A stretch of DNA of 64,000 bases, taken from positions 1 to 64,000 of the IMG/VR virus record IMGVR_UViG_3300021426_000095; one strand, written 5' to 3'. Shown here in pieces: positions 1-64,000 of the stretch (positions are counted from its first letter, which is position 1; each line of letters opens with the position of its first letter). Both the position numbers and the translations under genes were made by a program. The stretch is from a virus. The notes under the pieces were generated by a model. The model was not told the origin of the DNA. It was given only the letters and a program-made list of their open reading frames with translations, and did no database searches.

Positions 1-70
1 GTTAGTGAAGCGGTTATCACAATGGTCTGTCTAACCATTATCACGGGTTCGATTCCCGTACGCCTGGCCA
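1..70 (+). tRNA. tRNA-Asp (anticodon GTC), 5' end cut by window edge
   Basis: anticodon arm atggt-ctgtcta-accat (22-38); T-arm acggg-ttcgatt-cccgt (43-59); 3' acceptor acgcctg + g + CCA at 68-70; 5' acceptor strand would lie before position 1. Confidence 0.6.
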
Positions 71-74
71 TATC

Positions 75-159
75 CCGCGGTATTCCGTTAAAGACACGGG
101 GCAGTCTGTAAAACTGTTGCTTTAATGCTGGCTAGGAGCGTTACCTAGACGCGGGACCA
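75..159 (+). tRNA. tRNA-Tyr (GTA), long-variable-arm type, non-canonical T-loop
   Basis: acceptor cccgcgg/acgcggg (one mismatch) + a + CCA 157-159; anticodon arm gcagt-ctgtaaa-actgt; T-arm ctagg-AGCGTTA-cctag lacks the usual TTCRANT loop. Confidence 0.45.
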
Positions 160-160
160 T

Positions 161-235
161 GCGGGAGAAGCTCAACGGTAGAGCACTCGACTCATAATCG
201 ATTGGAAGCAGGTTCAACTCCTGTCTCCCGCACCA
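161..235 (+). tRNA. tRNA-Met or tRNA-Ile2 (anticodon CAT), elongator type
   Basis: acceptor gcgggag/ctcccgc + a + CCA 233-235; D-arm gctc-aacggta-gagc; anticodon loop ctCATaa; T-arm gcagg-ttcaact-cctgt; G1-C72 paired so not initiator-like. Confidence 0.75.
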
Positions 236-258
236 TCTCACTATATAAAGGATTACAT

Positions 259-453
259 ATGGAACAAGTTGATGGATATATAAGTAAAATTTCTTTTGGT
301 GGTAAAACATATGCTCTTAAATGTGAAATTGTAGAAGTATATCCTATAACTTGTCCTAAGTGTGGTGCTTCTTTTGAATTAAAGTATGGTAGTGGTCAAT
401 GTGACCATTGCGGTACTTATTATACAACTCAATTTAAATTAATTGAATCTTAA
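259..453 (+). CDS. small zinc-ribbon protein (CPKCG...CDHCG)
   Basis: ATG 259 preceded by aaagga RBS; two CxxC pairs; sits between tRNAs; TAA stop. Confidence 0.55.
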   Translation: MEQVDGYISKISFGGKTYALKCEIVEVYPITCPKCGASFELKYGSGQCDHCGTYYTTQFKLIES

Positions 454-455
454 GT

Positions 456-537
456 GCGGGTGTGGTGAAATTGGCAAACACGACGGACTCAAAATCCGTT
501 GCCGCAAGGTTTGTGGGTTCGAGTCCCACCATCCGTA
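456..537 (+). tRNA. tRNA-Leu (CAA), type II
   Basis: acceptor gcgggtg/catccgt with two G-U pairs, discriminator a537, no encoded CCA; anticodon arm acgga-ctCAAaa-tccgt; variable arm ccgcaagg; T-arm gtggg-ttcgagt-cccac. Confidence 0.65.
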
Positions 538-595
538 GTTACGAGAATCAGAAACCTCCACGTGGTTCGTAATGGTTAATACTAATATCTGATAT

Positions 596-670
596 TTCCT
601 CTTGGTGTAATTGGTAGCACAAGGGTTTTTGGTGCCCTTAGTTTAGGTTCGAGTCCTGAAGAGGAAGCCA
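596..670 (+). tRNA. tRNA-Gln (TTG)
   Basis: acceptor ttcctct/agaggaa + g + CCA 668-670; D-arm gtgtaattggtagcac; anticodon arm agggt-ttTTGgt-gccct; T-arm ttagg-ttcgagt-cctga. Confidence 0.65.
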
Positions 671-671
671 A

Positions 672-745
672 CGCTATGTAGCTCAAAAGTAGAGCAGGGT
701 GCTGATAACGCCAAGACGGAGGAGCGTTACCTTCCATAGCGACCA
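672..745 (+). tRNA. tRNA-Ile (GAT), non-canonical T-loop
   Basis: acceptor cgctatg/catagcg + a + CCA 743-745; D-arm gctc-aaaagta-gagc; anticodon loop ctGATaa; T-arm ggagg-AGCGTTA-ccttc, same odd loop as the tRNA-Tyr at 75-159. Confidence 0.5.
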
Positions 746-777
746 GAGAAACTACGTTTTGCTAGTGATTGTAGTAA

Positions 778-800
778 ATAGATAAGAGTCATGACCTTAT
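778..800. repeat. imperfect palindrome ATAAGaGTCATGAcCTTAT, copy 1 of 2 (possible operator)
   Basis: perfect palindromic core GTCATGAC; near-identical copy at 1912-1933; both preceded by aaatag. Confidence 0.4.
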
Positions 801-954
801 TAGTCGAACCAATATCGAGCAAAATTAATGACTGCGGTGTGGTGTTTAGTAAGCATACCTTGTATCATGAGCAAGTAGGTGTCCACGGTTGTTTGCCAAG
901 ACGGACCTCCGCGATCAATTAAAAATTAATTAACTCCTACTCAAAAAATTAGCT

Positions 955-983
955 TGACTATCGTTAAACTAATATGTTATAAT
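955..983 (+). promoter_or_regulatory. sigma70-like promoter TTGACT-N17-TGtTATAAT with conserved ATATTTATAAGAAAGAGAGGA leader
   Basis: -35 955-960, extended -10 975-983; leader+RBS runs into ATG 1011. Confidence 0.6.
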
Positions 984-1010
984 ATATTTATAAGAAAGAG
1001 AGGAGCTAAT

Positions 1011-1181
1011 ATGAAAAGGGTTATATATAATATCTATTCTCCTGTTGGAAAACATGTCAAGACTTGTCTTAATCTTCGTCAGGCTAAGAAAGTTCTTAAG
1101 AAGTATAATTCAAATATCCCTTCTTGGCATTATGATGAACTTTATACGATGAGTGCAGAGGTTGTTTATGTCAATTCTTAA
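1011..1181 (+). CDS. hypothetical small protein
   Basis: ATG 1011 after gagaggag RBS and the conserved promoter+leader; the ORF-track start at 954 is a TTG inside the promoter. Confidence 0.5.
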   Translation: MKRVIYNIYSPVGKHVKTCLNLRQAKKVLKKYNSNIPSWHYDELYTMSAEVVYVNS

Positions 1182-1350
1182 AGAATATGTTGTTTGTGAA
1201 AAAAATATAGATAATGTTGTTAGTTATTATATTATTAGAGCAAATGCCAATTGCGGCTATCCTCCTTCAAGGATACTTGCAGATTTTGATACTTTTGAAG
1301 AAGCTCGTGAATATATAAAATATTTAGAAGATTCATTAAAGAATGAATAA
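1168..1350 (+). CDS. hypothetical protein, paralog of 1418..1615 (LKEYVVCxE...F.TxEEA.EYI.YL)
   Basis: ATG 1168; shares motif LKEYVVCE/D with the next gene. Confidence 0.5.
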   Translation: MSILKEYVVCEKNIDNVVSYYIIRANANCGYPPSRILADFDTFEEAREYIKYLEDSLKNE

Positions 1351-1417
1351 AAAATAATTCTTTACAAAAACTCAATTTCATTATATAATATATATAAAAT
1401 TGAGGAAGGAATTAAAA

Positions 1418-1615
1418 ATGCAACTTAAAGAATATGTTGTTTGTGATGAACAAATTAACGGTTTTTACTGTGGCTATTATAGTATTCGTAGTATTCATGA
1501 TAGTCTTTCTTCAAGATTTAGAATAATGGCTAGTTTTAATACATATGAAGAAGCAAATGAATATATAGATTATTTGCGGCATCCAGAAGATTATTTTAAC
1601 CATGATGATGATTAG
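1418..1615 (+). CDS. hypothetical protein, paralog of 1168..1350
   Basis: ATG 1418 after ggaagga RBS; upstream ttacaa ... tataat promoter-like sequence. Confidence 0.5.
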   Translation: MQLKEYVVCDEQINGFYCGYYSIRSIHDSLSSRFRIMASFNTYEEANEYIDYLRHPEDYFNHDDD

Positions 1616-1616
1616 C

Positions 1617-1810
1617 ACCTTGTGTTGCGGGTGGTAGGGATAGTGACCTAGTTAGCCTCATAAGCTAAAAAATATCAGAGCGTAACTGATACCCGCGACA
1701 CAGGGTAGCTGCAGACCTGTTCGATAAAGTTCAAAAAGGCAGCAGAGAGATGAAGGGTGAAACCGGATAATAGATACAATGCCTGAACTGCTAAAGTATC
1801 TTTCTCTCTT
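1617..1810 (+). ncRNA. structured RNA-like element of unknown family
   Basis: 16-bp long-range helix 1617-1632/1691-1706 enclosing about 58 nt; further nested helices gctgc/gcagc and gagaga/tctctc; contains gggtgaaacc; no ORF; directly upstream of tRNA-Asn. Confidence 0.3.
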
Positions 1811-1818
1811 AATTTTAT

Positions 1819-1892
1819 TCCCGGTTCGTTCAACGGCAGGACGCGACACTGTTAATGTCGTTATACTGATTCGAATCCAGTACTGGGAGCCA
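1819..1892 (+). tRNA. tRNA-Asn (GTT)
   Basis: acceptor tcccggt/actggga with one G-U + g + CCA 1890-1892; anticodon arm cgaca-ctGTTaa-tgtcg; T-loop ttcgaat. Confidence 0.7.
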
Positions 1893-1911
1893 CGTTAAAT
1901 ACCCGACCAAA

Positions 1912-1933
1912 ATAGATAAGAAGTCATGAGCTT
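1912..1933. repeat. imperfect palindrome ATAAGaaGTCATGAgCTTAT, copy 2 of 2
   Basis: second copy of the 778-800 motif, again preceded by aaatag. Confidence 0.4.
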
Positions 1934-2000
1934 ATTGAAAAGTGAATCCACACCACCTGTTTGGTCGGTTATTCATTAGTGTGGAGAAAGTGTGGTAATT

Positions 2001-2420
2001 ATGAATAGTAAAACCAAAGGTAATATTTCTGAAGCTAAAGCATTATTTGAATTTCAACGTCGTAATATTCCGGTAGCTCTTCCTTGAGGAGACAATGAAC
2101 GTTACGACATGATTGCTGAATTTGGTGGTAAATTAAATCGTATTCAAGTAAAAACTGCAAATGAAGAGAAAAATGGAAGTATTAGATGTTATTGTAGAAG
2201 TTCAAAAAATCATACTACTAATAAATCTTTAAGTACCTATGAAAATGATGTAGACTATTTTGTATTTTATAACCAAAATAGAGATATAATTGCTTTAGTA
2301 CCGATTAAAGATATTGGTAACTGTCAGACTATTTCTTTAAGGATTGAGCCAACTAAAAATGGACAAACTTCAGGAATAAAATTTTTTAAAGATTATAATT
2401 TTGATAATATTCTGCCGTAG
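2001..2420 (+). CDS. PD-(D/E)xK-type nuclease-like protein (possible freestanding homing endonuclease), one in-frame TGA
   Basis: ATG 2001; in-frame TGA at 2085-2087 (LP*GDNERYDMIAEFGGK...RIQVK looks like an E/D...K nuclease core); embedded in the tRNA array; TAG stop. Confidence 0.5.
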
Positions 2421-2639
2421 CTTAGAGGAAAAGCAGAGGACTTTTAAAAATAGGAGCCTTATAAGGAAACTTATAAGTGAACAGCTCGCTAAGTCGGTGA
2501 AACCTGTAAAATGGCAATACCGAGCAAGGGAAACCGTGTGTAGAGACTTTACACGAGCCACCTAAGTTTTATAATATGGTGAAGATAAAGTCCAGACCAC
2601 AAACAGAAATGGCTATGAAAATAGTAGTGGTATGTAATC

Positions 2640-2675
2640 CTAAGACCGTGGGTTCGAGTCCCACCGGCAGAACCA
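2640..2675 (+). other. tRNA-like 3' element (T-arm + acceptor 3' strand + CCA) with no identifiable 5' partner
   Basis: gtggg-ttcgagt-cccac then cggcaga + a + CCA 2673-2675; no complementary 5' acceptor strand within 250 nt upstream; upstream 2421-2640 has no ORF and contains hairpins. Confidence 0.3.
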
Positions 2676-2677
2676 AT

Positions 2678-2753
2678 ACCGAGTTAGCTTAATTGGCAAA
2701 GCGCGACACTCTTAATGTCGGAGATGTGGGATCGTGGCCCATGCTCGGTACCA
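2678..2753 (+). tRNA. tRNA-Lys (CTT)
   Basis: acceptor accgagt/gctcggt + a + CCA 2751-2753; D-arm gctt-aattggca-aagc; anticodon arm cgaca-ctCTTaa-tgtcg; T-arm gtggg-atcgtgg-cccat (unusual loop). Confidence 0.6.
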
Positions 2754-2763
2754 AACAACAAAC

Positions 2764-2840
2764 ATCCGTGTCGTATAATTGGAAGTATAGCTTGACTCCA
2801 AATCAAGAAGGCGTCTGTTCGATTCGGACTGCGGGTGCCA
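2764..2840 (+). tRNA. tRNA-Trp (CCA), canonical type I
   Basis: acceptor atccgtg/tgcgggt with G-U pairs + g + CCA 2838-2840; anticodon arm cttga-ctCCAaa-tcaag; T-arm gtctg-ttcgatt-cggac. Confidence 0.7.
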
Positions 2841-2848
2841 TATAATAA

Positions 2849-2924
2849 GCCGCATTAGCTCAAGAGGAAGAGCCACAGTCTTCTAAACTGTTTGTTATAG
2901 GTTCAAGTCCTATATGCGGCGCCA
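2849..2924 (+). tRNA. tRNA-Arg (TCT)
   Basis: acceptor gccgcat/atgcggc + g + CCA 2922-2924; D-arm gctc-aagaggaa-gagc; anticodon arm acagt-ctTCTaa-actgt; T-arm atagg-ttcaagt-cctat. Confidence 0.75.
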
Positions 2925-2943
2925 GTTAATTAAGGTAGGTAAA

Positions 2944-3291
2944 ATGTATACTATTGAAAATAATAACATTAGTCTTACTCGTGGAGACACTTTAATTGTA
3001 CAAATAAATATTAAACAAGATGGTAGTGATTATATCCCTGATTCTGGGGATATAATCTATTTTGCTTTAAAACACAATACTATGGATAGTAAAAGAGAAC
3101 GGTATCTTGATAAAGAACCGCTAATTTTAAAAATGATTCCAAATGATACTCTTATTTTAAGATTAGAATCTGTAGAAACAAAGAATCTTGCTTTTGGACG
3201 ATATGTTTATGAAATTGAGCTTACAAAAGAAGATGGTACTGTAGATACTTTCATTTCTGGTATATTTACATTGACTCCAGAGGTAAATTAA
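2944..3291 (+). CDS. hypothetical protein
   Basis: ATG 2944 after aaggtaggt RBS; the ORF-track start 2914 lies inside tRNA-Arg. Confidence 0.5.
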   Translation: MYTIENNNISLTRGDTLIVQINIKQDGSDYIPDSGDIIYFALKHNTMDSKRERYLDKEPLILKMIPNDTLILRLESVETKNLAFGRYVYEIELTKEDGTVDTFISGIFTLTPEVN

Positions 3292-3292
3292 A

Positions 3293-3586
3293 ATGAGTTT
3301 AAATAAAATTAATTTAACTGGTTATCTTAATGACAGTAAATCTTTAAGTGGCTCAATAACAAGTTTACAAAATTTAGAAGGTAGTTTAAGTTCTATTAAT
3401 AAAGAATTGATTAATATACCTTCTGATTCCATTAGAACACAAATTAAAACAGTAACATCATCTATTTCAAAACAAACAATTGTACCAGATGAAGGATATA
3501 ATTATTTATCTAGAGTAATTGTAGAAGGTATTCCATATAAGAAAATTTTTAATGAAGCTGGCGGTATAACTATTAAGATAGGATAA
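3293..3586 (+). CDS. hypothetical Ser/Thr-rich protein
   Basis: tightly packed ORF (2 nt after upstream stop). Confidence 0.45.
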   Translation: MSLNKINLTGYLNDSKSLSGSITSLQNLEGSLSSINKELINIPSDSIRTQIKTVTSSISKQTIVPDEGYNYLSRVIVEGIPYKKIFNEAGGITIKIG

Positions 3587-3589
3587 TTT

Positions 3590-4090
3590 ATGAAAGTAAA
3601 TAAAGTATATTATGGAAATCAATTACTTGTTGATTTAACTGATGCTACAGTTTCAGAAAAACAATTATTAAAAGATGTTATTGCATATGGCGCTGATGGA
3701 GAAAAAGTAATTGGTACAAATAACACGATGGCACTTTCACCAATTGAATATGATTATAACATAGGCTATATAGAATATGATTCTTTATGGAAATACCAAA
3801 GTCCAATAGATACTTATACTGATATTTATAAAGTTCAAAGCGGGCATAGATATTTTATTAGTTTAGGAAAAAATATTGGTACTCGTTTTCGTGCAATGTT
3901 TTGTCCTTTAGATGTTAGAAACAGGACAGAAGACTTATCGGGTCAATTTATTATTTATGATAATGCGCCAACCCCATATCAAAATGTTTCTCAAGAATCT
4001 CCTTGGGATGGTTATTTACTTATTTCAAAAGATCATATCGGTAAAACAGGACTTATTAGTTACGTATATGATACTACTAATTGGGTATAA
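3590..4090 (+). CDS. hypothetical protein
   Basis: ORF with RBS gataggataattt; packed operon. Confidence 0.5.
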   Translation: MKVNKVYYGNQLLVDLTDATVSEKQLLKDVIAYGADGEKVIGTNNTMALSPIEYDYNIGYIEYDSLWKYQSPIDTYTDIYKVQSGHRYFISLGKNIGTRFRAMFCPLDVRNRTEDLSGQFIIYDNAPTPYQNVSQESPWDGYLLISKDHIGKTGLISYVYDTTNWV

Positions 4091-4288
4091 ATGGAGAATT
4101 TAATAATGTTTAATTTTTTAAAACGCAAACAAACTGATCCTTATGAATATAAAATGCTTTGTAAAAATTGTGATATTTTTTTTAAACGAAAAAATCCTAA
4201 AGAAAAGAGATGCCCTGCGTGTAATCAGTTTAGTAGAGTAGAAACTTATAGTCTTATTAATAAAGAAACCGGTCAGGAGATTAGATAA
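4091..4288 (+). CDS. small zinc-ribbon protein (CKNC...CPAC)
   Basis: two CxxC pairs; overlapping stop/start with neighbours. Confidence 0.5.
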   Translation: MENLIMFNFLKRKQTDPYEYKMLCKNCDIFFKRKNPKEKRCPACNQFSRVETYSLINKETGQEIR

Positions 4289-4521
4289 TGAGAATTATTA
4301 AAGAAGGTGTAATACCTAATATTGAATATATCTTTACGTGTAGTTATTGTAATTGTGAATTTGCAGTAACCGAAATAGAATTAATTAATAATAATCCTTT
4401 TTCAGATAAAAATTCTTATTCATGCCCAACTTGTCATAAAAATGTATATAATCCTGAAAAACATATTGTAGAAGAAGAAACATCAGAACCTTCTACTGAA
4501 GATGAAACGGTAAATCCATAA
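4288..4521 (+). CDS. small zinc-ribbon protein (CSYCNC...CPTC)
   Basis: CxxC pairs; ATGA overlap with upstream gene. Confidence 0.5.
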   Translation: MRIIKEGVIPNIEYIFTCSYCNCEFAVTEIELINNNPFSDKNSYSCPTCHKNVYNPEKHIVEEETSEPSTEDETVNP

Positions 4522-4709
4522 TGAAACGAGAAAATATAAAATTTGATTGTCATAAATGTAATCATTCATTTATAGCAACACCACAAGAATATAAAACTAT
4601 ATTTTGACATGGAGATATTATTAAAGAAGGATATTGTCCAATTTGTGGTGCAGTTAATCAGCTTAATACCACAAGAGGATTTTGAGGTTCTAACGGAGGA
4701 AAATTTTAA
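4521..4709 (+). CDS. small zinc-ribbon protein with 2 in-frame TGA codons
   Basis: MKRENIKFDCHKCNH...F*HGD...CPICG...GF*GSNGGKF; taATG overlap at 4519-4523; TAA stop 4707-4709. Confidence 0.45.
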
Positions 4710-4845
4710 TATATTGCAACAATAAGTAAAGGTATTACTAATTATTATATAGTTTAGTAATATAAACAAATGCCTGTTCGACTCAGGCTCGGTCCATCTA
4801 CGGGCTGATCGTTTAAGTGCGGCAAGACTTGTTTTAGAATATTTG

Positions 4846-4875
4846 TTGACAGTTGTTCAATTTTTATGCTATAAT
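4846..4875 (+). promoter_or_regulatory. promoter TTGACA-N18-TGcTATAAT driving a short (~90 nt) leader-like transcript
   Basis: -35 4846-4851, -10 4870-4875; transcript begins ataaggtaagggaga and contains ttgttcgaatcaa and the hairpin ccatc-tga-gatgg. Confidence 0.55.
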
Positions 4876-4972
4876 ATATACATAAGGTAAGGGAGATGAT
4901 TGTTCGAATCAATTGCTGTCCATCTGAGATGGCTAGTTTAAAAGGAAAAATAACCGAACCTTAAATTTTTAA

Positions 4973-5002
4973 TTGACAATTAAATAAAAAATATGATATA
5001 AT
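4973..5002 (+). promoter_or_regulatory. promoter TTGACA-N18-TGaTATAAT driving non-coding RNA
   Basis: -35 4973-4978, -10 4997-5002; followed by aaaagggagag and about 400 nt of non-coding sequence up to the tRNA-like element at 5393. Confidence 0.55.
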
Positions 5003-5392
5003 ATAAATATAGAAAAGGGAGAGTTAAACATTCTCGCCAATATCAACTGGGAGTATGACTGCAGAAACTGCCCAGAGAGACGGCCTAGACGCAGGTGTGG
5101 GAAGTGGTGCCACATAGCGAAAAACGAGAGTGGGGAGTAGCTACCCCAGGAATTGGTCGGGATACAACGAAAAGGCTCGTACCGAGTAAACCTAAGTCGA
5201 AGGTAAGAATGTTTAACTATTCGTTTTCTAAAACGAAGTACGAAAGAGATGGATTCTCCATTCTCATATAAGGTTGATAGTCCTTTCAAACTAAACTATC
5301 AAAGTCGGCACGAAACGTTAACATCACATTAGCCGACTATAAAAAAGAAGAATGGTGATAGTTTCATAGCACGGGTGAAAGTAAACTGGAGA

Positions 5393-5465
5393 TAGCTGGT
5401 GGTGTAATTGGTCAGCATCGGCCCGCAAGGGCTAGGGTATTGGTTCGAATCCAATCTGGCTATCC
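5393..5465 (+). ncRNA. tRNA-like RNA with the anticodon arm replaced by a GCAA-capped helix (tRNA-Gln-derived?)
   Basis: acceptor tagctgg/ctggcta; U8-G9; D-arm gtgtaattggtcagc almost identical to the tRNA-Gln D-arm at 603-618; T-arm attgg-ttcgaat-ccaat; the middle arm is ggccc-GCAA-gggct, a 4-nt tetraloop, so no anticodon; no CCA. Confidence 0.4.
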
Positions 5466-6000
5466 GTGAAGGGTGATGGAACCAGGAAGATAAAGATCAT
5501 TGGTGTATAGTGTTCGCTTGCGGCAGTCCTCTTCAACGAAAGTCGTGTCGTCATTCTACTGCGGAAGGTAGTTTGTCCAATATGTCCTGATGACGTTAAA
5601 AGCTGAGCGTATAGTGAAAGACTGACGGGTTGAGTAGCGGCGTAAGGGTTTTCTTATGCTTTCTTTTCCAACAATGCTTTCTAGATAAGCAGCCACATAA
5701 TAAGTGGTATAAAGAAAGCGCCAAATAATTGGGGTATATGAGTCGCGAGCGAGAAGCAGAACCCCACAGGATGGTAACAGGTTCGATTGAATGCTGAAGC
5801 TCATGCGAACTCGGTAAGCGAGCTAGGGTGTAAATGGTAGACTCTCCGAGTATATAGTCAGAACAGACAATAAAATCGTTGGGTTCGTGGACATAGGCAA
5901 AGAGCTTCCTACCAACTGAATATCAAGGAAGGGGTTTTTCCAAGCGGCAGGTTGCGAGTCCTGAAAAAGTGCGTAAAGGCGCCACCCGCATTTATTTTAT

Positions 6001-6080
6001 GCACATATGGCGGAGTCTGGTCAATCGCAACGGCCTGCAAAGCCGTACAATCGTTAGTTCAAATCTAACTATGTGCTCCA
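6001..6080 (+). tRNA. tRNA-Cys (GCA)
   Basis: acceptor gcacata/tatgtgc + t + CCA 6078-6080; anticodon arm acggc-ctGCAaa-gccgt; T-arm gttag-ttcaaat-ctaac. Confidence 0.75.
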
Positions 6081-6084
6081 TTAT

Positions 6085-6178
6085 GGAGAGTTGGCCGAGT
6101 AGGTCGATGGCGCTCGCCTGCTAAGCGAGTATACAGTGTTAAGCTGTATCCAGGGTTCGAATCCCTGACTCTCCGCCA
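6085..6178 (+). tRNA. tRNA-Ser (GCT), type II
   Basis: acceptor ggagagt/actctcc + g + CCA 6176-6178; anticodon arm ctcgc-ctGCTaa-gcgag; long variable arm tatacagtgttaagctgtatc; T-arm cagggttcgaatccctg. Confidence 0.8.
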
Positions 6179-6316
6179 GAAAATTTTTATCAAAATATAA
6201 TAAAATATTTAAGCTAATTTTTATATATAATAACAAAGTCCAAGATGTTTTCACATTCGCAAATTATGACTTAAAACTGTCCCCAAATGTGAGCCTTATA
6301 ACAATGATGTTATTAT

Positions 6317-6351
6317 GGGGATAGCTATATTTTGGCTATCCCCATTTTTTG
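6317..6351 (+). terminator. rho-independent terminator closing the tRNA/ncRNA block
   Basis: ggggatagc-tatattttg-gctatcccc followed by attttttg. Confidence 0.6.
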
Positions 6352-6375
6352 TATATAAGGCGGAAAGGAGGAATC

Positions 6376-7428
6376 GTGTATAACATTGGATTTTATGGTG
6401 GTAAATTTCTTCCATTCCACAAGGGCCACTTACATTGTATTTTAAGAGCAGCATCACAATGTAATAAGTTATATGTTGTTATTATGTACAATGGAAGAGA
6501 AGAGCTAGAAGCTCTTTCCCAAGAGACTAAGTTTGGTAATAAATACCTTACTCCACACATTAGAGAATTGGCTATTCGTAAAGAATTAAAACCTTTTCCT
6601 AATATCGAAGTTATCATGTATGACACTAAACCTGCAGATGATAAAGCTGAGCAAGAAGGCAAAGATCTATGGTATTATGAATGTCAAGACATGATAGCAT
6701 TAATGGGTAAATTTGATGCCGCATATTCAAGTGAACCAAAGTATGATATTTTATTTAAACAATATTATCCTTGGGCAGATTCAATTATTTTAGATGAATG
6801 CCGCAATGATATTAATATTTCTGGCACTCAATTAAGAAATATGAATATTAAGCAGGCATATCAATATTTACCTAGAAGTTATCAGCAACTAATTAATCGA
6901 AAAGTATTATTTGTTGGAACCTGTTCTTGCGGGAAGACTACAACAATACAAAAACTTGCTAAATATTATAACACAAGTTACTCAGAAGAGCAAGGCCGCA
7001 AAGTAAGTGAAAATTTTAATATTCATAGCCCAGGCTCAGAATGGTATAATCAATTTGTATGTCAACAATATATGGCTAATGCTAAAGCTGTTGAAGATGC
7101 TAATTTAGTTGCTCTCTTGGATACTGATGCTTTGATTACTAGATTTTATAATGATTTATATGAAGATTCCCCTCTTCCAGCCGCTGAAGCTATTGCAGCA
7201 GACAATAAATATGATTTAATATTATTCTTTGAACCAACTGTTCCCTTTGTACATGATGGTATGAGAACTGAAAGAGAAAATGCTCAACGATGGGAATTAA
7301 GTCATAAATTAAAAAATACTTTCTTTCAATATTATGATAATATTAAAGTTCTTTCAGGAACCTATGAAGAGAATTATTTAAATGCTATTAAATATATTGA
7401 TGAAATGTTGGAGGGTTCAAATGAATAA
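6376..7428 (+). CDS. nadR: NadR-like bifunctional NMN adenylyltransferase / ribosylnicotinamide kinase
   Basis: GTG 6376 after aaggagga RBS; N-terminal GGKFLPFHKGH (HxGH nucleotidyltransferase motif); C-terminal P-loop GTCSCGKTT; no TGA codons. Confidence 0.7.
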   Translation: MYNIGFYGGKFLPFHKGHLHCILRAASQCNKLYVVIMYNGREELEALSQETKFGNKYLTPHIRELAIRKELKPFPNIEVIMYDTKPADDKAEQEGKDLWYYECQDMIALMGKFDAAYSSEPKYDILFKQYYPWADSIILDECRNDINISGTQLRNMNIKQAYQYLPRSYQQLINRKVLFVGTCSCGKTTTIQKLAKYYNTSYSEEQGRKVSENFNIHSPGSEWYNQFVCQQYMANAKAVEDANLVALLDTDALITRFYNDLYEDSPLPAAEAIAADNKYDLILFFEPTVPFVHDGMRTERENAQRWELSHKLKNTFFQYYDNIKVLSGTYEENYLNAIKYIDEMLEGSNE

Positions 7429-8110
7429 TATTTTAAAACAATATGATTGGAATTGGTTTGAATTAGGATTAATTGGAATTGTTTCTATTATTGGGTTATA
7501 TTTCTTTGCCGGAACAATTACTCCACAAGAATTTATTTTACCAACAGTAGATTTAGTTGCAGCTTTTTGTGGTATCTGTTCTGTGGTTTTATGTGCTAAA
7601 GGTAAAAAAGCAGGATTTATTTTTGGCCTAATTAATGTAATTGGTTATTCTATTATTGCTTTTAATAACTTATATTATGGAGAAGTTTTATTAAACGTAT
7701 TATTCTATATTCCTATTAATATAATTTCTTATATTACTTGGAGTAAAAATCAATATGAAGATAAAAATGAAGTTATACCTAAAGCTCTTAATTGGAAACA
7801 AATACTTATCGGTATAATTATTATTAGCGCCGCAACTATAGGTTTACATTATATCTTACTTTCTCTTGGAGGAGCAATGACTCTTCTAGATGGAACTACG
7901 ACAATTCTTTCAATCGCAGCTTCTTTATTAATGTGGCGTAGATATGCAGAACAATGGGCTTGTTGGATTATTGTTGATATAATCACTGTAATTATGTGGA
8001 TTATTGCTGGTGATCCAATTATGATTGCTATGTGGGGAGCATATCTTGTGAATGCTTTCTATGGTTATTATTTATGGCTTAAGAAAAGTAATCATTTTCT
8101 TTGGAAGTAA
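7421..8110 (+). CDS. pnuC: PnuC-family nicotinamide riboside transporter
   Basis: about 230 aa, 7-8 hydrophobic segments with the Trp-rich pattern typical of PnuC; ATG 7421 overlaps the nadR stop. Confidence 0.65.
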   Translation: MNNILKQYDWNWFELGLIGIVSIIGLYFFAGTITPQEFILPTVDLVAAFCGICSVVLCAKGKKAGFIFGLINVIGYSIIAFNNLYYGEVLLNVLFYIPINIISYITWSKNQYEDKNEVIPKALNWKQILIGIIIISAATIGLHYILLSLGGAMTLLDGTTTILSIAASLLMWRRYAEQWACWIIVDIITVIMWIIAGDPIMIAMWGAYLVNAFYGYYLWLKKSNHFLWK

Positions 8111-8117
8111 AAACTAT

Positions 8118-8147
8118 TTGACGAATGCTCCTTTTATATGATATAAT
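8118..8147 (+). promoter_or_regulatory. promoter TTGACG-N18-TGaTATAAT + conserved ATATTTATAAGAAAAGGAAAAGG leader
   Basis: -35 8118-8123, -10 8142-8147. Confidence 0.6.
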
Positions 8148-8205
8148 ATATTTATAAGAAAAGGAAAAGGTTAATTAGTTGACCCATCCAATAGAAAGGA
8201 GTCCT

Positions 8206-9204
8206 ATGTGAAGTAATACAACTGCGGGTAGTTGTGGTTGTGATAATTTTTCCCCTCCTCGTAATATTTATAGTACCTCTACAACATATACACCTAACAT
8301 TACAATTGATAATGGGTCTATGAAGATAGGTAATATGACTATTGATGAAGATTCTATTACATTTAATACTTCGTCTAAAGTTATGATTGATGGAGAAGAA
8401 ATAAGTGGAGACGATATTGATTTTATCCATAAATTAAAAAATTTAGGGAATTCCGCTTGTGATTGCACTTCGGCAATTCAACATATGATAGATCAACTCA
8501 CATCAAGTCCCAAATATAATAATAAAATTAAATATAATGAAAAGGAGAGTCAAGGAATGGATCTAATGAAAAATTTTAATTTTGGTCCGTGCGGTGATCG
8601 TGCTAAGATTTCACATCTTGGTATTGCGGTACAGAATAGTAATGGTGAATGGGTATCTTATGATAAAGAAAACAACGAAATTGTTAATGTTGATTTAATT
8701 AATTTTGGTTGTGATAATTTTGTTTATATGATGCCTGTTGCAATTAAAGATGTAACTGAAGGCGATGCAATTATTCATAATCGTCATGTAATGTTTGTTA
8801 CAAAGGCAAGAGGGAAGGCTATTTCTGTTATTGATGTAACAGATGGTGAGATTAAGAAAATTCTTCCTACTAAGTCTATATTTGGTTTTGATTTTGTAAC
8901 TAAGATTGTGAGTCTAATAGATTTTACAGCATCGGCCGCGGATGAAGACAATCCTTTTGGAAACATGCTCCCCTTCCTTCTATTGAATAATGATAATAAT
9001 AGGAGCAATGATGTTCTCCCTTTAGCCTTTATGCTAATGAACAAGGATGGTCAGGATGGTGGGCTATTCTCTTCTTCTATCTCCTCTACTCAGATGATGC
9101 TTATAGCTATGATGATGACAAATGGCAAGAATGGTTGCGACACACAGAATCTTTTACCACTAATGTTCCTGATGAACGAGAATACAAAGACGGCGACTTC
9201 GTAA
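8206..9204 (+). CDS. hypothetical protein (333 aa) whose second codon is TGA
   Basis: ATG 8206 after aaaggag RBS (spacing 5), immediately followed by in-frame TGA, then continuous with the ORF-track frame 8320..9204; the C-terminus is Met/Leu-rich. Confidence 0.5.
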
Positions 9205-9423
9205 AAGTTATTTGGAGTAAAAATCATCGTATTGTTAAAGAACCTCGGTTGGATGTATTGAAAGATGCTCCACCTTCTCCGCATGTAGAAGCATGCACTA
9301 ATACAAAAGGTCGTATTCTTGAAAATGATGATGGTTTTTGGCTTCAATTTATTGATTCGTCAACTATTGCTCATTATATTTGGTTAAGTAAATCTGATTG
9401 GGTTATAAAACAGTAGGAGATAT

Positions 9424-10371
9424 ATGTTCGCAATTTTTGGTATTATCGTTCTAATCGCAGGTATTATTTGTGCGATCTTTTTTGGTAAAACAGAAACATA
9501 TGAAGCATGGGGTGAAGAAAGAACAAAACAAATTACACCACCTAAGCTATGGAGTTTAATTCCAATTATTCTTGGTGTCGTTCTTATTTTCAGTTCTTGT
9601 ATTTATACTCAATCTGTTGGAGAAGTTGTTGTCCTTCGTAATTGGGGTGGTCAGCTAGTTGGGCATGATAGTGAAGCTGGTTTTGGTCTAAAAGCTCCTT
9701 GGCAAGAAATTACTCGCTATGATATTCGTAATAACATCCTCTCCTTTATGGGTGAAACAGAAGAAGAGCAATTTGAAGGTGGTTCCGCAAATGGCTCTGG
9801 TATTATTGTGAATGATCGTGGTGGTGCAAGAGCCGTTGTAGATGTTCAGGTTAACTATTCACTTGACCCAGAAGCGGCAGAAGATCTTTATATAAATTAT
9901 GGAACTCAAGAAAACTTTGTAAAAGCTATTTGTGCGGTTGATATTCGCGCAGTTCCACGTCAAGTTGCAGGTCAATTTGATACAATTACTATTCTAACCG
10001 CACGTGAAGAATTTGTTAAAGCTATTTGGGAAGCTCTTGAAACAAAGTGGAAGCCTTATGGATTAGTTATTGAACAAGTTAATGTTCAACACGTAGAATA
10101 TCCCGATAATATTAATGAAAGTTATACTAAAGCACAGCAAGCTGAAATTGATAAGCAAACAGCTGAAAATAAAAAGTCTGTTGCTGAGGTTGAAGCACAA
10201 ACTAAAGTAGTACAAGCACAAGGTGAAGCTGACGCAAATAAAATTCTTAATGATTCACTTACACAAGAAATCATTCAGCAACACTATATTGATGCTCTTA
10301 AAGAAATTGGTGCGCAAGGAAATCTTGTAGTTGTTCCAGAAAATTCAACACCAATGGTTAATACTAAATAA
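9424..10371 (+). CDS. SPFH/band-7 (stomatin/HflC-like) membrane protein
   Basis: N-terminal transmembrane segment, band-7 core (VVVLRNWGGQLVG...GLKAPWQEI), C-terminal coiled coil (QQAEIDKQTAENKK...). Confidence 0.65.
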   Translation: MFAIFGIIVLIAGIICAIFFGKTETYEAWGEERTKQITPPKLWSLIPIILGVVLIFSSCIYTQSVGEVVVLRNWGGQLVGHDSEAGFGLKAPWQEITRYDIRNNILSFMGETEEEQFEGGSANGSGIIVNDRGGARAVVDVQVNYSLDPEAAEDLYINYGTQENFVKAICAVDIRAVPRQVAGQFDTITILTAREEFVKAIWEALETKWKPYGLVIEQVNVQHVEYPDNINESYTKAQQAEIDKQTAENKKSVAEVEAQTKVVQAQGEADANKILNDSLTQEIIQQHYIDALKEIGAQGNLVVVPENSTPMVNTK

Positions 10372-10381
10372 TTATTAATTT

Positions 10382-10420
10382 ACGCCTGTTAAGGATTATT
10401 CCTTGACGGGCGTTTTATTT
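10382..10420 (+). terminator. rho-independent terminator overlapping the next promoter's -35
   Basis: acgcctgttaagg-attatt-ccttgacgggcgt followed by tttatttt. Confidence 0.5.
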
Positions 10421-10432
10421 TTATGTTATAAT
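10403..10432 (+). promoter_or_regulatory. promoter TTGACG-N18-TGtTATAAT + ATATTTATAAAAGAAAGGAAA leader
   Basis: -35 10403-10408, -10 10427-10432. Confidence 0.6.
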
Positions 10433-10458
10433 ATATTTATAAAAGAAAGGAAATAATT

Positions 10459-10623
10459 ATGGCTCATTGTTTTGTTGAATTTGGTGCTTACGGCGCAATT
10501 GGTGATTTTGATATCGAAGGAATGACTGAAGAGCAAATCCTTGAAGAGGTTGAAGAGATTACTCAAGAATTTGTCGCACAAGAATCTGGTTATATAATTG
10601 TTGATAATAAAGAGGATTATTAA
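10459..10623 (+). CDS. small acidic protein (54 aa)
   Basis: ATG 10459 directly after the conserved leader+RBS; absent from the ORF track only because it is under 60 aa. Confidence 0.45.
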   Translation: MAHCFVEFGAYGAIGDFDIEGMTEEQILEEVEEITQEFVAQESGYIIVDNKEDY

Positions 10624-10625
10624 AA

Positions 10626-10808
10626 ATGAGCGATATTAATATAAAAGCATTAATTTATACTATTATAACTCTTGTATTAATTCCTTTATTTATTTATGTC
10701 GCATTAACGAATGTTATTTTTCTTACGATTATTGAAATAATATTAAGTATTATCATAATTGTAACACTTTTTTATGGATTATATGTATTTTTTGATGAAT
10801 TTTTTTAA
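10626..10808 (+). CDS. small membrane protein (2 predicted TM helices)
   Basis: hydrophobic 60-aa ORF. Confidence 0.45.
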   Translation: MSDINIKALIYTIITLVLIPLFIYVALTNVIFLTIIEIILSIIIIVTLFYGLYVFFDEFF

Positions 10809-10819
10809 AGGAGATAACA

Positions 10820-11644
10820 ATGCCATATTTAAATGATATTGATATTAATAAACGTTTACATGAACATCTTCTTTACTATATAAATACTTATAACAAAGAC
10901 TGGTTTGTTCTTTGTCTCCAAGGAAGTCAAAATTATAATATGGCAGATGCGGAGTCTGATATTGATTCTAAAATTCTCGTTATTCCTTCATTAGAAGATA
11001 TTGTGCTTAACCGCAAACCAATTAGTCATACTCTTGAAATGCCAGATAACCAAGAGCATGTTGATTGTAAAGATGTGCGGGAGTATTTTAAGATTTTCCG
11101 CAAGTCAAATATTAATTTTGTTGAAATTTTATTTACTGACTATTTTATTGTAAATAATAAATATTATGATCTTTGGAATAGGCTACGGGAGAATGCGGAA
11201 GGATTAGCAAGAATTAATCCTTATGCCGCAGTTTCTTGTATGAAAGGTATGGCGAGTGAAAAACGACATGCCCTGTGTCATGAATACCCAAGCCGCATGC
11301 CTTGGATTGAAAAGTTTGGTTACGACCCTAAACAATTATCGCATTTATGCCGTATTAGCTATTTTTTAAAATGGTATGTTGAAGGTAAGCCATATAAAGA
11401 TTGTATTCATTTTGAGAATAGTTGGATTCGTGATTGGCTTTTAGAGGGTAAACGTACTGGTTGGAGTCTTAATAAAGAAGATGCGGAAGCTAAAGCAGAT
11501 GAAGTAATGGAAGGTATTATTTATATGGCTGATGATTTCCGCAAAGATCATCCTAATGAAAATGATCCTATAATGGATTCTCTTTTGGATGAAATTCTTT
11601 ATGATTTAATTAGTAGGTCTTTAAAAGCAGAATTAGGAGTATAA
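10820..11644 (+). CDS. Pol-beta-superfamily nucleotidyltransferase (GS...DxD)
   Basis: LQGSQNYNMADAESDIDSK is a minimal nucleotidyltransferase signature; RBS aaaggagataaca; substrate unknown. Confidence 0.55.
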   Translation: MPYLNDIDINKRLHEHLLYYINTYNKDWFVLCLQGSQNYNMADAESDIDSKILVIPSLEDIVLNRKPISHTLEMPDNQEHVDCKDVREYFKIFRKSNINFVEILFTDYFIVNNKYYDLWNRLRENAEGLARINPYAAVSCMKGMASEKRHALCHEYPSRMPWIEKFGYDPKQLSHLCRISYFLKWYVEGKPYKDCIHFENSWIRDWLLEGKRTGWSLNKEDAEAKADEVMEGIIYMADDFRKDHPNENDPIMDSLLDEILYDLISRSLKAELGV

Positions 11645-11647
11645 TAA

Positions 11648-11839
11648 ATGAGTGGTAAAAAGTATAAGATTTATCAAAAAGGTCAATTCCTAGGTCATCA
11701 TTGTGCTACATCTGCAGCACAAGCTATTGAGAAAATGTCTCATACTCTATATGCAACAGTATATAATGTAGATTTTAATGATTATTTTGATGTATATCAT
11801 GGAAGTGATTATGGTCAAATTTATGTAGGTGAAGATTAA
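11648..11839 (+). CDS. hypothetical small protein
   Basis: ORF tightly following the upstream stop. Confidence 0.45.
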   Translation: MSGKKYKIYQKGQFLGHHCATSAAQAIEKMSHTLYATVYNVDFNDYFDVYHGSDYGQIYVGED

Positions 11840-11848
11840 AACTTTTTC

Positions 11849-11878
11849 TAGACAGGCGTATAATTTATATGCTATAAT
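11849..11878 (+). promoter_or_regulatory. promoter of the TAGACA-N18-TATAAT class
   Basis: tctagaca 11847-11854, -10 11873-11878, then ATATACAAAGAAAGGGAAAG leader. Confidence 0.5.
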
Positions 11879-11919
11879 ATATACAAAGAAAGGGAAAGAT
11901 ATTTAATTAGGAGGTTATT

Positions 11920-12438
11920 ATGGGTTTTGATATGATGGCAAGTGTTTATCACCGCAATAAGGAAACGCAGAAATATGAAAAAATAGCCTTCTATGACAAG
12001 AACGGCAAAGAACTTGATAGTGTATTTCCTACTCGTGATGGTATGCTGAATCAACTTCTTGTAGGTTATAATCGTCATGGTTATGATTTTGAAGCTATCG
12101 GTGCACGTCGTGGTCTTCCTGAGTGGTATGTCAATCTTCTAAAAGAAGAGCATCCTGATTGGTTTGATGGTAGTGATGGATCCTGGCCTTATAATGTAAA
12201 TGAAGGCACGTATTATGACTATCTTGAACTGCGTGGATGGGCGCAGGGTGATGTTTGTGCTCACAAGGATTGGATGGCTATAGAAGAGCCTGATTATGAT
12301 GATGATGTTGCACCTGAGCCACCCATGCGGAATGCTCTAAAAGACTTTATGGCACAAGTAGATACCTACCTGTATGCTTATGGTATCTATTATCCTAAGC
12401 CTGGTGAGGTAATCATAGTTTGTGAGCTGAGTTATTAA
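11920..12438 (+). CDS. hypothetical protein
   Basis: ATG after taggaggt RBS. Confidence 0.5.
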   Translation: MGFDMMASVYHRNKETQKYEKIAFYDKNGKELDSVFPTRDGMLNQLLVGYNRHGYDFEAIGARRGLPEWYVNLLKEEHPDWFDGSDGSWPYNVNEGTYYDYLELRGWAQGDVCAHKDWMAIEEPDYDDDVAPEPPMRNALKDFMAQVDTYLYAYGIYYPKPGEVIIVCELSY

Positions 12439-13055
12439 TGATTACTTTAGAAGATACTTATGGCGCATCATACGGTTTAGACGTAAAATATTTTAAGAAT
12501 TTGGGTGAATTTGAAGCGTATCTTAACAAACATCCTAAAGTACGCTATAGGATTTTAAATGGATACGCAGATTTTTATGTTTCAACCCAAGAGGAAGAAG
12601 ATAATATGGGAATGAAAAATCTCGTAATTTGTGATTGGCAAACTAAGGGTAATGCTGTGCGGCTGTGGTGCTGTGACCAAGATAAGTATGATGACATTTG
12701 GGGTGATGATTGGGACGATCAGCCTTATGAACATAATGCGGGTCGAGTATATGATAAATACGTCGATAAAGTAATTGATATTTATTTTAATTTTGATATT
12801 GTCATCCTTGAAGCTGAGAATGATTGGATTTATAACGGTAACTCTCCATTTAGCAAGCAAGATTTTAAAGAAGGCAAAGCTCCAATTTTTATTGCCTATT
12901 GGCCACAAAAAAATGACTATTGGGATGGTAGTGAATATCATCTTCTAATAGGAGGTAAGAATAACGATCGTATTCTTAAATTTTATATGGGTGATATGAT
13001 TAAGCCTATTCTTACTGATAATAAGAAAATTGTTTATTATATTGTTCATGAATAA
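12438..13055 (+). CDS. hypothetical protein
   Basis: ATGA overlap with upstream gene. Confidence 0.5.
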   Translation: MITLEDTYGASYGLDVKYFKNLGEFEAYLNKHPKVRYRILNGYADFYVSTQEEEDNMGMKNLVICDWQTKGNAVRLWCCDQDKYDDIWGDDWDDQPYEHNAGRVYDKYVDKVIDIYFNFDIVILEAENDWIYNGNSPFSKQDFKEGKAPIFIAYWPQKNDYWDGSEYHLLIGGKNNDRILKFYMGDMIKPILTDNKKIVYYIVHE

Positions 13056-13059
13056 TATT

Positions 13060-13397
13060 GGAAGGGGCAAGACTTGCGGGTACTTGCCCCATATGAGATA
13101 CTAAACATACATACCTCCGCGTGGTGTATCTTGGGTTGTGCTAAAATGTATGTACCTCTTCTCCCGGAGTTTTAGCAAGTTTCTCCGTTTTTATAGTTAT
13201 GGTTATAGTATTTAACTTGCTGAAGATTAGATTGTCTCTTCGCATTGATAGGCCGCAAAAACAGTCTCGTCCAGCGATAAAGCGTGAACTGGTGGTATAT
13301 GCTTATCCCTGAAAACTAAGCAACCTAGTATATTATCGCTCTGCTAGGGCCGCAATTACTATCCTTGCTACTCTTTAGGGTAGTAAGGATTTTTTAT
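13060..13397 (+). ncRNA. about 340 nt non-coding structured region ending in a terminator (possible sRNA or riboswitch-like leader)
   Basis: no ORF; hairpins ggggcaagacttgcgggtacttgcccc and others; terminator atccttgctac-tctttaggg-gtagtaaggat + tttttt at 13361-13397. Confidence 0.35.
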
Positions 13398-13411
13398 TAT
13401 AAGGAGATTAC

Positions 13412-14005
13412 ATGAAAATTTTAATTGCAGTACCTACATTTGAAAATATATTGCCTGACACTTTTAAATCAATTTATAATTTAGAAAAAACTGAAGATAT
13501 GATTGTAGATTTTGATTTTATTCGTGGGTATGACTGTGCTCGCGCAAGAAATAATATATGTAATAATGCTATTAAAAGTAATTATGATTATGTATTAATG
13601 GTTGATTCTGATGTAATTCTTCCTTCATATACGTTAATTAAAATGTTAAATGATCCTAAACCAGTTTGCTTAGGGTGTTATCCCCGCAAAAATACTAAAA
13701 CTGGTGTATTTGAAATTTTTAAATTAGGTCAACAAAATTATGTAGATACTTTTAATTATGGAGAAATTACTAGTTTAAGTGGTAAAATTGAAATCAAAGG
13801 CGGTGGTTTTGGATGTGGTATGATTGATGTAGAAATTCTTCAAAATTTATCGCATCCATTTTTTAAATATGTAGAGTATGAAAGTGGAGCAACATTATCA
13901 GAAGATTTATATTTTTGTAGTAATGCTACTAAAAATGGATATAAGATTTATGCTGAAACAGATGTTATTTGCGGCCATAGTGTACGTGGTTTTCAATGGC
14001 AATAA
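13412..14005 (+). CDS. glycosyltransferase (GT-A fold, DxD motif LMVDSD)
   Basis: N-terminal ILIAVPTFEN and DSD motif typical of family-2-like glycosyltransferases. Confidence 0.55.
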   Translation: MKILIAVPTFENILPDTFKSIYNLEKTEDMIVDFDFIRGYDCARARNNICNNAIKSNYDYVLMVDSDVILPSYTLIKMLNDPKPVCLGCYPRKNTKTGVFEIFKLGQQNYVDTFNYGEITSLSGKIEIKGGGFGCGMIDVEILQNLSHPFFKYVEYESGATLSEDLYFCSNATKNGYKIYAETDVICGHSVRGFQWQ

Positions 14006-14013
14006 TCATGCTA

Positions 14014-14043
14014 TTGACAAATGTTAAATAATTATGATATAAT
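14014..14043 (+). promoter_or_regulatory. promoter TTGACA-N18-TGaTATAAT + ATATTCATAAGAGAAAGGAA leader
   Basis: -35 14014-14019, -10 14038-14043. Confidence 0.6.
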
Positions 14044-14068
14044 ATATTCATAAGAGAAAGGAATTACT

Positions 14069-14281
14069 ATGGCTAAAATTAAAGATGTGCTTTATGACTA
14101 TGGTGATAAAGTTTTTTTCTTTTTTGATGGAAAAGAATATATTGGAATAGTTGAGATTATTGATAAATTTGGATATTTTTTCGATAATTCAGAACCATAT
14201 TACGATATTTTTATAAAAGAGAGTAATGTTTTAGTAAAACACGTTCCACAAAGTATTATTAAGAGGGTAGAAAATGTTTAA
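14069..14281 (+). CDS. hypothetical small protein
   Basis: ATG after leader+RBS. Confidence 0.45.
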   Translation: MAKIKDVLYDYGDKVFFFFDGKEYIGIVEIIDKFGYFFDNSEPYYDIFIKESNVLVKHVPQSIIKRVENV

Positions 14282-14492
14282 TCATAGAAAAAATCAAATT
14301 AATTACCATTCTATAAAAGATATTATAAAAGGTATACGAATTAGTTGTGAATGTGGTATTAGAGAAAAAGCTTTTGACTGGAAAGAAATTGGTGTTAAAG
14401 GTTTTAGAAATAGACGCCGTATTATTAGAATATGTAAAAAATATGGTAAAATTAAGCACGTGCCGCAAGGTTTTATTATTAAGTTTGGATAG
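14274..14492 (+). CDS. hypothetical small basic protein
   Basis: 8-nt overlap with upstream gene. Confidence 0.4.
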   Translation: MFNHRKNQINYHSIKDIIKGIRISCECGIREKAFDWKEIGVKGFRNRRRIIRICKKYGKIKHVPQGFIIKFG

Positions 14493-14505
14493 ATAGGAGC
14501 TAATT

Positions 14506-14697
14506 ATGATTGTTAGTATTTTATTTTATGAAAGTCCTAATCCTATTGATTGTAATGTACTTGGAGTTTTTGAACATAAGGCCGATGCTAAAAAATGGTT
14601 AGAAAATCACGGGTGGAGTTTTAATGTTGATTCTTGCACTTGGAGAAACCCTTCTCGTTTAGGGTTTGTTGAAATACTTGAAAAGAGTTTAAAATAA
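14506..14697 (+). CDS. hypothetical small protein
   Basis: RBS taggagctaatt. Confidence 0.45.
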   Translation: MIVSILFYESPNPIDCNVLGVFEHKADAKKWLENHGWSFNVDSCTWRNPSRLGFVEILEKSLK

Positions 14698-15425
14698 TGG
14701 AAAGACATGCCGCATATACTGGTACTCGTAATCTTTATGGAGATATGGAAACTGCTGCAAAGTCTCTAATTGGAATGACTAGTGTTGATAAAGTTCATTT
14801 TTTAATTGAAGATGATGAATTCCCTAATGAGTTACCAGATTTAATTGAGTGTCATAATGTTAGTAATCAAACTTTTTTTAAACCCGGGACTCCAAATATG
14901 CAAAGTCAATTTTCATATATGGCCATGATGCGGATTGCTCTATGCCACGTTTTAGATGAAAATATTCATAAAGTATTGTCATTAGACTGTGACACAATTG
15001 CCGCAAATGATTTATCTGATCTATGGGAATTGCCAATTGATGATTATTATTTTAGTGCAACACATGAATGGCATAAAAGTAACAATGGATTACTTTATTG
15101 TAATCATGGAGTCGTTCTTTATAATTTAGATAAAATGCGTGATGGTAAAGCAGATGAATGTATTGATGTTTTAAATAAACGTAGATATACATGGGTTGAA
15201 CAAGATGTGGGGAATTATCTATGTCAAGGCCGCATCTATGATATGCCAGCATTATATAATAGTAATTACTGGACAGATAAAGGTAAACCAAAAAAACTTC
15301 CTTATATAATTCATTATGCCGGTTTAAATCATGAAGATTGGTGTAATAATAATGAAGTAGTCTATTGGAGAAATATGCCTTGGGATCAAGTGTTAAGTTT
15401 TCATGAGTATCGCTGTAAAGGTTAG
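14697..15425 (+). CDS. glycosyltransferase family 8-like
   Basis: LSLDCDTIAANDLSDLW and HYAG..HEDW resemble GT8 (LPS glycosyltransferase / glycogenin) motifs. Confidence 0.55.
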   Translation: MERHAAYTGTRNLYGDMETAAKSLIGMTSVDKVHFLIEDDEFPNELPDLIECHNVSNQTFFKPGTPNMQSQFSYMAMMRIALCHVLDENIHKVLSLDCDTIAANDLSDLWELPIDDYYFSATHEWHKSNNGLLYCNHGVVLYNLDKMRDGKADECIDVLNKRRYTWVEQDVGNYLCQGRIYDMPALYNSNYWTDKGKPKKLPYIIHYAGLNHEDWCNNNEVVYWRNMPWDQVLSFHEYRCKG

Positions 15426-15428
15426 TTA

Positions 15429-15458
15429 TTGACGACTGACCTTTCTTTATGTTATAAT
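15429..15458 (+). promoter_or_regulatory. promoter TTGACG-N18-TGtTATAAT + ATAAGCATAGAGAAAGGAA leader
   Basis: -35 15429-15434, -10 15453-15458. Confidence 0.6.
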
Positions 15459-15481
15459 ATAAGCATAGAGAAAGGAATTTT

Positions 15482-15985
15482 ATGTGGACTATCCAAGAGA
15501 TAAAGAATTATTTACAAGAATTAGCTGAAAGTATTGATCTTGTTTATGATACTCCTGTTAAAATTAATGGTAGATTGACTAAAACTCTTGGGAGAGTTAT
15601 TGCTGAACCTGTTGCATTTGATTCTTATAAGCCGCAAGTAATTGAATTTAGTAGACAGTTTCTTGAAACTTCTACTGATGAAAGTGTGCGGCAAGTTGTC
15701 ATGCATGAGTTCGCGCATTGGGCTGTTTTGATTGAAACTGGTGAAGTTCATGGTCATGATGCAGTTTTTAAAGCTATGTGCCGCAAGATAGGTTGTCAAG
15801 CTGATCGGCCGCAAACTAAAGTTGAGCGTACTGTCAGTGATGATAAATTGTTTAAATATATTGTTAAATGTGATGAATGCGGCAATGAAATGCATTATAG
15901 TCGAGCTGGAAAAGTTGTTAAGCATCCTGACTGGTATGGATGCGGCAAATGTGGAGGAAGCTTAAGGGTGATTCAAAATTGGTAG
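15482..15985 (+). CDS. SprT-like zinc metalloprotease with C-terminal zinc ribbon
   Basis: HEFAH (HExxH) plus CDECG...CGKCG. Confidence 0.6.
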   Translation: MWTIQEIKNYLQELAESIDLVYDTPVKINGRLTKTLGRVIAEPVAFDSYKPQVIEFSRQFLETSTDESVRQVVMHEFAHWAVLIETGEVHGHDAVFKAMCRKIGCQADRPQTKVERTVSDDKLFKYIVKCDECGNEMHYSRAGKVVKHPDWYGCGKCGGSLRVIQNW

Positions 15986-16073
15986 AGTTCGACCCTATAT
16001 CTTTTTGTATTAGTTTTATTATTGGTGTCATTATAGGTAGGATTATTGGCTTAAAACTTTGGGGAAGATAATT

Positions 16074-16253
16074 ATGTTTGAAGATATCGCTAGAATTTGG
16101 CTAGAAAGTCGTACTGGTATTAATTATGATGACATGGTTCTTAATGAGCTTGTAAATGATCTTGCTATTGTACTTATGGAAGTTTATGAAGCTGGCCGCA
16201 GTTATGGTTATGATGAAGGGTTAGAAGAAAATTTAACTGAACTTCAATGGTAA
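16074..16253 (+). CDS. hypothetical small protein
   Basis: ATG 16074 after ggggaaga RBS. Confidence 0.4.
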   Translation: MFEDIARIWLESRTGINYDDMVLNELVNDLAIVLMEVYEAGRSYGYDEGLEENLTELQW

Positions 16254-16261
16254 GGATTGTT

Positions 16262-16447
16262 ATGACATTAAAAGAGTTTTGTGTTAATCAAAAATGGTGC
16301 TTAGGTTTTGCAGAAGTTAGACATTTTATTTCTAACAATGTTATTCAAGTTAATAATATCATGGTAACTAATGAAGATATGGAATTAAATATTGGTGATA
16401 TTGTTAAACTTGGCAAACATAAAGCAGCAATAGTAGGAGAAAATTAA
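16262..16447 (+). CDS. hypothetical small protein
   Basis: ATG 16262 after aaggattgtt. Confidence 0.4.
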   Translation: MTLKEFCVNQKWCLGFAEVRHFISNNVIQVNNIMVTNEDMELNIGDIVKLGKHKAAIVGEN

Positions 16448-16681
16448 ATGATTACTTTAATGCAATTGGTTGAGTCAACCGCATGGCTTCAGCCGCAAGA
16501 TCATATAAAAGTAAATCTTTGGGATAGAACCAAAGTTTATGAAGATGGTGAGTATAAAGATATTGAACTTAATGTCCGTAATCTCGCTAAATATGGAGAT
16601 TATTGGGTAACTGATCTTGATATTGAAGAGTATAAAGATGAAGATAAAGCTTTTCTATCTTGCTTAATTTGGAAGGATTAA
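16448..16681 (+). CDS. hypothetical small protein
   Basis: packed operon ORF. Confidence 0.45.
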   Translation: MITLMQLVESTAWLQPQDHIKVNLWDRTKVYEDGEYKDIELNVRNLAKYGDYWVTDLDIEEYKDEDKAFLSCLIWKD

Positions 16682-16682
16682 T

Positions 16683-16931
16683 ATGAGTCGTTGGAGTAGA
16701 ATCACTGGTATTCAAAGTACGATTGGTATCATACTTTTAATAGTTTTTATTGTAATCGCAGCGCTTGCTGTTAGTTGGGGACTTACGTGTTTAGTTGTCT
16801 ATTGGATTAGTTTACTTTGGGCAGGAACTGCATTTGTTTTTGAATGGTCATGGGCATTTGCAACTGGCGTTTGGCTTGCTCTCTGTCTTATTGGTAGTTT
16901 TTGTCAAGCGAGGATAAATTTTAATGACTAA
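16683..16931 (+). CDS. small membrane protein (3 TM helices)
   Basis: hydrophobic ORF. Confidence 0.45.
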   Translation: MSRWSRITGIQSTIGIILLIVFIVIAALAVSWGLTCLVVYWISLLWAGTAFVFEWSWAFATGVWLALCLIGSFCQARINFND

Positions 16932-17247
16932 TGATGAAGTGTTCGTATCAGTGGCAGAAGCTCTGCGCCGCAAAATCCAAGAGGAAGGTAAAAGTTTAGA
17001 AGATGTAGACTTTATATCGGTTGGTGGATTAGGCTTACAAACTGATGATTTTTGGAAAACTGCGGAACTTTGGAAATGGGATATTAATCAACTTAAAGAT
17101 GAATTTAAGATAGTTTTTAAAGATCGTACTTGGATTGGTAAACATTATAGTCGTAATGGTAGTGTGCGGCTTAAGTATCATAAATTATTTGAGGAACCTA
17201 CGTGTATTCTTTTACATCCTATGCCGAGTGAATTTTTAGATGGATAA
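16924..17247 (+). CDS. hypothetical protein
   Basis: ATGA overlap with upstream gene. Confidence 0.45.
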   Translation: MTNDEVFVSVAEALRRKIQEEGKSLEDVDFISVGGLGLQTDDFWKTAELWKWDINQLKDEFKIVFKDRTWIGKHYSRNGSVRLKYHKLFEEPTCILLHPMPSEFLDG

Positions 17248-17256
17248 AAATATTTC

Positions 17257-17286
17257 TAGACTAATGTAGAATAATTATGGTATAAT
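17257..17286 (+). promoter_or_regulatory. promoter of the TAGACT-N18-TATAAT class + ATAATTATAAAAGAAAGGAA leader
   Basis: tctagact 17255-17262, -10 17281-17286. Confidence 0.5.
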
Positions 17287-17313
17287 ATAATTATAAAAGA
17301 AAGGAATTATATT

Positions 17314-17571
17314 ATGCTTACTGCTAAAGAAGCTCGTGAATTAGCTAATGATTTTGAAAAACGTAGACAAGCTAGAAATTATGTAGAAGATCATGTACTT
17401 CCGCAAATTGAGAAACAAGCTCTTAAAGGAAATACTGAATTAATTTTTGAAATATGTAAACCTAAATTACAAAGTTTTATTATTAGTGAACTAGAAGATT
17501 TAGGTTATTATATAAAAAAATCAGATGGCTGCTATTTTGATTTACGTACTCCGTATATTATTAAATGGTAA
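17314..17571 (+). CDS. hypothetical protein
   Basis: ATG after leader+RBS. Confidence 0.45.
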   Translation: MLTAKEARELANDFEKRRQARNYVEDHVLPQIEKQALKGNTELIFEICKPKLQSFIISELEDLGYYIKKSDGCYFDLRTPYIIKW

Positions 17572-17589
17572 TCCAAGAGAAAGAGAAAA

Positions 17590-17778
17590 ATGAAAGATAC
17601 TTATTATGTGCGGCGAGGTGTAGCAGGAACAGTACTCTCTATTAGAATGTCTACTCCGAGACGTGAAGATGCTTTAAAAAACGCGGCAGATAGTGCAATT
17701 ATGAATCCTGGTTTTACTTATACTGTTTGTAAAGGTGAAACTGAAATTGCTAGGTTTTTTGTAAAGGAAGAGGATTAA
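17590..17778 (+). CDS. hypothetical small protein
   Basis: RBS agagaaaaatg. Confidence 0.4.
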   Translation: MKDTYYVRRGVAGTVLSIRMSTPRREDALKNAADSAIMNPGFTYTVCKGETEIARFFVKEED

Positions 17779-17780
17779 TT

Positions 17781-18155
17781 ATGGCATATGGAGCTTTAAT
17801 CTATGGGTTCGCGGCTAAGGCTGATGATATTACTCAGATGCCGCGAGTAGACTCTTACCGTGACAGGGACGGCCGCACAGTTCTTATTGATAATGATGAT
17901 GTTCATCCTATTGAATGGGCTATGGAACATCATAAGTATGGTCAATATGTATTTGTTGAAGATGATCAATTGTGGTATTCTGATAGGGTTATTTTCGGTA
18001 TTTTTCTAGGTGAGTCTGGAGATGAATTAAATCTCGAAAATATGGAAGATGCTAAAAAGAGCGCCAAGGAGATTAGTGAAGCTGTAAAATTCTTTACTGA
18101 TTGGGATACTGATATTAGCGATTATGGATATCATGTTTGTACTATGTATGACTAG
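17781..18155 (+). CDS. hypothetical acidic protein
   Basis: packed ORF. Confidence 0.45.
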   Translation: MAYGALIYGFAAKADDITQMPRVDSYRDRDGRTVLIDNDDVHPIEWAMEHHKYGQYVFVEDDQLWYSDRVIFGIFLGESGDELNLENMEDAKKSAKEISEAVKFFTDWDTDISDYGYHVCTMYD

Positions 18156-18247
18156 GAATCTTGATTAAAATTTTTGATTTTTTATATCAAAAATAAGTAA
18201 GGAATTTGAATTAAAAATTATATATAATAAGCCATATGATTATTTTT

Positions 18248-18276
18248 AAGCGGGTTATCATACCCGCTTTCTTTTT
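18248..18276 (+). terminator. rho-independent terminator
   Basis: aagcgggt-tatcat-acccgctt followed by tctttttaac. Confidence 0.65.
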
Positions 18277-18330
18277 AACTTGATTATGTGAACCATTTTG
18301 GTGTACAAATTTTATAAAGGAGGATATTAG

Positions 18331-18489
18331 ATGGCTGAAGGTAAAAAAGATATTCGTCTTAATATTCGGATGCCGCAATATCTGAAAGATAAGATTGAAC
18401 AAGAATCCAAGAGATTGGAATTAAGTCAAAGTGAGTTTGTGCGGCATTTAGTTATTGAATATTTTGCAAGAAAAGAAAAATTAGGTTAG
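18331..18489 (+). CDS. ribbon-helix-helix (CopG/Arc-like) DNA-binding protein, 52 aa
   Basis: KKDIRLNIRMPQYLKDKIEQESKRLELSQSEFVRHLVIEYF matches the RHH beta-strand plus two-helix pattern; RBS aaaggagg. Confidence 0.55.
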   Translation: MAEGKKDIRLNIRMPQYLKDKIEQESKRLELSQSEFVRHLVIEYFARKEKLG

Positions 18490-18498
18490 TGGTGCCAT

Positions 18499-19062
18499 AT
18501 GGGTAGATATAATCAGGCACCAAAGTTGGTGAATAAAAAACCTAAATTAAATGGTAACACTATAATGATTAGTAATGAAATGTATTCTGCTATTTTTAAT
18601 GCAGTTGGCCGCAAATATCAAGCTGGAGCTTTAATGGTTTGGTTGATTGGTCAAGCAGATGGATTTGGTGTTGCATTAAAAACTGTTAGTGATGCTCTTG
18701 GTATGGATAAAAATGGTTATTATAAGTCTAGAGCCGCGTTAGAAGAACTTGGGTTTATTACGGCAGATGGAGATAATATTACGATTCATTATAATAAAAT
18801 TTTGGGTAATGAAAAAGATGACTCTAAAAATAGGGTAATGAAAAAGATGACTCATTCTTTTGATGACTCTATTTTGAGTAATGAAAAAGATGACTCTATT
18901 TTTTTGGGTCATCAAAAAGATGACCCTATGGGTAATGAAAAAGATGACTCTATGAGTCATCTAAAGTGGGAATATAACATAGAAGAACATAGAAAAACAA
19001 AGAAAGAAGAAGGTTTTAGATTAGAAGATTTTACGGATGAGAATGGGAACTTTAGATTTTAA
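18499..19062 (+). CDS. replication initiator (lambda-O / RepA-like, wHTH) with iterons inside its coding sequence
   Basis: HTH region ALMVWLIGQADGFGVALKTVSDALGMDKNGYYKSRAALEELGFI; the coding DNA 18780-18960 carries 5 tandem copies of gtaatgaaaaagatgactc (protein repeat GNEKDDS). Confidence 0.55.
   Translation: MGRYNQAPKLVNKKPKLNGNTIMISNEMYSAIFNAVGRKYQAGALMVWLIGQADGFGVALKTVSDALGMDKNGYYKSRAALEELGFITADGDNITIHYNKILGNEKDDSKNRVMKKMTHSFDDSILSNEKDDSIFLGHQKDDPMGNEKDDSMSHLKWEYNIEEHRKTKKEEGFRLEDFTDENGNFRF
18780..18960 (+). repeat. iteron array (5 x about 19 bp, G(G)TAATGAAAAAGATGACTC) inside the rep gene: candidate phage origin
   Basis: direct repeats at about 18783, 18824, 18874, 18905, 18935; the arrangement mirrors ori-lambda inside gene O. 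Confidence 0.5.
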
Positions 19063-19082
19063 ATGTAAGGAGTTAAATTAAC

Positions 19083-20636
19083 ATGGCTGAAAGAGAAACA
19101 GAATATTTATTTAAGCCTTATCAAATGCATATTTATATACCACATAAATGAGGAGCATACCCTCAAAAGGTTAAAATTAAAGATCGTATTAGTACTTATG
19201 AAGTTTGTCGAGTTATGGTTGATGGAAAATTAGTCCATGAACGGCATAGCGATTATTCTATAGAGGCTACTGAAAAAAATAATAAAAAAGATGGTAAACA
19301 CACTGGAAGATGTAATCTTTGTGGTAGTATACAAACAGAACCGCACAGTTGAGAAAATAAACCTCAATATATTAAAAGAGACGATATTAATCATAAATAT
19401 CTTTGTAGTAAGTTTGACACAAAAGGTCATCGTTGTGAAGGATATTATTTAGAAAAGCATAGTAAACAATATTCATTTCTTTTCGATCCTAAGGGTAAAA
19501 ATTATCGTAGTCCAGTATGACATATGGTTTTTTGTGAAATTTGTGGTGGAAGTTGACAAGAATCTCATCATTGAAAAGAAGATGGCCAAGGAGAGACTAA
19601 ATGAGAAATTTCTAATAAAGATAAACATCATAAAACCTGTATTTATTGTGGACAAGAAGAAGAAGGAAATCATAGTAATATAAAATATTTTCAGAAGTTC
19701 ATTAATAATGGTGATTTTGATACAGATAAGCATACGGCAGTATGTGGAGTTTGTCATGGACCATGACTTGAAGATCATGATTGACTGAGAAAAAGTGATA
19801 ATAGTCTTAGGTGAGAAAGTGAAAAAACTGATAGTCAATATAAAACACATCACAGGGTACAGTGTAGAAAATGTAAAGGTTTTCTATATGAAAGACATAA
19901 TTATGATCTTATTCATGTAAAATCTGGATATGACTTTGAAACTAAGTGTATATGTGGTAAAACGGATAGTATAAATAAATGAAGTATTGCTTATAAAAAT
20001 GTTCCTTGCGGGAATAAAAAAACTATGAATATTCAATTAAAATATACTGGTAAAGGTTATTTATATTTAAAAATTTTACCAGATGATCAAGGAAATTATC
20101 CTAATTATCCAATAGTTTATACAGGTGATTCAAAAAGACCTAGTCCTGAAAATAAAAATGAAAAACTTCCAATTCATGTTAAAAATGGTTGGTATAAACG
20201 TGGTAACGGTGAAGACTGAAATTTAAGTAGTTATAAAAAATATACATATAAAAAACATTTTGTAATAGAAGGTGTTAAGGAAAGTGAAAATCGAGGAATT
20301 CTTTATGAGGGAGAACGTTATAAAGGATATCGTCTTATATCTGATTATGCCGGTTATGAATCATCTGGATCAGGATCAAAAGTAACAAATATTGTGTTTT
20401 CATTAAAAGATATTAATGCTAATAAACATCGTTATTCTACTTCTAAAACAAAAGTAACTAATGAAAAAGAAGGAGGAGCAGATACTATATATTATTTTTA
20501 TAGAGGTAGATTTAATGATTTTTGGATCTATAGTAATAAGTTATATGAAGAACCATATATACTTTTTCCTTGTGTGCGTGGATGGCATAAAAGTAAAAAA
20601 AGTTTAATTAGTGGAAGTTATATAGTAACAGGGTAG
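19083..20636 (+). CDS. Cys/His-rich multi-zinc-finger protein (517 aa) with 11 in-frame TGA codons
   Basis: one continuous frame (track ORFs 20025.. and 20394.. are in frame with ATG 19083); repeated C-x2-C ... H motifs; TGA concentrated in the first 330 codons, TGG used in the last third. Confidence 0.5.
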
Positions 20637-20639
20637 TAT

Positions 20640-20800
20640 TAAATAAAATTTTATTTATTCAACTGGAATTTTATTTATTCAACCAGAATTTCATCTGCTC
20701 AACTGGAATTTTATTATTTGATTAAAATTTGATCTACTCAACTGAAATTAAATAAAATTTTATCTACTCAACTGGAATTTGAGTGCGCACATAATTACAG
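20640..20800. repeat. degenerate tandem repeat array (about 6 x 21-22 bp, AATTTTATnTAnTCAACTGG)
   Basis: ttcaactggaattttatttattcaaccagaatttcatctgctcaactggaattttatt...ctactcaactga...ctactcaactggaatttgag. Confidence 0.55.
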
Positions 20801-21001
20801 CTGCTGTCAAGAAATTTTCCAAATCGAGTCCTAAAAATTTTTACACTAGTGTAAAGAATTCTCTCACGAGTGTAGCCGCACAACCTTATACATTGATCTT
20901 CTTTTGGAAAATAATTCTGAAAGATAATTTTCATTTCTGAACCTATAAATATTAGTTGTCAGCTGTTCAATATTTATTTCGAGCTTAAGCTCAAAATTTA
21001 C

Positions 21002-21031
21002 TTGACGAACGTCAAGTAAATATGCTATAAT
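21002..21031 (+). promoter_or_regulatory. promoter TTGACG-N18-TGcTATAAT (the -35 sits in the palindrome cttgacgaacgtcaag) driving a short non-coding leader
   Basis: -35 21002-21007, -10 21026-21031; about 75-nt transcript with hairpin aaggaaa/tttcctt, then a second promoter. Confidence 0.55.
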
Positions 21032-21109
21032 ATATTTGTAAGAAAGGGAAAGGAAATTTAATCCTAATCTTACATATCAGGTTTCCTTCAAGAAAAAATA
21101 AAAAACTTC

Positions 21110-21139
21110 TTGACAATCGAAAAGGAAATATGATATAAT
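21110..21139 (+). promoter_or_regulatory. promoter TTGACA-N18-TGaTATAAT + ATAAATGTAAGAAAGGGAGAG leader
   Basis: -35 21110-21115, -10 21134-21139. Confidence 0.55.
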
Positions 21140-21259
21140 ATAAATGTAAGAAAGGGAGAGATGAGAAAGGAATCCCGCTTGGGACGTCCTCCCAGGAAGT
21201 GAAAAGAAATTTCATTTCCAAAACGAGACCGCTCGCAAGAGCAGAAAAGGAGGGCCATC

Positions 21260-21628
21260 ATGGCCGAGAAGAAGATCACCATCGCTGAGAAGTTCGCTGC
21301 TACTATCGCCCTGTTTGAGGGTACTGAGCCTGAGATCGAGTGGGACCCCGCTGATGCGGTTGAGTTCCTGAAGGATCGTGCTGAGAAGGCCAAGTCCAAG
21401 CCGCGTGAGCGCAAGGTTAAGCCTGAAGTTGCTGAGTTCCGTGAGCGTGTCGCGGAGTGGCTGGCTGAAGCTGAGGCTCCTGTGACTGCCAAGGAAGTTG
21501 GTGCGGCTCTGGGTGAGTCCACTCAGAAGGCGTCGGCAGCTCTGCGGTTCCTGGTCGCTGAGGGTGAGGTTGTTGCCCATGATGGCGAGAAGGCCCGCGA
21601 CGCCAAGACTTACGAGATCGCTCGCTAG
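21260..21628 (+). CDS. small winged-helix DNA-binding protein (paralog family, 4 members)
   Basis: GC-rich ORF; C-terminal VTAKEVGAALGESTQKASAALRFLVAEGEVV is wHTH-like; N-terminus MAEKK + KPRERK shared with 25116..25436; flanked by 5 copies of AATTTTCATTTCC. Confidence 0.55.
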   Translation: MAEKKITIAEKFAATIALFEGTEPEIEWDPADAVEFLKDRAEKAKSKPRERKVKPEVAEFRERVAEWLAEAEAPVTAKEVGAALGESTQKASAALRFLVAEGEVVAHDGEKARDAKTYEIAR

Positions 21629-21795
21629 TCTATAACGGTAGGGGAGGGTGCAATGGGGCACCCTCCCAGGAAACAAATTTTAAATTTGAATTTTAATTTT
21701 CATTTCTGAACTTTAAGATTCATATTTGAAATTTTCATTTCCAACTAATCGCAGGTTACTGAAGAAAATTTTCATTTCCAAGAGAGAGGAAAATA

Positions 21796-22188
21796 ATGAA
21801 ATATACTCTTCCTAAGTCATATGCAAATGCGGGACTGCAAGTTGAGATTCCTGATTCCACTCTTAAGCAGTATCGATCTGAGCTCGGTAGTACCAAGGCC
21901 GCAGTTGATAAGTGGCTGTATGAGAATGGCTATATGGCGAAGGTTGAGTATGAAGCTTCAGTAGAAAAGATTGAGGCTAAGAAGCCTGCTAAACGTGAGT
22001 TTAAAATAGACCAAGAGAAGAGCGAAATCATTAATTTTATCTATGAACGGTTGCGGGAGTATGAAGACGAAGAAGGGTCAGCTCTTTTGTCCGAGGTAGA
22101 GATCATAAACCGCAATCGCCTTATTTCTTTCTCTCTTGGAAACAATAAATATGAGCTGACCCTAGTGCGGAAAAAGCAACCTAAATAG
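21796..22188 (+). CDS. hypothetical protein
   Basis: ATG after agagaggaaaataatg; followed by tandem terminators. Confidence 0.5.
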   Translation: MKYTLPKSYANAGLQVEIPDSTLKQYRSELGSTKAAVDKWLYENGYMAKVEYEASVEKIEAKKPAKREFKIDQEKSEIINFIYERLREYEDEEGSALLSEVEIINRNRLISFSLGNNKYELTLVRKKQPK

Positions 22189-22195
22189 ATGACAC

Positions 22196-22227
22196 GAAAG
22201 GCCATAAGGTCGGTTCCTTTCTCTTTT
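22196..22227 (+). terminator. rho-independent terminator
   Basis: gaaagg-ccataaggtcggtt-cctttc + tctttt; a second weaker hairpin + T9 at 22275-22307. Confidence 0.55.
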
Positions 22228-22396
22228 AGCCGTAAGGCTAATAATACACGGCGATCCTGACTAAGCCGTGGGTTAAGGCGTTCGAAAGGGCGCCTTTTCT
22301 TTTTTTTATGCGGTGCGGCTGTCTAAAAAATTTTTAACGAATGTAAGACTTTCCGGTAAGCGGTATTAAATTTGCGGCGAATGGTAAGAATCGCTC

Positions 22397-22426
22397 TAGA
22401 CAGATGTAGTAAAGATATGATATAAT
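22397..22426 (+). promoter_or_regulatory. promoter of the TAGACA-N18-TATAAT class firing into the AT-rich block
   Basis: tctagaca 22395-22402, -10 22421-22426. Confidence 0.45.
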
Positions 22427-22429
22427 TAA

Positions 22430-22560
22430 TCTTAGAGATTAATTAATATATAAATATATTTTATATTATATAAATATTATATATTATATTCTTATATTTT
22501 ATATAGTTAATATATTATATATTTATATAATATATATGACATGACCTTTTTTCTTTCTTG
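22430..22560. repeat. extremely AT-rich (>90% A+T) low-complexity block: candidate DNA unwinding element
   Basis: taattaatatataaatatattttatattatataaatattatatattatattcttatattttatatagttaatatattatatatttatataatatatatgac. Confidence 0.5.
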
Positions 22561-22624
22561 GTACTTCTTTCTTTTTAACTAGTTATTGCGGCCCTAGTGG
22601 TCGTTTTTTTATTATAAAATAATA

Positions 22625-22680
22625 ATTGACAGGAACTTTATTTTATGATATAATAAAAGTGATATATATTTTTTACTAGT
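22625..22680 (+). promoter_or_regulatory. promoter TTGACAG-N17-TGATATAAT + conserved AAAAGTGATATATATTTTTT, copy 1
   Basis: -35 22625-22630, -10 22648-22653; near-identical 40-nt unit repeated at 22765-22815; the hairpin ctaaacgtg-actgccg-cacgtttag at 22699-22723 lies between the copies. Confidence 0.5.
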
Positions 22681-22764
22681 GTGTGCTTCACTAAACGTGA
22701 CTGCCGCACGTTTAGTTCAGCGAGTCAAGTTAAAAGATTTTTATATTAAAATAGTGCGGCGAGC

Positions 22765-22815
22765 TTGACAGCTGCATCATTTTATGATATAATAAAAGTG
22801 ATATATTTTTTTAAA
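22765..22815 (+). promoter_or_regulatory. promoter TTGACAG-N17-TGATATAAT + AAAAGTGATATATTTTTTT, copy 2
   Basis: -35 22765-22770, -10 22788-22793; followed by A/T runs. Confidence 0.5.
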
Positions 22816-23025
22816 AAAATTTTTTTTACTAAGATAAGTTAATTTTTTAATAGCTTAAAAATAAGCTTAAAAAATTCCTAAAAAGTTGTCTTGTCCCTTG
22901 ACAAATCTTATGATAAATAAGCTTTTTGCTGGGCAGAGAGCGCAGCCCAATATAGCTAAAATAAGCTTTCCGACCAAGTAATCAGGCCTTTTTTAAAATT
23001 GCGCAAATGCGGGCAAATCAAGTAG

Positions 23026-23057
23026 TTTTCCACAAAGTTATCCACAAGTTTTCCACC
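23026..23057 (+). promoter_or_regulatory. three head-to-tail DnaA-box-like 9-mers (TTTTCCACA, TTATCCACA, TTTTCCACC): oriC-like element
   Basis: 23026-23034 TTTTCCACA; 23038-23046 TTATCCACA (perfect consensus); 23049-23057 TTTTCCACC; spacing 12 and 11 nt. Confidence 0.55.
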
Positions 23058-23106
23058 ACTGGCCGCACATCTATCCTTCTATTGGGTGAGTTTGCGGATG
23101 TGAGAA

Positions 23107-23150
23107 AAATTGCCTATAGACCTGCGAGTACGACAGAAATTGCCTATACG
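23107..23150 (+). repeat. direct repeat GAAATTGCCTATA(g/c) x2
   Basis: gaaaaattgcctatagacc ... gaaattgcctatacgat. Confidence 0.4.
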
Positions 23151-23239
23151 ATTTTTGATACAGGCGTGCGGGCGAGCACGGCCGAGCTGCCTTATAAGCG
23201 CGTATAATGGTACATTTGTACGTTTGTTGCTTGCGCGGT

Positions 23240-23300
23240 AATTGTGGAGATTTTGTAGATTAGTTTTGGGATTTTTGTGGATTAGTTGTGGAGATTTTGT
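23240..23300. repeat. inverted-orientation DnaA-box-like repeats (TGTGGAGAT, TGTGGATTA, TTGTGGAGA) interleaved with TTTTGTAGATTAG repeats
   Basis: attgtggagattttgtagattagttttgggatttttgtggattagttgtggagattttgtgtagatta. Confidence 0.45.
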
Positions 23301-23339
23301 GTAGATTAAAAATTTCCCTTGACTACGTGGTATAATTTC

Positions 23340-23362
23340 GCTAGAATGCGCCGCATTCTAGC
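23340..23362. repeat. flank-conserved palindrome family, copy 1 (arms gctagaatgcg / cgcattctagc)
   Basis: aatTTCG-arm-c-arm-CGCTGAAAgg. Confidence 0.5.
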
Positions 23363-23380
23363 GCTGAAAGGTTTGGGCAA

Positions 23381-23409
23381 AAGAAAAACCCCGCCATTAC
23401 TGGGCGGGG
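23381..23409 (-). terminator. rho-independent terminator for 23441..23806
   Basis: minus strand: ccccgcc-cagtaat-ggcgggg + tttttctttt. Confidence 0.6.
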
Positions 23410-23440
23410 TTCTCGCCATTACTGGGCGATTAGGTGAGGA

Positions 23441-23806
23441 TTACACCAGCTTGTAGCCGACATAACGCCCCTTCACCTTTTCCACTTTCTCCACTTTACC
23501 AGCGGAGATAAGCACAGCCATGACTTTGGTGCATTTCTGCGAAGTCATAATCCCGTTTACGTGTTCCATAATCCACGAGGTCAGAACAGGCTCACCCTCG
23601 GGCATGACTTTAAGCACTTCGCCAGCCAAACGAATGTTCTCTTTGGCTGCCTTAGACGGCTCATTCGACTTTTCGCGGGGCTTAGTGATGCTTGCCAGCA
23701 TCTTGGCTGCGACCTCACGGGCGTCCTCACGGGCGAGGGTTTCATAATCGCCATTCACAACAGCAGTCAGGACTTCAGCGCGGGTGATGGTGGTGTTCTT
23801 AGCCAT
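23441..23806 (-). CDS. small winged-helix DNA-binding protein (paralog family)
   Basis: C-terminal LTSWIMEHVNGIMTSQKCTKVMAVLISAGKVEKVEKVKGRYVGYKLV is nearly identical to the C-terminus of 26375..26779; RBS aaaggag. Confidence 0.55.
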   Translation of the reverse strand: MAKNTTITRAEVLTAVVNGDYETLAREDAREVAAKMLASITKPREKSNEPSKAAKENIRLAGEVLKVMPEGEPVLTSWIMEHVNGIMTSQKCTKVMAVLISAGKVEKVEKVKGRYVGYKLV

Positions 23807-24075
23807 AATCAGGCTCCTTTCGGTTGCGGGTGAGATTCCGTTTTTTCTCTCCCTCTGACAGTTAATATATTACCAAATCTTAGTGCTGGGGTCAAGTAGA
23901 ATTTTGTCTTCATAAAGTCTCCATAATTCAGGATTTAAAACAAGCGTCTGACCTGCGGTTTTGGTGATCAATTTTTCCCATGCCGGCACAAAGGCAAATT
24001 CGCTTGATTCCGCCGGAATCAAGCGCTCAAACGTTTTAAAGAACAAAAAACCCGCCTGTTTTGGCGGGTTTTTGT

Positions 24076-24774
24076 TTAAAATTGCTCAAATCGCTTTGAA
24101 ATTTCGCGCCAATGCGGATTGTGCATGCAAATTTTAACAAAATCTGAATCAAACTTGCGCTTGCGGCGAATAATTGCTGCGAAAATGTAAGATTCTATCT
24201 CACAGTCTGCCCGTGCGGTGTGCTTTTCTTCAAAATCTGTATCATTTGTGAGGTAGCGATACACAGCTTCCGCACCTGTTTGCGGATGGCCTTTTGCGGT
24301 GGTCAAATTATGCTCAGCACAGAATTTTAGATAATTACGGCTATTGCAAAGGACGGAGAGAGCCATCGCCCAAATGTCCATAAATTTTACATCACCCTTA
24401 AAGAACTGGTCATAACCGAAGTATTGCGCCGTTTTAAGCAGATGAGATACGTCAAATGAAGCATTGTACGCGCACACGGTAGCGTTAAAAGCTTTGCGGA
24501 CACTGTTAATTGTGCGGCGAATCTCAGCAAACGGCATCACGGTAAAAGCATTTGAACCCTTGTACAGCTCAAAATAGTATTGAGCAATTTTAGTCTTAGT
24601 AAAGCAGTCATGAAACATATCAAGCGTCTCAGGATGGTTCATAAATTCCTCACACACAAAGCTACCCTCGGCAACCAAGTTGCCCTTGCGGTCAATCACC
24701 GTGTAGCCATAGTCAAAAACCAGGTCGTCGCACGTTTCGGTGTCAAGAATCATGAAGAACTTTTTGCTTGCCAT
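24076..24774 (-). CDS. DEDDh-family 3'-5' exonuclease (DnaQ / oligoribonuclease-like), paralog A
   Basis: Exo I ILDTETCD, Exo II YNASFDVSHL, Exo III HTARADCE. Confidence 0.65.
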   Translation of the reverse strand: MASKKFFMILDTETCDDLVFDYGYTVIDRKGNLVAEGSFVCEEFMNHPETLDMFHDCFTKTKIAQYYFELYKGSNAFTVMPFAEIRRTINSVRKAFNATVCAYNASFDVSHLLKTAQYFGYDQFFKGDVKFMDIWAMALSVLCNSRNYLKFCAEHNLTTAKGHPQTGAEAVYRYLTNDTDFEEKHTARADCEIESYIFAAIIRRKRKFDSDFVKICMHNPHWREISKRFEQF

Positions 24775-24804
24775 TTTGTTTCCTTTCTCTCTCTGACAAT
24801 TAGT

Positions 24805-24833
24805 ATATTACAGCATGTGCCGCACACAGTCAA
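24805..24833 (-). promoter_or_regulatory. island-type promoter (minus): TTGACT-N17-TAATAT + conserved ACTAATTGTCAGAGAGAGAAAGGAAACAAA leader
   Basis: -35 at 24833-24828, -10 at 24810-24805; equivalent units precede nearly every minus-strand gene of the island. Confidence 0.55.
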
Positions 24834-24915
24834 GTATTAATTTCAGGATTTTGTCTCTTCATATTTTCTTCACAATTGTTCTTGATCTTTCTCTTGGGGT
24901 GTGCAATGGTAAATT

Positions 24916-24940
24916 CGCTCGTTTGCGCCGCAAACGAGCG
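24916..24940. repeat. flank-conserved palindrome, copy 2 (arms cgctcgtttgcg / cgcaaacgagcg)
   Basis: aaATTCG-arm-c-arm-CGCTGAAAc; perfect 12-bp arms. Confidence 0.55.
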
Positions 24941-25115
24941 CTGAAACAAAAAACTCCCGCGTCCTGTGCGCAACAGGCTGATAGCGGGAGGGAGTCTATT
25001 CTTCGGGCACCTTACCATTCCCTTTTATTTGGCGGGGCTACCGCATTAGTAAACTGTTTAATCACCTCTTTTGGATTGTGGGCGGGGAATTTCACCCCGC
25101 CCTGTTTAGATTGGT

Positions 25116-25436
25116 CTAGAGCTTGTAGACCTTGACCTTTTCGGTCGTGGGAATTTCTTCCCACCCCATCGCCTTACAGATGGCGTTTGCCTTGGGCTTG
25201 GAGACTTCCAGAATCTCAGCCACGTTCGCAGCCTTGAAAGTCTCTTCGTCCCAGACCTCAGCGAACTTTTCACCGAGGGCGATGTTCGCATCACGCTTTG
25301 CCGTGTTAGCCTTGCGGGGACGCGGCTTCGTCACCTGAGCGTACATCTTCTCCAGAACCTCTACTGCTTCAGCATTCTCAACAGCAGCAATCGCGATTTC
25401 CAGAGCTTCCTTGCGGGTCATCTTCTTCTCAGCCAT
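25116..25436 (-). CDS. small winged-helix-like protein (paralog family)
   Basis: MAEKKMT...KPRPRK... resembles 21260..21628; its terminator ctcccgc...gcgggag + T6 lies at about 24955-25000 on the minus strand. Confidence 0.5.
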   Translation of the reverse strand: MAEKKMTRKEALEIAIAAVENAEAVEVLEKMYAQVTKPRPRKANTAKRDANIALGEKFAEVWDEETFKAANVAEILEVSKPKANAICKAMGWEEIPTTEKVKVYKL

Positions 25437-25611
25437 GTCACTTTCCTTTCTTTCGTGGGGAGTTTCTTTCTTTTTTCCTCTCCCCTCCTGACACTTAGTA
25501 TATTACACTACCCATACCCAAGAGTCAAGCATTAATTTCAGGATTCTTGCGGCTTCACAATTCCTTCACATTTGCGATGATCTTTTTGACTGGTGCGTGA
25601 TAAGGTAATTT

Positions 25612-25638
25612 CGCGTCATTTCCTCCGAAAATGACGCG
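25612..25638. repeat. flank-conserved palindrome, copy 3 (arms cgcgtcattt / aaatgacgcg, 6-nt centre)
   Basis: taATTTCG-cgtcattt-cctccg-aaaatgacgcg-gcc. Confidence 0.45.
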
Positions 25639-25700
25639 GCCATCAGAGTCAATTAAACTATTTTTAATTAAAAAATAAATGGGGCTATTGCCCCATTTAT

Positions 25701-26159
25701 TTACCACCTAGCATTAAGCCATTTACGAGTTTCTTTGTCATGAATTTTTACCGTTAGCTTTTTGTGATGTGAAATCCTCCAATCTTTGAACAGTGCAGGC
25801 TCTTCAATGGTATCAAAACCATTAGCTTTAATAATGACCTTTTTTACATCAACCCTCTCAAATAGTCCGACTTCATGAATAGCTACGACTTTGTACTTTT
25901 TGCCGTTAACCCTAATAAACTTTGGAACTACAATCGTTTTTGCGTGATGCTTAATTTTAGTCAGTGCGCAGATTTTACCAGTATACAGTGCATAATGATT
26001 GCCGTCTTTGTATTTTACAATTTGTGTAGCATTCGGTGGCAAATTAATATTTGCGGCGGTTAATTGTGATGCATGAGCCGTTGCGGGGAAAATAATCAAC
26101 GTGGCAAATAACATCAGGATGAACATCGAAATGAAATTACGATTATTAGAAGTGGTCAT
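25701..26159 (-). CDS. secreted or lipoprotein-like protein with signal peptide
   Basis: ATG 26159 after agaaaggga RBS; MTTSNNRNFISMFILMLFATLIIFPATAHA|SQ looks like a signal sequence. Confidence 0.5.
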   Translation of the reverse strand: MTTSNNRNFISMFILMLFATLIIFPATAHASQLTAANINLPPNATQIVKYKDGNHYALYTGKICALTKIKHHAKTIVVPKFIRVNGKKYKVVAIHEVGLFERVDVKKVIIKANGFDTIEEPALFKDWRISHHKKLTVKIHDKETRKWLNARW

Positions 26160-26295
26160 TTTGTTCCCTTTCTCTCTGTCCTTTTGACAAATACATAATA
26201 TCATATTCGTAGCTTAAATATTTCAGGATGTGACTTCCGCACATAATCTCCACATTTAGTTTTGATTTTTTCTCTTGGGTGTTACATAGTAATTT

Positions 26296-26321
26296 CGTTG
26301 GATTGCGCCCGCAATCCAACG
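26296..26321. repeat. flank-conserved palindrome, copy 4 (arms cgttggattgcg / cgcaatccaacg)
   Basis: aATTTCG-arm-cc-arm-CGCTGAAAgg. Confidence 0.55.
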
Positions 26322-26374
26322 CTGAAAGGAAAAGCCCCCGCCTTACGGCGAGGGCTAGAAGGGAAGGGGTCAGA

Positions 26375-26779
26375 CTAGACCAGCTCATAACCGACGTAGC
26401 GACCCTTGACCTTTTCTACACGGCGAGCCTTACCCGCGGCAATGAGAACTTCCATCACCTTTGTGCACTTCTGAGAGGTCATAATCCCGTTCACATGCTC
26501 CATAATTTCGGAGGTCAGCACGGGGCGGTCAGAGGGCATCCACTGGAGGACACGTGCGGCAAGCGCCTTGTTTTCCTTTGCGGCACGGCTCTCACCCTTC
26601 GGAGCCGTGGACTTCTTACCAAGCTGGGCGAGATGTGCCTTAGCCTTGTCCACGATTTCCGTGGGAGCATCCGTCTCTTCCAGCGCACGAATGGCAAATT
26701 CCATCATCAGCGCATTCGTAACCAGCGTCTCTTCGCCGTTGAGGGTGATGAAAACACGGGGAGCGTTCTTGGTAGCCAT
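26375..26779 (-). CDS. small winged-helix DNA-binding protein (paralog family)
   Basis: ATG 26779 after agaaagaagg RBS; the C-terminus is nearly identical to that of 23441..23806. Confidence 0.55.
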   Translation of the reverse strand: MATKNAPRVFITLNGEETLVTNALMMEFAIRALEETDAPTEIVDKAKAHLAQLGKKSTAPKGESRAAKENKALAARVLQWMPSDRPVLTSEIMEHVNGIMTSQKCTKVMEVLIAAGKARRVEKVKGRYVGYELV

Positions 26780-27032
26780 AGTGTACCTTCTTTCTGCCTT
26801 GCGGCGGTTCCTTGGGGAGTTCCTTTGCTCTCCCCTCCTGACACTTAGTATATTACTCCTGTCATCTCTCAGAGTCAAGCAAAATCTTTGAGAATTTTTC
26901 TCTCCATATTCTCTTCACAATTGCGGTTGTACCGGCAAACAGGCTTCTGACCTGGGGAAACGGGATCTTTCTGATAAGTTTAAATGTGAGCAATTTGGTT
27001 AATTTTTTCCCTGGTGTGTCTAAAGGGCAATT

Positions 27033-27057
27033 CGGTCGTTTGCGCCGCAAATGACCG
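27033..27057. repeat. flank-conserved palindrome, copy 5 (arms cggtcgtttgcg / cgcaaatgaccg, one G-T)
   Basis: caATTCG-arm-c-arm-CGCTGAAAgc. Confidence 0.5.
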
Positions 27058-27343
27058 CTGAAAGCAAATCGCCCCGCAGGCCTGACACGCAACGGGGCGA
27101 CAAGTATTTTCTTTAGAGGGCGCAGCAGGACGCATCCCCGCACCCTCACACTAGCGACTAGACCGCCGCGCTAGTGTTCTATTTTTTTAAAGTATCCCAA
27201 TAGTGTTTTGCAATATTTGGAGTTCTTTCTTCTTTTGGTAAATCTTTTTCCTCGGGAAGTGGAGAAAGTGCATACCAGATAAAGAGGGCGGGGAAGCCAA
27301 GTACCATAATGTAAGTAAAGATAGTTTGCAACATTTTAATCAC

Positions 27344-27616
27344 CTACCCACAGACCAAAATTGAAATTACCAGTCCAGCCGTGAGAGCAGTCAGACAAGC
27401 GTTTTTAATCTTGTCAGCTGCGGGACGCTCCAAGTAGAAATCACGACCAAGAGCAATCAGGTTTGCGACCAACCAAATGAGCTGTGCGACCAGTGCGAGG
27501 TCAAAGCGAACAAGCACCTGACCGATGATAGTCAAACCCAGACCCAAGAGCTGAAGATTCTCAACCAGCGTTACGTGCTTGCGACTTGCGAGTTTGTTAG
27601 CTTGCTTCTCAGTCAT
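27344..27616 (-). CDS. small membrane protein (2-3 TM)
   Basis: hydrophobic ORF with its own island-type promoter. Confidence 0.45.
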   Translation of the reverse strand: MTEKQANKLASRKHVTLVENLQLLGLGLTIIGQVLVRFDLALVAQLIWLVANLIALGRDFYLERPAADKIKNACLTALTAGLVISILVCG

Positions 27617-27938
27617 CTTAGTTCCTCTCTCTTTGATGATTTCATATTACCACCATTGCGAGATTGTGTCAAGAGATTTTTCAGACTTTTTTTATTGTTT
27701 AGTCTGAGGAAAGCTAAGGCGTGCATCTCTGACTGGTACCAAGGTCAGCCATCGCCACCCGACTGCGCCAAGTCCTAGTGTGCTCGGCTTGTGGTTGATT
27801 TACGCTTACCTCTCTTGACACTTAGTATATTACACTAATAAAGCGGTGTGGTCAAGTGTTAATTTCAGGATTTCTTTATCTTCACAGAATCTTCACAATC
27901 GCGGTTGATCTTTTCTGGCCCGGGTGTAATGGTAAAAT

Positions 27939-27963
27939 CGTGCGCTTGGCCCGCAAGCGCACG
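27939..27963. repeat. flank-conserved palindrome, copy 6 (arms cgtgcgcttg / caagcgcacg, centre gcccg)
   Basis: aaAATCG-arm-gcccg-arm-CCaaacaaaaac. Confidence 0.5.
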
Positions 27964-28013
27964 CCAAACAAAAACGCCCCGAAGGGCGTTTTAGAGAGAA
28001 AGGCCAATCTTGT

Positions 28014-28271
28014 TTAGTGCATGTCTGCCCATTCCTGAGCAGTGGTTTCAGTGGTGAACGGGCCAGCTACCGCGGTGTGATAAGTTTCCCAACCAAACAT
28101 TTCGTCATACACTTTTTCAACTTCTTCTACGAAGTAGGCCGCAGGCCAAACCTTCTTGCCGACTACCCTTGTCGGGTTTGCTGCTTCAACAGCTCCCAGA
28201 TGTTCTTTCATGTACCAATCACACTTGCAACCGAAGTCCCTAGCGTTTTTTTTGATTTCGTAGCGTTTCAT
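28014..28271 (-). CDS. hypothetical small protein
   Basis: ATG 28271 after gaaagagaaaggtaagaag. Confidence 0.45.
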   Translation of the reverse strand: MKRYEIKKNARDFGCKCDWYMKEHLGAVEAANPTRVVGKKVWPAAYFVEEVEKVYDEMFGWETYHTAVAGPFTTETTAQEWADMH

Positions 28272-28357
28272 CTTCTTACCTTTCTCTTTCTTTCTTACAA
28301 GGTAAGTGTACCATGAGGGGCTGACTTTGTCAACCCCTCTACGAAATCTCCACAAAA

Positions 28358-29041
28358 CTACTTCTTGCACTTAAGACGTTCTTTCCAGACGCGCTGACGG
28401 AAAACAGGCGAGCACATAGAAGTTTCAAGCTTTTGCTTGCGCTTAAACACCGCTTGCAAAATTTGTGCTTCAATTTCACAGTCTGATAGCGCGGTATGGT
28501 CTTCCTCAAACGTGGCGTTTTGCACAAGGTAGGAGTAGACGCTTTCAGCGCTGCAAGAAATATTACCCTTTTCAGTGATAAAACCTGAATCAATACACCA
28601 ACGGACATAATTGGAACTATCACAAATAATGTTAAGTGCCATGTTCCACAAGTCCCAAACCTCAGTATCTTCAGTGAAGAACTGCTCACCCATAAGGATT
28701 TTTGCATAATCATTAAGCACTTTTACATCAAATCCCGCATTGTAAGCGACCACAACAGCGTCAAACTTTTCAATGGTTTGAGTTGTGTACCAGTGAATAG
28801 TTTCAAAATCCATAATGGGCGCAGGCTCATTATCAAGATAAAAAGCAGCTTTGTGCTTAGAAAAAGAGTCACGCTTAATCAGATAGCGCAGCGTTTCATT
28901 TTGCATAATCTCAGCGACAAGACCGTTGAAGCGCTCTACGATTTGACCCTGACGGTCAACCAAAATCCAAGCTACGTCATAAGGCACGCGAGCATCTGCA
29001 ACCGTTTCAGTGTCAAGAACCATGTAATACTTCTTAGTCAT
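28358..29041 (-). CDS. DEDDh-family 3'-5' exonuclease, paralog B
   Basis: ATG 29041 after gaaaggaaa RBS; MVLDTETVAD, YNAGFDVKVL, HTALSDCE. Confidence 0.65.
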   Translation of the reverse strand: MTKKYYMVLDTETVADARVPYDVAWILVDRQGQIVERFNGLVAEIMQNETLRYLIKRDSFSKHKAAFYLDNEPAPIMDFETIHWYTTQTIEKFDAVVVAYNAGFDVKVLNDYAKILMGEQFFTEDTEVWDLWNMALNIICDSSNYVRWCIDSGFITEKGNISCSAESVYSYLVQNATFEEDHTALSDCEIEAQILQAVFKRKQKLETSMCSPVFRQRVWKERLKCKK

Positions 29042-29198
29042 TTCAGATTTCCTTTCTCTCTCTGACAAGATACATATTACACTAATGCGGTCATGCGGTC
29101 AACCACTTCACATAATCTCCACATTTCAGGATTGATCTGTCATAGTCCTGTACTAGTAATGCACGATTATTTTTCTCCAAGGCACATAAAGGCAAATT

Positions 29199-29223
29199 CG
29201 CCAGCGTGGGCCGCACGCTGGCG
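29199..29223. repeat. flank-conserved palindrome, copy 7 (arms cgccagcgtg / cacgctggcg)
   Basis: aaATTCG-arm-ggccg-arm-CTGAATG. Confidence 0.5.
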
Positions 29224-29256
29224 CTGAATGAGAAGGAGGGCTTTTGCCCTCCTGTT

Positions 29257-29457
29257 TTAAACTTCAATCTCTGCAAAGAGTTCATCAGTATCAGCATCCC
29301 AGATATCCGCATGACCTCCACCTAGCTCTTCAAGGCCACTTCGCACATCTTCGAGCATTTCTTTTTCAGCAGATGGCGTAGTGTAGGAAATCCAGTAATC
29401 GTGCCAGTGGTCGCATCCGTCTATTCCGTCAAATTCGATATTAAAACATCTAGCCAT
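29257..29457 (-). CDS. hypothetical small acidic protein
   Basis: ORF with RBS gaaaggaaagaaaatg. Confidence 0.45.
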   Translation of the reverse strand: MARCFNIEFDGIDGCDHWHDYWISYTTPSAEKEMLEDVRSGLEELGGGHADIWDADTDELFAEIEV

Positions 29458-29543
29458 TTTCTTTCCTTTCTCTTTACCTTACAGGTAAATTGTATCACAG
29501 AAAATAATAAAAGTGAAGACCCCTCACGGAGTCTTCACATTTT

Positions 29544-29735
29544 CTACACGTAATATTCTTTCCCAGAGGGCGCGACAATCTTAGCAACTTGTACACGGTT
29601 AACATAAACAAACTTTTTAGCTTCATCCATGACTTCAACAATACAAGTTGCTTTGTATTCCCGCACACAGGAGCGACCAATAAAATCTTCATACTTGAGT
29701 TGATAAACAACTTTCTTTGCGACTTTCTTTTTCAT
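29544..29735 (-). CDS. hypothetical small basic protein
   Basis: ORF with RBS agagaaaggagtaacc. Confidence 0.45.
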   Translation of the reverse strand: MKKKVAKKVVYQLKYEDFIGRSCVREYKATCIVEVMDEAKKFVYVNRVQVAKIVAPSGKEYYV

Positions 29736-29768
29736 GGTTACTCCTTTCTCTCTTGGACTACGTCCAGT

Positions 29769-30017
29769 TTACCAGAAGTCTACCACAATGTCAAGGTCAT
29801 TTTTGTCCTTCACATCTTCTCCACAATTGCGGAGTTGCGGCAGAAAATTTTCATCCAATGGCATGGTAATTTCTCCACCGACAAAATCTTCTGAATCGAG
29901 AACAATTTCTGCAGCATCAATACGGCGTTCAATTTCTTGGATTGCATCAGCCATACTATCAGCTTCAATAATAATGCGGCGTGCAAGAGTTTCTTTGTAA
30001 TCAAAAGTAAACTTCAT
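29769..30017 (-). CDS. hypothetical small acidic protein
   Basis: ORF; contains the CTTCACATCTTCTCCACAATTG motif within its coding sequence. Confidence 0.4.
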   Translation of the reverse strand: MKFTFDYKETLARRIIIEADSMADAIQEIERRIDAAEIVLDSEDFVGGEITMPLDENFLPQLRNCGEDVKDKNDLDIVVDFW

Positions 30018-30019
30018 AA

Positions 30020-30163
30020 TTAATTCTCCTGTTCATCTTCTGGTAACTCTTCATCTTCGTACCGATGAGTAAAGATATTTTCAATCTCTCCATTTTTTGT
30101 TTTTTGTTCAAAAAGGTCTTTCGATTTTTGGCTTTCTTCCTGAAGAAAATCAAACAGCGTCAT
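30020..30163 (-). CDS. hypothetical 47-aa acidic peptide
   Basis: ATG 30163 after gagaaaggattaatc; under 60 aa so not in the ORF track. Confidence 0.3.
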   Translation of the reverse strand: MTLFDFLQEESQKSKDLFEQKTKNGEIENIFTHRYEDEELPEDEQEN

Positions 30164-30180
30164 GATTAATCCTTTCTCTC

Positions 30181-30429
30181 TTACAAGAAGAGGATACCAT
30201 AAACACTAAACCAAGTCAAGATAAAAACAGCGATTGCGGCACATCCACACAAAAAAGCCACAATTCGCGCAGGCCAACTCAAAGCGTCATACATGTAGCA
30301 ATGTTCAACCCCTGTGCATGTTTCTACATCGCCAAGATAGGTAAACAGGTAAGCATCAGCCCATGCCCAAACAAAATAACACCCAACAGAGATGGTAATT
30401 GCCGCGCAAATAATAATAATTCCGTTCAT
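30181..30429 (-). CDS. small membrane protein
   Basis: ATG 30429 after aagagaaaggagagaaa; 3 hydrophobic segments. Confidence 0.45.
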   Translation of the reverse strand: MNGIIIICAAITISVGCYFVWAWADAYLFTYLGDVETCTGVEHCYMYDALSWPARIVAFLCGCAAIAVFILTWFSVYGILFL

Positions 30430-30545
30430 TTTCTCTCCTTTCTCTTTTGGATACATAGTATCACACTTAGTTTTAGGATGCAATACTCTTCACAGAATTA
30501 TCACATTCGAGCTAATTTTTTATCTACCTGCAATAGACGTAATTT

Positions 30546-30570
30546 CGCTCGCTTGCGCCGCAAGCGAGCG
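30546..30570. repeat. flank-conserved palindrome, copy 8 (arms cgctcgcttgcg / cgcaagcgagcg)
   Basis: aATTTCG-arm-c-arm-CTGGCAAG. Confidence 0.55.
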
Positions 30571-30595
30571 CTGGCAAGTTCCAGCGCTCTTTTTA

Positions 30596-30709
30596 CTACC
30601 TCTTGGAAATTTCTTCTTGCCAAGCTGCGATTTTGTCTTCATTTAGAAAGAGGGCTATCGCTGCGATGATTGTGAAAATGACGGCGATAATCAAATCAGA
30701 AATCAGCAT
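30596..30709 (-). CDS. 37-aa single-TM peptide
   Basis: ATG 30709 after ggagaaataaa; MLISDLIIAVIFTIIAAIALFL. Confidence 0.35.
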   Translation of the reverse strand: MLISDLIIAVIFTIIAAIALFLNEDKIAAWQEEISKR

Positions 30710-30719
30710 TTTATTTCTC

Positions 30720-30932
30720 CTAAGCTTTGAATTTATTTCCCCAGCCATCAGACAGATACAGCGGCTTGATAGTGTCTTCGCAATTCTCCATAAAGGCGAC
30801 AGCTTTGTCAACTGCTTCTGCAACGCCCAGGCATTTACCGAGGTCAGCTTGACGGGCAATCCACTCGTTTTTGTAGCTGTAGTAAGTCGCATAGTGGAGC
30901 TTGTAGTTGCCAATCCATTCCCGCTTTGCCAT
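30720..30932 (-). CDS. hypothetical small protein
   Basis: ATG 30932 after agagagaaaggaactcag. Confidence 0.45.
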   Translation of the reverse strand: MAKREWIGNYKLHYATYYSYKNEWIARQADLGKCLGVAEAVDKAVAFMENCEDTIKPLYLSDGWGNKFKA

Positions 30933-31074
30933 CTGAGTTCCTTTCTCTCTTTCTGACAAATAAATTGTACCATAAATAATTTTGACCGTCAAGAAAAGTT
31001 TCAGGATTACTTCTCTTCATAATTATTCCACAAGTGCGGAAGATCTTTTTCTCTGGTGCGCTTAAATGTAAAAT

Positions 31075-31099
31075 CGTCCGCTGTGGCCGACAGCGGACG
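31075..31099. repeat. flank-conserved palindrome, copy 9 (arms cgtccgctgt / acagcggacg, centre ggccg)
   Basis: aaAATCG-arm-ggccg-arm-CGGAGCC. Confidence 0.5.
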
Positions 31100-31134
31100 C
31101 GGAGCCTTTTTGACTCCGCGCCCCAAGAGAGAGA

Positions 31135-31341
31135 CTAAAACAGTCTTTCAAGGTCTGCCCAGCTGTAACCAATCGCGGGAGAGAGAATCAAGCGGCCAAT
31201 TCCAATTTGCCATTTAAACTGTTCTTCCGCTTCTTTCTTTGCGGCCAGCAGTTCTTCTTTGGTGTCAAAGAAATCAACATGCTGTTCGTACAAATCAAAA
31301 GTATCTTCGTCTACCCAGTCCCAAACAAGCATGAACTCCAT
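31135..31341 (-). CDS. hypothetical small acidic protein
   Basis: ORF with RBS agagaaaggaaaaatc. Confidence 0.45.
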   Translation of the reverse strand: MEFMLVWDWVDEDTFDLYEQHVDFFDTKEELLAAKKEAEEQFKWQIGIGRLILSPAIGYSWADLERLF

Positions 31342-31383
31342 GATTTTTCCTTTCTCTTAACTGACAAAGTCATTGTACCACAG

Positions 31384-31833
31384 TTAGGCAACACGGTCAA
31401 GCAGATTTTGAAGTTGCTTCATAATATCTTCACAAGCATTAATGGTTTCACCATGCCACGCCGCACGCACTTTTGCATTATCATCTACTAGAATAGAGTC
31501 TTTAATCTTTGCGGTTTGGTGCTTAGGTGTACCATACTTGACACAGTGGAATTCAGTCACGCAGGGAAGATTTTTAGCAATCCAATCTTTCTTAACTCTG
31601 CGAGTAGCTTTGTTAAATTCTTTGCTACCATGCATAGCAGACCACGTAACTACACCGATAACAAATCCAAGGGCTACAAACTCTTCAAGTAGAGCGTTCA
31701 AGTTACCCATGTCATACATAGCTTCGCCGCACGAATAGGCAGTTACGTCCTCAGAATTAAGGCGAGACTCCCAATCAGTTACAGAGTACAGGTCATAAAT
31801 TGTGCCGTCCATGTCAAAATAGATAGCTTGCAT
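31384..31833 (-). CDS. HAD-superfamily 5'(3')-deoxyribonucleotidase-like hydrolase
   Basis: motif I IYFDMDGTI (DxDGT); later ILVDDN. Confidence 0.6.
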   Translation of the reverse strand: MQAIYFDMDGTIYDLYSVTDWESRLNSEDVTAYSCGEAMYDMGNLNALLEEFVALGFVIGVVTWSAMHGSKEFNKATRRVKKDWIAKNLPCVTEFHCVKYGTPKHQTAKIKDSILVDDNAKVRAAWHGETINACEDIMKQLQNLLDRVA

Positions 31834-31962
31834 GTTTCTTCCTCTCTCTTGGTTGATTACATAATAGCATAATACACTATTGGTAGTTACAGGATTGTCT
31901 TACTTCACATAATCTCCACAAGTCCGGCGATCTTTTTACCCTAGTGCGTAAGGTGCTAATTT

Positions 31963-31988
31963 CGTTCGCGCAGGACCGTGCGCGAACG
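31963..31988. repeat. flank-conserved palindrome, copy 10 (arms cgttcgcgca / tgcgcgaacg)
   Basis: taATTTCG-arm-ggaccg-arm-CACGACC. Confidence 0.5.
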
Positions 31989-31998
31989 CACGACCTGT

Positions 31999-32196
31999 TT
32001 AGAAGCCAACTCGCCTAATTACGCGATAGCTACGCTTAGTAGGCCCGAAGATTTCTTCTACTACATCGCCATCCTGCCAGTCGGAGTCAAAGCCCCAGAA
32101 CTCCAAGGCTTCGGCCTCAGTGTTAAACCATGCGTACAGAAACCCGCCTGCGCGAGTGTGTCCGTCTACGTGGAAAATACTCTCAATGGTGGCCAT
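31999..32196 (-). CDS. hypothetical small protein
   Basis: ATG 32196 after agagagggg. Confidence 0.4.
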   Translation of the reverse strand: MATIESIFHVDGHTRAGGFLYAWFNTEAEALEFWGFDSDWQDGDVVEEIFGPTKRSYRVIRRVGF

Positions 32197-32346
32197 GTCA
32201 GCCCCTCTCTCTTCTCTCTTAACCTTACAAATACATAATACCATAGAGTGAGATATTTGTCAACTAATAGTTACAGGATAGAACTATCTTCACATAATCT
32301 ACATAATGCTGCCGGGTTTTTCTTGTAGTGCGTGTAAGCGATAATT

Positions 32347-32371
32347 CGCTCGCTGTGGCCCACAGCGAGCG
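32347..32371. repeat. flank-conserved palindrome, copy 11 (arms cgctcgctgtgg / ccacagcgagcg)
   Basis: taATTCG-arm-c-arm-GCCAGTCC. Confidence 0.55.
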
Positions 32372-32419
32372 GCCAGTCCCTTAAGCCAGCCACTCTGCTA
32401 GATTGCCTACAAGATTAGA

Positions 32420-32617
32420 CTAAGACTTTTTGACTTTTTTCTTCTTTCTCCTAATTGGTCTGATAATAAACCAGCCAATAATAATCCAGATAGGACCTAA
32501 GACAAACCAAGGAATGCACCATATTATTTCTTCTTTTGAACAGTTGTCTAAAATCATCATAATGCTAAAGCACACAGCACACAGATAGAGCCAGCTTAAA
32601 ATAATTGTTGTAGTCAT
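32420..32617 (-). CDS. small membrane protein with poly-Lys tail
   Basis: 2 TM + RRKKKKVKKS; promoter TTGACA-N17-TATTAT on the minus strand at about 32640-32700. Confidence 0.45.
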   Translation of the reverse strand: MTTTIILSWLYLCAVCFSIMMILDNCSKEEIIWCIPWFVLGPIWIIIGWFIIRPIRRKKKKVKKS

Positions 32618-32771
32618 TGTATCTCCTTTCTTCTAACAATTGCATAATACTGTATTTATTGTTTAGTGTCAACCTTTTCATAATATCTACATAAGTTTCA
32701 GGATATTAGAAACCATATTTAAATATGTATTTGAAAATTATTTTTGTTTCTAGTGTGCGTGAGAGATAATT

Positions 32772-32796
32772 CGCTCGTGTTGGCCCAACACGAGCG
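32772..32796. repeat. flank-conserved palindrome, copy 12 (arms cgctcgtgttgg / ccaacacgagcg)
   Basis: taATTCG-arm-c-arm-AGCGAGC; followed by the GC-rich low-complexity block 32797-32950. Confidence 0.5.
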
Positions 32797-33238
32797 AGCG
32801 AGCTCTACGAGAGAGCGTGTGCGTGCGCGTGAGAGAGTGTACGCACAAGACCGCACAAAGCTTGCGCTAAGCTTACACAAAGCCTGCGAAGACGTGCCAG
32901 CGAGCTAGACAGCCCGGCCGCATGAACTGTCCTCTTTTGGAGTGATGGGAAGGTGTGGACATTGTTGCCATTATTTTATCGGTCGAGCATAGAAGACTGT
33001 TGTGTTATTGCAATGATAAATAAAACTCCTACCAGGGGGTGTAATTTCAGGATTTTTTAATATTGATTTGTGAAATGTCTTTTGCCTCGCAATCCAAAGA
33101 ACGTACTTTAAATTTAAAAGAACGTAAATCAAAATTTCCTATATTAAAATTTTTTAATATATCAAATTTCGAGAAATCTATCCTCCTAAAAATTATATTA
33201 TATAGCTTAAAATTTTGTGTTTCTATCTAAAAAAGTCA

Positions 33239-33268
33239 TAGACAGTGTTGTTCTGTCAATGGTATAAT
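33239..33268 (+). promoter_or_regulatory. promoter TAGACA-N18-TATAAT for the late/morphogenesis block
   Basis: catagaca 33237-33244, tggtataat 33260-33268. Confidence 0.5.
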
Positions 33269-33319
33269 AAGAATAGAAATAAAAAGATTTAAGCTAAGCT
33301 TAAATCGGAAAGGAAGCAA

Positions 33320-34417
33320 ATGACAAAAAATTTAGACTATTCACTTAAAACACCAAAAGAAAGAGCTAAGTGCGTTGAAGAAGTCATAGCATCCACTCCT
33401 AAAGAACAATTAACACAAACATATCTTAATTATTTAGGTGATTATATATTGTTTATTAGAGAAAAAGGACAAACAAAAGGACATAACCTTCTTACTAGAA
33501 ATAGAGAAACCGTAATTAAAAAAAGAGAAAAATCATATGAAGATATTGTTAACAGCTTAGAAGGTGGTGAAGATGCTTTTCATAATCTTATAAATAATGA
33601 TAAAAATCAACTATTAGATTATAAAGAAAAAGTATCAGAAGAAGAAGCATTAGCTGATCCAAGATTTCAAGAAAAAATGCGAACTATACAATCTCTTAAA
33701 AAAGCTTTTGATACAACAACTGATAGCTCTAAACGCTTTAAATTAAAACAACAAATCATTGAAACATGACAAGAAATTTATATTATTAAAGCATCATATA
33801 AACAAACAACCACAGGACGACTCTCTCCGCAAATGCGGCAAATGGGACATATAAATTTAGAAGAAAAAATTAAAGTACTTCCAAATGGTAAACTAGATAT
33901 TAAATCAACATTAACTCTTTTAAAACCAGAACATATTTCTTTCTTATTAAATTATTATGCTCAATTAAAAGAAGAAGTAGACGAAGATCTTAATAGCGAT
34001 TTGCGGTGATTACTTGTTGATTTAGAAGATTTAGTTCATAGAACTTTAACTGGACCAGATCAAACAGCAGTAAACAATGAAATTCTCTATGATTTAATTA
34101 TTTGAAAAATAGATGGATTAAAAAATAAAGAAATAGTTGAGCTTATGCGGCAAAGGCATGGCGTAGTTCATTCAGAACAGTATTATTCTACACTTTGACG
34201 TAAAAATATCCCTAATCTTTTAGCAAAACAAGCTCAAAAAGAATGGGTTATTTGGCATTTTTCTCAAGAAGAATATGGACATTGGAAAAAATGTACAAAG
34301 TGCGGCGAATGAAAAGTTGCAAGCCCTTATTTTTATGATCGTTCTCCAATTTCTAAAGATGGCTATTATCCTCAATGTAAGGAGTGTCGTTCTATTCGTA
34401 AAAAGAATAAAAAATAA
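33320..34417 (+). CDS. hypothetical protein (365 aa, C-terminal zinc ribbon) with about 9 in-frame TGA
   Basis: frame-2 reading continues from ATG 33320 through TGAs to TAA 34415-34417; the track shows it as fragments; CTKCGEW...CKEC at the C-terminus. Confidence 0.45.
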
Positions 34418-34431
34418 AGGAGGAAGGATAT

Positions 34432-35643
34432 ATGCCAGAAAGAATTGTTTGTACACAATGCGGCAGGGAAAAAGCAGAAAAAGAATTCTTCATGATGAAA
34501 ACTCATGAACGTTATCCAGTTTGTAAAACCTGTCTTACTATGTATATAGATAATACAGATCCATCTACATTTAAATGGATTCTTGAAAAATTTGATGTGC
34601 CCTATATTGAGCGAGATTGAAAAGAAGAAGCTCAAAATGCTTATGATAAAAATCCCGCAAATTTCTCAGGAGCTTCAGTCATTGGTCGTTATTTGCGGCG
34701 TATGAATATGACACAGTACCGCAATCTTACCTATGCAGATACAGCACGCTTAGCCGCAGAAGAAGAAAAACGTCAACAAGAAGCAGCCGCACGAGTAAGT
34801 TTAGCTAGTGAAGATGAACAAGAAGAATTTATGAATCTTCAAGCTAAACTTGATGCGGGAGAAATTTCTCAAGCTGAATTTGATACTCTCAATCCTCTTA
34901 TGCGGGGAGTAGAAAGACAGCAAGGCCGTAAATATACGTTTGACCAAGAGCAAATAGGTATAAATGAAGATGATATTCTTGCGGAATTAACCGAAGATGA
35001 AAAGAAAATGCTTGCGACCAAATGAGGTATAGTATATAAACCTTCTGAATGAGTTCATATGGAAGAAACATATACCAAATATGCTAATGAATATGAACTT
35101 AATGTAGACCGCGAACTTACTCTTAAACAAATTTGTAAACTTGAATTAAAGATGGATCAAGCTTTAGATGTTGGTGATACAGGAGCATATAAATCATTGC
35201 AGCAATCATATGATGCTCTTCGCAAATCATCTAAATTTACAGAGGTTCAAAATAAAGAAGGCCAAACACGTTATCTTGACTCTATTGGAGAATTAGTGCA
35301 ATTCTGTGAACGTGAAGGTGGATTAATTGATCAATTACCAGACCCAGACGAGTATCCCAAAGATAAAATAGATTTTACAATTAAAGACATGAAAGCATAT
35401 ATTCGTAATCTTGTAACTAATGAACTTGGTCTTGGTGACTTAATTGAATCATATGTCAAAAAACTTGAAGATGCGGAAAGAGAAAAAGAAAAATCTCTTG
35501 ATGTGGGATTATACACATCTATTGAAGAAGAACTTGCGGACCAGGTAACGCCGCAAGAAGAGATAGAATTCCAAGAGTATCTAGACAATGAAGTAGAGGA
35601 AGAAGCTGCTCGTCTCTTGGAAATGCTTGGTGGTGATGTATAA
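34432..35643 (+). CDS. acidic coiled-coil protein (403 aa) with 2 in-frame TGA
   Basis: track ORFs 34432.., 34693.., 35059.. are all in one frame joined by TGA codons. Confidence 0.5.
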
Positions 35644-37400
35644 TGGCATTAAAGGATTTATTATCAGTATCCAATAATCAAATAAAGGATATTGAAATAT
35701 CTGAAGAGTTGTTGCGGCGAGACCTCGACAAATATCGTGAGCTTATCGCATATTGAAGAATGTATCCAGATAGATTAATTGATTATTATTGTAGCTTAAA
35801 TCCAGATAATAGATTTCACTTATTTTTTTATCAAAGATTGTTTCTTCGTTGTCTTATGCGGCATAAGATAGTTTATGCAACATTTGTTCGTGCTTGGTCT
35901 AAATCTTTTATGTCTGTTATGGGATTAATGCTTAAATGTATTCTTTATCCAGGAGCTAAAGTATTCACTGTTGCGGGCGGTAAAGAACAGTCCGCATCTA
36001 TCGTATCATCTAAAATTGATGAAATATGCACTTTAATTCCAGCTATGGAGCGTGAAATTATATGAGATACACGCGGCAAACGAGCTACAACAAGACAAAC
36101 GAAAGATAGTGTAACTTATTCTTTTAAGAATGGTTCTCAATTATCTAACGTTGCGGCGAGTGAGAAAACTCGTGGCGCGCGTTTTCATAGTGGCCTTATG
36201 GAAGAGTGCGTTGGTATTGATCAAGACATATTAAATGAAGTTATTGTTCCTACAATGAATGTTAATCGTATGGTTAATGGTGAAACTGATCCAAAAGAAC
36301 CATTAAATAAATCTCAAGTATTTATTACTACTGCTGGTTATAAAAATACTTATTCATATGAAAAACTTATTCAAATACTTTGTCAAGCTGTTGCACGTCC
36401 AAAAGAAGCAATAGTATTAGGTGGTTCATGAAGAGTCCCTGTTGTTGAAGGTCTCTTGGATCGTGATTTCGTTACTCAATTGCGGCTTGATGGTACATTT
36501 AATGAAGCTGCTTTTGATCGTGAGTATGAATCTCGTTGAACTGGTGACATTGAATCAGCATTCTTTAGTAGTGAAATATTTGATAAACATAGAGTGCTTA
36601 ATCTTGCGGAATATAAACCTAATGGTCGTATGTCTGCAAAAGGTTATTATTTAATGGGTGTTGACGTTGGACGTTTTGGATGTACTACAGAAGCTTGTAT
36701 ATTTAAAGTTACACCAGCTCCATCAGGAGTACCATTAAAACAATTAGTTAATATTTATACTTTTGAAGCAGAGCATTTTGGTTTACAAGCTATTAAACTT
36801 AAGAAATTATTCAATCAATACAAGTGTCGTGCGGCCGTTATTGACGGAAATGGATTGGGTGCAGGTCTTGTAGACTTTCTCGTTACGGATCAAATTGATC
36901 CAGATACAGATGAGGTACTATATAACTGAGGCGTTATAAATGATGAGGATCGTAAATATAAAAAATTTCAAACACCTGAAACAATTTATGATGCTATGTA
37001 TATTATGAAAGCAAATGCTCAATTAAATACTGAGATGTATGCTTATTGTCAATCACAAATGCGGAATGGTAAAATTAAATTTTTAATTCCTGATAATCTT
37101 GCCAAAGATAAATTAATGCAACAGGCACAAGGGAAGAAGATGTCACCAGAACAGCGTGCGAACTATTTACTTCCTTATGTTCAAACGAATATTCTTAAAG
37201 ATCAAATGCTTAATATGATTGAAGAATCTGAGGGCGCCAATATTATTTTAAAACCCGCAAATAAAAAAATTAAACACGATAAATTTTCTGCTTTAATATA
37301 TGGATTATACTATTGTAAATTAGAAGAAGATAAAGGTAAAAAACGTTCTGGCCGCAATATTTCAGATTTTATGATGTATACAAAACCTATTACACATTAA
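35643..37400 (+). CDS. terminase large subunit, 5 in-frame TGA
   Basis: track ORFs 35760, 36198, 36594, 36996 are co-frame with ATG 35643; ATPase-like N-terminal half (VAGGKEQSAS) and nuclease-like C-terminal half (AAVIDGNGLGAGLVDF); sits upstream of the portal gene. Confidence 0.6.
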
Positions 37401-37493
37401 AAAATTTTTTTTAGTATTTTTATCAAAATCTAATAATTCTTACCTCGTAAAATTTATATATATTAGAACGTAAGATGTTGAGGAGGTGGTTAA

Positions 37494-37853
37494 ATGTTAT
37501 CAAGCCAAGGTGAAATTAAAATTCATGAATTTTTAACCTATGGGAATATTCCTTTTGAAGAAGAATATACTTTTGATGATTTAACCGCAGAGAATGGTAA
37601 GCATCTACGTTTTGATTTTTGTTGTTTTGATGATGATGGAAATATTGATTGTCTTATTGAATATAATGGACGTCAACATTATGTACCAGTTAGTAAATTT
37701 GGTGGTAAAAAAGGACTTTTCCGTCAACAACATAATGACGCATTAAAACGAAGATACTGCTTAGAAAATGGATATAGGTTGATAACCATTCCATTTACAG
37801 AAGAAAACCGATTAAGTTATGATTATTTAATGAATCTAATTAACGGTTATTAG
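37494..37853 (+). CDS. DUF559 / PD-(D/E)xK-type endonuclease (freestanding homing-endonuclease candidate)
   Basis: GKHLRFDF...IEYNGRQHY...K pattern; wedged between the terminase and portal genes; RBS gaggaggtgg. Confidence 0.5.
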   Translation: MLSSQGEIKIHEFLTYGNIPFEEEYTFDDLTAENGKHLRFDFCCFDDDGNIDCLIEYNGRQHYVPVSKFGGKKGLFRQQHNDALKRRYCLENGYRLITIPFTEENRLSYDYLMNLINGY

Positions 37854-37863
37854 GAGGTGCGGT

Positions 37864-39447
37864 TTGGCTTTTTATAAAGAAAAGCGTCAACGAGATTTCA
37901 GACTACATACTAGTTCAAGTACCTCCACTCTTGACTTTTCTAAAATTAAAGTAGGAAAAAATACTTTAAATGGTGAGATTGCGACTTTGATTAATTATCA
38001 TAAATCTCCCAATCGTCTTTATGATAAAGAAGCCGTTGAGCGTGCAATTCATAGACGCGATATCAAAGAAATGAGACGTATTTCAAATTATTTCTTTGAA
38101 ACAAGCGGTATCTATTCAAGACTATGTCGATACATGGCTTACCTATACCGATATGACTGAACCGTAACGCCACAGCGATATGATGAAAAAATTAAAGACG
38201 AAAAAGTTATAGAGGGATGGATAAAAGCTAGTAGGTATTTAGAAAAATCTAATCTCAAAAGAAATTTTGGTTTATACGCATTAGATGTTATAAAAAATGG
38301 CTGTTATTATGGATATATTTTAGATAAAGGAACAGCCGCATTCTTACAGGAATTACACCCTGATTATTGTCGTTCTCGTTATGAGATTGATGGTATGCCA
38401 GCGGTTGAATTCAATATAAAGTTTTTTGATGATTTCTTTACTGACAATGTTTATAAACTCCGTGTACTAAAAACATTTCCAAAAGAGTTTCAAAAAGCTT
38501 ATATCGCCTATAAAGAAGGTAAGTTACCAAAAGACTTTAATGGCGATGATAGTGGTTGATTTTTACTCGATCCAGCTAAAGTTGTAAAGTTTTCTCTGTG
38601 TAATAGTGACGCGCCACTATTTATACCTGTGATTCCTGCAATTTTAGACTTGGAGGATGCGAAACAACTAGATAGAGATAAGATGGCACAAGAACTGCTA
38701 AAAATTATTATTCAACAAATGCCGATTGATAAAAATGGTGATTTAATCTTTGATGTTCAAGAAGCAAATGCTTTACATAATAATGCAGTTGCAATGTTAG
38801 GAGATACTATTGGAATTAGTGTTTTAACAACATTTGCAGATGTTGATGTTGCTGACTTATCTGATAGAAGTAATTTGACTTCTGTTGATAAATTAGAAAG
38901 GGTTGAACGATCACTTTATAATGAAGCTGGTGTCAGTCAAAAACAATTTAACACAGATGGTCAAACTGCTTTAGACAAATCGATCGCAAACGATGAAGCT
39001 ACTATGACAGATTTACTATTACAATTTAGTAAATATGCAGAACGATTACTTGCGGCATTTAATAAAAATCCTAAAAGACTTGAGTATACTGTTTATATTT
39101 TACCGACAACAATTTATAATTATAAAGATTTGTCTAAGATGTATAAAGAACAAACTCAAATTGGATTTTCTAAATTATTACCTCAAGTTGCTCTTGGAAT
39201 GTCACAAAGTGAAATTATTGCAACAGCGTGTTTTGAAAATGGTATGCTTGCATTAAATGATCTATTTGTTCCGCCACAAATGTCTTCTACAATGAGTGGA
39301 ACTAAGGCACCCAGCTCAAGTGGAAACAAAACAACAGAAAAAAAAGATGACAACGCCCAGTCAGAAAAATCACAGGGCGGGAGACCAGAAAAGCCAGATG
39401 ACGAAAAGTCTGAAAAGACTATCCGTAATATTGAGGCTTCTGGCTAA
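37864..39447 (+). CDS. portal protein, 2 in-frame TGA
   Basis: 37864 frame is continuous with track ORF 38629..39447 through TGAs at 38158 and 38557; size 527 aa; C-terminal KS-rich acidic tail; position after terminase. Confidence 0.55.
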
Positions 39448-39449
39448 AA

Positions 39450-40805
39450 ATGAGAGTGAGTGATATGTTAAAAAATCAATCAGTTGCTACAATTGCGGCA
39501 CCTGAGTTTCTTAACATTGAACCTTATAATCCTTTAATCTCTCAGTGTGAAATTAAAGTCCTATACGTGGGAGAGAACCGCAACGGTTCTTACATCACGG
39601 AGGATGTTGCTAAAGACATGGCGAATTCTCTCCCCGGCACACCAATTGTTGCAGCTTTTATTAAAGACAAAGATGATTTTGGTGATCATGGACATGTTAT
39701 TACAATTGAAGATGGAGAAATAAAGTTCTCTTGTAAGACTCAACCTTATGGTTTCGTTGCCCCTGATGCAAGAGTCTGGTTCAAAGATTTTATTGATACA
39801 GATGAATTTGGTAATGAAACTGTTCGTAAATACTTAATGACTACTGGATATCTTTGAACAGGACAGTATCCTGAAGTACAAAAGGCTATTGACGAGGGTT
39901 TGCCGCAATCAATGGAATTAGATGAAGCGTCATTAGATGGACACTGGGCTACAAATACAAATTCTGGTGTTGAGTTTTTTATTATTAATGATGCAACTTT
40001 TAGTAAATTATGTATTTTAGGTTCTGATGTTGAGCCTTGTTTTGAAGGTGCATCTGTTACTGAGAAACAAGTAAGCAAAAATTTTACAGTAAAAGACGAA
40101 TTTATGAATACATTATTTACTATGATGAATGAATTAAAAGATGCTTTACAATATAATGAAGGAGGGTCAAGTATGGATCAAACTGCTCTAGAAGTTCAGG
40201 AAGAAACTGCTGAGGAAGTTGAAGTAGAAGAAACTGAATTTAAAGCAGAAGAGTCCCATGCTGACGATGCTGTTTCAACCTCTTTTGCAGATGATGATGA
40301 AGAGGAAGAGACTGGTGAAACCGGTGAAACTGGCGAGACAGGAGAAACTGGTGAGACAGGTTCTGATGAAGAATCAGCAAATAATGATGATGATGAGACT
40401 GAAAAGAGAAAGCCTCGTCAAAATCACGCCCTAGAAGAAATTGAGAGTCAGTTTGCAGCTGTTAAAGCAGAGCTTGAAGCAGCAAAAGCTGAACTTGAAG
40501 CTTTACGTGAATTTAAATTAGGGGTTGAAAATCAGCAAAAGGATGAACTCATTGCTAAATATCATATGCTAAGTGATGAAGCTCGTAAAGAGATTTCTGA
40601 TCATAAGAGTGAATATACAATTGAAGAGATTGAATCTAAACTTGCTCTAGCATTTGTTAAAGAAAATGTTGATTTTAGTGAAGTTGATGGCAAGAAAACT
40701 GAAGATGCTGAAGTTGAGCCAGTAACGACTTTTTCACTAGATGCCGCAGTAGACACTACCGTGTCTCCTGTGCTACAGGCACTTCGTGATGCCAAAAATA
40801 ACTAG
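39450..40805 (+). CDS. prohead protease/scaffold-like protein with (GET)5 repeat, 1 in-frame TGA
   Basis: 39450 and 39900 ORFs are co-frame via TGA 39855; acidic coiled-coil C-terminus; tandem GETGETGETGETGETG. Confidence 0.45.
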
Positions 40806-40834
40806 TTATAATTTTTAGAAGGAGGACAGGAAAT

Positions 40835-41386
40835 ATGTCTATTGCGATTTATCGTAAGAGCTTAGATGGTAAAACAGCAAGCACCGACGATGGCAAAAAG
40901 GGCGTCGTTGAGCCTAATCATCTATCAGCTCCCCGTAATGGCCAAGTCTATGCTCAGTATGAAGCAGTTAATACTATCACTGAGTTAGAAAATGGCATGT
41001 TTGTTAAATATGATGCCACAGATGGTAATCTAAATATGGATAATGCCACTGATGGTCCTTGGTATATGGTTTTTAATGAAGAAAAACTATATGATGAACG
41101 TAAACAGTCACATCGTGATTATTCTATGAAGGCTGTAGATTTTACTGATGGTAAACTAGTTCCTCGTATTTTTGCAGTTCAGCCTGGCGATATTTATACT
41201 ACAAATACACTAGCTGATGCTGCTGCTTATGCTGTTGGAGCTAAACTTTATCCAAATGCTCAGGGTCTACTTTCTAGTACCGTCCCGACTGGTAAGACTG
41301 CTTTTGCTGAAGTAATTAAGGAATACACTCTTCCTGATGCTATTACTCCAGCTGTAAAAATTCGTATTATTGCTGATGCCCAATAA
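40835..41386 (+). CDS. hypothetical head protein
   Basis: strong RBS ggaggacagg; between scaffold and capsid genes. Confidence 0.45.
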   Translation: MSIAIYRKSLDGKTASTDDGKKGVVEPNHLSAPRNGQVYAQYEAVNTITELENGMFVKYDATDGNLNMDNATDGPWYMVFNEEKLYDERKQSHRDYSMKAVDFTDGKLVPRIFAVQPGDIYTTNTLADAAAYAVGAKLYPNAQGLLSSTVPTGKTAFAEVIKEYTLPDAITPAVKIRIIADAQ

Positions 41387-41406
41387 TTTGTGAGAGGAGA
41401 GAAAAC

Positions 41407-42468
41407 ATGGAATTTAGTGATCTAAAGAAACTTTGTGTTGCTGCATTCGGTGCTGAAAAGAACGCTCCTGTTGCTTATTCTTGCGGCGAAGAGAAATATA
41501 CTTCTGCAGAAGTCTCTAAGGCTGTTGCAAAAGAATTCCGTGATCTTTGCGGCTATGTTGAAGGCAAGGGTTGCAGCTATCGTACATTTAAGAAAAATGA
41601 AAATACCATCTTTGAGCTAATTGAAGAAACAATTACAGAGGTTTTACCTCCTCGTGTTGAAGCTCAATATGCTCAATTTGCTGAAGTTAAGACAATTCCG
41701 CAGGGCGATCGTGCGATTTTCCGTTTAAAGGTAACTGATGCTTCCAAGCGTCGTGCTAAGACTTTCGTTACTCGTGCTGGGCTTGCTGGTCGTTATGAAA
41801 CTTTCATGCTTGATGGTAAGGAATTAGAAGTCCAGACAAGTGCCATCGCTGGTGCTGCTCGTATTGGTTTTGAAGAATTCCTTGATGGCCGTTGGGAGTT
41901 CTCTGAGTTTACAACTCTAATCATGGAGGGCATTGACGAGTATATCTATAAGACAATTATGGATGAACTTGCGGCTCTTGCAGCTACCCTACCTGCTAAG
42001 AATAAAGCGACTGCCGCAGGATTCGTAGAAGATGACTTTGACGATCTACTTGCTGCAATTGATACTTATGGCAAGGCCACTATTTATTGCACCCAAGAAT
42101 TTGCTAATAAGATGGTTCCTAGCGACGCCCGTATGAGTGGCGATATGAAGAATCGTCTATGGGATAATGGCTGGCTTGGTAATTATAAGGGTCACAATGT
42201 AGTTGTTTTAGCTCAGTCTTTTACTGATATTGATAATAAAACCAAGGTAGTTAATCCTCAAATCGCTTATATGATTCCTACAGGAACTGAAAAGCCTATT
42301 AAGATTGTCTTTGAGGGTCAAGCTCAAACCCGTTCCGTTGAGGACAATGATGACTGGAGCACAGATCTTCAGACTTATGTAAAGGTTGGCGTTGGTACTA
42401 TTGCTCAACTTGAGGGTAATCACTTTATTGGTGCTTATACTAACTCTTCACTTAGCCAAACTCGCTAA
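41407..42468 (+). CDS. putative major capsid protein
   Basis: 353 aa, no TGA, strong RBS gaggagagaaaac, position after protease/scaffold. Confidence 0.5.
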   Translation: MEFSDLKKLCVAAFGAEKNAPVAYSCGEEKYTSAEVSKAVAKEFRDLCGYVEGKGCSYRTFKKNENTIFELIEETITEVLPPRVEAQYAQFAEVKTIPQGDRAIFRLKVTDASKRRAKTFVTRAGLAGRYETFMLDGKELEVQTSAIAGAARIGFEEFLDGRWEFSEFTTLIMEGIDEYIYKTIMDELAALAATLPAKNKATAAGFVEDDFDDLLAAIDTYGKATIYCTQEFANKMVPSDARMSGDMKNRLWDNGWLGNYKGHNVVVLAQSFTDIDNKTKVVNPQIAYMIPTGTEKPIKIVFEGQAQTRSVEDNDDWSTDLQTYVKVGVGTIAQLEGNHFIGAYTNSSLSQTR

Positions 42469-42550
42469 ATTAATTTAAATTAATATGATCGTTGGGGCAA
42501 CTATTATATTGATGGTTGCCCCACCTTCCAAGAGATACAAGGAGAAAACA

Positions 42551-43108
42551 ATGATTAGAGACGACAAACTTATTCCAGTTCAAAATTTAACAGCAAGTAC
42601 TGTTTCTTATATCATACCTGAGACCAATAATGTTAGACGTTTTTCTGGTCAACAATTACGCAAGGATATTACTGCTGGTGAGCTTAGATCTTTATACGGT
42701 ACTAAGGGCGGTAGAGTGTTAATTGAAGATTATTTAGGTATTAAAGATAAAGAGCTTGCGACAGAGTTTAACATCTCGACCGATGTATTCGAACATGAAT
42801 ATTCCTGGACTCAAAATGAGGTTGATGATGTATTACAGACTGGCTCATTAGATGCTTTAAAGGATGCTTTAGAATTTGGGCCAGAAGGTATTAGACAACT
42901 TATTATAGACAGGGCCGTAGAATTACGTATCCCTGATAACAATAAATTAGCAGTTATTCAAGAATTTACCGGCCGCGATGTTGGCAATATGATTAAATTG
43001 GACAAAGAATTAGAAAATCCAAAAGAAGAAACACCTTCTAGAGGAACTCGTCGTGTCACTTCTAATAAGGCAGATACGCAACAAGGTCAACGTCGTGTAT
43101 CAGAATAA
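42551..43108 (+). CDS. hypothetical structural protein
   Basis: ATG 42551 after aaggagaaaaca. Confidence 0.45.
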   Translation: MIRDDKLIPVQNLTASTVSYIIPETNNVRRFSGQQLRKDITAGELRSLYGTKGGRVLIEDYLGIKDKELATEFNISTDVFEHEYSWTQNEVDDVLQTGSLDALKDALEFGPEGIRQLIIDRAVELRIPDNNKLAVIQEFTGRDVGNMIKLDKELENPKEETPSRGTRRVTSNKADTQQGQRRVSE

Positions 43109-43132
43109 AATTTTATACCAAAGGAGGTTCAA

Positions 43133-43597
43133 ATGGCTACATCCTTTGATACAATGGAGGATTTTTTCCTTGCAGGTATAACTGATGATATGTATATGGA
43201 ATTAACAGAGGATGACACAAAGCCAATATTAGACGAAATTTTAATTGCAGCACTTCCATCCTTTGAATTTCCTAAACAGCCGCAATTGCATAATATAGAT
43301 TTAAAAAATCGTATGTTTACAGTTGATTTAACTAATGAAGAAATGATGATTATTCGTCAATATATGATTGCGGAATGAATTGGTTATCAGCTTGCAACAG
43401 TTGAAAATATACGTCAGAAATATAGCGGTAGTGATTTTAAATTTACTTCTCAAGCTTCTCATATGAAGCAGCTAATTGCTATGAAGCAAGACTATGAAAA
43501 ACATGGATTTCATCTTCAACGACTTTATTGTCGTAGAACTTTAGATGAAGAAGGTAAATATAAAACTACTTTTGATACTATTATGGAGGTTAAATAA
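43133..43597 (+). CDS. hypothetical head-tail joining protein, 1 TGA
   Basis: TGA at 43376; ends with TAA 43595-43597 overlapping the next ATG. Confidence 0.45.
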
Positions 43598-43911
43598 TGA
43601 TAACCATATATAATAGTGAAGTAGATAATTCAACAATAGCTTTTAATCTTAATAGACTTAAAAATCAAATTTTTCATCTTCTACCATCTAATGAAGAAGG
43701 GGAGAATTGATTAAAACCATTGGATACAATTATACTTGAAATTGCGGGATTATCTAATTTATTTCCAGAAGATGTAAAAATATTTGAGTTATTGACTAAA
43801 TTAGAGGGTTTAAAAGCTCAAGGCGAAGAAATTGAATTTCAATGATTTCGTCGTATTATTTTTGAATGTTGTTCTTTAACTCAAAACATTGAGAAACACT
43901 TTAATAGTTAG
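43597..43911 (+). CDS. hypothetical protein, 2 TGA
   Basis: taATGa overlap; ends TAG 43909-43911. Confidence 0.4.
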
Positions 43912-43923
43912 GAGCGGAAAAAT

Positions 43924-44802
43924 ATGTCTTTAAAAACGCTTCAAACTAGGATTGATCATTTAGGAGGAAATAGCTTAAACCGCATAAAACAGCAAAAATT
44001 AAAATCTTTTTATGCGGCTTTACAAAATGATTATAATTCTAGAACTATTTTAACCCCTTTTGGAGAAGAGTTTCAAGCTTTAATTAATGACGATAATACT
44101 AAATCAGATTATGATAAACGATATGTAAGCATTGATTTTGCAGCCAATCTTAATCCTGGAGATGTATTTGAATGTATAGATGATAATACTCATTGAATGG
44201 TATATTTACAGGATTTAGTTGAAATTGCTTATTTTAAATCTGAAATTATTCGTTGTAGATATCAAATTACTATTGATGATACTGATTATTGAATTTATTT
44301 TCAAGGCCCTACAGAAACTGCTGTTCGTTGAAATTTTAAAAGAGATTTAAATTGAAATGATTTAAATTTTTCTGGAACTGTTTATATTAAAAATAATGAA
44401 CAAACAAGAAATTTTTTTAATCGTTTTACTAAATTAAAAATTGATGGGCACACTTGACAAGTTAAAGTTGTTGATGTTTTAACTGTCCCTGGTATTATTG
44501 AACTTGAAGTTCAAGAATATTTTGATAGTCTCACAGAAGATTTGGTTGAAATTAATTATATTGATACCAACAGTGAAATAATAGGCCCGCAACAAGTTTA
44601 TCCATATGAAGAGTATGATTATCAAATTAATGATATTGCAGGAGTATTTAGTATTGATGATCCTACTAAAGCAATTATTATAAATCAACAAAATGGTAAG
44701 TGTAATATTGAAATTATAGCGAGTAAAAAAGGTAAATTTAATCTTATTTATACGACAGAAGAAAATGAATATATTCTGCCTATTGTTATTTTATCTTTAT
44801 AA
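43924..44802 (+). CDS. hypothetical tail/baseplate protein, 6 TGA
   Basis: 43924 and 44542 ORFs are co-frame; TGA sits in aromatic contexts (TDY*IYFQG). Confidence 0.45.
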
Positions 44803-44811
44803 GGAGGAAAG

Positions 44812-45411
44812 ATGCCAACATTAACGAATAGAATGAATCCGAGAGATTTTCAAGCATCTTTTCTTTCTTGTGAAAAAGATATGGAAACAATTATAAATAA
44901 GCTTTTTGTAAAAAGTAAACCTTACAGTGATATTCTTAAACGATTATTAATAATTGATCAGCCAGATTGTCTTGATCCGAGTCAAACAAAATATCAAGAA
45001 TTAATTAATGAATATTCAATTCATAAAATGAAAAATGAAGATTATATCTTAACAGTTCCAAGAATTGAAAAATTAATTCATGACAATTTTAAATCACATA
45101 TATTAATTGAATTTGATGATTTTGTTCCAACAGAAAATAATCATTATAGAGATTGTACTATTTCTTTTACTATAATATGTCCATTAGTTAAATGAGAATT
45201 AGATGATTATAAAATGCGGCACACTCAAATTGCTGGTTATATTGATGGTATTTTAAATAACTGCAAGCTTAGTGGTATTGGCACTCTTCAATTTATGGGA
45301 GCAAGTCAAGTTATTCTTGATGAAGAGCACGGAGGGATGATCATCCGTTATATCGCAACTCATGGTAATGATGATAAAGATAAATTTGAAAAAACATGAC
45401 CTCTCGAATAA
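44812..45411 (+). CDS. hypothetical tail protein, 2 TGA
   Basis: 44812 and 45214 ORFs are co-frame; TAA at 45409. Confidence 0.45.
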
Positions 45412-45423
45412 GGAGGCCTATTT

Positions 45424-46170
45424 ATGAGATTACAAGGAGATCAAATTGCTCTGTTTTTAAGTGGGCAAGATGTCCCAATTGTTGAATGTAATATAGTAAT
45501 TCATCAGCCAACTATTAAACAAATTGCAATTTTTAAAGAAACAAATTTTATTAGTGCGGTACAATTATTTAGTCAAATTGATGATAATATAGCTCGATTA
45601 CGGAAGCTTAACCCATTGACAGAACAATTTTCAGATTTTGAATTATTAATGGCTGTATTAACTCAAGATGATAAAATTAAAAAAAGTATTAATGATTTTT
45701 TTGAATTAATTTTTCCACGATATAAAATAGAAATTCGTGATAAAGATATTTGCTTTTATCAAAATGAGCAAAGAGTTGGAATTATTAATCTTTATAATTA
45801 TAAAATATTTTGTGATACAGTGGATAAATTATTTGGATTGCCGGCAGATAAGAAAAAATATAATCCAGCTAATAAAAAAGCCGAAGAACTTGTAGATAAA
45901 TTTAAAAAACGAGCTGAAATATTAGCAAAACAAAAAGGAAAAAGTGATAATTCTCCTTCTTTATATGGATCATATATTTCTATCCTTTCTGTTGGAATGA
46001 ATCTAGATATGAATATATTATTAAATTACACGCCTTTCCAATTATATGATACATTTGACCGTTATTGGAAAAAAGTTAATAGTGATTTTTATCAAAGAGT
46101 ATCTACGATGCCAATGATGGACGTATCTAAAATGAAAGAGCCAGATAATTGAACTGATAATTTATATTAA
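45424..46170 (+). CDS. hypothetical tail protein, 1 TGA
   Basis: RBS aaggaggcctatt; TAA at 46168. Confidence 0.45.
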
Positions 46171-46283
46171 CAATAATCTGAGACTGCCTATCTCAGTTTA
46201 TTATAAAGGAATAGAATATTGCGCGAGTATTCTATATAACAAGGAAATATTGTATACAACATTTTCTATAAGGAGGAAAAAAT

Positions 46284-47303
46284 ATGCGATTTGGTGTACG
46301 CGAAATTTGCAACGTTACATTTCGTCCATTAGCTGCACTTGATATTGGTTCTCAGCATTTCGATAAAATGCAACCATGTCTTTATATTGATACTGCTACA
46401 GCTTCTAATATGGAAGTTGCTACTACAACAGTATATGCTCAAGGTGGTCGTGGTAATGCTCGCTTAATTGCTTGGGAAGGTGAAAAAACTGCAACATTCA
46501 CTGTTACAGATGCTTTGCTTTCACCAATTTCATTCTCAATGCTTTCCGGTGCAGGTGTAATTGACGGTGCGCCTTCAGAAAAAATTGTCCATATTACCGT
46601 TGATGGTGAGATTAAAGCTGGTACTGGTACTGGTAATGCCTCTATTGTTGTACCAAAAGAAAATTTTGCTGGTTATACCCCTGTAGCTCCTGCTACTACT
46701 AGTTCAAGTCTTCCTGAGTACGGTCTTGGTTTAAATGTTTATGCAATGGTTCTAGATAATAATGGTCAAGTTGTTGATTATCTTGGTGACCAAGAGATTA
46801 GTCAACCTACCACTAGACCAACTGCAGACAATGATTGGACTATTCAACTTCAAGGTTCACTAAAAGATCTTGATACAACTAAAACTGGTGATCAAACCTA
46901 TGCTGGTTATCTTTGCCGTGTTGACTGCTATGCTGTAACAACTGCTAAGGTAACTACTCTAACTGTTGATGCTGAAAACTTCGGTGGTACTTTCTACATT
47001 GAAGCTGAGACATTATTCCGTGATGAGGCTACTGGCCATGACTTCCCTGCAACATTTATTATTCCAAAGGGTAAGATTTCTGGTAACTTTACATTTAACA
47101 TGGCTTCTAGCGGTGATCCTAGTACATTTGATTTTGCTATTGACTGTACTGTAGGCTCTGTTCGTACTCTTGATAGCTCAAAGAAAGTCCTTTATGCTAT
47201 TGATATTATTGACAATATCTCTACAGCTGAAGCACATACAGAAAAAGCTAGCATTGACACCTCTCCAACGACAGCTAGCTCTGTAAATCGTAGTGGTGCA
47301 TAA
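46284..47303 (+). CDS. putative major tail (tube/sheath-like) protein
   Basis: strong RBS aaggaggaaaaaat, no TGA, followed by a terminator. Confidence 0.45.
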   Translation: MRFGVREICNVTFRPLAALDIGSQHFDKMQPCLYIDTATASNMEVATTTVYAQGGRGNARLIAWEGEKTATFTVTDALLSPISFSMLSGAGVIDGAPSEKIVHITVDGEIKAGTGTGNASIVVPKENFAGYTPVAPATTSSSLPEYGLGLNVYAMVLDNNGQVVDYLGDQEISQPTTRPTADNDWTIQLQGSLKDLDTTKTGDQTYAGYLCRVDCYAVTTAKVTTLTVDAENFGGTFYIEAETLFRDEATGHDFPATFIIPKGKISGNFTFNMASSGDPSTFDFAIDCTVGSVRTLDSSKKVLYAIDIIDNISTAEAHTEKASIDTSPTTASSVNRSGA

Positions 47304-47325
47304 TTAAAGAATAATTAAATATGGG

Positions 47326-47358
47326 CGCTCTCCCTCTGCGGAGGGTGCCTCTTTTTTG
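47326..47358 (+). terminator. rho-independent terminator
   Basis: ccctc-tgcg-gaggg + tgcctcttttttgtttt. Confidence 0.5.
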
Positions 47359-47374
47359 TTTTAAGGAGATATTA

Positions 47375-48904
47375 ATGCAATATATCCATATATATTTAGA
47401 CAATGCAGTACAAAAATCTAATTATCGTTTAATTCAAAATGTTAAAGCAGATATCTCTGAAAGACATATGAATCAAAAAATTCGCAGCTCTCAATTATCA
47501 AAATACCATGAAATGCGTACTAGTTTTATGGATACAACAGATTATTTAACATCTAATACAAAAAAAGAATTTGAACAATTTTTAAAAGCAATTGTTGAAT
47601 CTGCATATACTTCAACCCATATAATGGGAGGTAAAGATAAAGGTAAATTAGATTTACAAGCTGTCCAAAGAATGATCAATGAAAATAAAAAAGTTTTAAC
47701 AGAATTAAAAGCTGTTAATGTTAAAATTGAAGAAATTATTGATATTATTAACAATTTACGATCTAATGAAGTGACTTATAATTTATTAAAATATAGATTA
47801 TTATACTCTCCTGATGGTCAAATTACTGGTATTAAAATACCCGATGGTTTATATGCTGATATTGATCAAAAAATAATTAATGATGTTAAACAAAAGATAC
47901 AACAAATTGAGCAGATTGCCGCACAAATTCAGCAAGATATTCCAAAAGCATATGAAAAATTAACTTCTTTTAATCCAAATGCTGGTAGTGGTACTAAAAC
48001 GATTAAAGAAATTTTTCAATCTTTTCAAGGTTATGAAAGCGTTTATCGTGGAGCACTTTATGAACAAAGCATTTATTTGGGATATATTAACGCTGAAGAA
48101 AAAGCTATTGATGGGTTTTTAACAGCCAGAATTGATAAAAAAGAAGCTGATAAAATTTTACAAGATTCAAAATGACAACAAAACAAAGAGTTATGCCAAA
48201 AAATTAAACAAGATTTACAATCTTTTATAAATAATTATAAAAGTGGTTATGGTAAAGCTGACTTAACTTTTCATGTTTTTGATGAGAATGGTAGTTTTTC
48301 TGCTGTAGAAATGGTTAGTGTAAAAGATTCAACCTTTTCAGCATTACACCCCGAATATGGTAAAATTTTATTAGGAGGGTCTGCGAAACCTCTCTATCAA
48401 TTGTTAGATAATAAATTGCTTTCAGAGCTTCTTGATGGACAAGATCCTCGCTATTATGCTTTACAAACTTTTGCTGGTATTGGTGGTTCTACTTTTAAAA
48501 AAATTCCAAGACCACATTCAAAAAAAATTACTGCAGACATGGCAAATAAAAGTTTTAAAACATTGGTTGAAGCTGCGGGTATTTTAAATTTTATTGATTA
48601 CTTAGTAGGTTCTGGGAAATATGGTGATACTGCTACCTATTTTGCTGTAAATGGCAAATTGTATGAGATGGCTTCAGTATTAAGAAACGCCTTACGAAAT
48701 ATAAATTCAATATCTTTTACAATTCCAGCTTCATTAAAAAGAAATGATACTAGAGCAAAATCTTTACAAGCACAAGCTTTTAGTGAAACAGATAAAGATG
48801 GTAGTGATAGAAGTGATTATTTAATAAATCATTTTGAATCAATTTTTTCAGGTATGTTACAAGCTAAATTAAAAATTGGTTTATTATCAAGATTAGCAAA
48901 ATAA
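47375..48904 (+). CDS. hypothetical tail protein (509 aa), 1 TGA
   Basis: ATG 47375 after aaggagat; co-frame with track ORF 48311 via TGA 48173. Confidence 0.45.
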
Positions 48905-48909
48905 TTTTC

Positions 48910-48939
48910 TTGACAAAGTTGTTAAATTCATAGTATAAT
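48910..48939 (+). promoter_or_regulatory. promoter TTGACA-N18-TAgTATAAT
   Basis: -35 48910-48915, -10 48934-48939. Confidence 0.55.
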
Positions 48940-48973
48940 ATAATTGTAATAAAAAGGATATAAAGGAGTTAAC

Positions 48974-49474
48974 ATGAATCTTGAACAAGAAAAAAATAAT
49001 GTCTTTACGCCCCAAGAGACATATGAAATTATATCTACAGCAATTGATATGGCAGATGATGAAGGTTTTGTAAATAGCTATGTGTTTGAACGTGCATTAT
49101 ATGTATGTGCCGCACGTGTTATCTATGAAGATAAAAATGAAGAAATTAATACTTCTTTACTAGAGGACGGCTCTCCATTGATTACATGGAAAAAGCTTCT
49201 TGACGATGGTACTATTGATCAAATGAATGCGGAACATTCTGAATCTCTAAATTATCTTGCTTCTCTTGGAGAAACGTGGTTTGAAGAATATACAGAAGCA
49301 GCTCATTCTCTTCGTAGTCTTATTGATGTAATTCAAACATTTACAGACGGAATGGCTGGAAATATTGGAAAACAATTAGATATGTTTAAACAGGATGCTG
49401 ATGTTCAAAATGTAATTGACATTGCAGATAAATGGGGTCTTGATAGAAACGGTCAATCTTTGTTTGGAGAATAA
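48974..49474 (+). CDS. hypothetical acidic protein
   Basis: RBS aaaggagttaac. Confidence 0.45.
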   Translation: MNLEQEKNNVFTPQETYEIISTAIDMADDEGFVNSYVFERALYVCAARVIYEDKNEEINTSLLEDGSPLITWKKLLDDGTIDQMNAEHSESLNYLASLGETWFEEYTEAAHSLRSLIDVIQTFTDGMAGNIGKQLDMFKQDADVQNVIDIADKWGLDRNGQSLFGE

Positions 49475-49499
49475 AATATAAGATTGTGTAAAATTTTAA

Positions 49500-49529
49500 T
49501 TGACAAATGCTGTTAATTCATGGTATAAT
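49500..49529 (+). promoter_or_regulatory. promoter TTGACA-N18-TGgTATAAT upstream of the suppressor tRNA and lysis genes
   Basis: -35 49500-49505, -10 49524-49529, leader gaaaggaggaaaa. Confidence 0.55.
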
Positions 49530-49551
49530 ATAAATATTGAAAGGAGGAAAA

Positions 49552-49725
49552 TTGATTATAGCTGAATGTAATTTAAATCAATTAATTAATTTAGAATCAA
49601 TATTATTTGCGGCTGAGTGAGATAATAATCCACATATTCCTTCTTTTAATATTAAATGTGATAATGAATTATATAACTATAAAGTTATTAAAGCTTTTGG
49701 GAAATATAGAATTGTTACAAATTAA
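49552..49725 (+). CDS. possible 57-aa protein (TTG start, 1 TGA)
   Basis: TTG 49552 after aaaggagga (short spacer); TAA 49723; weak. Confidence 0.25.
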
Positions 49726-49728
49726 TAT

Positions 49729-49825
49729 ACCCCTCTCGCCTATCGGTATGGCCTCGGTCTTCAAAACCGAAAGTGGGCTGTGTCCAAAGCAGTCTTGCGG
49801 GGTTCGACTCCTCGGAGGGGTGCCA
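49729..49825 (+). tRNA. opal-suppressor tRNA (anticodon TCA, reads UGA), type II with long variable arm, G73, CCA encoded
   Basis: acceptor acccctc/gaggggt + g + CCA 49823-49825; D-arm gcc-tatcggtat-ggc (close to tRNA-Ser); anticodon arm tcggt-ctTCAaa-accga; 27-nt variable arm with ggctg/cagtc stem; T-arm cgggg-ttcgact-cctcg. Confidence 0.7.
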
Positions 49826-49863
49826 TACATATAGTCATTGTTTTAAGCAATGTTAAGATATAA

Positions 49864-49899
49864 AGGTTTACTAGTTTGACTAGTAAACCTTTTCTATTT
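49864..49899 (+). terminator. hairpin + T-run after the tRNA
   Basis: aggtttactagt-ttg-actagtaaacct + tttctattt. Confidence 0.45.
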
Positions 49900-49914
49900 A
49901 AGGAGGTAATTTAT

Positions 49915-50394
49915 ATGGAAGAAAGTACTCCAAAACATGAGATGCAAGAAAATATAAGAGGGACTATTAAAATATCAGATTTTCGTCCTAAAAATCTTCA
50001 TCCAAAAGCAAAAATGCGTGTATTACTATCTATTTTAGGAACATTTTTAATTATATTTGGATGTTTCTATATGCTTTCAATGACGCCTTTTTATTTTGAA
50101 CTAAATTTAGATACTTCAATTGGATTATCTAATTTCTTCTCTGATGCAGTATTTTTTAGTTATATTATTGGAAGTATTCTTGTAATTTTTATTTTATGAT
50201 ATGTAATGATTAAAGATTGTCCAATTTCTCCTGCTGCAAAAGCTAATTATGAAGCTTCACATGATAAATCTATAAAAGGTGTTAAAGTTGTTGCTGCACT
50301 TGCTTTTGCTATAGCTAATAAAGGAACAGGTGATAGTATTGAATCTATAGCGACTGCTGTTGATGATTATTTTACTGTTGAAGAAGAAAAATAA
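49915..50394 (+). CDS. holin-like membrane protein, 1 TGA
   Basis: ATG 49915 after aaggaggtaatttat; 2-3 TM; track ORFs 49876 and 50206 are co-frame via TGA 50197. Confidence 0.5.
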
Positions 50395-50413
50395 AAGATA
50401 GAGAGGATGTATT

Positions 50414-51418
50414 ATGGCTAATATTGCGAATGTTGCTGCACAAATTCATGCAAATATGTGTAATGATTCAGGATTTGGTTATTCTTGAGGCGAACGTTAT
50501 GGTACGTGAAATGATCCTGTAACATGGAATATTGAAGGTCAAAACTATACTATCGCTCGTGGAGATTATGATTGTAGTTCTTCTGTCTGTACGGCTTGGC
50601 AAACAGCTCTTAAAGGAACTTCTTATGAAGGAGCTTTAGATGGTGCGACATATACTGGAAATATGCGTTCGGTCTTTGTTAATTCTGGGTTATTTGATGT
50701 TTGGGATACTAATTCTACCTCTGCTGTCCGTGGTGATGTTTATCTAAATGATAATAAGCACACCGCAATGTGTCAAGATGGCGGTAATGATGGTGTATAT
50801 GGATATGATGCTTTATCAGAATTCTGCATCAATGAATTTGGTGAAGTGTATGGCGGACAACGTGGTGATCAAACTGGCGGTGAATCCCACATTACAGGAT
50901 ACTATAACTATCCTTGGAGCTGCAGTTTACACTATAACGGAAAAGCTGACACAACTAAACGCCAAGATGACAACCGTAGACATAATGTTATTATGTGGCA
51001 TTCTCATGGTAAAAAGAATCAGCGTTGGCAGCTAGAAAAGAAAGCCGAAGGCTTATACGCTATTAGAAATAAAGCTGATGGATATTATCTTGATGTTAGC
51101 GGAAAAGAAGATAAAGATGGCGCAGAAGTTATTCTTTGGTCTGAGTATAACGGCGGTAAAAACCAACTTTGGAAATTAGATCCAGTAGAAGGGAAGAAAG
51201 GCTGTTATTTCATTGTATCTGCAATGAATGGTGCTCGTGTTCTTGATGTTGTTTCAGAATCTCAAGATGAAGGCGCAACACTTTGCATTTATAAACGGAA
51301 GACAAAGAACACCGCAAATCAAGAATGGTATTTCTTAAAGAATAATGATAATACTAAAACAATTATCAACAATGGTAAAGGACCTAAGATGGCACTTGAT
51401 GCATCTGGTCAAGCTTAA
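50414..51418 (+). CDS. endolysin: N-terminal cysteine-peptidase/amidase-like domain + C-terminal ricin-type (QxW)3 beta-trefoil, 2 TGA
   Basis: ATG 50414 co-frame with track ORF 50663; NQRWQL, NQLWKL, NQEWYF repeats; Cys in DCSSSVCTAWQ; TGAs at 50486 and 50510. Confidence 0.55.
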
Positions 51419-51456
51419 AAAAAATAAAGGGTTACTCAATTAAGAGTAACCCTTTT
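51415..51456. terminator. bidirectional terminator between convergent blocks
   Basis: aaaaaaataaa-gggttactc-aattaa-gagtaaccc-tttttatttatt. Confidence 0.6.
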
Positions 51457-51540
51457 TATTTATTTATATTTATTTATCAAGAACCCAACCAATTATTGAT
51501 AATATAATCAATATTGTACTAATTGAAACAAATCAAAACA

Positions 51541-52035
51541 TTAAAATGCACTCCTATTCTGATTCAATTCTATTAGTCCAGCTTTACCGATACAAATAGC
51601 ATCTGCGGAATCTGATGTAAAATTTCCATTATATTCTTGTTGTACCCATTTTAAAGCAGCTTGTTTTTGTTCTTCTCGCTTACGGCCTCAGTTGATTTTG
51701 TATTTATCTTTTAGTATTTTTCGTCAATGACTTGGAGATAAAACATTATATTTAATACCACCACGATTTCTACACCATAACATAATTACAGACTGAACAT
51801 AACATAAACGTTTATAAGTATCTAAATTAACTTGTTTTTGTGTATCTTCAAAGAATACATATCCTATATTATATTGTTGATCTAATTTAGTTAATTCTTG
51901 TTGAATTGTATAAAGTCTTTCTTCTATTGAATCTGATGCTTTTGTTGAAAAAGTTCCTCATTTAACTAGTTTATCATTGTCAAAAATGGCATAACCGCTA
52001 GTTTGAAGAGCTTGATCTAATGCTAAATAAAACAT
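51541..52035 (-). CDS. RuvC-like Holliday-junction resolvase, in-frame TGA codons
   Basis: revcomp from ATG 52035: MFYLALDQALQTSGYAIFD ... SDSADAICIG (RuvC/YqgF fold motifs); 495 nt in frame to TAA at 51541; 3 in-frame TGA. Confidence 0.55.
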
Positions 52036-52460
52036 TATACACCGCTCGATCCGAATCCGCCTCTGTTGACATTATTCAAACTATCTTTTTGAATAAAATC
52101 AATAGAGGGTTGTTCCTTAATTAATCTAAATTGAAAACATCTTGTTCCTTTTGGAATCGTAATATCTTGAGTTGCATAAACGCAAGCTTTCCAATAGTCA
52201 TCAGTTCCATTATAACTATTATCTACATATCCAACAGAGTTAGTCATTAAAATACCATAACGTTTAAATGTAGAACTGCGAGGAAAAATTAAAGCGTCAT
52301 ATCCTTCTGGTAATTTCATTGAAATGCCAAAATTAATAAATCCTTTTTCGCCCTTTTTTAGACATATTTCTTCATAATTATAAAGATCAATACATCCGCC
52401 ATAGTTTGTTACTTCGAGATGCGGCGAACCTGGTAAATAATGAATTAAAATCTCTACCAA
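52035..52460 (-). CDS. dut: dUTP diphosphatase (trimeric dUTPase)
   Basis: IFPRSST, GILMTNSVGYVDNSYNG, C-terminal RGGFGSSG motifs. Confidence 0.75.
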   Translation of the reverse strand: MVEILIHYLPGSPHLEVTNYGGCIDLYNYEEICLKKGEKGFINFGISMKLPEGYDALIFPRSSTFKRYGILMTNSVGYVDNSYNGTDDYWKACVYATQDITIPKGTRCFQFRLIKEQPSIDFIQKDSLNNVNRGGFGSSGV

Positions 52461-52756
52461 GATAAATCACCTTCTTCCGCAGAATTAGTCATATTATACT
52501 CAATATTTTTTAAATAAGTATAAGGTTCTTTAATATCGTTAAATACATAAGTATATTTAATTTGATAGTACTCATCAATTACTTCACCTTTAGATTTTTT
52601 TTGACGAAGAGTTTTTGTAAAGGTTGAAAGGATACATCCAATTTTTTCTGCTTCTTGCTGAAGTTCTTTATGAAATTGGTCTGCTTCTTCTTCAGTCTCT
52701 ACACGAACTTCATTTGTTGCTTTAATAAGTGATTTAAGCATTCTTGATCCTTTCAA
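52454..52756 (-). CDS. hypothetical protein
   Basis: ORF in packed minus operon. Confidence 0.45.
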   Translation of the reverse strand: MKGSRMLKSLIKATNEVRVETEEEADQFHKELQQEAEKIGCILSTFTKTLRQKKSKGEVIDEYYQIKYTYVFNDIKEPYTYLKNIEYNMTNSAEEGDLSW

Positions 52757-52985
52757 TCTTTACTCTTTTTTCAAAATTGGTATGTAACATAGTTCCAATC
52801 TTGTCTGCAAAAGGTGTATCTCCAATAATAAAAATTGAATCAATTGGCTCTTCTTTTAGGTATTTAGCAGTCATCCGCACATTATCTTCAAAACTACAGT
52901 TTTCATTTGTTAAAATTTGATTATCTTTAATTAATTGAAAAGTTAACATTTGTGCAGGATAAGCATAGATATATAGATTTTTCAT
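52734..52985 (-). CDS. hypothetical protein
   Basis: ORF in packed minus operon. Confidence 0.45.
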   Translation of the reverse strand: MKNLYIYAYPAQMLTFQLIKDNQILTNENCSFEDNVRMTAKYLKEEPIDSIFIIGDTPFADKIGTMLHTNFEKRVKIERIKNA

Positions 52986-53404
52986 TATACCTCCACGACG
53001 AATCCTTCGGCATTAAAGAACATATACATATAATTTTGATGTCCTCCGTCTTCAAAAATTCTAATCCATATTTCCCAAGCATCTTGGTCTTGGAGATAAC
53101 GAACATCTAAAAGTTTGCCTCTATTCTCTAAACATTGTTTTAGATCATTAAAAATTCCATAATGGTATTTTTTATCTTCACGAGTTTTATATCTAAAAAT
53201 GGTATAATCTCTTCGTTCATGACATAAAAGCATTGTGTAATCACATCGTTGTTCTTTTACCCATTCATAAAGATTATTTAACTGATCATGTTTTTCTTTA
53301 ATACCTAAGGGATTAACAGTGTCATAGGCCTGTTGATTTAACATATATAATGAATTAGTTGATAATGATCCATCCTCTGCCATTTTCATTTCAATCTTAT
53401 CCAT
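52985..53404 (-). CDS. hypothetical protein
   Basis: ORF; RBS aaaggagtgtt. Confidence 0.45.
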   Translation of the reverse strand: MDKIEMKMAEDGSLSTNSLYMLNQQAYDTVNPLGIKEKHDQLNNLYEWVKEQRCDYTMLLCHERRDYTIFRYKTREDKKYHYGIFNDLKQCLENRGKLLDVRYLQDQDAWEIWIRIFEDGGHQNYMYMFFNAEGFVVEV

Positions 53405-53501
53405 AACACTCCTTTCATTCTATATATATATTATAGCATATAATAAGGAATTTTGTCAAAAGAATTTTAAATAAAAAAGGGTGATAGAATATTTATCACC
53501 C

Positions 53502-54038
53502 TTATTCAAAGACAATAACAGGAATTTCACTGTTTTTTGTTGCTTGTAAATCAATAATTTGTTGATTAGAAGACCCTCTCCAAGGTAGCGTTAAATTTTT
53601 TTGACTTTGTATAAAAGGGCCACAAACAAGATAATCTGCATATTTAAAAGTTACAAATAGTTTATCTGGTTTTATTTTTTTTCTTATTTCTTGGAGTTCA
53701 TCTCAAGTATATCCTGTCCATATCCATATTTTAATATCAGGCCAATTAGATTTAATTGTACATAAAATATAATTTAATTGATGAAGGTTATCTATAACTA
53801 ACGGTTCTCCTCCAAGAACACTAAATCGAGTAATATAGCTTGGTTTTAATGCTTTGTATATTTGAGATTCTTGATAACTAGTTAATTCTTTTCCACCATT
53901 AAAATCCCATGTTTCAGGATTGAAGCATCCTTCACAATGAATTGGGCATCCTTGAGTAAATAATGACACGCCCCATCCTAATCCATTTGTACATTCACAA
54001 GTATTTATACTACTATATCTCATTTTGACTCCCATCAT
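53502..54038 (-). CDS. nrdG: anaerobic ribonucleotide reductase activating protein NrdG (radical SAM), 1 in-frame TGA
   Basis: CxxxCxxC-type cluster CPIHCEGC; WIWTGYT*EEL...LPWRGSSNQ closely parallels E. coli NrdG (WVWTGYKLDEL...LIWRGSSNQ); reading continues through TGA 53703-53705 to TAA 53502. Confidence 0.7.
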
Positions 54039-56196
54039 GACGAACTCTCATACGGGTTTCTTGTTGTTTTCCTAAATTAAAAGCTGTAGTATAATTACCA
54101 GTTAAATATCCAGTTACTCTACGGAGTTGTTGAATATGATGGCTGCCACATATAGGACATTCATTATCAAATTCATCAGTATAACCGCATTCTAAACAAG
54201 TGTCATTTGGTACATTGATAGCAAAATAGGGAATATCTTTATCCATTGCATAATTAACAAGTTTTTCTAATGCTTCAATATTATTTTTAACTGTAGATTC
54301 TAATTCAACATAAGTAATACATCCTGCGCTGCTATATCCAGTTAATTGTGACTCAATATTAATTTTTTCAAACGGGTCGATTGATTTCCATACTGGTACA
54401 TGCATACTATTAGTAAAGAAATCTTTATCACTTACTTTTGGAATAACGCCATATTTCTCGCGGAATTTTTTCATTGCGGTATAGCAAAGATTTTCTGCAG
54501 GAGTATAATAAACACCAAAATTAAGTTTATATTCCTGTTTAAATTGAGCGCAACGATCTTTGAATAATTGTTCAATTTGTTTAGCTAATTCCATACCTTT
54601 TTCTTCTGTATGGTCACATCCAATTAAAATTTGTAATGTTTCTGCAAGGCCAAGTTGACCAATTACAATAGTACCATGTTTAAGTGCTGAACGAATTCCT
54701 TCTTCTGGAATATATCCAGCCATAGTATTATTTTCATACATAAAAGATGCAGATTTAGGATCTTGTGCACAAATCCATTCAAAACGTTCTAATAGCATGT
54801 CTTTAGCTTCATGAATTTTTGTATCCAAAAGAGTCATAAATTTATCAATATCTTTATCAGCTTCCATCGCTAATGTTGGCATGATAATAGTTACTGGACA
54901 AATATTTCCACGTCCATCTTTTAATTGTCCGAAGCCATTAATATCAAAACCATTAGCTGTGCGGCATCCCATTGTACTAAAATATGTACGAGGATCATTA
55001 ATATCATATCCTGCATTACCAGACCAATCAACATTTGCATAATTAGGATATAGTCTTTGAGCAGTTGATTTTAGAGCAAGTTGGAATAAATCATAATTAG
55101 GATCACCAGGTTTACGATTTACTCCTTTCATACATTGAAAAATTCCACAAGGGAAGATACTTGTTTTGTGTAATTTGCCTAAACCCTCAATACTTACTTC
55201 AAGAAGTGCTTTAGTTACCATGCGACCTTCTGGTAAAGTGCAGGTACCATAATTAATTGAAGTAAATGGTAGCTGATTACCACTACGTGATTGTAAAGTA
55301 TTAAGATTATGATACATACCTTCCACAGCTTGGTGGGTTTCACGTTCTGTCATATCTAAAGCATATTTATAAGCATATGTATATTTTTTATATTTATTAT
55401 CTTCTATACTTAAACTATCTAAAAATTGACTTATATCAAGCTCATTTTCAGGTTGAATTTCTTCACAATATTTTAATCCATCTTTAAAATGTTTTAAAAA
55501 TGATTTGCGGACATATGGAACCATTGTCCAATCTAAATGAGTTGCACTAACACCACCAAATTGTTGAAGTGATTGAAGTTGAAAAATTACTGCTACTAAC
55601 TGCATAGCAGTATTTATACTATTTGCGGGACGAACATCTGTTTGACGAGTATTAAAACCATTTGCAAGTAAATCATCAAAAGGGATTGAAAGACAATTAT
55701 GCATTCCAACAGCATAAGAATCTAAATCATGGATGTAGATTTCGTTGTTTAAATGATTTTTTTTAGCCATCTTTGAAACTAAATGATCTAATGCATATTG
55801 TTTCATAAATACCGCATCAGCTTCTCCTTTGCGGCCACCAAATGAATACTCATCGATATTTGCATTTTGGTTTTCTATATTTTCTGTTAAAAGTTTTGCC
55901 TTAATATCATCTTCAAGTTTTTTCTTTCGTGCAAGTTCATGGTCATATCTATATTTAATATAAGCACGAGCTTCATCAATATATCCATTTTCACAGAGCA
56001 TTTCTTCGACAATGTCTTGAATTTGTTCAACGGTTATTCGTTCAGAATAATGTTTCTTAATAATAGAATCAATTTCATCTAAGGTTACGGTACTTTCAAA
56101 AGTATGCCCTAAATCTTCAAAAGCTCCTTCTATAGCTACACTTATTTTTTCTAAGTCATAATCAACAGGAGTGCCATCACGTTTAATAACAATCAT
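54013..56196 (-). CDS. nrdD: anaerobic ribonucleoside-triphosphate reductase NrdD
   Basis: 727 aa; glycyl-radical motif RVTGYL and Zn ribbon CLECG...CPICG at the C-terminus; ATP-cone-like N-terminus. Confidence 0.8.
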   Translation of the reverse strand: MIVIKRDGTPVDYDLEKISVAIEGAFEDLGHTFESTVTLDEIDSIIKKHYSERITVEQIQDIVEEMLCENGYIDEARAYIKYRYDHELARKKKLEDDIKAKLLTENIENQNANIDEYSFGGRKGEADAVFMKQYALDHLVSKMAKKNHLNNEIYIHDLDSYAVGMHNCLSIPFDDLLANGFNTRQTDVRPANSINTAMQLVAVIFQLQSLQQFGGVSATHLDWTMVPYVRKSFLKHFKDGLKYCEEIQPENELDISQFLDSLSIEDNKYKKYTYAYKYALDMTERETHQAVEGMYHNLNTLQSRSGNQLPFTSINYGTCTLPEGRMVTKALLEVSIEGLGKLHKTSIFPCGIFQCMKGVNRKPGDPNYDLFQLALKSTAQRLYPNYANVDWSGNAGYDINDPRTYFSTMGCRTANGFDINGFGQLKDGRGNICPVTIIMPTLAMEADKDIDKFMTLLDTKIHEAKDMLLERFEWICAQDPKSASFMYENNTMAGYIPEEGIRSALKHGTIVIGQLGLAETLQILIGCDHTEEKGMELAKQIEQLFKDRCAQFKQEYKLNFGVYYTPAENLCYTAMKKFREKYGVIPKVSDKDFFTNSMHVPVWKSIDPFEKINIESQLTGYSSAGCITYVELESTVKNNIEALEKLVNYAMDKDIPYFAINVPNDTCLECGYTDEFDNECPICGSHHIQQLRRVTGYLTGNYTTAFNLGKQQETRMRVRHDGSQNEI

Positions 56197-56295
56197 ATAA
56201 TCACCTCAAATAAGATACTAAATATTGTATTAAATTTTTAAATTAATACAAAAAATTTTTCTTTATTAATATATTTAAAAATTAATCTATATAAA

Positions 56296-56922
56296 TTATT
56301 GTGATTTGTTATATGAGGGCAATAAATTTTTCATTTTAAGACGCCATATAATATGATCAACCATTGAAACAACAGGCATTTGTTGGCTGTTAAAAATAAA
56401 TTGACTTGGAAAACGTTTTAGAATATCTTTGACATTTTTAAAGTCATAATAATCTGCATAAACTCGACGAATATATTCTATTTTAAATTTTTGTTCTCGA
56501 TCATAAGAACGAATTAACCGTTGAATTAATCCACATTTTAGATATACGCAAATAATTTCAAAATCTGCCTGATAATTAGCTAAACTAGACATTCCATCAA
56601 TATTAAAAATACCAATATTAATACTATTTGGAATAATAGACTGCTTATTCGTTCCATAAAACCAGCCATTAAAAGAACTATATTCAAGATAATCTTTATT
56701 ATTTATTTTATAATGGAATTCACTTTCTGTTAAAAAATTATAATCTATACCATTTTTTTCAAATACTCGTGGTGGTCTAGTTGTATCACTTATAATCATA
56801 TTTGCAGGTATATTATTTATCTTTAACATACTTAATAACCAATTTGCGAGAGTATCTTTACCAGTTGCGCTTTTCCCGCAAATTGCTATAATAATTGGTC
56901 GATTTTGATATTTTATATTCAA
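56296..56922 (-). CDS. deoxynucleoside-monophosphate kinase-like P-loop kinase (TTG start)
   Basis: IIAICGKSATGKDTLA resembles the T4 gp1 dNMP kinase P-loop; start TTG 56922 after aaaagga. Confidence 0.5.
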   Translation of the reverse strand: MNIKYQNRPIIIAICGKSATGKDTLANWLLSMLKINNIPANMIISDTTRPPRVFEKNGIDYNFLTESEFHYKINNKDYLEYSSFNGWFYGTNKQSIIPNSINIGIFNIDGMSSLANYQADFEIICVYLKCGLIQRLIRSYDREQKFKIEYIRRVYADYYDFKNVKDILKRFPSQFIFNSQQMPVVSMVDHIIWRLKMKNLLPSYNKSQ

Positions 56923-56924
56923 TT

Positions 56925-57146
56925 TTATTCCTTTTCAGGTGGATTAGGATTAGCTGTTCCATTAATCATAAAACCGCACTTAGGACAAAAATGCATCAAT
57001 CCTCAAGACCAGCTTAAATTAGCATGACAATTTCCACAGTACTCTTTATCAATAAATCAATTACCATGTCCAAATTCATCTTTTTGTCAATCATAAAATC
57101 TTTGTGTTTGCGGTGCATTGATATTTACTACATATTCTTCTTGCAT
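56925..57146 (-). CDS. 73-aa zinc-ribbon protein with 4 in-frame TGA
   Basis: MQEEYVVNINAPQTQRFYD*QKDEFGHGN*FIDKEYCGNCHANLS*S*GLMHFCPKCG... Confidence 0.4.
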
Positions 57147-57173
57147 TTATCCTCCATAATAAAATCTAATTAA

Positions 57174-57422
57174 TTAATTATTTTTATATACATCTTTATA
57201 AGTAATAGGAGTTCCACCCATACGGAACTCCTTACCGGTTTCAATTACAATAAGAGTAGGCACTCCTGCATAACTCCAAGTTAAATCCCATATATCTTCA
57301 ACTATTTTTTCAGGATGACAACAAGCAACTCTTTTTTCTTCGATAGCTTTTTGAAGCCAAAGAGGAAAGTTATAAAATTTTTGTTCTTCATGATTGTACT
57401 GAATATGATAAGGTTCTTGCAT
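57174..57422 (-). CDS. thioredoxin/glutaredoxin-like small redox protein (possible NrdH-type)
   Basis: 82 aa; CCHP near a helix N-terminus; C-terminal TLIVIETGKEFRMGGTPI; context next to nrdDG. Confidence 0.4.
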   Translation of the reverse strand: MQEPYHIQYNHEEQKFYNFPLWLQKAIEEKRVACCHPEKIVEDIWDLTWSYAGVPTLIVIETGKEFRMGGTPITYKDVYKNN

Positions 57423-60400
57423 TATTCCTCCTCAGTTTCGCCCCATCTACGATTAGTCATATTAATACTGCCATCTTGATGAATTTCAGTTATTTTATAT
57501 AATTGATGTGATTTTGATCGTTTATAACTCTTTGTTACAAATTGATTCTGACGACGGTAACCATTTACAACAACTAAAGTTCCACGTTTAAACCAACCCT
57601 TTTCCATCACGTGCTTTTTGCCATCAATACCGACCTCAGATAATTGAGCATTATATCTTGCATAATAATCACGAGTCATTTTAACAGTTACAACACCGCT
57701 ATTTTTTGTTAAAATACTTATTGATGATTTCAAATCATCTTTTGCAATTACTGTACCGCATAATCTAAATGTCTTAAAAATAGGAATTTCTCTGCCATTA
57801 CGCTTAAAAGTATAATCAATAATTGGTTGTTCTGGTAATGTATTATATTCAACAATGCCATACTGACTATCATTAACATTAATCAATTCGTGATCATGAT
57901 AATAAAAACCAAGAGAGGCCATTTCCCATGTACTTAATGATCCAGCCGCGTATTTATTCCATTCCTCTTGGAATAATGAACTATTTAATTGCTCTAATAA
58001 TTCTTCTTTATGTGCGGTGATGTATTGTTTTGCTGGGAGCATAGCCTTGTCATACAAAGTTTTCCATTTTGTTTCCGATATACACAACAAATTGTCTTTT
58101 GGTTCGAGGAGGTCTGTGTCAAAAAATTCTTGATAGAATTCATAATAGTTATTTGATACTGAAAAAGTTCCATTACCTACCTTACAATTTTTCTTTAATG
58201 CTTTATTGAATACAAATACTCGTTTTTGAAAATTAAGTTCTTGCGGCAAGAGTCCTCGTTCATTTAACATATTAAAATTTTGCATTGTAATACGTTTTTT
58301 AGGACTACAGGTGGTCCATAAATATTCTTTCATCACATTCTCACGAGTATCAAATTGATCAAACGCACCTGCTTTAATTAATGCAATCATTACAGTCTTA
58401 TTGCATTTAACTTTTTCCATAAATTCATACATATCTTCATATGGTCTATTAGCAATAATTTCTTCAATAATTTCTCCACCGACACCATTTAGGGCTTTAA
58501 GACCAAAACGAATTGCATTATGTTCTTCATCTGGTTCAAACATATAACCAGATTTATTAATGTCAATTAATGATACATTTACTCCATGAGAAATAATATC
58601 ACCAACACCACGAGCAATTTTATTATAATTAGAACTTGCGTCTGCATCAAGACCACTAATTACTCGAAGATATGCTGTATTCCAATAGATAGATGGATAA
58701 TAAGATGAAAGATATGCTGCTTGACAAGCAATTAATGAATAACTATATCCATGAATACGACTAAATGAATAACTTGCTTGCGGCATGATAACATAATCCC
58801 AAATATATTGCCCTAAAATTGGGCGTTTTGCTCTTGAGATAATTTTATCTTTTAATTCAGATACCTTATCCATTTGTTTTTTAGCAACAATTTTACGTGC
58901 AGCGTTACTTTCTGCGAGAGTAAAACCGCATGTGTCAGGATCCATCAAAATTGTCATTAATACTTCTTGTGAGGATGGTGCTCCATAATCAATTAACATA
59001 TATTTTTCAAGAACTTTTTGCTCTTCTTTTGTCAGACCGATATTATCCATTTCTCTATACCATTGAGAAATATCATTCTTTAAACGCTCATATCTATCTG
59101 CAGGACGTTCCGCGCCTTTTTCACCAGTTAATCGCATAAGAGCATTACAAGCTGTTAATTCTTCTACATTTCTAGGAAGCAATTGCCGCACAACATTACC
59201 ACCAACCGCTGTATTAAGTTGGAATAATGCTAAAACATTTGTACTATCAATAACATCCCAAAGTTTATCATCTTTTAATGGAAGTTTATCTGGATGGACA
59301 TATTTATCATATGCTTGCCGCAATGTTAAATCTTTATCCATATACCCATTCTCTTGGAGTAGTTGAATACATTGTGCGACAATATCCATTTGTTCTGTAA
59401 CAAGAAAATCATATTTTACATCGCCACAATATTCAGCATCATGAAGTGAATATTGTGTAATAATTGCACCACTTGTTGCTTTCATAAAACATGCTGTATC
59501 ATATGGATCATCACTATAAAAAACAACACCAGATGCATGGATACCTCTAGATACAACTAATCCTTCAATACCCATAATAATATCTAATAATCCGGGATAT
59601 TGATTAATTGTATTAATAAAAATTTTATTTGGTTTACGCCCTTTTTCTTTATTTCCATTAACAACATCATTAATAGGCCAAAGGAAACCACGTTCAGATG
59701 GAATTAAAGATGATAAATATAAAGCTGTATCATTATCAATACCGTCTTTATATTCTTCTGTTTGATAACCTCGACAGGCGATCTGAACAGCACTTTTAGT
59801 TGTTGCTGTTCCAAATGTGCAAACTTGAACACATCCTAATTCGCCACGTTCTTCACGAATTTTTTTAAAAATATCTTCTCTTTTAGATGGACTTAAATCT
59901 AAATCAATATCAGGCATTTCAACACGATCTTTATTCATATAACGCCAAAAAGGGGCATTGGTTTTAATGGGATCTGTTTGTGTAATACCTAATAAGTAAT
60001 GATTTAATCCAGCACCAGCTGATCCACGACCAGCACCTACAGGACTTCCACATTCCCAGAATAAATTAATATAGTGTTGAAGAAAATTGGGATATGCAAA
60101 AACGCATGTTCCTAAATTTTTCCCAATATGGTCTTTAATATCTGCTTCATACTCGAGTCTTTCTAAATATTCATCGTTTAATAGACTTAGTTCATCGAGT
60201 TTATTGATACATTCATTAACCCAATATCGTTCTTGGTTATTTGTTGACCACAATAACTTTTTTAAGGTTGGATATTTATCATCACCAGAACGATTTCCCC
60301 TACGATAATATGGTACATCAACTTCTAAGACATGTTGATTCCTTGCAAGACTATAATCTTGAATTTTATTATAAATTTCTAAAGTATTAGCTTCAAGTTC

Positions 60401-61243
60401 ATTATAATCTAATCCAGTTCCTTCAAGATTATTAATCACATCTTCTGTTGATTGAAGATAAGCATATTCATAAAATTCATCGACTTCACGCTCCCCGCCT
60501 TTACTATTAAGAAATGCTTTATGAACCCATCTATCTTCTTTTTTAAGATAATGAGCATCAGTTGTAACAATAATCTTAATATCAAATGCAGCTCCAATAG
60601 AACCCATCATTTTATTAACTGTCATTTGTTCTTTTGAACGTGCGGGCTGAACTTCAAGATAAAAATTATCGTTGAATAATTGTTTATTCCAAGAAAGAAA
60701 ATCAACAATTTTTTGATATGTCTCTTCTTCAGTAACACTATCTCCAACTTTACGAGCTTTGTAAAGTTCAAGAATAAGGCCGTCTAATTCTGAACCTAAA
60801 CATGCGGTTAATGCAATCAGATGGTCTTGTCCATATTTATTCACTATTTCTTCGAGTTCAGATTTTAAAGTTGGAACTCGTTCCATGCCTCGATCAAAAT
60901 AACTATTAATCCAAGCTGTAGACGATAATTCTCGCAACATTTTATGACCAATTGCATCACATGCAATTAAAATATAGTGCCAATATCGTTGACCAGATTT
61001 ACGTTCATCTACAAGATAAATTTCATTACCACGGACTATTTTAAAATCTGGATTTGTCTTTTTATATTTATTAATTAAACGATCGAGCTCAACATGACTA
61101 GAAAGACTTTCATGATCAGTAATTGCAATACCTACTAAATCAAGTTCAATTGCTTGCTTAATTAAATCTTCTGGACGATTAATACTATCCAGTAATCTAA
61201 TATTACTATACATAGTATGACTATGACATTCAAATCGTCCCAT
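57422..61243 (-). CDS. DNA polymerase III alpha-subunit-like replicative polymerase (PHP domain N-terminus)
   Basis: 1273 aa; N-terminal PHP signature FECHSHTMYS...GIAITDHE; size and architecture of DnaE/PolC catalytic subunit. Confidence 0.75.
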   Translation of the reverse strand: MGRFECHSHTMYSNIRLLDSINRPEDLIKQAIELDLVGIAITDHESLSSHVELDRLINKYKKTNPDFKIVRGNEIYLVDERKSGQRYWHYILIACDAIGHKMLRELSSTAWINSYFDRGMERVPTLKSELEEIVNKYGQDHLIALTACLGSELDGLILELYKARKVGDSVTEEETYQKIVDFLSWNKQLFNDNFYLEVQPARSKEQMTVNKMMGSIGAAFDIKIIVTTDAHYLKKEDRWVHKAFLNSKGGEREVDEFYEYAYLQSTEDVINNLEGTGLDYNELEANTLEIYNKIQDYSLARNQHVLEVDVPYYRRGNRSGDDKYPTLKKLLWSTNNQERYWVNECINKLDELSLLNDEYLERLEYEADIKDHIGKNLGTCVFAYPNFLQHYINLFWECGSPVGAGRGSAGAGLNHYLLGITQTDPIKTNAPFWRYMNKDRVEMPDIDLDLSPSKREDIFKKIREERGELGCVQVCTFGTATTKSAVQIACRGYQTEEYKDGIDNDTALYLSSLIPSERGFLWPINDVVNGNKEKGRKPNKIFINTINQYPGLLDIIMGIEGLVVSRGIHASGVVFYSDDPYDTACFMKATSGAIITQYSLHDAEYCGDVKYDFLVTEQMDIVAQCIQLLQENGYMDKDLTLRQAYDKYVHPDKLPLKDDKLWDVIDSTNVLALFQLNTAVGGNVVRQLLPRNVEELTACNALMRLTGEKGAERPADRYERLKNDISQWYREMDNIGLTKEEQKVLEKYMLIDYGAPSSQEVLMTILMDPDTCGFTLAESNAARKIVAKKQMDKVSELKDKIISRAKRPILGQYIWDYVIMPQASYSFSRIHGYSYSLIACQAAYLSSYYPSIYWNTAYLRVISGLDADASSNYNKIARGVGDIISHGVNVSLIDINKSGYMFEPDEEHNAIRFGLKALNGVGGEIIEEIIANRPYEDMYEFMEKVKCNKTVMIALIKAGAFDQFDTRENVMKEYLWTTCSPKKRITMQNFNMLNERGLLPQELNFQKRVFVFNKALKKNCKVGNGTFSVSNNYYEFYQEFFDTDLLEPKDNLLCISETKWKTLYDKAMLPAKQYITAHKEELLEQLNSSLFQEEWNKYAAGSLSTWEMASLGFYYHDHELINVNDSQYGIVEYNTLPEQPIIDYTFKRNGREIPIFKTFRLCGTVIAKDDLKSSISILTKNSGVVTVKMTRDYYARYNAQLSEVGIDGKKHVMEKGWFKRGTLVVVNGYRRQNQFVTKSYKRSKSHQLYKITEIHQDGSINMTNRRWGETEEE

Positions 61244-61310
61244 ATAACCTCTTTCTAATACATCCCTTTATTTAAATATATTATAACATAAAATTTTACA
61301 TTTGTCAAAA

Positions 61311-61562
61311 CTATCCATATAACTCATATACTTTAATATTTGCAATATCACATTTATCTAAAAGATCAAGGCTACAAAATTCCCAGTAGTCTTTATCTTT
61401 AGAATATCCGCGGCCTTCATCACAAGCATAGCCAAAACCAACCCAATTATCAACTCCAGCTTGTTCTAATCGCAAATAAAATTCAGCATCATCTAAAAGT
61501 CTTTCAAGATCTTTAGCTTTTATAGTTACATATTTTTCATAATTGCTCATTAAAACACCCAC
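61311..61562 (-). CDS. hypothetical small protein
   Basis: ORF between the polymerase and the RecJ-like gene. Confidence 0.45.
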   Translation of the reverse strand: MGVLMSNYEKYVTIKAKDLERLLDDAEFYLRLEQAGVDNWVGFGYACDEGRGYSKDKDYWEFCSLDLLDKCDIANIKVYELYG

Positions 61563-63292
61563 TTAGTTTCTAAAATATAATCGTCAATAAATCCTTCTCC
61601 GCTTACTTGTCCTTGCCATTCATTCTTACTAGGTGAAACAATACAGGTCATATAAGTATTCGATTGAAGTAGTTCTTTATATTGATCTTCATCAATCCCA
61701 AATTTAACAAGCACTAATCCATTCGGTAATATCATGCGGAGAGTGTTATTTTTAGCACCGCATAAACGTATTTGACATTGACTTAAATCAATATTTTCAA
61801 TAGCAACTTGACTTGCGGGCATATCTTGTCCCCAAAAATTACTCATTTCCGCGAGCTCTAACAGTTTATCAGGACTAGCATCTGTCATATTCCAAATATA
61901 ATCAACCCAATATACAGCTTCTTTTGGGACATTCTTATATTTTTCATTCATCATTGTGATAAATGTATTAAGATTACGTTCTGCTATTCCAAAACCATGA
62001 GCATTACCATGTCCTTGTGCATATTCAATAAGTCCAGTAGATTCTTCAACAGCTTTTAGATCAGTAACTTCGCTCATACTATAATTGCGGCCAGAACCTC
62101 TATAATAATATTCATCATCATCTTTAGTTTTACTTTTAGTTAACACTAAACATGGACGTTGATATTTACTAGCAAGTTTATTCGCGGCAAGACCTCTAAT
62201 ATTGGGTTCTACCTCACCAGGTTCACAACAGCATACTAAAATACTGTTATCAAGAAGATGCTGTGCTGCAATCTTCTTTTCTAAAAGAACCATAGATTCT
62301 GTTTCTAACTTGGTTTGACGTCTTTTAATTGCACTTGTAAGATAAGCAGCTTGCTGATACAAAGGCCATTTCTCACCTTTATGTCCTCTTTTGGTGTTAG
62401 GAACTTTTTCAAAGCACCAAGGTTTGCACATAGCTCTAAAGACCATATCTTTTTCTTCTTGAGTACCAGATCGAACTGTCGCATTAATAAATGGTACAAC
62501 TGCAAAAGCAATAGCTTTATAACAATATTGACCACCATACTTATTTAAAGTATATTCATTTGTTTCAAGTAATTCATTGAAAAATGGATTTGTTACATGA
62601 TGTAATCCTTCTAAGATAACAGCTTTAGTCTCTATTGATCTAAAGCTCATCATGTCTCCACAATTTCCAAGAGCACATAAATCTAATCCCTCATCACCCT
62701 TAGTTCCATTAATAAAATTAAAAGCTCTACAAAATTGCCAAACTACGCCAGCACCACTAAATTCTTTGTTTGGATAATCACATAATTGATTATTAATAGT
62801 AACTATATTTTTAAATTCTGATATGCGCGGTGCTTCATGATGGTCAAGGATAATTATATCTATACCTTTATAAAACCAGTATTCATGTTCTTCATAATCA
62901 TTACTTGCACTATCTGGACAAATTATTAATTCTACACCTTCTGGAATGCTATCTCGCATATCAACCAAACCATGTTGTTTACCAGTATGATGCAAATAAG
63001 TTAGATGTTCGTTTACCCAGTCAGGATAAAGACTATAGAGGAAATTAATTAAAATTGCAGCGGAGGTATAACCATCAACATCACAATCCACGATGATACA
63101 AGTATCTATATTATTTTTAATTGCAAATGTTAAATTATAAACAGCTATTTCTATATTATTAAAAGCATTCCAAGGAGTTACATCTGCCATACTTGCTTTT
63201 AGCCATTTATCTATATTATTAATTCCTCTACCATATAATACTTGTTCAATTGATGTATTGTATATTTGTTTTAAATATGTTTTATATTTCAT
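61550..63292 (-). CDS. DHH-family (RecJ-like) phosphoesterase/exonuclease
   Basis: motifs IIVDCDVDGYTSAAIL and IILDHHEAP (DHH). Confidence 0.65.
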   Translation of the reverse strand: MKYKTYLKQIYNTSIEQVLYGRGINNIDKWLKASMADVTPWNAFNNIEIAVYNLTFAIKNNIDTCIIVDCDVDGYTSAAILINFLYSLYPDWVNEHLTYLHHTGKQHGLVDMRDSIPEGVELIICPDSASNDYEEHEYWFYKGIDIIILDHHEAPRISEFKNIVTINNQLCDYPNKEFSGAGVVWQFCRAFNFINGTKGDEGLDLCALGNCGDMMSFRSIETKAVILEGLHHVTNPFFNELLETNEYTLNKYGGQYCYKAIAFAVVPFINATVRSGTQEEKDMVFRAMCKPWCFEKVPNTKRGHKGEKWPLYQQAAYLTSAIKRRQTKLETESMVLLEKKIAAQHLLDNSILVCCCEPGEVEPNIRGLAANKLASKYQRPCLVLTKSKTKDDDEYYYRGSGRNYSMSEVTDLKAVEESTGLIEYAQGHGNAHGFGIAERNLNTFITMMNEKYKNVPKEAVYWVDYIWNMTDASPDKLLELAEMSNFWGQDMPASQVAIENIDLSQCQIRLCGAKNNTLRMILPNGLVLVKFGIDEDQYKELLQSNTYMTCIVSPSKNEWQGQVSGEGFIDDYILETKWVF

Positions 63293-63495
63293 TAATTTTC
63301 AATCACATCCTCTGCTTTATACCATTGGCACACACAGCCACGTAAAGGCCAGACATTTATATTAATATATTTATCTTTTAAAACGCATTTATCACAGCTT
63401 ATAGAACATAAAAATGCTTTAGTTATATGTTTTCTATATTTGCAATATCTGCATCGCTTATGTCTATGACGATACGTCATTAAATTATTATCCAT
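63292..63495 (-). CDS. small zinc-finger protein
   Basis: CRYCKYRK ... CSISCDKC. Confidence 0.45.
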   Translation of the reverse strand: MDNNLMTYRHRHKRCRYCKYRKHITKAFLCSISCDKCVLKDKYININVWPLRGCVCQWYKAEDVIEN

Positions 63496-64000
63496 TTGGA
63501 ACCAGCCTATTTTCCCATAAATTTAAAAATACTTCACGACCATCATCTGTAGGACTGTGTTTATACCCTGTTAAACCTTTTGTGTCTAACATAAAACTTA
63601 TATTACAAGATGGAGAATATTTTTGATACATTTTTTCCATTTTCTTTAACACTTTTATATATTCTTCATCATATAGATTATTAAAATCTCTATCAACACC
63701 GATACAAATTTCTTTAGCGCCGGCATCTAAAAGAAGATGGAATTGATAATTGGATAGGGTGCTGCCGCACATACCAACAGCAATATTATTTTTCAATCCG
63801 AGATAACCGATTGATTGTAAAACAGCTTTTTCAGATTCAAATACCATCGCTACACCGATTTCTTTGATACGTTCTTTGGCTTTATTTAAACCATATAAAT
63901 TAAATGATAATGGATGATTTGCTAATTTACCGCCGATCTTTATTGGTCTATATTTTCCATATACTTCATTCTCTTGGACAAGAGTTCTTTCTCTAATTCC
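63488..64000 (-). CDS. DNA primase (TOPRIM domain), N-terminal part lies beyond the window
   Basis: KEICIGVDRD toprim DxD; reading frame continues upstream of M63847 to the window end with no stop. Confidence 0.55.
   Translation of the reverse strand, partial: GIRERTLVQENEVYGKYRPIKIGGKLANHPLSFNLYGLNKAKERIKEIGVAMVFESEKAVLQSIGYLGLKNNIAVGMCGSTLSNYQFHLLLDAGAKEICIGVDRDFNNLYDEEYIKVLKKMEKMYQKYSPSCNISFMLDTKGLTGYKHSPTDDGREVFLNLWENRLVPNG

What the first reader, a model, noticed from the sequence alone, without database searches (positions are those of the whole stretch)
20640..20800. Six degenerate 21-22 bp tandem repeats (AATTTTATnTAnTCAACTGG): iteron-like array between the Zn-finger gene and the island
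A variable-period direct repeat array in a non-coding stretch just upstream of the tandem promoters at 21002 and 21110. It looks like an iteron or regulator-binding array rather than CRISPR: there are no constant spacers and the period equals the repeat length.
Basis: seen in the sequence. Interest (0 to 1): 0.6.

Follow-up and report, generated by a model that had tools for sequence, protein, structure and literature searches.

The report
Variable 20-bp repeat at phage module junction
The repeat array is real, but it is most likely a copy-number-variable tandem duplication of a small conserved boundary element in an uncultivated TGA-recoded phage, not the replication origin, whose repeats lie inside the neighbouring initiator gene.

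Summary
The array exists at 20647-20775. It has five good copies and one degenerate copy of a 20-bp unit, AATTTTATYTAYTCAACTGG, and is far beyond chance. The period is 20 bp, not 21-22. The window is part of a large phage that reads TGA as a sense codon in some genes.

About fifteen related metagenomic loci all carry the same element at the same place. It sits where unrelated accessory genes give way to a conserved block with two strong early promoters. Copy number runs from one to six, differs between 99%-identical strains, and arose with different periods in different lineages. In every relative the last copy ends in a small hairpin with compensatory changes, abutting GTGCGCAC.

The neighbouring Rep-like gene (18499-19062) carries its own repeats inside its coding sequence, as lambda O does. 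Those repeats change completely with the protein, while the 20-bp unit hardly changes. The array is therefore not that protein's iteron set.

My best reading is a slippage-generated minisatellite of a junction element (confidence 0.45). A binding array for a conserved, unidentified protein is the main rival. An origin is unlikely. Interest is low to moderate.

The parts
20647..20775 (+). The tandem array: U1-U3, degenerate U4, U5, a 10-nt insert and U6, with unit AATTTTATYTAYTCAACTGG.
   Evidence: The array is polymorphic between near-identical strains.
20640..20657 (.). An 18-bp AT palindrome, TAAATAAAATTTTATTTA, that leads into U1. A second copy lies at 20749-20766 and leads into U6. This gives the array a higher-order 34-nt repeat.
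   Evidence: (I2, and D1 copies 1 and 5 at 94% identity).
20767..20783 (+). Junction hairpin formed by the 3' end of the last unit and the next bases: CTCAACT / GGA / ATTTGAG, a stem of up to 7 bp with one mismatch. It is conserved with compensatory changes in all relatives.
   Evidence: 92.7% of cells paired, 3 of 5 pairs changed on both sides, 0 of 500 shuffles, slid controls 23-42%.
20783..20790 (.). The palindrome GTGCGCAC, abutting the hairpin. It occurs once in the window.
   Evidence: and the alignment.
20791..21001 (+). The conserved non-coding block between the array and P1. It includes GTCAAGAAATTTTCCAAATCGAGTCCTAAAAAT at 20806-20838.
   Evidence: Alignment of 11 relatives. The 20-mer anchor recovers relatives.
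21002..21139 (+). Tandem consensus sigma-70-type promoters: P1 (21002-21031) and P2 (21110-21139).
   Evidence: 11 and 12 of 12 positions matched. Both are conserved in relatives.
21260..21628 (+). The first island gene, a 122-aa winged-helix-like protein that is highly conserved in relatives.
19083..20636 (+). A 517-aa Cys-rich accessory gene with 11 in-frame TGA codons. It fills the variable slot to the left of the array. Full-length copies are seen only in this species; L014 carries a homologous C-terminus.
18499..19062 (+). A Rep-like (lambda O-like) gene with a winged-helix N-terminal domain. Five internal copies of GTAATGAAAAAGATGACTCT lie at about 18804-18960, followed by a purine-rich AT stretch. 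This is the better origin candidate.
18331..18489 (+). A 52-aa ribbon-helix-helix protein upstream of the Rep-like gene.

Best explanation
The array is a minisatellite: a copy-number-variable tandem duplication of the 5' part of a short conserved boundary element. That element is AATTTC, then a pyrimidine-rich CTACTCA box, then a small hairpin, then GTGCGCAC. In a family of TGA-recoded phages it marks the point where a hypervariable accessory-gene slot, downstream of the replication-initiator gene, meets the conserved early-promoter block.

Shown: every relative carries at least one copy at this junction. Several lineages have duplicated it independently, with periods of 20, 22, about 31 and 32 bp. 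Two 99%-identical strains differ in copy number and unit order. Only the last copy keeps the complete hairpin.

Inferred: the duplications arise by slipped-strand or unequal pairing across the AATTT microhomology that brackets a type-I unit. The extra copies are dispensable. Whatever function exists resides in the terminal copy with its hairpin, acting as single-stranded RNA or DNA. The array is not the replication origin. The origin is most likely the lambda-type repeat set inside the Rep-like gene at 18.8-19.0 kb.
For: 1. The array is real and unique in the window.
2. There are two alleles in near-identical genomes. Allele A (window, L001, L004, L005) has 5 good and 1 degenerate unit. Allele B (L002, L003, L013) has 3 good and 2 degenerate units in a different order. 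Their flanks are about 99% identical.
3. Syntenic relatives carry 3 units (L010, L011), 2 units (L012; L024 with a 32-bp period), 2 good plus 1-2 degenerate units of about 30 bp (L014), or a single unit (L007, L009, L015, L019, L022, L027, L030).
4. Homology among relatives begins exactly at the unit. To its left lie unrelated genes whose stop codon abuts AATTTC.
5. In type-I loci the unit starts with AATTT and is followed by AATTTG. Those loci are mostly multi-copy. Type-II loci, which end in GAAGTTGG, lack this microhomology and are mostly single-copy (read).
6. Unit identity between the window and L010 is 80-85%, close to the 76% nucleotide identity of the surrounding aligned block. There is no sign of extra constraint on the internal copies.
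7. The terminal hairpin shows covariation, whereas the internal copies have lost the right arm (read).
8. The Rep-like protein has its own repeats, which change fully with the protein. In L007 they continue past its stop codon, so they are DNA-level sites.
Against: Recurrent independent expansion in at least five lineages could reflect selection for several sites rather than a mutational hotspot. The periods (20, 20, 22, 30, 31, 32) all lie within about 1.5 bp of whole multiples of 10.5 bp. That fits proteins bound on one face of the helix. This is a post hoc observation, and the 39-bp spacing does not fit. A degenerate unit (U4) is kept unchanged in both alleles. The slippage mechanism is inferred from microhomology and was not observed. 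The hairpin is thermodynamically marginal: RNAalifold on the MAFFT alignment predicts no structure. The covariation count also rests on an alignment that I registered by hand.
Confidence: 0.45

Rival explanations
1. The array is a set of same-face binding sites for a conserved DNA-binding protein. Candidates are the invariant winged-helix product of the first island gene (21260) or a host factor. It would act as an operator-like, boundary or titration element for the early-promoter block. Copy number would tune occupancy.
For: The units are direct, asymmetric and 20 bp long, the size of typical winged-helix or iteron sites. Periods in independent lineages are close to 2 or 3 helical turns. The element is retained in every relative examined. 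The recognition helix of the 122-aa protein (STQKASAALRFLVAEG) is nearly invariant across relatives, matching a conserved site.
Against: No binder is identified. Neither RHH1, nor the Rep-like protein, nor the winged-helix protein co-varies with unit type I versus II; L012 and L027 share the protein allele but differ in unit type. Many relatives manage with a single copy. The array is 230 bp or more from the nearest promoter. A weight matrix built from the island's promoter-upstream boxes does not score the units at or above the 99.9th percentile.
Confidence: 0.25
2. The functional unit is the hairpin read as plus-strand RNA. It would be a nut/boxB-like or processing/stability site at the end of the RHH-Rep-accessory operon. 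The repeated units would be extra partial sites on that transcript.
For: The stem is 5-6 bp with a purine-rich G(G/A)A or GAAA loop. There are three compensatory pair types and a compensatory base-pair insertion. G-T pairs fall on the plus strand in L010 and L027. No intrinsic terminator separates the upstream genes from the element, so it should be transcribed.
Against: The hairpin is too weak for RNAalifold to call. One A-C cell (L014) would favour the minus strand. No N-like protein is identified. The site lies at the end of an operon, not just after a promoter. The internal units lack the right arm. There is no Rfam match.
Confidence: 0.1
3. The hairpin and GTGCGCAC site is a physical genome end, or the left boundary of a long terminal repeat that holds the early island. 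The array would be a repeat tract next to the terminus that takes part in concatemer processing, as the short repeat series beside the T7 terminal repeat are thought to do.
For: The site is unique and palindromic. Tandem strong host-type promoters lie 220-330 bp inside it. The sequence to its left is hypervariable. The island looks like a host-takeover early module. Two independent metagenomic contigs (L018, L021) begin inside the GCGC(C)AC motif.
Against: Contig breaks at this point are equally expected from assembly-graph branching where strain-variable sequence meets shared sequence; other contigs break just after the anchor, where strains diverge again. No read-level evidence is available. 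There is no similarity between the left and right island borders. The T7 comparison is from memory.
Confidence: 0.1
4. The units are iterons of a replication origin or copy-control locus, bound by the neighbouring Rep-like protein, comparable to P1 incA downstream of repA.
For: The array consists of direct 20-bp repeats in AT-rich DNA, 1.6 kb downstream of a Rep-like gene with a winged-helix domain. In L012 a different Rep-like gene ends right at the array.
Against: The Rep-like gene has its own internal repeats, GTAATGAAAAAGATGACTCT, which are unrelated to the unit. They are followed by a purine-rich AT stretch, which is the lambda ori layout. Those repeats differ completely in L009, L010 and L011, while the 20-bp unit is nearly unchanged. 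The same unit sits beside two unrelated Rep types. Many relatives have only a single copy. There is no DnaA-box cluster at the array.
Confidence: 0.05

Closest known systems
Intergenic minisatellites (VNTRs) generated by slipped-strand mispairing
   Same: Head-to-tail copies. Copy number and unit order differ between 99%-identical genomes. Microhomology brackets the unit. Expansions are independent in different lineages.
   Different: The duplicated piece is part of a conserved cis element that every relative keeps at a fixed module boundary, so it is not anonymous DNA.
Lambda-type origin iterons inside the initiator gene (lambda O / ori), and auxiliary iteron arrays such as P1 incA (from established knowledge)
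   Same: Direct repeats of about 20 bp near a winged-helix initiator gene.
   Different: In this window the lambda-like arrangement is found inside gene 18499-19062, not in the array. The array's sequence is unrelated to those repeats and does not co-vary with the initiator.
PeSL cassettes and hyperplastic regions of T4-type phages (PMC2839356, PMC4122927)
   Same: The array sits at the edge of a region built from repeated cassettes (strong sigma-70-like promoter plus stem-loop) flanking small non-essential genes. The neighbouring gene content is shuffled between close relatives.
   Different: The array contains no promoter, and its hairpin is far smaller than a terminator. The PeSL-like cassettes are in the island (21-33 kb), not in the array.
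Lambda nut boxB-type RNA hairpins (from established knowledge)
   Same: A 5-bp stem with a purine-rich loop whose stem sequence varies by compensatory change.
   Different: The loop has three, sometimes four, nucleotides. No boxA was recognised and no N-like protein was identified. The site is at an operon end, not just after a promoter.
ParR-type plasmid centromeres made of 20-bp tandem repeats bound by a ribbon-helix-helix protein, such as pSK41 parC (from memory)
   Same: Tandem direct repeats of 20 bp, with a small RHH protein encoded nearby.
   Different: No partition NTPase was annotated within 10 kb. The RHH gene is 2.1 kb away and does not co-vary with the unit. The genome looks like a large lytic-type phage.

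Membership tests
Replication-origin iterons | Several direct repeats of 17-22 bp. | tested here: met
   Five good copies and one degenerate copy of a 20-bp unit.
Replication-origin iterons | The repeats match the specificity of the cognate initiator and change with it. | tested here: not met
   The initiator-like gene has different internal repeats that diverge completely among relatives, while the 20-bp unit stays 80-85% identical.
Replication-origin iterons | An adjacent AT-rich unwinding element and/or host initiator (DnaA) boxes. | tested here: not met
   I saw no separate AT-rich unwinding stretch flanking the array in the sequence. There is no DnaA-box cluster at the array; the only exact box is at 23038.
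Replication-origin iterons | A multi-copy array retained in related replicons. | tested here: not met
   At least seven related loci carry a single copy.
Replication-origin iterons | Initiator binding to the repeats and replication initiation at the site. | not testable with these tools
   This needs binding assays and origin mapping.
CRISPR array | Constant repeats separated by unique spacers of similar length. | tested here: not met
   The units are contiguous, so the period equals the unit length.
Plasmid-type partition centromere (RHH ParR/ParG with tandem repeats) | Repeats adjacent to a par operon that encodes a partition NTPase. | tested here: not met
   No ParA/ParM-type Pfam family appears among the called genes within 10 kb on either side in the identical locus L001. 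The RHH protein has no C-terminal domain.
Intrinsic terminator | A GC-rich stem-loop followed by a T run. | tested here: not met
   No plus-strand terminator-like site lies between 18269 and 22275. The junction hairpin is AT-rich, 5-6 bp long, and followed by GTGCGCAC.
PeSL-like promoter/stem-loop cassette | A strong sigma-70-like promoter joined to a stem-loop, repeated through a hyperplastic region. | tested here: not met
   The array has only a 9-of-12 promoter-like match. It shows no significant similarity to the island's modules. The island itself does fit this description.
Minisatellite / VNTR | Head-to-tail copies whose copy number differs between otherwise near-identical genomes. | tested here: met
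   Allele A versus allele B, with flanks about 99% identical.
Minisatellite / VNTR | Independent expansions and microhomology at the unit borders. | tested here: met
   Periods of 20, 22, about 31 and 32 bp in different lineages. AATTT lies at both ends of the type-I unit.

The most novel reading that the evidence does not exclude
The conserved hairpin plus GTGCGCAC site, with its expandable upstream units, is a previously undescribed cis element of this phage group. It could be the processing site or physical left end of the genome next to the early promoters. It could instead be a nut-like RNA switch that couples the replication operon to early-region read-through. In either case the repeated units would serve as adjustable protein-loading sites.
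Probability: 0.15. Interest if true: 0.5.

Novelty: new member of a known kind. Interest (0 to 1): 0.25.

Why it matters
The direct value is a correction. Annotating this array as the origin would be wrong. The origin-like repeat set lies inside the initiator gene 1.7 kb to the left, and a second candidate (a promoter reading into a 100-bp all-AT stretch) lies at 22.4 kb. The comparison also defines a precise recombination boundary in a family of uncultivated TGA-recoded phages. To its left, unrelated accessory genes are swapped in and out. To its right, a conserved early-promoter block begins with a small covarying hairpin. That boundary element is a concrete, testable handle on how module exchange is delimited in these phages and, if the rival readings hold, on where their genomes are cut or how early transcription is insulated.

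Tried and rejected
1. I tested whether the array units are copies of the double 11-bp boxes (TTGTGAAGATT) upstream of the island promoters. A post hoc pattern, ATCTNCNCAA, looked enriched. An unbiased weight matrix built only from island boxes gave no array hit at or above the 99.9th percentile. Rejected.

2. I tested whether the junction is a degenerate copy of the island's hairpin module. Local alignments against seven modules gave z of 3.2 or less, and mostly about 0. Rejected.

3. I looked for a shared element at the left and right borders of the island, as att-like or terminal repeats would give. The best local alignment scored barely above the best shuffle and was AT-rich low-complexity sequence. 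Rejected.

4. I looked for co-variation between unit type and the RHH1 beta-strand, or the recognition helix of the 122-aa protein. There is none.

5. I searched for relatives in IMG/VR using a two-unit DNA pattern and using the Cys-rich and Rep-like proteins. Nothing was found. Megablast against GenBank phages also found nothing.

6. The Rep-like family has no hit in Pfam or in PDB sequences. Only the predicted fold shows a winged helix, and the matches are weak.

7. The anchor 20-mer in bacterial genomes gave only chance matches: five in Psychrobacter genomes, like the metagenome hits L016 and L017 read, and one unrelated MAG contig. There is no prophage or host lead.

8. I compared the layout with Alicyclobacillus phage KKP_3916 to infer genome ends. 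Its architecture is not comparable.

9. Rfam gave nothing in the region at the gathering threshold or at E of 1 or less, apart from chance-level hits.

10. Folding of the array gives z = -2.0 on both strands, explained by the two copies of the 18-bp AT palindrome.

Full report
**Observation.** The sequence at 20637-20790 reads TAT TAAATAA, then U1 AATTTTATTTATTCAACTGG, U2 AATTTTATTTATTCAACCAG and U3 AATTTCATCTGCTCAACTGG. These are followed by U4 AATTTTATTATTTGATTAA, U5 AATTTGATCTACTCAACTGA, the insert AATTAAATAA and U6 AATTTTATCTACTCAACTGG. The tract ends in AATTTGAGTGCGCAC. Tandem Repeats Finder gives a period of 20, with 39 and 30 as higher-order periods. The repeat finder gives five copies in register at spacings of 20, 20, 39 and 30. 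The period is 20 bp rather than 21-22 bp, and the count is five good copies plus one degenerate copy. An 18-bp AT palindrome precedes both U1 and U6. It explains the modest folding z-score of -2.0 on either strand.

**Context.**
- The window is part of a large phage. It carries a tRNA array at 1-6200.
- By my reading of the translations, it also encodes a terminase large subunit, a portal protein, a PolIII-alpha-like protein, an anaerobic ribonucleotide reductase and a RecJ-like protein.
- The terminase is about 43% identical to those of Enterococcus phage H1, Geobacillus virus E3 and phAss-1.
- Several genes are open only if TGA is a sense codon.
- The Cys-rich gene ending at 20636 has 11 in-frame TGA codons and no other internal stop.
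- A tRNA with anticodon tca lies at 49729-49825.
- Region 21.0-33.0 kb has 41-47% GC, against about 30% elsewhere.
- That region is built from about 14 cassettes. Each has two 11-bp upstream boxes, a consensus-like promoter, a purine-rich leader, a small ORF and GC palindromes. Most are on the minus strand.
- The layout resembles the promoter/stem-loop cassettes of T4-type hyperplastic regions (PMC2839356, PMC4122927).

**Relatives.**
- The Cys-rich protein is found only in one tight cluster.
- The contigs from that cluster show two alleles of the array in genomes that are otherwise about 99% identical. Allele A is identical to the window. Allele B has three good and two degenerate units in a different order.
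- The Rep-like protein (18499-19062) has 27 homologues at 42-95% identity.
- Their contigs are syntenic: RHH gene, Rep-like gene, a variable accessory gene, the repeat element, a conserved block, P1 and P2, a 122-aa gene, a 130-aa gene, and then the island.
- A 20-mer from the conserved block recovered more junctions.
- L010 and L011 have three units of 20 bp. L012 has two. L024 has two units with a 32-bp period. L014 has two good and one or two degenerate units of about 30 bp.
- L007, L009, L015, L019, L022, L027 and L030 have one unit.
- Homology between relatives starts exactly at the unit. To its left lie unrelated genes: the Cys-rich gene, an HNH/NUMOD gene, a second RHH gene, a Zn-ribbon gene, or another Rep type. 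In each case the stop codon abuts AATTTC.
- Nucleotide identity is 75-82% in both the flanks and the island.
- Unit identity between the window and L010 is 80-85%. That is little above the background figure.

**The hairpin.** In every relative the last unit and the following bases form a 5-6 bp stem with a GGA, GAA or GAAA loop, directly abutting GTGCGC(A/C).
- The stem variants are CAAAT/ATTTG, CCAAT/ATTGG, GCAAT/ATTGC, CCAAC/GTTGG, GCAAC/GTTGT, TAAC/GTTA and ACAGT/ACTGT. In the window the stem is CTCAACT/ATTTGAG with one mismatch.
- On an ungapped alignment that I registered by hand, 92.7% of cells pair and three of five pairs show changes on both sides.
- No shuffle out of 500 reaches the observed values, and slid controls give 23-42% paired.
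- RNAalifold on the MAFFT alignment calls nothing, so the hairpin is energetically marginal.
- Internal units in the window lack the right arm.
- GTGCGCAC occurs once in the window.

**Why it is not the origin.**
- The Rep-like gene contains five copies of GTAATGAAAAAGATGACTCT (about 18804-18960), followed by a purine-rich AT stretch.
- In L007 further copies lie beyond the stop codon, so these are sites in the DNA and not only a peptide repeat.
- In L009, L010 and L011 the internal repeats are entirely different sequences.
- The protein alignment shows a conserved N-terminal domain, a repeat-encoded centre of variable length, and alternative tails.
- The predicted N-terminal domain is a winged helix (pLDDT 70-85). 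Fold matches to ArsR/MarR-type proteins and a Rep-DNA complex are weak.
- This is the lambda O/ori arrangement (established knowledge).
- The 20-bp unit does not follow these changes, and it also sits beside an unrelated Rep type in L012.
- No DnaA-box cluster flanks the array, and I saw no separate AT-rich unwinding stretch beside it.

**Candidate binders.** RHH1 beta-strand variants and the recognition helix of the 122-aa protein do not track unit type I versus II. The 122-aa protein is nearly invariant, so it could still bind the conserved part of the unit. A weight matrix built from the island's upstream boxes does not recognise the units.

**Interpretation.** The most economical reading is that the functional element is the single junction copy with its hairpin. 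On that reading the array is a slippage-type expansion of its 5' part. Five observations favour this:
- the polymorphism between strains;
- the independent expansions with different periods;
- the AATTT microhomology that brackets type-I units, which are mostly multi-copy, and is absent from type-II units, which are mostly single-copy;
- the lack of extra sequence constraint on the units;
- the loss of the hairpin in internal copies.

Against this reading, the periods cluster near whole numbers of helical turns and expansion is recurrent. Both features fit a same-face protein-binding array, which I keep as the main rival (0.25). An RNA-level role for the hairpin and a genome-end or terminal-repeat boundary are each held at 0.1. 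Two contigs start inside GCGC(A/C)AC, but assembly-graph branching explains that equally well. The iteron reading is held at 0.05.

**Novelty and interest.** Tandem repeats at phage module boundaries are a known kind of feature. This one is a new example in an undescribed phage group. The finding is of low to moderate interest (0.25). The conserved covarying hairpin at a sharp recombination boundary is its most interesting part.

Noticed in passing
window 19083-20636, 33293-51418 and 49729-49825: Stop-codon recoding. The Cys-rich gene has 11 in-frame TGA codons, and many packaging and structural genes are open only if TGA is read as sense. The PolIII-alpha, NrdD and RecJ-like genes contain no TGA. 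A tRNA with anticodon tca, which ARAGORN calls SeC, lies at 49729-49825.
   Followed up: partly
window 18499-19062; repeats at about 18804-18960: A lambda O-like initiator gene with its repeat set and a purine-rich AT stretch inside the coding sequence. The repeat sequence and copy number change completely between homologues (proteins of 172-301 aa). In L007 copies continue past the stop codon. This is the best origin candidate.
   Followed up: yes
window 21000-33000: An island of 41-47% GC in a genome of about 30% GC. It is made of about 14 cassettes. Each has two 11-bp direct boxes (TTGTGAAGATT), AATCCTGAAATTAA, TTGACx-17-TAATAT, a GAGAGAAAGGAAA leader and a small ORF. The ORFs include paralogous winged-helix proteins at 21260, 23441, 25116 and 26375. 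The design is PeSL-like.
   Followed up: partly
window 23333-23373, 23995-24035, 24910-24950, 27027-27067, 29193-29233, 30540-30580, 31045-31099, 32317-32371 and 32742-32796: A family of near-perfect palindromes of about 25 bp with conserved flanks (AATTCGC ... GCGCTGAAA). The stem sequences differ from copy to copy while staying complementary. There is one per cassette, none is followed by a T run, and their function is unknown.
   Followed up: no
window 22397-22900: Three consensus promoters (22397, 22626, 22765) have no ORF downstream. The first reads straight into a 100-bp stretch made only of A and T (22440-22537). The other two are duplicates followed by AAAAGTGATATAT. They could be a transcription-activated origin or small RNA genes. 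AT-rich repeats occupy the same position in L010 and L011.
   Followed up: no
window 23242-23308: A 22-bp tandem array of three copies (TTGTGGAGATTTTGTAGATTAG). It is three copies of the island's double upstream box, directly in front of the plus-strand promoter at 23319.
   Followed up: partly
window 20976-21021: A 46-bp segment containing the perfect palindrome ATTTACTTGACG/CGTCAAGTAAAT supplies the -35 of P1. It is present in the window, L010 and L015, and absent in allele B, L007, L009, L011, L012 and L022. In those, P1 uses TTGCCA or TTGTCA as its -35.
   Followed up: partly
window 20926, 21207, 21695, 21730 and 21767 (plus strand): Five copies of AATTTTCATTTC[CT][AG]A, confined to the leaders of the two plus-strand island genes. 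That is six matches window-wide against 1.9 expected. Their function is unknown.
   Followed up: no
window 19063-20646 and the equivalent slot in L007, L009-L012, L014, L015, L024, L027 and L030: A hypervariable accessory-gene slot lies between the initiator gene and the junction element. In different relatives it holds the Cys-rich gene, an HNH/NUMOD endonuclease, a second RHH gene, a 91-aa Zn-ribbon gene, tiny ORFs, or a different Rep-like gene.
   Followed up: partly
window 20793-20811 (minus strand): On the minus strand, TTGACA is followed after only 7 nt by TGTAATTAT, an extended -10-like element. L010, L019 and L030 have TGTTATTAT, TGTTAATAT and TGTAAATAT at the same place. If this is active without a -35, it would transcribe the array as a minus-strand RNA.
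   Followed up: no

What the first reader, a model, noticed from the sequence alone, without database searches (positions are those of the whole stretch)
21100..32950. GC-richer island of about 19 small genes built from repeated palindrome-upstream element-promoter-leader-gene-terminator units
By eye the island is about 50% GC against about 30% for the flanks. On the minus strand nearly every gene has its own copy of the same unit in the same order. The unit runs: an upstream-gene terminator (GC hairpin + T-run), the flank-conserved palindrome, CTTCACAtAATCTCCACA plus TTTCAGGAT motifs, TTGACT-N17-TAATAT, and a conserved leader (ACTAAGTGTCAGGAGGGGAGAG...AAAGGAA) before ATG. Cargo includes:
- 4 paralogous winged-helix proteins
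- 2 paralogous DEDDh exonucleases
- a HAD deoxyribonucleotidase
- a signal-peptide protein
- several small membrane and acidic proteins
Self-contained, individually terminated, near-identically driven units resemble a cassette array or host-takeover module. Their compositional contrast suggests acquisition or exchange as modules. I do not recognise this architecture as a described system.
Basis: seen in the sequence. Interest (0 to 1): 0.9.

Follow-up and report, generated by a model that had tools for sequence, protein, structure and literature searches.

The report
Hairpin-bounded gene cassette array, rumen phage
A sheep-rumen relative of phage SPbeta carries an 11.8 kb, GC-richer block of about 22 small genes, arranged as self-contained cassettes that share one regulatory unit and have been swapped, lost and moved between related phages, much like the promoter/stem-loop cassettes already described in T4-type phages.

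Summary
The island is 44-46% GC against 32-33% for the flanks, not 50 against 30. Twelve homologous units serve 20 minus-strand genes. Each unit has a strictly base-paired GC hairpin, two 11-bp-phased TGTGRAGA boxes, an ATCCTGAAA/UP-like motif, a sigma-A promoter and an AGAGAAAGGA leader.

The window is a sheep-rumen SPbeta-like phage. Its late genes read TGA as Trp; the island never uses TGA.

Across 15 related contigs the hairpin-bounded cassettes are replaced, deleted, inserted and translocated. Breakpoints fall exactly at the start codon and at the hairpin edge, or inside the units.

Best reading: an accessory, pre-late gene region (early lytic or prophage-expressed) built from composite insulator-operator-promoter-leader units. 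The units give each cassette its own expression and provide the homology for modular shuffling.

New here:
- the covarying hairpin at a fixed 66-67 nt from the promoter-proximal motif
- DnaA-box-like phased boxes shared with unrelated phages
- the compositional and codon-reassignment context

Expression timing, the role of the hairpin and the box-binding protein are inferred, not shown.

The parts
21100..32950 (.). Whole GC-richer island. It has a plus-strand part (21100-22200), a non-coding hub (22200-23330) and a minus-strand cassette array (23330-32950).
   Evidence: Composition. The same block sits at the same place in relatives L001, L023 and L025.
21260..21628 (+). p1: 122-aa, 59% GC protein, winged-helix-like, distantly related to g18. 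It is driven by a backbone-class promoter at 21110-21139.
21796..22188 (+). p2: 130-aa protein of unknown function, conserved in distant relatives.
22200..23330 (.). Non-coding hub where the two gene sets converge. It holds an AT-rich repeat (22433-22541), two duplicated consensus promoters with no ORF (22626-22654 and 22765-22793, plus strand), three DnaA-box-type 9-mers (23026-23057), a TATAAT at about 23203, and then six 11/12-bp-phased boxes (23243-23304). Candidate origin or regulatory hub.
23339..32796 (-). Thirteen GC palindromes of the form CG-N9-(C)GGC(G)-N9'-CG followed by AAWTT. Coordinates: 32796-32772, 32371-32347, 31988-31963, 31099-31075, 30570-30546, 29223-29199, 27963-27939, 27057-27033, 26321-26296, 25638-25612, 24940-24916, 24025-24001, 23363-23339.
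   Evidence: The outer 10 bp are 98% Watson-Crick over 27 distinct copies, with 3-4 pair types at 8 of 10 positions. Predicted hairpins are -17 to -27 kcal/mol.
32618..32806 (-). Unit U1 (class B order), driving g1.
32197..32381 (-). Unit U2, driving g2.
31834..31998 (-). Unit U3 (extended -10, no -35), driving g3 and g4.
30933..31109 (-). Unit U4, driving g5 and g6.
30430..30580 (-). Unit U5, driving g7 to g9, with g10 and g11 downstream.
29042..29233 (-). Unit U6 (class B), driving g12 and g13.
27800..27973 (-). Unit U7, driving about 130 nt with no ORF (27826-27690). A plain promoter for g14 and g15 follows.
26780..27067 (-). Unit U8 (with a 70-nt insertion), driving winged-helix gene g16 through a hairpin leader.
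26160..26331 (-). Unit U9, driving g17.
25437..25648 (-). Unit U10, driving winged-helix gene g18.
24775..24950 (-). Unit U11, driving exonuclease g19.
23807..24035 (-). Unit U12 (class B), driving winged-helix gene g20.
32420..32617 (-). g1: 65-aa membrane protein. It is replaced by an unrelated 74-aa ORF in L023, L025 and L057.
31999..32196 (-). g2: 65 aa, ORFan.
31384..31833 (-). g3: HAD-type (DxDGT) protein, putative 5'-deoxyribonucleotidase.
31135..31341 (-). g4: 68 aa, acidic.
30596..30932 (-). g5 (70 aa) and g6 (37-aa membrane peptide).
29257..30429 (-). g7 (82-aa membrane), g8 (47-aa acidic), g9 (82 aa, DpnD/PcfM-like), g10 (63 aa) and g11 (66-aa acidic). The double box and promoter of g10 lie inside the 3' end of g9.
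28358..29041 (-). g12: DEDDh-type exonuclease paralogue.
28014..28271 (-). g13: 85 aa.
27179..27616 (-). g14 (90-aa membrane protein, conserved in distant relatives) and g15 (51 aa).
26375..26779 (-). g16: winged-helix protein, 134 aa, GC3 0.66.
25701..26159 (-). g17: 152-aa protein with a signal peptide, 37% GC. It is replaced by a 52-aa ORF in L023.
25116..25436 (-). g18: 106-aa protein, winged-helix-like.
24076..24774 (-). g19: DEDDh-type exonuclease.
23441..23806 (-). g20: winged-helix protein, 121 aa.

Best explanation
The island is the accessory, pre-late gene region of a TGA-recoded SPbeta-like rumen siphovirus. It is built from autonomous expression cassettes.

**The unit.** Each cassette is bounded by one copy of a composite regulatory unit of about 150-200 bp, in this order:
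- a GC hairpin;
- a conserved block;
- two 11-bp-phased TGTGRAGA boxes, which sit 10, 20 or 30 bp from the -35;
- an ATCCTGAAA/UP-like motif;
- a sigma-A promoter;
- a purine-rich leader whose AGAAAGGA pairs with the 3' end of 16S rRNA.

**Shown.**
- The units are homologous to one another.
- The hairpin is under selection for pairing.
- The boxes are phased with the promoter.
- Cassettes differ between related phages, with breakpoints at the unit edges or inside the units.

**Inferred.**
- (a) The units give every cassette strong host-RNAP transcription and translation that does not depend on the phage's code switch.
- (b) The hairpin acts as the cassette's built-in insulator, meaning a fail-safe terminator or 3'-end barrier like the stem-loop (SL) component of a PeSL. 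A DNA-level role is the main alternative.
- (c) The boxes bind a common regulator, more likely a host factor of DnaA type than an island protein.
- (d) The dispersed, same-orientation units are the substrate for homologous recombination that swaps, deletes, inserts and moves cassettes. This lets cargo of mixed origin accumulate and gives the GC contrast.

**Cargo.** A conserved core (DEDDh exonucleases, HAD nucleotidase, winged-helix proteins, a membrane protein) plus many ORFans points to host-nucleic-acid handling and host manipulation.
For: **Identity of the phage.**
- The DnaE-type polymerase is 38.8% identical to the SPbetaL1 homologue of SPbeta YorL (38.6% to YorL itself) over 99% of its length.
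- RecJ-like exonuclease, NrdD, a portal protein and a virion structural protein are present, and the right-hand neighbour carries YonG_N.
- The window is identical to a sheep-rumen scaffold.

**Unit homology and statistics.**

**Hairpin.**
- 265 of 270 outer-stem cells are Watson-Crick, against a shuffle mean of 164 and maximum of 182.
- Compensatory changes occur between orthologous copies, for example window 31988 against L001 5136, and window 27963 against L001 7754.
- The centre expands to 13-17 nt in L001 1767 and 4479 with the stems kept. A hairpin tolerates this; a dimeric double-stranded-DNA operator would not.

**Cassette exchange, from 93-97% identical variants (L023, L025).**
- g1, g8 and g17 are replaced by unrelated ORFs.
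- For g1 and g17 the left breakpoint is at the ATG and the right breakpoint at the first base of the palindrome.
- A whole extra unit plus a non-coding RNA is inserted.

**Cassette exchange, from L001.** Loss of g16 and g17 is explained by a crossover between U8 and U10, because L001 9201-9302 matches both.

**Cassette map of 15 contigs.**
- 164 ORFs fall into 49 families, 21 of them singletons.
- The order is conserved, with variable slots.
- L057 has the cassette [g12 g13] translocated in front of [g3 g4].
- L035 joins the g2 family directly to the g14 family.
- One slot holds six different contents.

**Code.**
- Island genes have 50 TGG, 0 TGA and 0 of 20 TGA stops.
- Late genes have 21 TGG and 42 TGA (Fisher p = 1.6e-15).
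- Replication genes have 35 TGG and 0 TGA.
- A tRNA with anticodon UCA lies at 49729-49825.

**Mixed origin of cargo.** Gene GC ranges from 33% to 59%, and the winged-helix domain is 73% identical to an Eggerthellaceae MAG protein.

**Core cargo.** It is shared with distant relatives L002, L004, L006, L015 and L020, which use the same grammar of terminator, inverted repeat, box pair, promoter and AGAGAAAGGA leader.

**Precedent.** PeSLs are strong sigma-70 promoters plus stem-loops that flank ORFans in hyperplastic regions, with indel breakpoints inside them (PMC2839356).
Against: - There is no expression data, so promoters, terminators and timing are all predictions.
- The hairpin is not a canonical terminator: its tail is AAWTTAC, not a U-run.
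- About 8 of 12 units already have a canonical terminator just upstream.
- G·U pairs are not tolerated (2 in 270).
- The hairpin sits at a rigid 66-67 nt from ATCCTGAAA even where the intervening sequence has diverged. Together with the previous two points, this favours a DNA-level or protein-recognised role over an RNA terminator.
- The island promoters lack the ATATGnTATAAT element of the 15 backbone promoters, an element that resembles the SPbeta SPBRE operator region. If the phage is temperate, the island could therefore be expressed in the lysogen rather than early in infection.
- ORF replacements flanked by conserved sequence show where homology starts. They do not show that recombination is targeted to the units.
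- The host and the box-binding protein are unknown.
Confidence: 0.7

Rival explanations
1. The architecture is as described, but the island is a prophage-expressed moron or accessory island (lysogenic conversion, exclusion or defence genes) rather than an immediate-early host-takeover module.
For: - Each cassette has its own promoter and usually its own terminator, and cargo GC is heterogeneous. These are the defining traits of morons (discussed in PMC2839356).
- Membrane and secreted proteins are present (g1, g6, g7, g14, g17).
- Island promoters lack the SPBRE-like ATATGnTATAAT element carried by 15 backbone promoters. In SPbeta that element is the master repressor's site on lytic promoters (PMC10516654).
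- SPbeta-like phages are temperate.
Against: - No integrase or repressor lies in the 64 kb window, so a temperate lifestyle is not shown.
- A conserved core of exonucleases plus a deoxyribonucleotidase looks more like nucleic-acid takeover. From my own knowledge, T5 pre-early dmp and A1 are the analogy.
- Consensus promoters and extended SD leaders suggest burst expression.
- The boxes could themselves be repressor sites.
Confidence: 0.3
2. The palindromes are double-stranded-DNA operators for the island's own dimeric winged-helix paralogues, or sites for another hairpin/cruciform-binding protein placed at a fixed distance from the promoter. On this reading the array is primarily a regulatory network, not an insulator/recombination scaffold.
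For: - Strict Watson-Crick symmetry without G·U pairs.
- Invariant outer CG and a conserved GGC centre.
- A fixed 66-67 nt spacing to ATCCTGAAA.
- Four winged-helix-type proteins are encoded in the island.
- In the L015 and L004 lineage the equivalent inverted repeats fall into two classes with conserved sequence, CCGAAC-N4-6-GTTCGG and GTTAGCC-N-GGCTAAC.
Against: - In the window lineage the half-sites vary at 8 of 10 positions with perfect compensation across 27 copies. One protein, or four, would not follow that.
- The centre can grow by 12-14 nt, which would destroy half-site spacing on duplex DNA.
Confidence: 0.15
3. The hairpins are recombination sites of a dedicated site-specific cassette system, analogous to integron attC, rather than passive homology.
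For: - The sites are selected for structure, with conserved flanks and a variable stem, as in attC.
- The hairpins lie exactly at the right-hand cassette boundaries.
- Whole hairpin-bounded cassettes are translocated (L057).
Against: - No integrase or recombinase is found in the island or in any related locus.
- Cassettes carry their own promoters.
- The left breakpoints are at the start codon, not at a hairpin.
- The U8 x U10 crossover lies in the promoter-leader part of the unit.
- The stems are perfect and lack the extrahelical bases of attC.
Confidence: 0.07
4. The island is a foreign mobile element or satellite that has inserted into the phage.
For: A sharp GC step at both edges, a different promoter class from the backbone, and tandem 20-nt repeats at the left edge (20638-20780).
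Against: - The island sits at the same position next to the sigma-like gene in relatives as distant as L002.
- It has no integrase, no replication gene and no flanking direct repeats.
- Cargo GC is heterogeneous rather than uniform.
- A backbone-class promoter drives p1 inside the island.
Confidence: 0.05

Closest known systems
PeSLs (promoter-early stem-loops) of T4-type phages (Arbiol et al. 2010, PMC2839356; Comeau et al. 2014, PMC4122927)
   Same: - Repeated composite motifs of about 100 bp that combine a strong sigma-70-type promoter, an AT-rich upstream region and a GC stem-loop.
- They lie between small ORFans in a plastic region.
- Insertion, deletion and replacement differences between close relatives have breakpoints in or at the motifs.
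- Each cassette is transcriptionally isolated.
   Different: - The host phage here is an SPbeta-like siphovirus of a Gram-positive-type host, not a T4-like myovirus.
- The unit is longer (150-200 bp) and carries extra parts: a 25-bp near-perfect palindrome with conserved CG base and AAWTT flank at a fixed 66-67 nt from the promoter-proximal motif, two 11-bp-phased boxes, and a conserved long SD leader.
- The island is compositionally distinct and sits in a TGA-recoded genome.
- Mini-circles were not tested.
Morons (Juhala/Hendrix concept, as discussed in PMC2839356)
   Same: A single gene with its own promoter and terminator, with nucleotide composition unlike its neighbours. The gene is present or absent between otherwise similar phages.
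   Different: Morons are scattered and lack shared flanking sequence. Here about 12 are in tandem and share one homologous regulatory unit that probably mediates their exchange.
SPO1 host-takeover module (Stewart et al. 1998; summarised in PMC6873191)
   Same: About 12 kb holding about 24-26 small genes in about 12 short operons, with strong early sigma-A promoters and strong ribosome-binding sites, in a Bacillus-type phage.
   Different: - No sequence homology was detected: no INPHARED DNA match and no takeover-gene families.
- SPO1's module lies in a terminal redundancy.
- To my knowledge, no shared hairpin/box unit and no cassette shuffling have been described for SPO1.
- Early timing is unproven here.
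SPBRE / MrpR operator system of SPbeta (Kohm et al. 2023, PMC10516654)
   Same: One short element repeated in many promoter regions of an SPbeta-type genome and bound by one regulator.
   Different: - The SPBRE overlaps the -10 (AATATGTATATAATA).
- It resembles the window's 15 backbone promoters, not the island units.
- The boxes and the palindrome are unrelated to it in sequence.
Arrays of DnaA boxes (TTATCCACA; low-affinity 9-mers spaced 2 bp apart in opposed arrays in oriC, from my own knowledge)
   Same: - The box TGTGRAGAW shares the TGTGnA core with the complement of the DnaA box.
- The period is 11 bp.
- Opposed arrays of 3-5 boxes occur in the window hub (next to three consensus-type DnaA boxes at 23026-23057) and in unrelated phages L011, L014 and L016.
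   Different: - Position 7 is G in 78% of 295 boxes, where DnaA boxes have T or A.
- Binding is untested and the host is unknown.
Integron gene-cassette arrays
   Same: Tandem, same-orientation small-gene cassettes separated by structure-conserved but sequence-variable hairpin sites.
   Different: There is no integrase, the cassettes have their own promoters, and breakpoints are not confined to the hairpin.

Membership tests
PeSL-type composite promoter/stem-loop shuffling cassettes | A repeated intergenic motif that combines a consensus sigma-70-type promoter with an adjacent stable stem-loop. | tested here: met
   Twelve aligned units, promoter statistics, and hairpins of -17 to -27 kcal/mol.
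PeSL-type composite promoter/stem-loop shuffling cassettes | Location between small, mostly orphan genes in a plastic region. | tested here: met
   Most cargo has no Pfam or PHROG hit. The cassette map gives 49 families, 21 of them singletons, over 15 contigs.
PeSL-type composite promoter/stem-loop shuffling cassettes | Indels and replacements between close relatives have breakpoints in or at the motifs. | tested here: met
PeSL-type composite promoter/stem-loop shuffling cassettes | Promoter and terminator activity of the motif, and circular excision products. | not testable with these tools
   This needs reporter assays and inverse PCR, or read-level junction analysis.
PeSL-type composite promoter/stem-loop shuffling cassettes | Sequence homology to the T4-type PeSL consensus, or residence in a T4-like phage. 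| tested here: not met
   The backbone is SPbeta-like and there is no DNA match to any INPHARED phage. The resemblance is one of function and architecture only.
Moron | A gene with its own promoter and terminator. | tested here: met
   Predicted for most cassettes.
Moron | Composition different from the flanking phage genes. | tested here: met
   GC3 is 0.29-0.67 in the island against 0.10-0.30 in the backbone.
Moron | Expression from the repressed prophage. | not testable with these tools
   No expression data are available, and lysogeny is not established.
SPO1-type host-takeover module | A cluster of small genes in short operons with strong early promoters and strong RBS. | tested here: met
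SPO1-type host-takeover module | Early expression and shut-off of host functions. | not testable with these tools
   Inferred only from the absence of TGA and from the exonuclease and nucleotidase cargo.
SPO1-type host-takeover module | Homology to SPO1 genes gp37-60. | tested here: not met
   No phage DNA match and no host-takeover PHROGs apart from the nucleotidase.
Integron cassette array | An adjacent tyrosine-recombinase integrase. | tested here: not met
   None in the island, the flanks or the related loci.
Integron cassette array | Promoterless cassettes, each ending in an imperfect attC hairpin with R''/R' cores and extrahelical bases. | tested here: not met
   The cassettes have promoters, and the hairpins are near-perfect with a CG...CG base.
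SPBRE/MrpR regulon of SPbeta | The 15-bp SPBRE motif in the promoter region. | tested here: not met
   The SPBRE-like ATATGnTATAAT is found in backbone promoters but not in the minus-strand island units.
N4-type hairpin promoters for a phage RNA polymerase | A short DNA hairpin (5-7 bp stem, 3-nt loop) upstream of early genes, plus a virion or phage single-subunit RNAP. | tested here: inconclusive
   Triloop hairpins lie upstream of every unit, but their stems are 11-12 bp. No RNAP gene is present in the 64 kb window, and the rest of the genome was not seen.
DnaA-box arrays | 9-mers matching TTWTNCACA, in same-orientation arrays with 2-bp spacers. | tested here: inconclusive
   The 11-bp period and the opposed arrays are met. 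The consensus differs at position 7. Three true consensus-type boxes lie at 23026-23057.

The most novel reading that the evidence does not exclude
The units are an active, protein-recognised platform rather than passive homology. On this reading, a structure-selected DNA hairpin held exactly 66-67 bp from the promoter-proximal motif, together with helically phased DnaA-box-like sites, is read by the host initiator DnaA or by the island's own winged-helix paralogues. The roughly 30 sites would then couple pre-late gene expression to the state of the host's replication initiator, or titrate that initiator. The hairpins would act as cruciform or ssDNA sites that target cassette exchange. That would amount to a phage-borne, promoter-carrying analogue of an integron.
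Probability: 0.12. Interest if true: 0.8.

Novelty: new variant of a known kind. Interest (0 to 1): 0.55.

Why it matters
- It extends modular shuffling through shared regulatory cassettes, documented so far for T4-type coliphages and vibriophages, to an uncultured SPbeta-like phage of the rumen. A natural series of 15 contigs catches replacement, deletion, insertion and translocation of cassettes.
- It gives a concrete picture of how a stop-codon-recoded phage organises the genes it must express before its code switch. These genes contain no TGA, have host-type promoters and long SD leaders, and differ in composition from the AT-rich, tRNA-supplemented backbone.
- The covarying hairpin and the phased boxes are well-defined, testable cis-elements.
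- The box is shared with unrelated phages and may point to a host factor that many rumen phages exploit.

Tried and rejected
- **Known phages and plasmid-like records.** Megablast and blastn of the island against INPHARED found nothing.
- **Known RNA families.** Rfam at gathering and at E-value thresholds gave only tRNAs outside the island and sub-threshold terminator look-alikes.
- **Long-range pairing.** I tested whether the TTTCAG left of the hairpin pairs with the CTGAAA of ATCCTGAAA. Complementarity is no better within a unit than between units (3.87 against 3.95), so this was rejected.
- **Palindrome as a duplex operator.** Disfavoured by half-site variation and by expansion of the centre.
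- **Homology of the box or palindrome to the SPbeta SPBRE.** Rejected. The SPBRE resembles the backbone promoter class instead.
- **Integron model.** No integrase was found and the breakpoints do not fit.
- **Window non-coding transcript 27826-27690.** It shows no fold signal, z = -0.44.
- **PDB sequence searches** for the exonuclease and the HAD protein found nothing.
- **Literature search** for the box as a DnaA-box variant found nothing useful.
- **Host identification.** The genome scan gave only two Coriobacteriia MAG contigs that carry the winged-helix domain in a 52-62% GC context. I read this as gene transfer, not as host evidence.

Full report
**What the window is.** The backbone encodes a 1273-aa DnaE-type polymerase that is 38.8% identical over 99% of its length to its homologue in SPbetaL1 (38.6% to SPbeta YorL). 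It also encodes a RecJ-like exonuclease, NrdD, a portal protein and a virion structural protein, and a YonG_N protein next to the island. An exact protein look-up shows the window is identical to a sheep-rumen metagenome scaffold (L024). Variants that are 93-97% identical exist on contigs of 113 and 132 kb (L025, L023). The island has no DNA match to any deposited phage.

**Checking the observation.** The GC contrast is real but smaller than stated. The stretch 23300-32950 is 44.1% GC and 21100-22200 is 46.0%, against flanks of 33.0% and 32.1%. A 33% GC non-coding gap lies at 22200-23300. GC3 is 0.29-0.67 in island genes and 0.10-0.30 in backbone genes. ORFs and intergenic DNA are equally enriched (44.3% and 43.9%), and 37% of the array is non-coding, which is unusual for a phage.

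I count 20 genes on the minus strand (g1-g20) and 2 on the plus strand. Twelve upstream regions align colinearly over palindrome, conserved block, double box, ATCCTGAAA, -35, -10, leader and ATG (A1).
- The double box occurs 28 times against 3.4 expected.
- TTGAC-N17-19-TAWWAT occurs 24 times against 1.7 expected.
- The palindrome occurs 13 times, only in the island and only on the sense strand.

'Nearly every gene' is overstated. Five genes have plainer promoters and four are operonic. Three units have ATCCTGAAA upstream of the boxes rather than downstream.

**Anatomy of the unit: the palindrome.** It has the form CG-N9-(C)GGC(G)-N9'-CG followed by AAWTT.
- Over 27 distinct copies from the window and relatives, 265 of 270 outer-stem cells are Watson-Crick. 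Eight of ten positions show 3-4 pair types. Shuffling partners gives a mean of 164 and a maximum of 182.
- Orthologous copies differ by compensatory double changes.
- Two copies in L001 carry 13-17-nt centres with intact stems. A folded hairpin tolerates that; a dimer site on duplex DNA would not.
- Predicted RNA hairpins are 11 bp with a GGC triloop, at -17 to -27 kcal/mol.
- The 3' end of the palindrome lies 66-67 nt from ATCCTGAAA in almost every unit, even where the intervening sequence has diverged.

**Anatomy of the unit: boxes, promoter and leader.** The boxes have the consensus TGTGRAGAWWW with an 11-bp period (295 boxes). The second box starts 10, 10, 19 or 29-31 bp before the -35 (read), which places it on one face of the helix. 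The leader AGAGAGAAAGGA contains AGAAAGGA, which is complementary to the 3'-terminal UCCUUUCU of Firmicute-type 16S rRNA (my own knowledge).

The island promoters (TTGACy-N17-GTAATAT) form a different class from 15 backbone promoters (TTGACr-N13-ATATGnTATAAT). The backbone class resembles the SPBRE-bearing promoters of SPbeta (AATATGTATATAATA). Those are the sites of the master repressor MrpR (PMC10516654).

**Evidence from relatives.** Against L023 and L025, three ORFs (g1, g8, g17) are replaced by unrelated ORFs. For g1 and g17 the left breakpoint is at the ATG and the right breakpoint at the first base of the palindrome. L023 also carries an extra unit that drives about 430 nt with no ORF.

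L001 is 70-88% identical. It lacks g7, g12-g13 and g16-g17, and it has 3.4 kb of other cassettes. The loss of g16-g17 is a crossover between units U8 and U10, because L001 9201-9302 matches both.

A pattern scan of metagenomes found 12 more contigs with palindromes and boxes. A cassette map of 15 contigs, using palindromes as separators, gives 164 ORFs in 49 families, 21 of them singletons.
- The order is conserved, with variable slots.
- In L057 the cassette [g12 g13] is translocated in front of [g3 g4].
- L035 joins the g2 family directly to the g14 family.
- The slot between g16 and g18 has six different contents.

More distant relatives (L002, L004, L015) keep the grammar of terminator, inverted repeat, box pair, promoter and AGAGAAAGGA leader. 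They also keep a core cargo of exonuclease, HAD nucleotidase, winged-helix proteins, g14, p1 and p2.

**Genetic-code context.** The genes right of the island (a sigma-like factor of PHROG 5767, the YonG-like gene, terminase and portal) and the gene on its left are interrupted only by in-frame TGA, which aligns with Trp in L002. A tRNA with anticodon UCA lies at 49729-49825.
- Late genes have 42 TGA and 21 TGG.
- The island has 0 TGA, 50 TGG and no TGA stops (p = 1.6e-15).
- Replication genes have 0 TGA and 35 TGG.

This fits the published idea that recoding separates late from earlier genes (Borges et al. 2022, cited in PMC11210395). It places the island in the class of genes readable by the unmodified host.

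**Cargo.**
- g12 and g19 are paralogous DEDDh-type exonucleases.
- g3 is a HAD protein matching a 5'-3' deoxyribonucleotidase PHROG.
- g9 is DpnD/PcfM-like.
- g16 and g20 are paralogues. A g20 model with pLDDT 88 has a C-terminal winged helix.
- The g16/g20 family is known only from metagenomes. The exception is three tandem copies, 73% identical, inside a large protein on a 52-58% GC Eggerthellaceae MAG contig, plus one Coriobacteriaceae contig. This argues that the GC-richest cargo came from a high-GC donor.
- Gene GC ranges from 33% to 59%, as expected for mixed origins.

**Interpretation.** The best-supported reading is an accessory, pre-late gene region made of autonomous cassettes that share a composite regulatory unit. 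The unit supplies strong, code-independent expression and insulation. Because about a dozen copies lie in the same orientation, the units also supply the homology for cassette exchange.

This is what PeSLs do in T4-type phages (PMC2839356, PMC4122927). It overlaps with the moron concept, and in layout it resembles the SPO1 host-takeover module (PMC6873191).

Shown here: unit homology, hairpin covariation, box phasing, absence of TGA, and cassette turnover with breakpoints at the units.

Inferred: promoter and terminator activity, timing, and the roles of the hairpin and the boxes.

I favour an insulator / fail-safe terminator role for the hairpin. It always sits between the end of one transcription unit and the next promoter. 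It is also the only hairpin after four window cassettes and after the replacement ORFs in L023.

Several facts keep a DNA-level or protein-recognised role nearly as likely:
- the weak U-tract;
- the canonical terminators just upstream in about 8 units;
- the absence of G·U pairs;
- the fixed spacing to the promoter.

For the boxes, a host factor is more likely than an island protein. Arrays of 3-5 boxes, including opposed arrays, occur in unrelated phages that lack any island homologue within the loci held (L011, L014, L016). In the window they sit beside three consensus-type DnaA boxes at 23026-23057. The match to the DnaA box fails at position 7.

**Rivals.**
- Prophage-expressed moron island: same architecture, different timing, and not excluded.
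- Duplex operator for the winged-helix paralogues: disfavoured.
- Integron-like site-specific system: no integrase, and the breakpoints do not fit.
- Inserted foreign element: the position is conserved in distant relatives and there is no mobility gene.

**Verdict.** This is a real, well-delimited and statistically solid feature. The claim of an undescribed architecture does not. I rate it a new variant of a known kind and of moderate interest, with a low-probability but interesting possibility that the hairpin and the DnaA-like boxes are actively recognised elements.

Noticed in passing
window 19083-20636, 33320-51418 (late genes); tRNA at 49729-49825: The backbone is stop-codon recoded. Late and structural genes, and the sigma-like factor, carry in-frame TGA read as Trp (42 TGA against 21 TGG). 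Replication genes and the island have none. A suppressor-type tRNA with anticodon UCA (called 'SeC' by ARAGORN) lies at 49729-49825, and an array of at least 10 tRNAs lies at 1-6200.
   Followed up: yes
window 954, 4846, 4973, 8118, 10403, 14014, 15429, 21002, 21110, 22626, 22765, 48910, 49500 (+); 53430, 61280 (-): There are fifteen near-identical backbone promoters of the form TTGACr-N13-(A/T)TATGnTATAAT. They resemble the SPBRE-bearing promoters of SPbeta (yorE and yorZ: ...AATATGTATATAATA), which suggests an MrpR-like master-repressor regulon separate from the island promoters.
   Followed up: partly
window 22200-23330: This is a non-coding convergence zone. It contains an AT-rich repeat (22433-22541), two duplicated perfect promoters with no ORF (22626 and 22765, plus strand), three DnaA-box-type 9-mers with 11-12 bp spacing (23026-23057), and an opposed array of six TGTGGAGAT-type boxes (23243-23304) downstream of a TATAAT. 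It may be a replication origin or a regulatory hub.
   Followed up: partly
window 27690-27826 (-); L023 6880-7300 (+); L001 about 7445-7548: A full unit drives a stretch with no ORF: about 130 nt in the window (no fold signal, z = -0.44) and about 430 nt in L023 and L025 (z = -2.2, no Rfam match). The L023 stretch is partly conserved in L001 (79% over 105 nt). It may be a non-coding RNA cargo or a decayed cassette.
   Followed up: partly
L016 6230-6410; L011 9580-9730; L014 9185-9240; L009 790-880: Unrelated phage contigs carry arrays of 3-5 of the same 11-bp boxes, and L016 and L011 have two opposed arrays. In L016 the arrays are interleaved with a second iteron (AAAGTGTCACAAA) just upstream of a 1263-aa ORF that I took to be a primase-polymerase gene from its translation (not checked against any family library). 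This looks like an origin.
   Followed up: partly
L029 9980-11095 (Eggerthellaceae MAG contig JAFRJC010000116.1): The island's winged-helix domain occurs three times in tandem, 68-76% identical, at the C-terminal end of a very large ORF. A stretch of cysteine motifs that look like a 4Fe-4S ferredoxin domain (judged by eye) lies between the first two copies. The context is 52-58% GC.
   Followed up: no
L001 1800-4400: There are three repeated modules of about 800 bp, each with a gene of about 100 aa. Each gene is preceded by 10 or more boxes in both orientations and by a leftward consensus promoter whose transcript would start into a triple box array. This is a much denser regulatory region than any in the window.
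   Followed up: no
window 29790-29830 (inside the 3' end of g9): The double box and the TTGACA-N17-TAAACT promoter of g10 lie within the coding sequence of g9 (...LRNCGEDVKDKNDLDIVV...). A unit remnant has been absorbed into an ORF.
   Followed up: no
window 20638-20780 and 20930-21800: Five tandem copies of a roughly 20-nt repeat (TTCAACTGGAATTTTATTTA) lie at the left edge of the island. A recurrent GGAAATGAAAAT motif occurs around the plus-strand genes and is also seen in L015.
   Followed up: no
window 33320-34417 (+): The gene divergent from the right edge of the island is a 365-aa sigma-like factor with a C-terminal zinc ribbon (PHROG 5767, E 1.4e-33). It contains five in-frame TGA codons. 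It keeps this position next to the island in L001, L023 and L002.
   Followed up: partly

What the first reader, a model, noticed from the sequence alone, without database searches (positions are those of the whole stretch)
22380..23340. oriC-like module inside the phage: AT-rich unwinding region + three tandem DnaA boxes + inverted DnaA-like repeats + iterons
The 22430-22560 block is more than 90% A+T low-complexity sequence, and a TAGACA-class promoter fires into it. 23026-23057 carries TTTTCCACA, TTATCCACA (perfect consensus) and TTTTCCACC head-to-tail at 11-12 nt spacing. 23240-23300 carries TGTGGAGAT / TGTGGATTA in the opposite orientation, and 23107-23150 has a direct repeat GAAATTGCCTATA x2. 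The region sits at the divergence point between plus-strand genes and the minus-strand island. A DnaA-dependent origin in a phage with its own polymerase, primase and O-like initiator is unusual. It may be a captured host oriC fragment, a DnaA-titration decoy, or a second origin.
Basis: partly seen in the sequence, partly recalled or inferred. Interest (0 to 1): 0.75.

Follow-up and report, generated by a model that had tools for sequence, protein, structure and literature searches.

The report
Conserved DnaA-box array in phage
A large gut phage carries, in a 1.25-kb gene-free control region, a conserved row of three binding sites for the host replication initiator DnaA; the region is not a copy of a bacterial origin, and what the sites do is unproven.

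Summary
Most of the observed features are real. The block at 22437-22536 is the least stable 100 bp in the 64-kb window. The three head-to-tail DnaA boxes (23026-23057) never arose in 600 simulated sequences. They are kept in 8 related phage lineages while their spacers vary freely.

The oriC-like reading does not hold.
- The gap is where two gene clusters converge, not diverge.
- The AT block lies 490 bp away on the wrong side of the boxes, behind a terminator and two promoters.
- The 80 nt beyond the boxes are only 52.5% A+T.
- The "inverted DnaA-like repeats" are a separate conserved motif, TTGTGnAGATT, sitting just upstream of a promoter.
- Similarity to bacterial oriC loci is limited to the boxes, so I found no evidence of capture.

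The same weak-strong-weak triple occurs in 80 bacterial loci, many beside dnaA or dnaN. Head-to-tail DnaA-box arrays occur in at least 117 viral contigs and in cultured T5-like, T7-like and Lactococcus 949-like phages.

My favoured reading, at 0.3, is a host-DnaA docking site that assists a transcription-opened phage origin. Rivals are T5-like non-replicative docking, promoter control, and iterons for a phage protein.

The parts
22275..22296 (+). Intrinsic terminator of the plus-strand genes 21260-21628 and 21796-22188
   Evidence: Hairpin followed by a T-run. Folds at -15.6 kcal/mol, z -2.8. Conserved in relatives.
22300..22396 (.). Conserved non-coding block upstream of P1
   Evidence: 77-93% of columns identical in all three relatives, per 30-nt window. 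Function unknown.
22397..22426 (+). P1, a host-type promoter: TAGACA-18-TATAAT with a TG extension
   Evidence: 11 of 12 consensus positions matched. The promoter (90% of columns) and the first 30 transcribed nt (100%) are near-identical in L004 and L005. Also present in L246.
22430..22540 (.). AT-only block; the initially transcribed region of P1 and a candidate DNA unwinding element
   Evidence: The least stable 100 bp in the window. Its length varies between relatives but it stays AT-rich.
22588..22604 (+). Weak terminator-like hairpin with a U-run, ending a P1 transcript of about 170 nt
   Evidence: -7.3 kcal/mol. Relatives carry a stronger terminator at the equivalent place.
22626..22654 (+). 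P2, a 12/12 consensus promoter; a window-specific duplicate of the P3 module
   Evidence: (repeat family D2). Absent from L004, L005 and L246.
22765..22793 (+). P3, a 12/12 consensus orphan promoter with the conserved start AAAAGTGATATAT-T7-A7
   Evidence: Conserved in L004, L005 and L246; present in three copies in L247.
22800..22885 (.). Second AT-rich tract, 87% A+T, directly after P3
   Evidence: Third least stable 100-bp window of the 64 kb.
22879..23025 (.). Conserved non-coding block ending in GCAAATGCGGGCAAATCAAGTAG, immediately before the boxes
   Evidence: 73-93% of columns identical in all three relatives, per 30-nt window. Found in 7 further metagenome contigs. No Rfam family, and no excess RNA structure (z -0.18).
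23026..23057 (+). Three head-to-tail DnaA boxes: TTTTCCACA, TTATCCACA and TTTTCCACC, spaced 12 and 11 nt
   Evidence: 0 of 600 simulations reached this match. Nucleotide diversity is 0.082 in the boxes and 0.545 in the spacers across 8 lineages, Fisher p=0.003.
23107..23148 (+). Direct repeat AAATTGCCTATA, two copies 30 nt apart; the GCCTATAG core recurs in all lineages
23242..23310 (+). Six tandem 11-nt units TTGTGGAKATT; a member of the TTGTGnAGATTTTGTG motif found just upstream of the -35 of P4-type promoters in every lineage
   Evidence: Conserved position in L003, L246, L247 and L248. Not conserved as DnaA boxes.
23319..23347 (+). P4 promoter: TTGACT-17-TAGAAT
   Evidence: L005 and L246 have TTGACA-17-TAAAAT at the same place.
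23339..23363 (.). Perfect 12-bp-arm palindrome CGCTAGAATGCG-C-CGCATTCTAGCG, overlapping the -10 of P4
   Evidence: Read from the sequence. Identical in L004; replaced by a different GC-rich palindrome in L005 and L246.
23385..23428 (-). Intrinsic terminator of the minus-strand gene cluster (CCCCGCC-7-GGCGGGG with a U-run) plus a second copy of the CGCCATTACTGGGCG hairpin
   Evidence: repeat family D13. Folds at -25 kcal/mol, z -3.4.
23441..23806 (-). 121-aa winged-helix protein; one of four paralogs in the 44% GC island and a candidate binder of the conserved repeats
   Evidence: AlphaFold pLDDT 88; Foldseek matches to Fur, ArsR, MarR and AspA winged helices at E 0.02-0.1.

Best explanation
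The gap 22189-23440 is a conserved, gene-free control region between two converging early-type gene clusters. The phage is large and AT-rich, recodes TGA, is distantly related to SPbeta, and probably infects gut Firmicutes.

The gap is built from four kinds of element:
- orphan host-type promoters, all pointing right;
- extremely AT-rich tracts directly after those promoters;
- terminators;
- phased repeat arrays.

The element at 23026-23057 is a docking site for a short oligomer, about three protomers, of the host initiator DnaA. It has the same weak-strong-weak, 11-12-bp-phased design as the oligomerisation cores of bacterial oriCs. It is neither a copy of an oriC nor an oriC-type unwinding module.

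Favoured mechanism (inferred, not shown):
1. Transcription from P1 and P3 opens the AT tracts, as at the T7 primary origin and T4 oriF.
2. DnaA bound 140-490 bp away recruits the host helicase-loading machinery, as DnaA does at P1 oriR or RK2 oriV.
3. Winged-helix proteins on the neighbouring repeats shape the complex.

My estimate is about 0.7 that the array binds DnaA and about 0.3 that the gap is an origin.
For: Shown:
- The boxes are non-random.
- They are under purifying selection while the spacers drift, across 8 lineages.
- The same triple sits at bona fide oriC neighbourhoods in bacteria.
- Promoters, Shine-Dalgarno sequences and a polymerase 38.7% identical to SPbeta YorL point to a Firmicutes host, whose DnaA recognises TTATCCACA (the DnaA specificity is established knowledge).
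- The gap holds the first and third least stable DNA segments of 64 kb, each directly after a near-consensus promoter. That promoter-then-AT-tract design is kept in all lineages examined.
- No ORF, Rfam family or excess RNA structure explains the conserved blocks.
- A 1.2-1.5 kb gene-free gap at the same convergent position is kept in phages down to 62% protein identity.

Inferred: DnaA binding, unwinding and helicase recruitment.
Against: - The boxes point away from both AT tracts, and no AT-rich DNA follows them.
- One lineage (L247) keeps the gap but lacks the boxes.
- The L003/L248 lineage has four arrays of TTATCAACA-type boxes, often as palindromic pairs. Each array lies just upstream of a promoter module, which looks regulatory rather than replicative.
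- No initiator gene is adjacent.
- The gap is a convergence point about 30 kb from the replication genes.
- In T5, similar boxes are not at the origin.
- Across 91 viral arrays there is no AT peak on the 3' side, and their neighbours are rarely replication initiators.
Confidence: 0.3

Rival explanations
1. T5-like, non-replicative DnaA docking. The array lies in early-expressed, possibly first-entering or terminal-repeat DNA. It tethers or organises the phage DNA through host DnaA, which is largely membrane-associated. This is what was proposed for the injection-stop region of T5.
For: - All T5-like phages carry DnaA and DnaA* boxes (TTATCCACA, TTATCAACA, TTATTAACA), 3 bp apart, in the repeat-rich untranslated region next to the pre-early genes.
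- The same box variants occur in L003 and L248.
- The 44% GC island uses host-type promoters and no TGA recoding, and it encodes a deoxyribonucleotidase-like protein, as the T5 pre-early region does with dmp (dmp is from my own knowledge).
- In cultured phages, 11 of 57 records with arrays of four or more boxes have the array within 300 bp of a record end. About ten T5-like records have it in the terminal repeats.
- Terminase genes are the commonest neighbours of the viral arrays.
Against: - The T5 model is itself an untested proposal from a single preprint.
- The physical ends of this phage are unknown.
- Related contigs run through the island without ending there.
- There are no large inverted repeats of the T5 IRC/IRD type.
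Confidence: 0.2
2. Transcription control. DnaA bound at the array activates or represses the neighbouring orphan promoters (P5 in most lineages, P4-type promoters). This would couple early phage transcription to the host's replication state.
For: - In 6 of the 9 lineages examined a strong promoter starts 40-45 nt after box 3.
- In L003 and L248 every box array is followed by TTGTG repeats and a P4-type promoter. In addition a box overlaps the predicted -10 of a winged-helix gene.
- Viral arrays have slightly AT-rich 5' flanks and sit somewhat more often between divergent genes.
- DnaA is an established transcription factor (PMC8203912 listed; otherwise my own knowledge).
Against: - The window, L005 and L264 lineages have lost P5 but keep the best boxes.
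- The promoters have no genes to control.
- The nearest downstream promoter here is 262 nt away.
Confidence: 0.17
3. The boxes are iterons or operators for a phage-encoded protein, for example one of the winged-helix paralogs. Their resemblance to DnaA boxes is incidental or only ancestral.
For: - There are four winged-helix paralogs in the island, one of them adjacent.
- L003 and L248 use TTATCAACA, which violates the stringent DnaA consensus at position 6. They often use it as perfect palindromic pairs, typical of dimeric repressors.
- One lineage has no boxes.
Against: - The predicted recognition helix (T-S/P-QKCTKVM) is unchanged between the CCACA-box and CAACA-box lineages. It therefore tracks the invariant TTGTG repeats rather than the boxes.
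- The exact T-A-T triple recurs in 80 bacterial loci and in unrelated phages.
- TTATCAACA co-occurs with consensus boxes in T5-like phages and near bacterial arrays, a 3-fold enrichment on small numbers.
Confidence: 0.15
4. DnaA titration decoy. Amplified phage DNA soaks up host DnaA and blocks host re-initiation, in the manner of datA or the B. subtilis DnaA-box clusters.
For: L003 and L248 carry 15-23 boxes within one mismatch of the consensus in 12-13 kb of sequence, against about 3 expected by chance in L003. Phage copy number would multiply the number of sites.
Against: The window lineage keeps only three boxes, one of them perfect. The box number is stable across 8 lineages rather than expanding.
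Confidence: 0.07
5. A recently captured fragment of the host oriC.
For: The triple has an oriC-type design.
Against: - blastn similarity to the 80 bacterial loci covers 27-41 nt, essentially the box array only.
- There is no dnaA or dnaN nearby.
- The flanks are phage-specific and conserved among relatives.
Confidence: 0.02

Closest known systems
DnaA / DnaA* box clusters in the untranslated repeat region (proposed injection-stop signal) of the terminal repeat of T5-like phages (Davison, bioRxiv 10.1101/866236)
   Same: Both lie in a large gene-free, repeat- and palindrome-rich region beside host-promoter-driven early genes of a phage over 100 kb that carries tRNA genes. The boxes are 2-3 bp apart. 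Relatives use the same variant boxes (TTATCAACA, TTATTAACA). Neither sits next to replication genes.
   Different: T5 has about eight boxes as pairs embedded in two large inverted repeats; here there is one head-to-tail triple. Location in a terminal repeat is unknown here. The phages are unrelated: this one has an SPbeta YorL-like polymerase. The function in T5 is itself only proposed.
Bacterial oriC basal unwinding system: tandem DnaA boxes, DnaA-trios and an AT-rich DUE (PMC8287927)
   Same: Tandem same-orientation boxes no more than 3 bp apart. The identical T-A-T triple is found next to dnaA and dnaN in many bacteria.
   Different: There is no AT-rich element and no clear GAT-type trio run on the 3' side. 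The AT block is 490 bp away on the 5' side. There is no synteny or sequence homology beyond the boxes.
Iteron-type plasmid and phage-plasmid origins (P1 oriR, F oriS, RK2 oriV, pSC101) (own knowledge)
   Same: Tandem DnaA boxes at the edge of a region that also holds AT-rich DNA, direct repeats and a palindrome overlapping a promoter. In those origins DnaA acts as a helicase recruiter at a distance.
   Different: No recognisable Rep initiator gene is present. The repeats are 11-12 nt rather than 17-22 nt. The elements are spread over about 900 bp and interleaved with terminators and promoters.
Transcription-activated phage origins (T7 primary origin with phi1.1A/B plus an AT-rich region; T4 oriF/oriG) (own knowledge)
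   Same: Strong promoters are followed directly by very AT-rich DNA, in tandem, with no gene served.
   Different: Those origins use no DnaA. The promoters here are host-type. There are no initiation data.
Non-coding gap of Lactococcus 949-group phages (for example AM1, KY554768.1, 14.5-16.1 kb)
   Same: A 1.6-kb gene-free gap between converging clusters of small genes in a Firmicutes phage of about 125 kb. It contains TTATCCACA-tag-TTATCCACA...TTATCCACA.
   Different: There is no sequence homology. The AM1 gap is dominated by GT-rich and CA-rich arms, and no consensus promoters were detected. To my knowledge it is also uncharacterised.
datA of E. coli and the DnaA-box clusters of B. subtilis, which act as titration or inactivation sites (own knowledge; the reviews are listed)
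   Same: A cluster of DnaA boxes outside an origin.
   Different: Those loci have more high-affinity boxes and, for datA, an IHF site. They are chromosomal.

Membership tests
Bacterial oriC / basal unwinding system | One or two (tandem) DnaA boxes, same orientation, no more than 3 bp apart | tested here: met
   Three boxes with spacers of 3 and 2 bp, and 0, 0 and 1 mismatches to TTWTNCACA.
Bacterial oriC / basal unwinding system | Three or more DnaA-trios (NAN, consensus 3'-GAT-5') starting within 16 bp of a box on its 3' side | tested here: inconclusive
   Read by eye. The bottom strand reads TAG-GAA-GAT-AAC starting 15 nt after box 3. Only the generic NAN pattern is kept in L004 and L005, and such a pattern is common by chance. 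Definition.
Bacterial oriC / basal unwinding system | AT-rich unwinding element directly beyond the boxes and trios | tested here: not met
   The 80 nt downstream are 52.5% A+T, below the island mean of 56.8%. The AT block is 490 bp upstream.
Bacterial oriC / basal unwinding system | Chromosomal context (dnaA, dnaN, parB, yidC) or homology to a bacterial oriC | tested here: not met
   No such genes are present. blastn similarity to the 80 bacterial loci covers 27-41 nt, essentially the box array only.
Iteron-type plasmid / phage-plasmid origin | DnaA boxes together with an AT-rich region in one non-coding unit | tested here: met
   Both are present in the 1.25-kb gap, 140 and 490 bp apart.
Iteron-type plasmid / phage-plasmid origin | Three or more direct iterons of about 17-22 bp | tested here: inconclusive
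   There are six 11-nt units (three of 22 nt) and two 12-nt repeats. Binding has not been tested.
Iteron-type plasmid / phage-plasmid origin | Adjacent gene for the cognate Rep initiator | tested here: not met
   The neighbours are a 121-aa winged-helix protein and a 130-aa protein with no Rep, Phage_rep_O or DnaA hits in Pfam or PHROGs. Their fold matches generic wHTH regulators.
T5-type DnaA-box region (injection-stop signal) | Large untranslated, repeat-rich region beside early genes driven by host promoters | tested here: met
T5-type DnaA-box region (injection-stop signal) | Consensus and variant DnaA boxes grouped 3 bp apart | tested here: met
   A triple with spacers of 3 and 2 bp. Relatives use TTATCAACA and TTATTAAC variants. 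Definition.
T5-type DnaA-box region (injection-stop signal) | Boxes embedded in paired large inverted repeats (IRC/IRD) | tested here: not met
   No long inverted repeat pairs outside the AT block.
T5-type DnaA-box region (injection-stop signal) | Position inside the terminal repeat near the first-step-transfer boundary; two-step injection | not testable with these tools
   Needs read coverage, terminus mapping or infection experiments.
Transcription-activated phage origin (T7 / T4 type) | Conserved promoter immediately upstream of a DNA unwinding element, serving no gene | tested here: met
   P1 with the AT block, and P3 with its AT tract. Conserved in relatives. No ORF follows.
Transcription-activated phage origin (T7 / T4 type) | Replication initiates there | not testable with these tools
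   Needs marker-frequency sequencing or 2D gels.
datA-like titration locus | Cluster of several high-affinity boxes (four or five, or more) | tested here: not met
   There are three boxes, one of them perfect. The number is stable in 8 lineages. L003 and L248 do have many.

The most novel reading that the evidence does not exclude
Head-to-tail DnaA-box arrays with 11-12 bp phasing are a widespread and almost undescribed class of phage cis-element. Through them, unrelated phages dock the host initiator. I found them in at least 117 distinct IMG/VR loci and in cultured T7-like, T5-like, Lactococcus 949-like, Arthrobacter and Vibrio phages and Microviridae, often at genome ends.

In this SPbeta-related, TGA-recoded gut phage the array is combined with orphan promoters and AT tracts. 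Together they would form a hybrid origin that is both transcription-opened and DnaA-assisted.
Probability: 0.3. Interest if true: 0.7.

Novelty: new member of a known kind. Interest (0 to 1): 0.5.

Why it matters
If the array binds DnaA, this phage family has kept a minimal mimic of the oriC oligomerisation core. It has done so over a divergence at which the spacers between the boxes are already randomised. That would make it a compact, testable example of a phage exploiting the host initiator.

The wider survey suggests the same device recurs in many unrelated phages. Some are cultivable (Lactococcus 949 group, T7-like and T5-like phages), where deletion and DnaA-binding experiments are easy. 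Such experiments would decide between origin, genome-end or entry, and regulatory roles. They would also test the unproven T5 injection-stop proposal.

For annotation there are two lessons. An AT block plus DnaA boxes does not make an oriC-like origin. And gene-free promoter-rich gaps in recoded gut phages are conserved functional units.

Tried and rejected
- **Near-identity search of INPHARED.** Using the gap and the structural region as queries returned nothing useful.
- **Rfam.** No family at the gathering threshold or at E up to 5.
- **RNA structure.** The P3-to-boxes transcript has no excess structure (z -0.18). The P1 transcript is only mildly structured (z -1.9).
- **Coding explanations.** The 66-aa ORF 23007-23207 spans the boxes. 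It has no ribosome-binding site, and relatives diverge by indels right after the boxes. Reading TGA as sense gives no ORF of 120 aa or more lying within the gap.
- **Inverted 'DnaA-like' repeats as DnaA boxes.** Rejected, because they are not conserved as such.
- **Iteron-like array at 20637-20790 as an alternative origin.** It is absent from L004, so it is not conserved.
- **Captured oriC.** Rejected.
- **Neighbour analysis of 163 genes flanking viral arrays.** The result is heterogeneous, with no enrichment for replication initiators.
- **Enrichment of TTATCAACA near bacterial arrays.** About 3-fold on only 6 occurrences, which is too weak to use.
- **PDB sequence search with the winged-helix family profile.** No relative found.
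- **Primase or O-like initiator.** None found among the 40 ORFs scanned.
- **Contig ends as a clue to genome termini.** Uninformative.
Full report
**What the window is.** The 64-kb window comes from a large AT-rich phage of about 30% GC.
- It carries a tRNA block (1-6200), NAD-salvage genes, portal and structural genes (about 35-51 kb), NrdD, a 1273-aa PolIII-alpha-type polymerase and RecJ on the minus strand (52-64 kb).
- The polymerase is 38.7% identical over 99% of its length to YorL of Bacillus phage SPbeta.
- Near-consensus TTGACA-17/18-TGnTATAAT promoters precede genes all along the window. With the strong Shine-Dalgarno sequences, this points to a Firmicutes host.
- Late genes contain many in-frame TGA codons, and a tRNA with anticodon UCA lies at 49729-49825.
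- A 12-kb island of 44% GC (about 21100-33050) uses no TGA recoding. It encodes four paralogous small winged-helix proteins, two DEDDh-type exonuclease paralogs and a deoxyribonucleotidase-like protein.

**Where the finding sits.** The finding lies inside the island, in the 1.25-kb gene-free gap 22189-23440. Plus-strand genes end at 22188 with a terminator at 22275-22296. The minus-strand cluster ends at 23441 with a strong terminator at about 23389-23409. No ORF of 120 aa or more lies within the gap, even with TGA read as sense.

- 22437-22536 is 98% A+T and is the least stable 100 bp of the window (dG -82.7 against -123.8, sd 9.7). The third least stable segment (22776) is also in the gap.
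- Each AT tract follows a near-consensus promoter: P1 at 22397-22426 and P3 at 22765-22793. P2 at 22626-22654 is a window-specific duplicate of the P3 module.
- The three boxes TTTTCCACA, TTATCCACA and TTTTCCACC start at 23026, 23038 and 23049.
- DnaA boxes are not enriched over the window as a whole: 8 against 10.8 expected. But a phased triple this close to the consensus never arose in 600 simulated 64-kb sequences.
- The repeat AAATTGCCTATA occurs twice.

**Comparative evidence for the boxes.**
- Three IMG/VR contigs, three ENA contigs and seven JGI/ENA metagenome contigs carry homologous gaps.
- The most conserved parts are P1 with its upstream block and first 30 transcribed nt, P3, the block 22879-23068, and the last four 11-nt units with the P4 -35 region.
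- Across eight distinct lineages, nucleotide diversity is 0.082 in the 27 box positions and 0.545 in the 8 spacer positions. Variable positions number 7 of 27 against 7 of 8, Fisher p=0.003. Every lineage keeps at least two boxes within one mismatch of TTWTNCACA. This is the signature of selection on phased 9-mers, that is, protein-binding sites.
- One lineage (L247) keeps the gap but lacks the boxes.
- The L003/L248 lineage (about 60% protein identity) instead has four dense arrays of TTATCAACA, TTTTCAACA and TTATTAAC boxes plus a few TTTTCCACA, in both orientations. Each array lies just upstream of TTGTG repeats and a promoter module.

**The 'inverted DnaA-like repeats' are something else.** 23242-23310 is six 11-nt units, TTGTGGAKATT. 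Two of them are a window-specific duplication. The one unit close to a DnaA box reads AGTGAATTA in relatives. The motif TTGTGnAGATTTTGTG is conserved in every lineage and always lies 10-15 nt upstream of the -35 of a P4-type promoter. The adjacent 121-aa protein is a confident winged helix (pLDDT 88). Its predicted recognition helix is unchanged between lineages with different boxes. If it binds anything here, the invariant TTGTG repeats are the better candidate. This is inference.

**Is it oriC-like?** The triple itself is.
- The pattern TTTTCCACA-N2-3-TTATCCACA-N2-3-TTTTCCAC occurs in 80 bacterial loci, against about 0.001 expected by chance (my own rough estimate from the collection size).
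- The genes flanking those loci include DnaA (16), DnaN (14), ParB (4) and YidC (2).

The module as a whole is not.
- In the basal unwinding system the boxes are followed on their 3' side, within about 16 bp, by DnaA-trios and then AT-rich DNA (PMC8287927).
- Here the next 80 nt are 52.5% A+T, and only a generic NAN pattern is present.
- The AT block is 490 bp away on the 5' side, behind a terminator and two promoters.
- Similarity to the bacterial loci spans 27-41 nt, essentially the box array only, so there is no sign of a captured oriC.

**A wider class.**
This gave 117 distinct loci, 102 of them outside long ORFs. The arrays hold 3-13 boxes, and 101 of 117 have no reverse box.
- Their neighbours are heterogeneous: terminase subunits, methyltransferases, RusA, RecE, ParB-like proteins and few replication initiators.
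- On average no AT-rich peak follows the arrays.
- Among cultured phages, 57 records have arrays of four or more boxes:
  - 17 Lactococcus 949-group phages;
  - T7-like, Arthrobacter and Vibrio phages, with 11 records holding the array within 300 bp of a record end;
  - T5-like phages, with the array in the terminal repeats;
  - Microviridae.
- In Lactococcus phage AM1 the array sits in a 1.6-kb gene-free gap between converging clusters of small genes, the same architecture as here.
- The only literature found is Davison's preprint. It reports that all T5-like phages carry about eight DnaA/DnaA* boxes (including TTATCAACA and TTATTAACA) in the untranslated region of the terminal repeat, away from the T5 origins. 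It proposes that they stop DNA injection by binding membrane DnaA.

**Mechanism.**
- Shown: a conserved, phased, oriC-type DnaA-box array inside a conserved gene-free hub of orphan promoters, AT tracts, terminators and repeats.
- Inferred: it docks about three DnaA protomers. I put this at about 0.7.
- What that does is open. I rank highest, at 0.3, a non-oriC origin. In this reading, transcription from P1 and P3 opens the AT tracts (T7/T4 logic) and DnaA acts at a distance as a recruiter (P1 oriR / RK2 logic).
- The rivals are T5-like non-replicative docking in early or terminal DNA (0.2), promoter control (0.17), iterons for a phage protein (0.15), titration (0.07) and captured oriC (0.02).
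- The points against an origin are the wrong box orientation, loss of the boxes in one lineage, promoter-linked arrays in another, the absence of an adjacent initiator, and the T5 precedent.

**Verdict.** The element is a new member of a recurring but barely described kind, DnaA-box arrays in phage non-coding regions. It is neither a phage-borne oriC nor a categorically new system. Interest is moderate, at 0.5. The array is real, conserved and experimentally tractable, and the breadth of the class was unexpected. The function is unproven, and DnaA boxes in phage or plasmid DNA have precedents.

Noticed in passing
window 19077-20636, 33293-34417, 35421-37400, 37840-39447, 43912-44802; tRNA at 49729-49825: Stop-codon recoding. 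Reading TGA as sense raises coverage by long ORFs from 32.3 to 46.7 kb. Late and structural genes have 2-13 in-frame TGA codons, while the island and the replication genes have essentially none. A suppressor-type tRNA with anticodon UCA is present; ARAGORN calls it SeC.
   Followed up: partly
window about 21100-33050: A 12-kb island of 44% GC in a 30% GC phage. It uses the standard code and host-type promoters. It holds four paralogous small winged-helix genes (21260, 23441, 25116, 26375), two DEDDh exonuclease paralogs (24076-24774, 28358-29068) and a deoxyribonucleotidase-like gene (31384-31833). It could be an early or host-takeover region, or a terminal repeat.
   Followed up: partly
window 20637-20790: An iteron-like array of six to seven units of about 20 nt ending in TCAACTGGAATTT, at the left edge of the island. 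It is absent from the relative L004, so it is not conserved.
   Followed up: partly
window 32348-32370 and 32773-32795: Two 11-bp-stem hairpins, GCTCGCTGTGG-CC-CACAGCGAGC and GCTCGTGTTGG-CC-CAACACGAGC. They differ by compensatory changes, and each is preceded by GATAATTC. This may be a structured RNA or a palindromic operator family. A related CTAGTGTG motif follows P2 at 22676.
   Followed up: no
window 22626-22673 and 22765-22812; L247 8440-8130: Orphan promoter modules, TTGACAG...TTTATGATATAAT-AAAAGTGAYATAT-T7-A7. They are copied two or three times per gap, and the number differs between lineages. They behave like a small mobile or duplicating cassette.
   Followed up: partly
L003 6885-6960, 7105-7190, 8120-8310; L248 8170-8850 and 9770-9945: Dense arrays of 15-23 TTATCAACA / TTTTCAACA / TTATTAAC boxes, many as perfect palindromic pairs. 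Each array lies in front of a promoter module. In addition, a TTATCCACG box overlaps the predicted -10 of a winged-helix gene (L003 8030, L248 9669).
   Followed up: partly
IMG/VR loci L126-L245; cultured phage hits H57-H113: Head-to-tail DnaA-box arrays are common in phage genomes. In cultured records they are often within 300 bp of a genome end (T7-like, Arthrobacter, Vibrio) or in T5-like terminal repeats. They also occur in the intergenic regions of gut Microviridae.
   Followed up: partly
L348 (Lactococcus phage AM1, KY554768.1) 2340-3560: The AM1 gene-free gap has an arm of about 400 nt that is extremely GT-rich and a mirror arm that is CA-rich, around an AT-rich centre. The DnaA-box array lies next to these arms, and the gap as a whole lies between converging gene clusters.
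   Followed up: no
window 56206-56315: The second most AT-rich segment of the window, 92% A+T over 100 bp. It lies between nrdD and a guanylate-kinase gene inside the replication module, so it is another place where an origin could lie.
   Followed up: no
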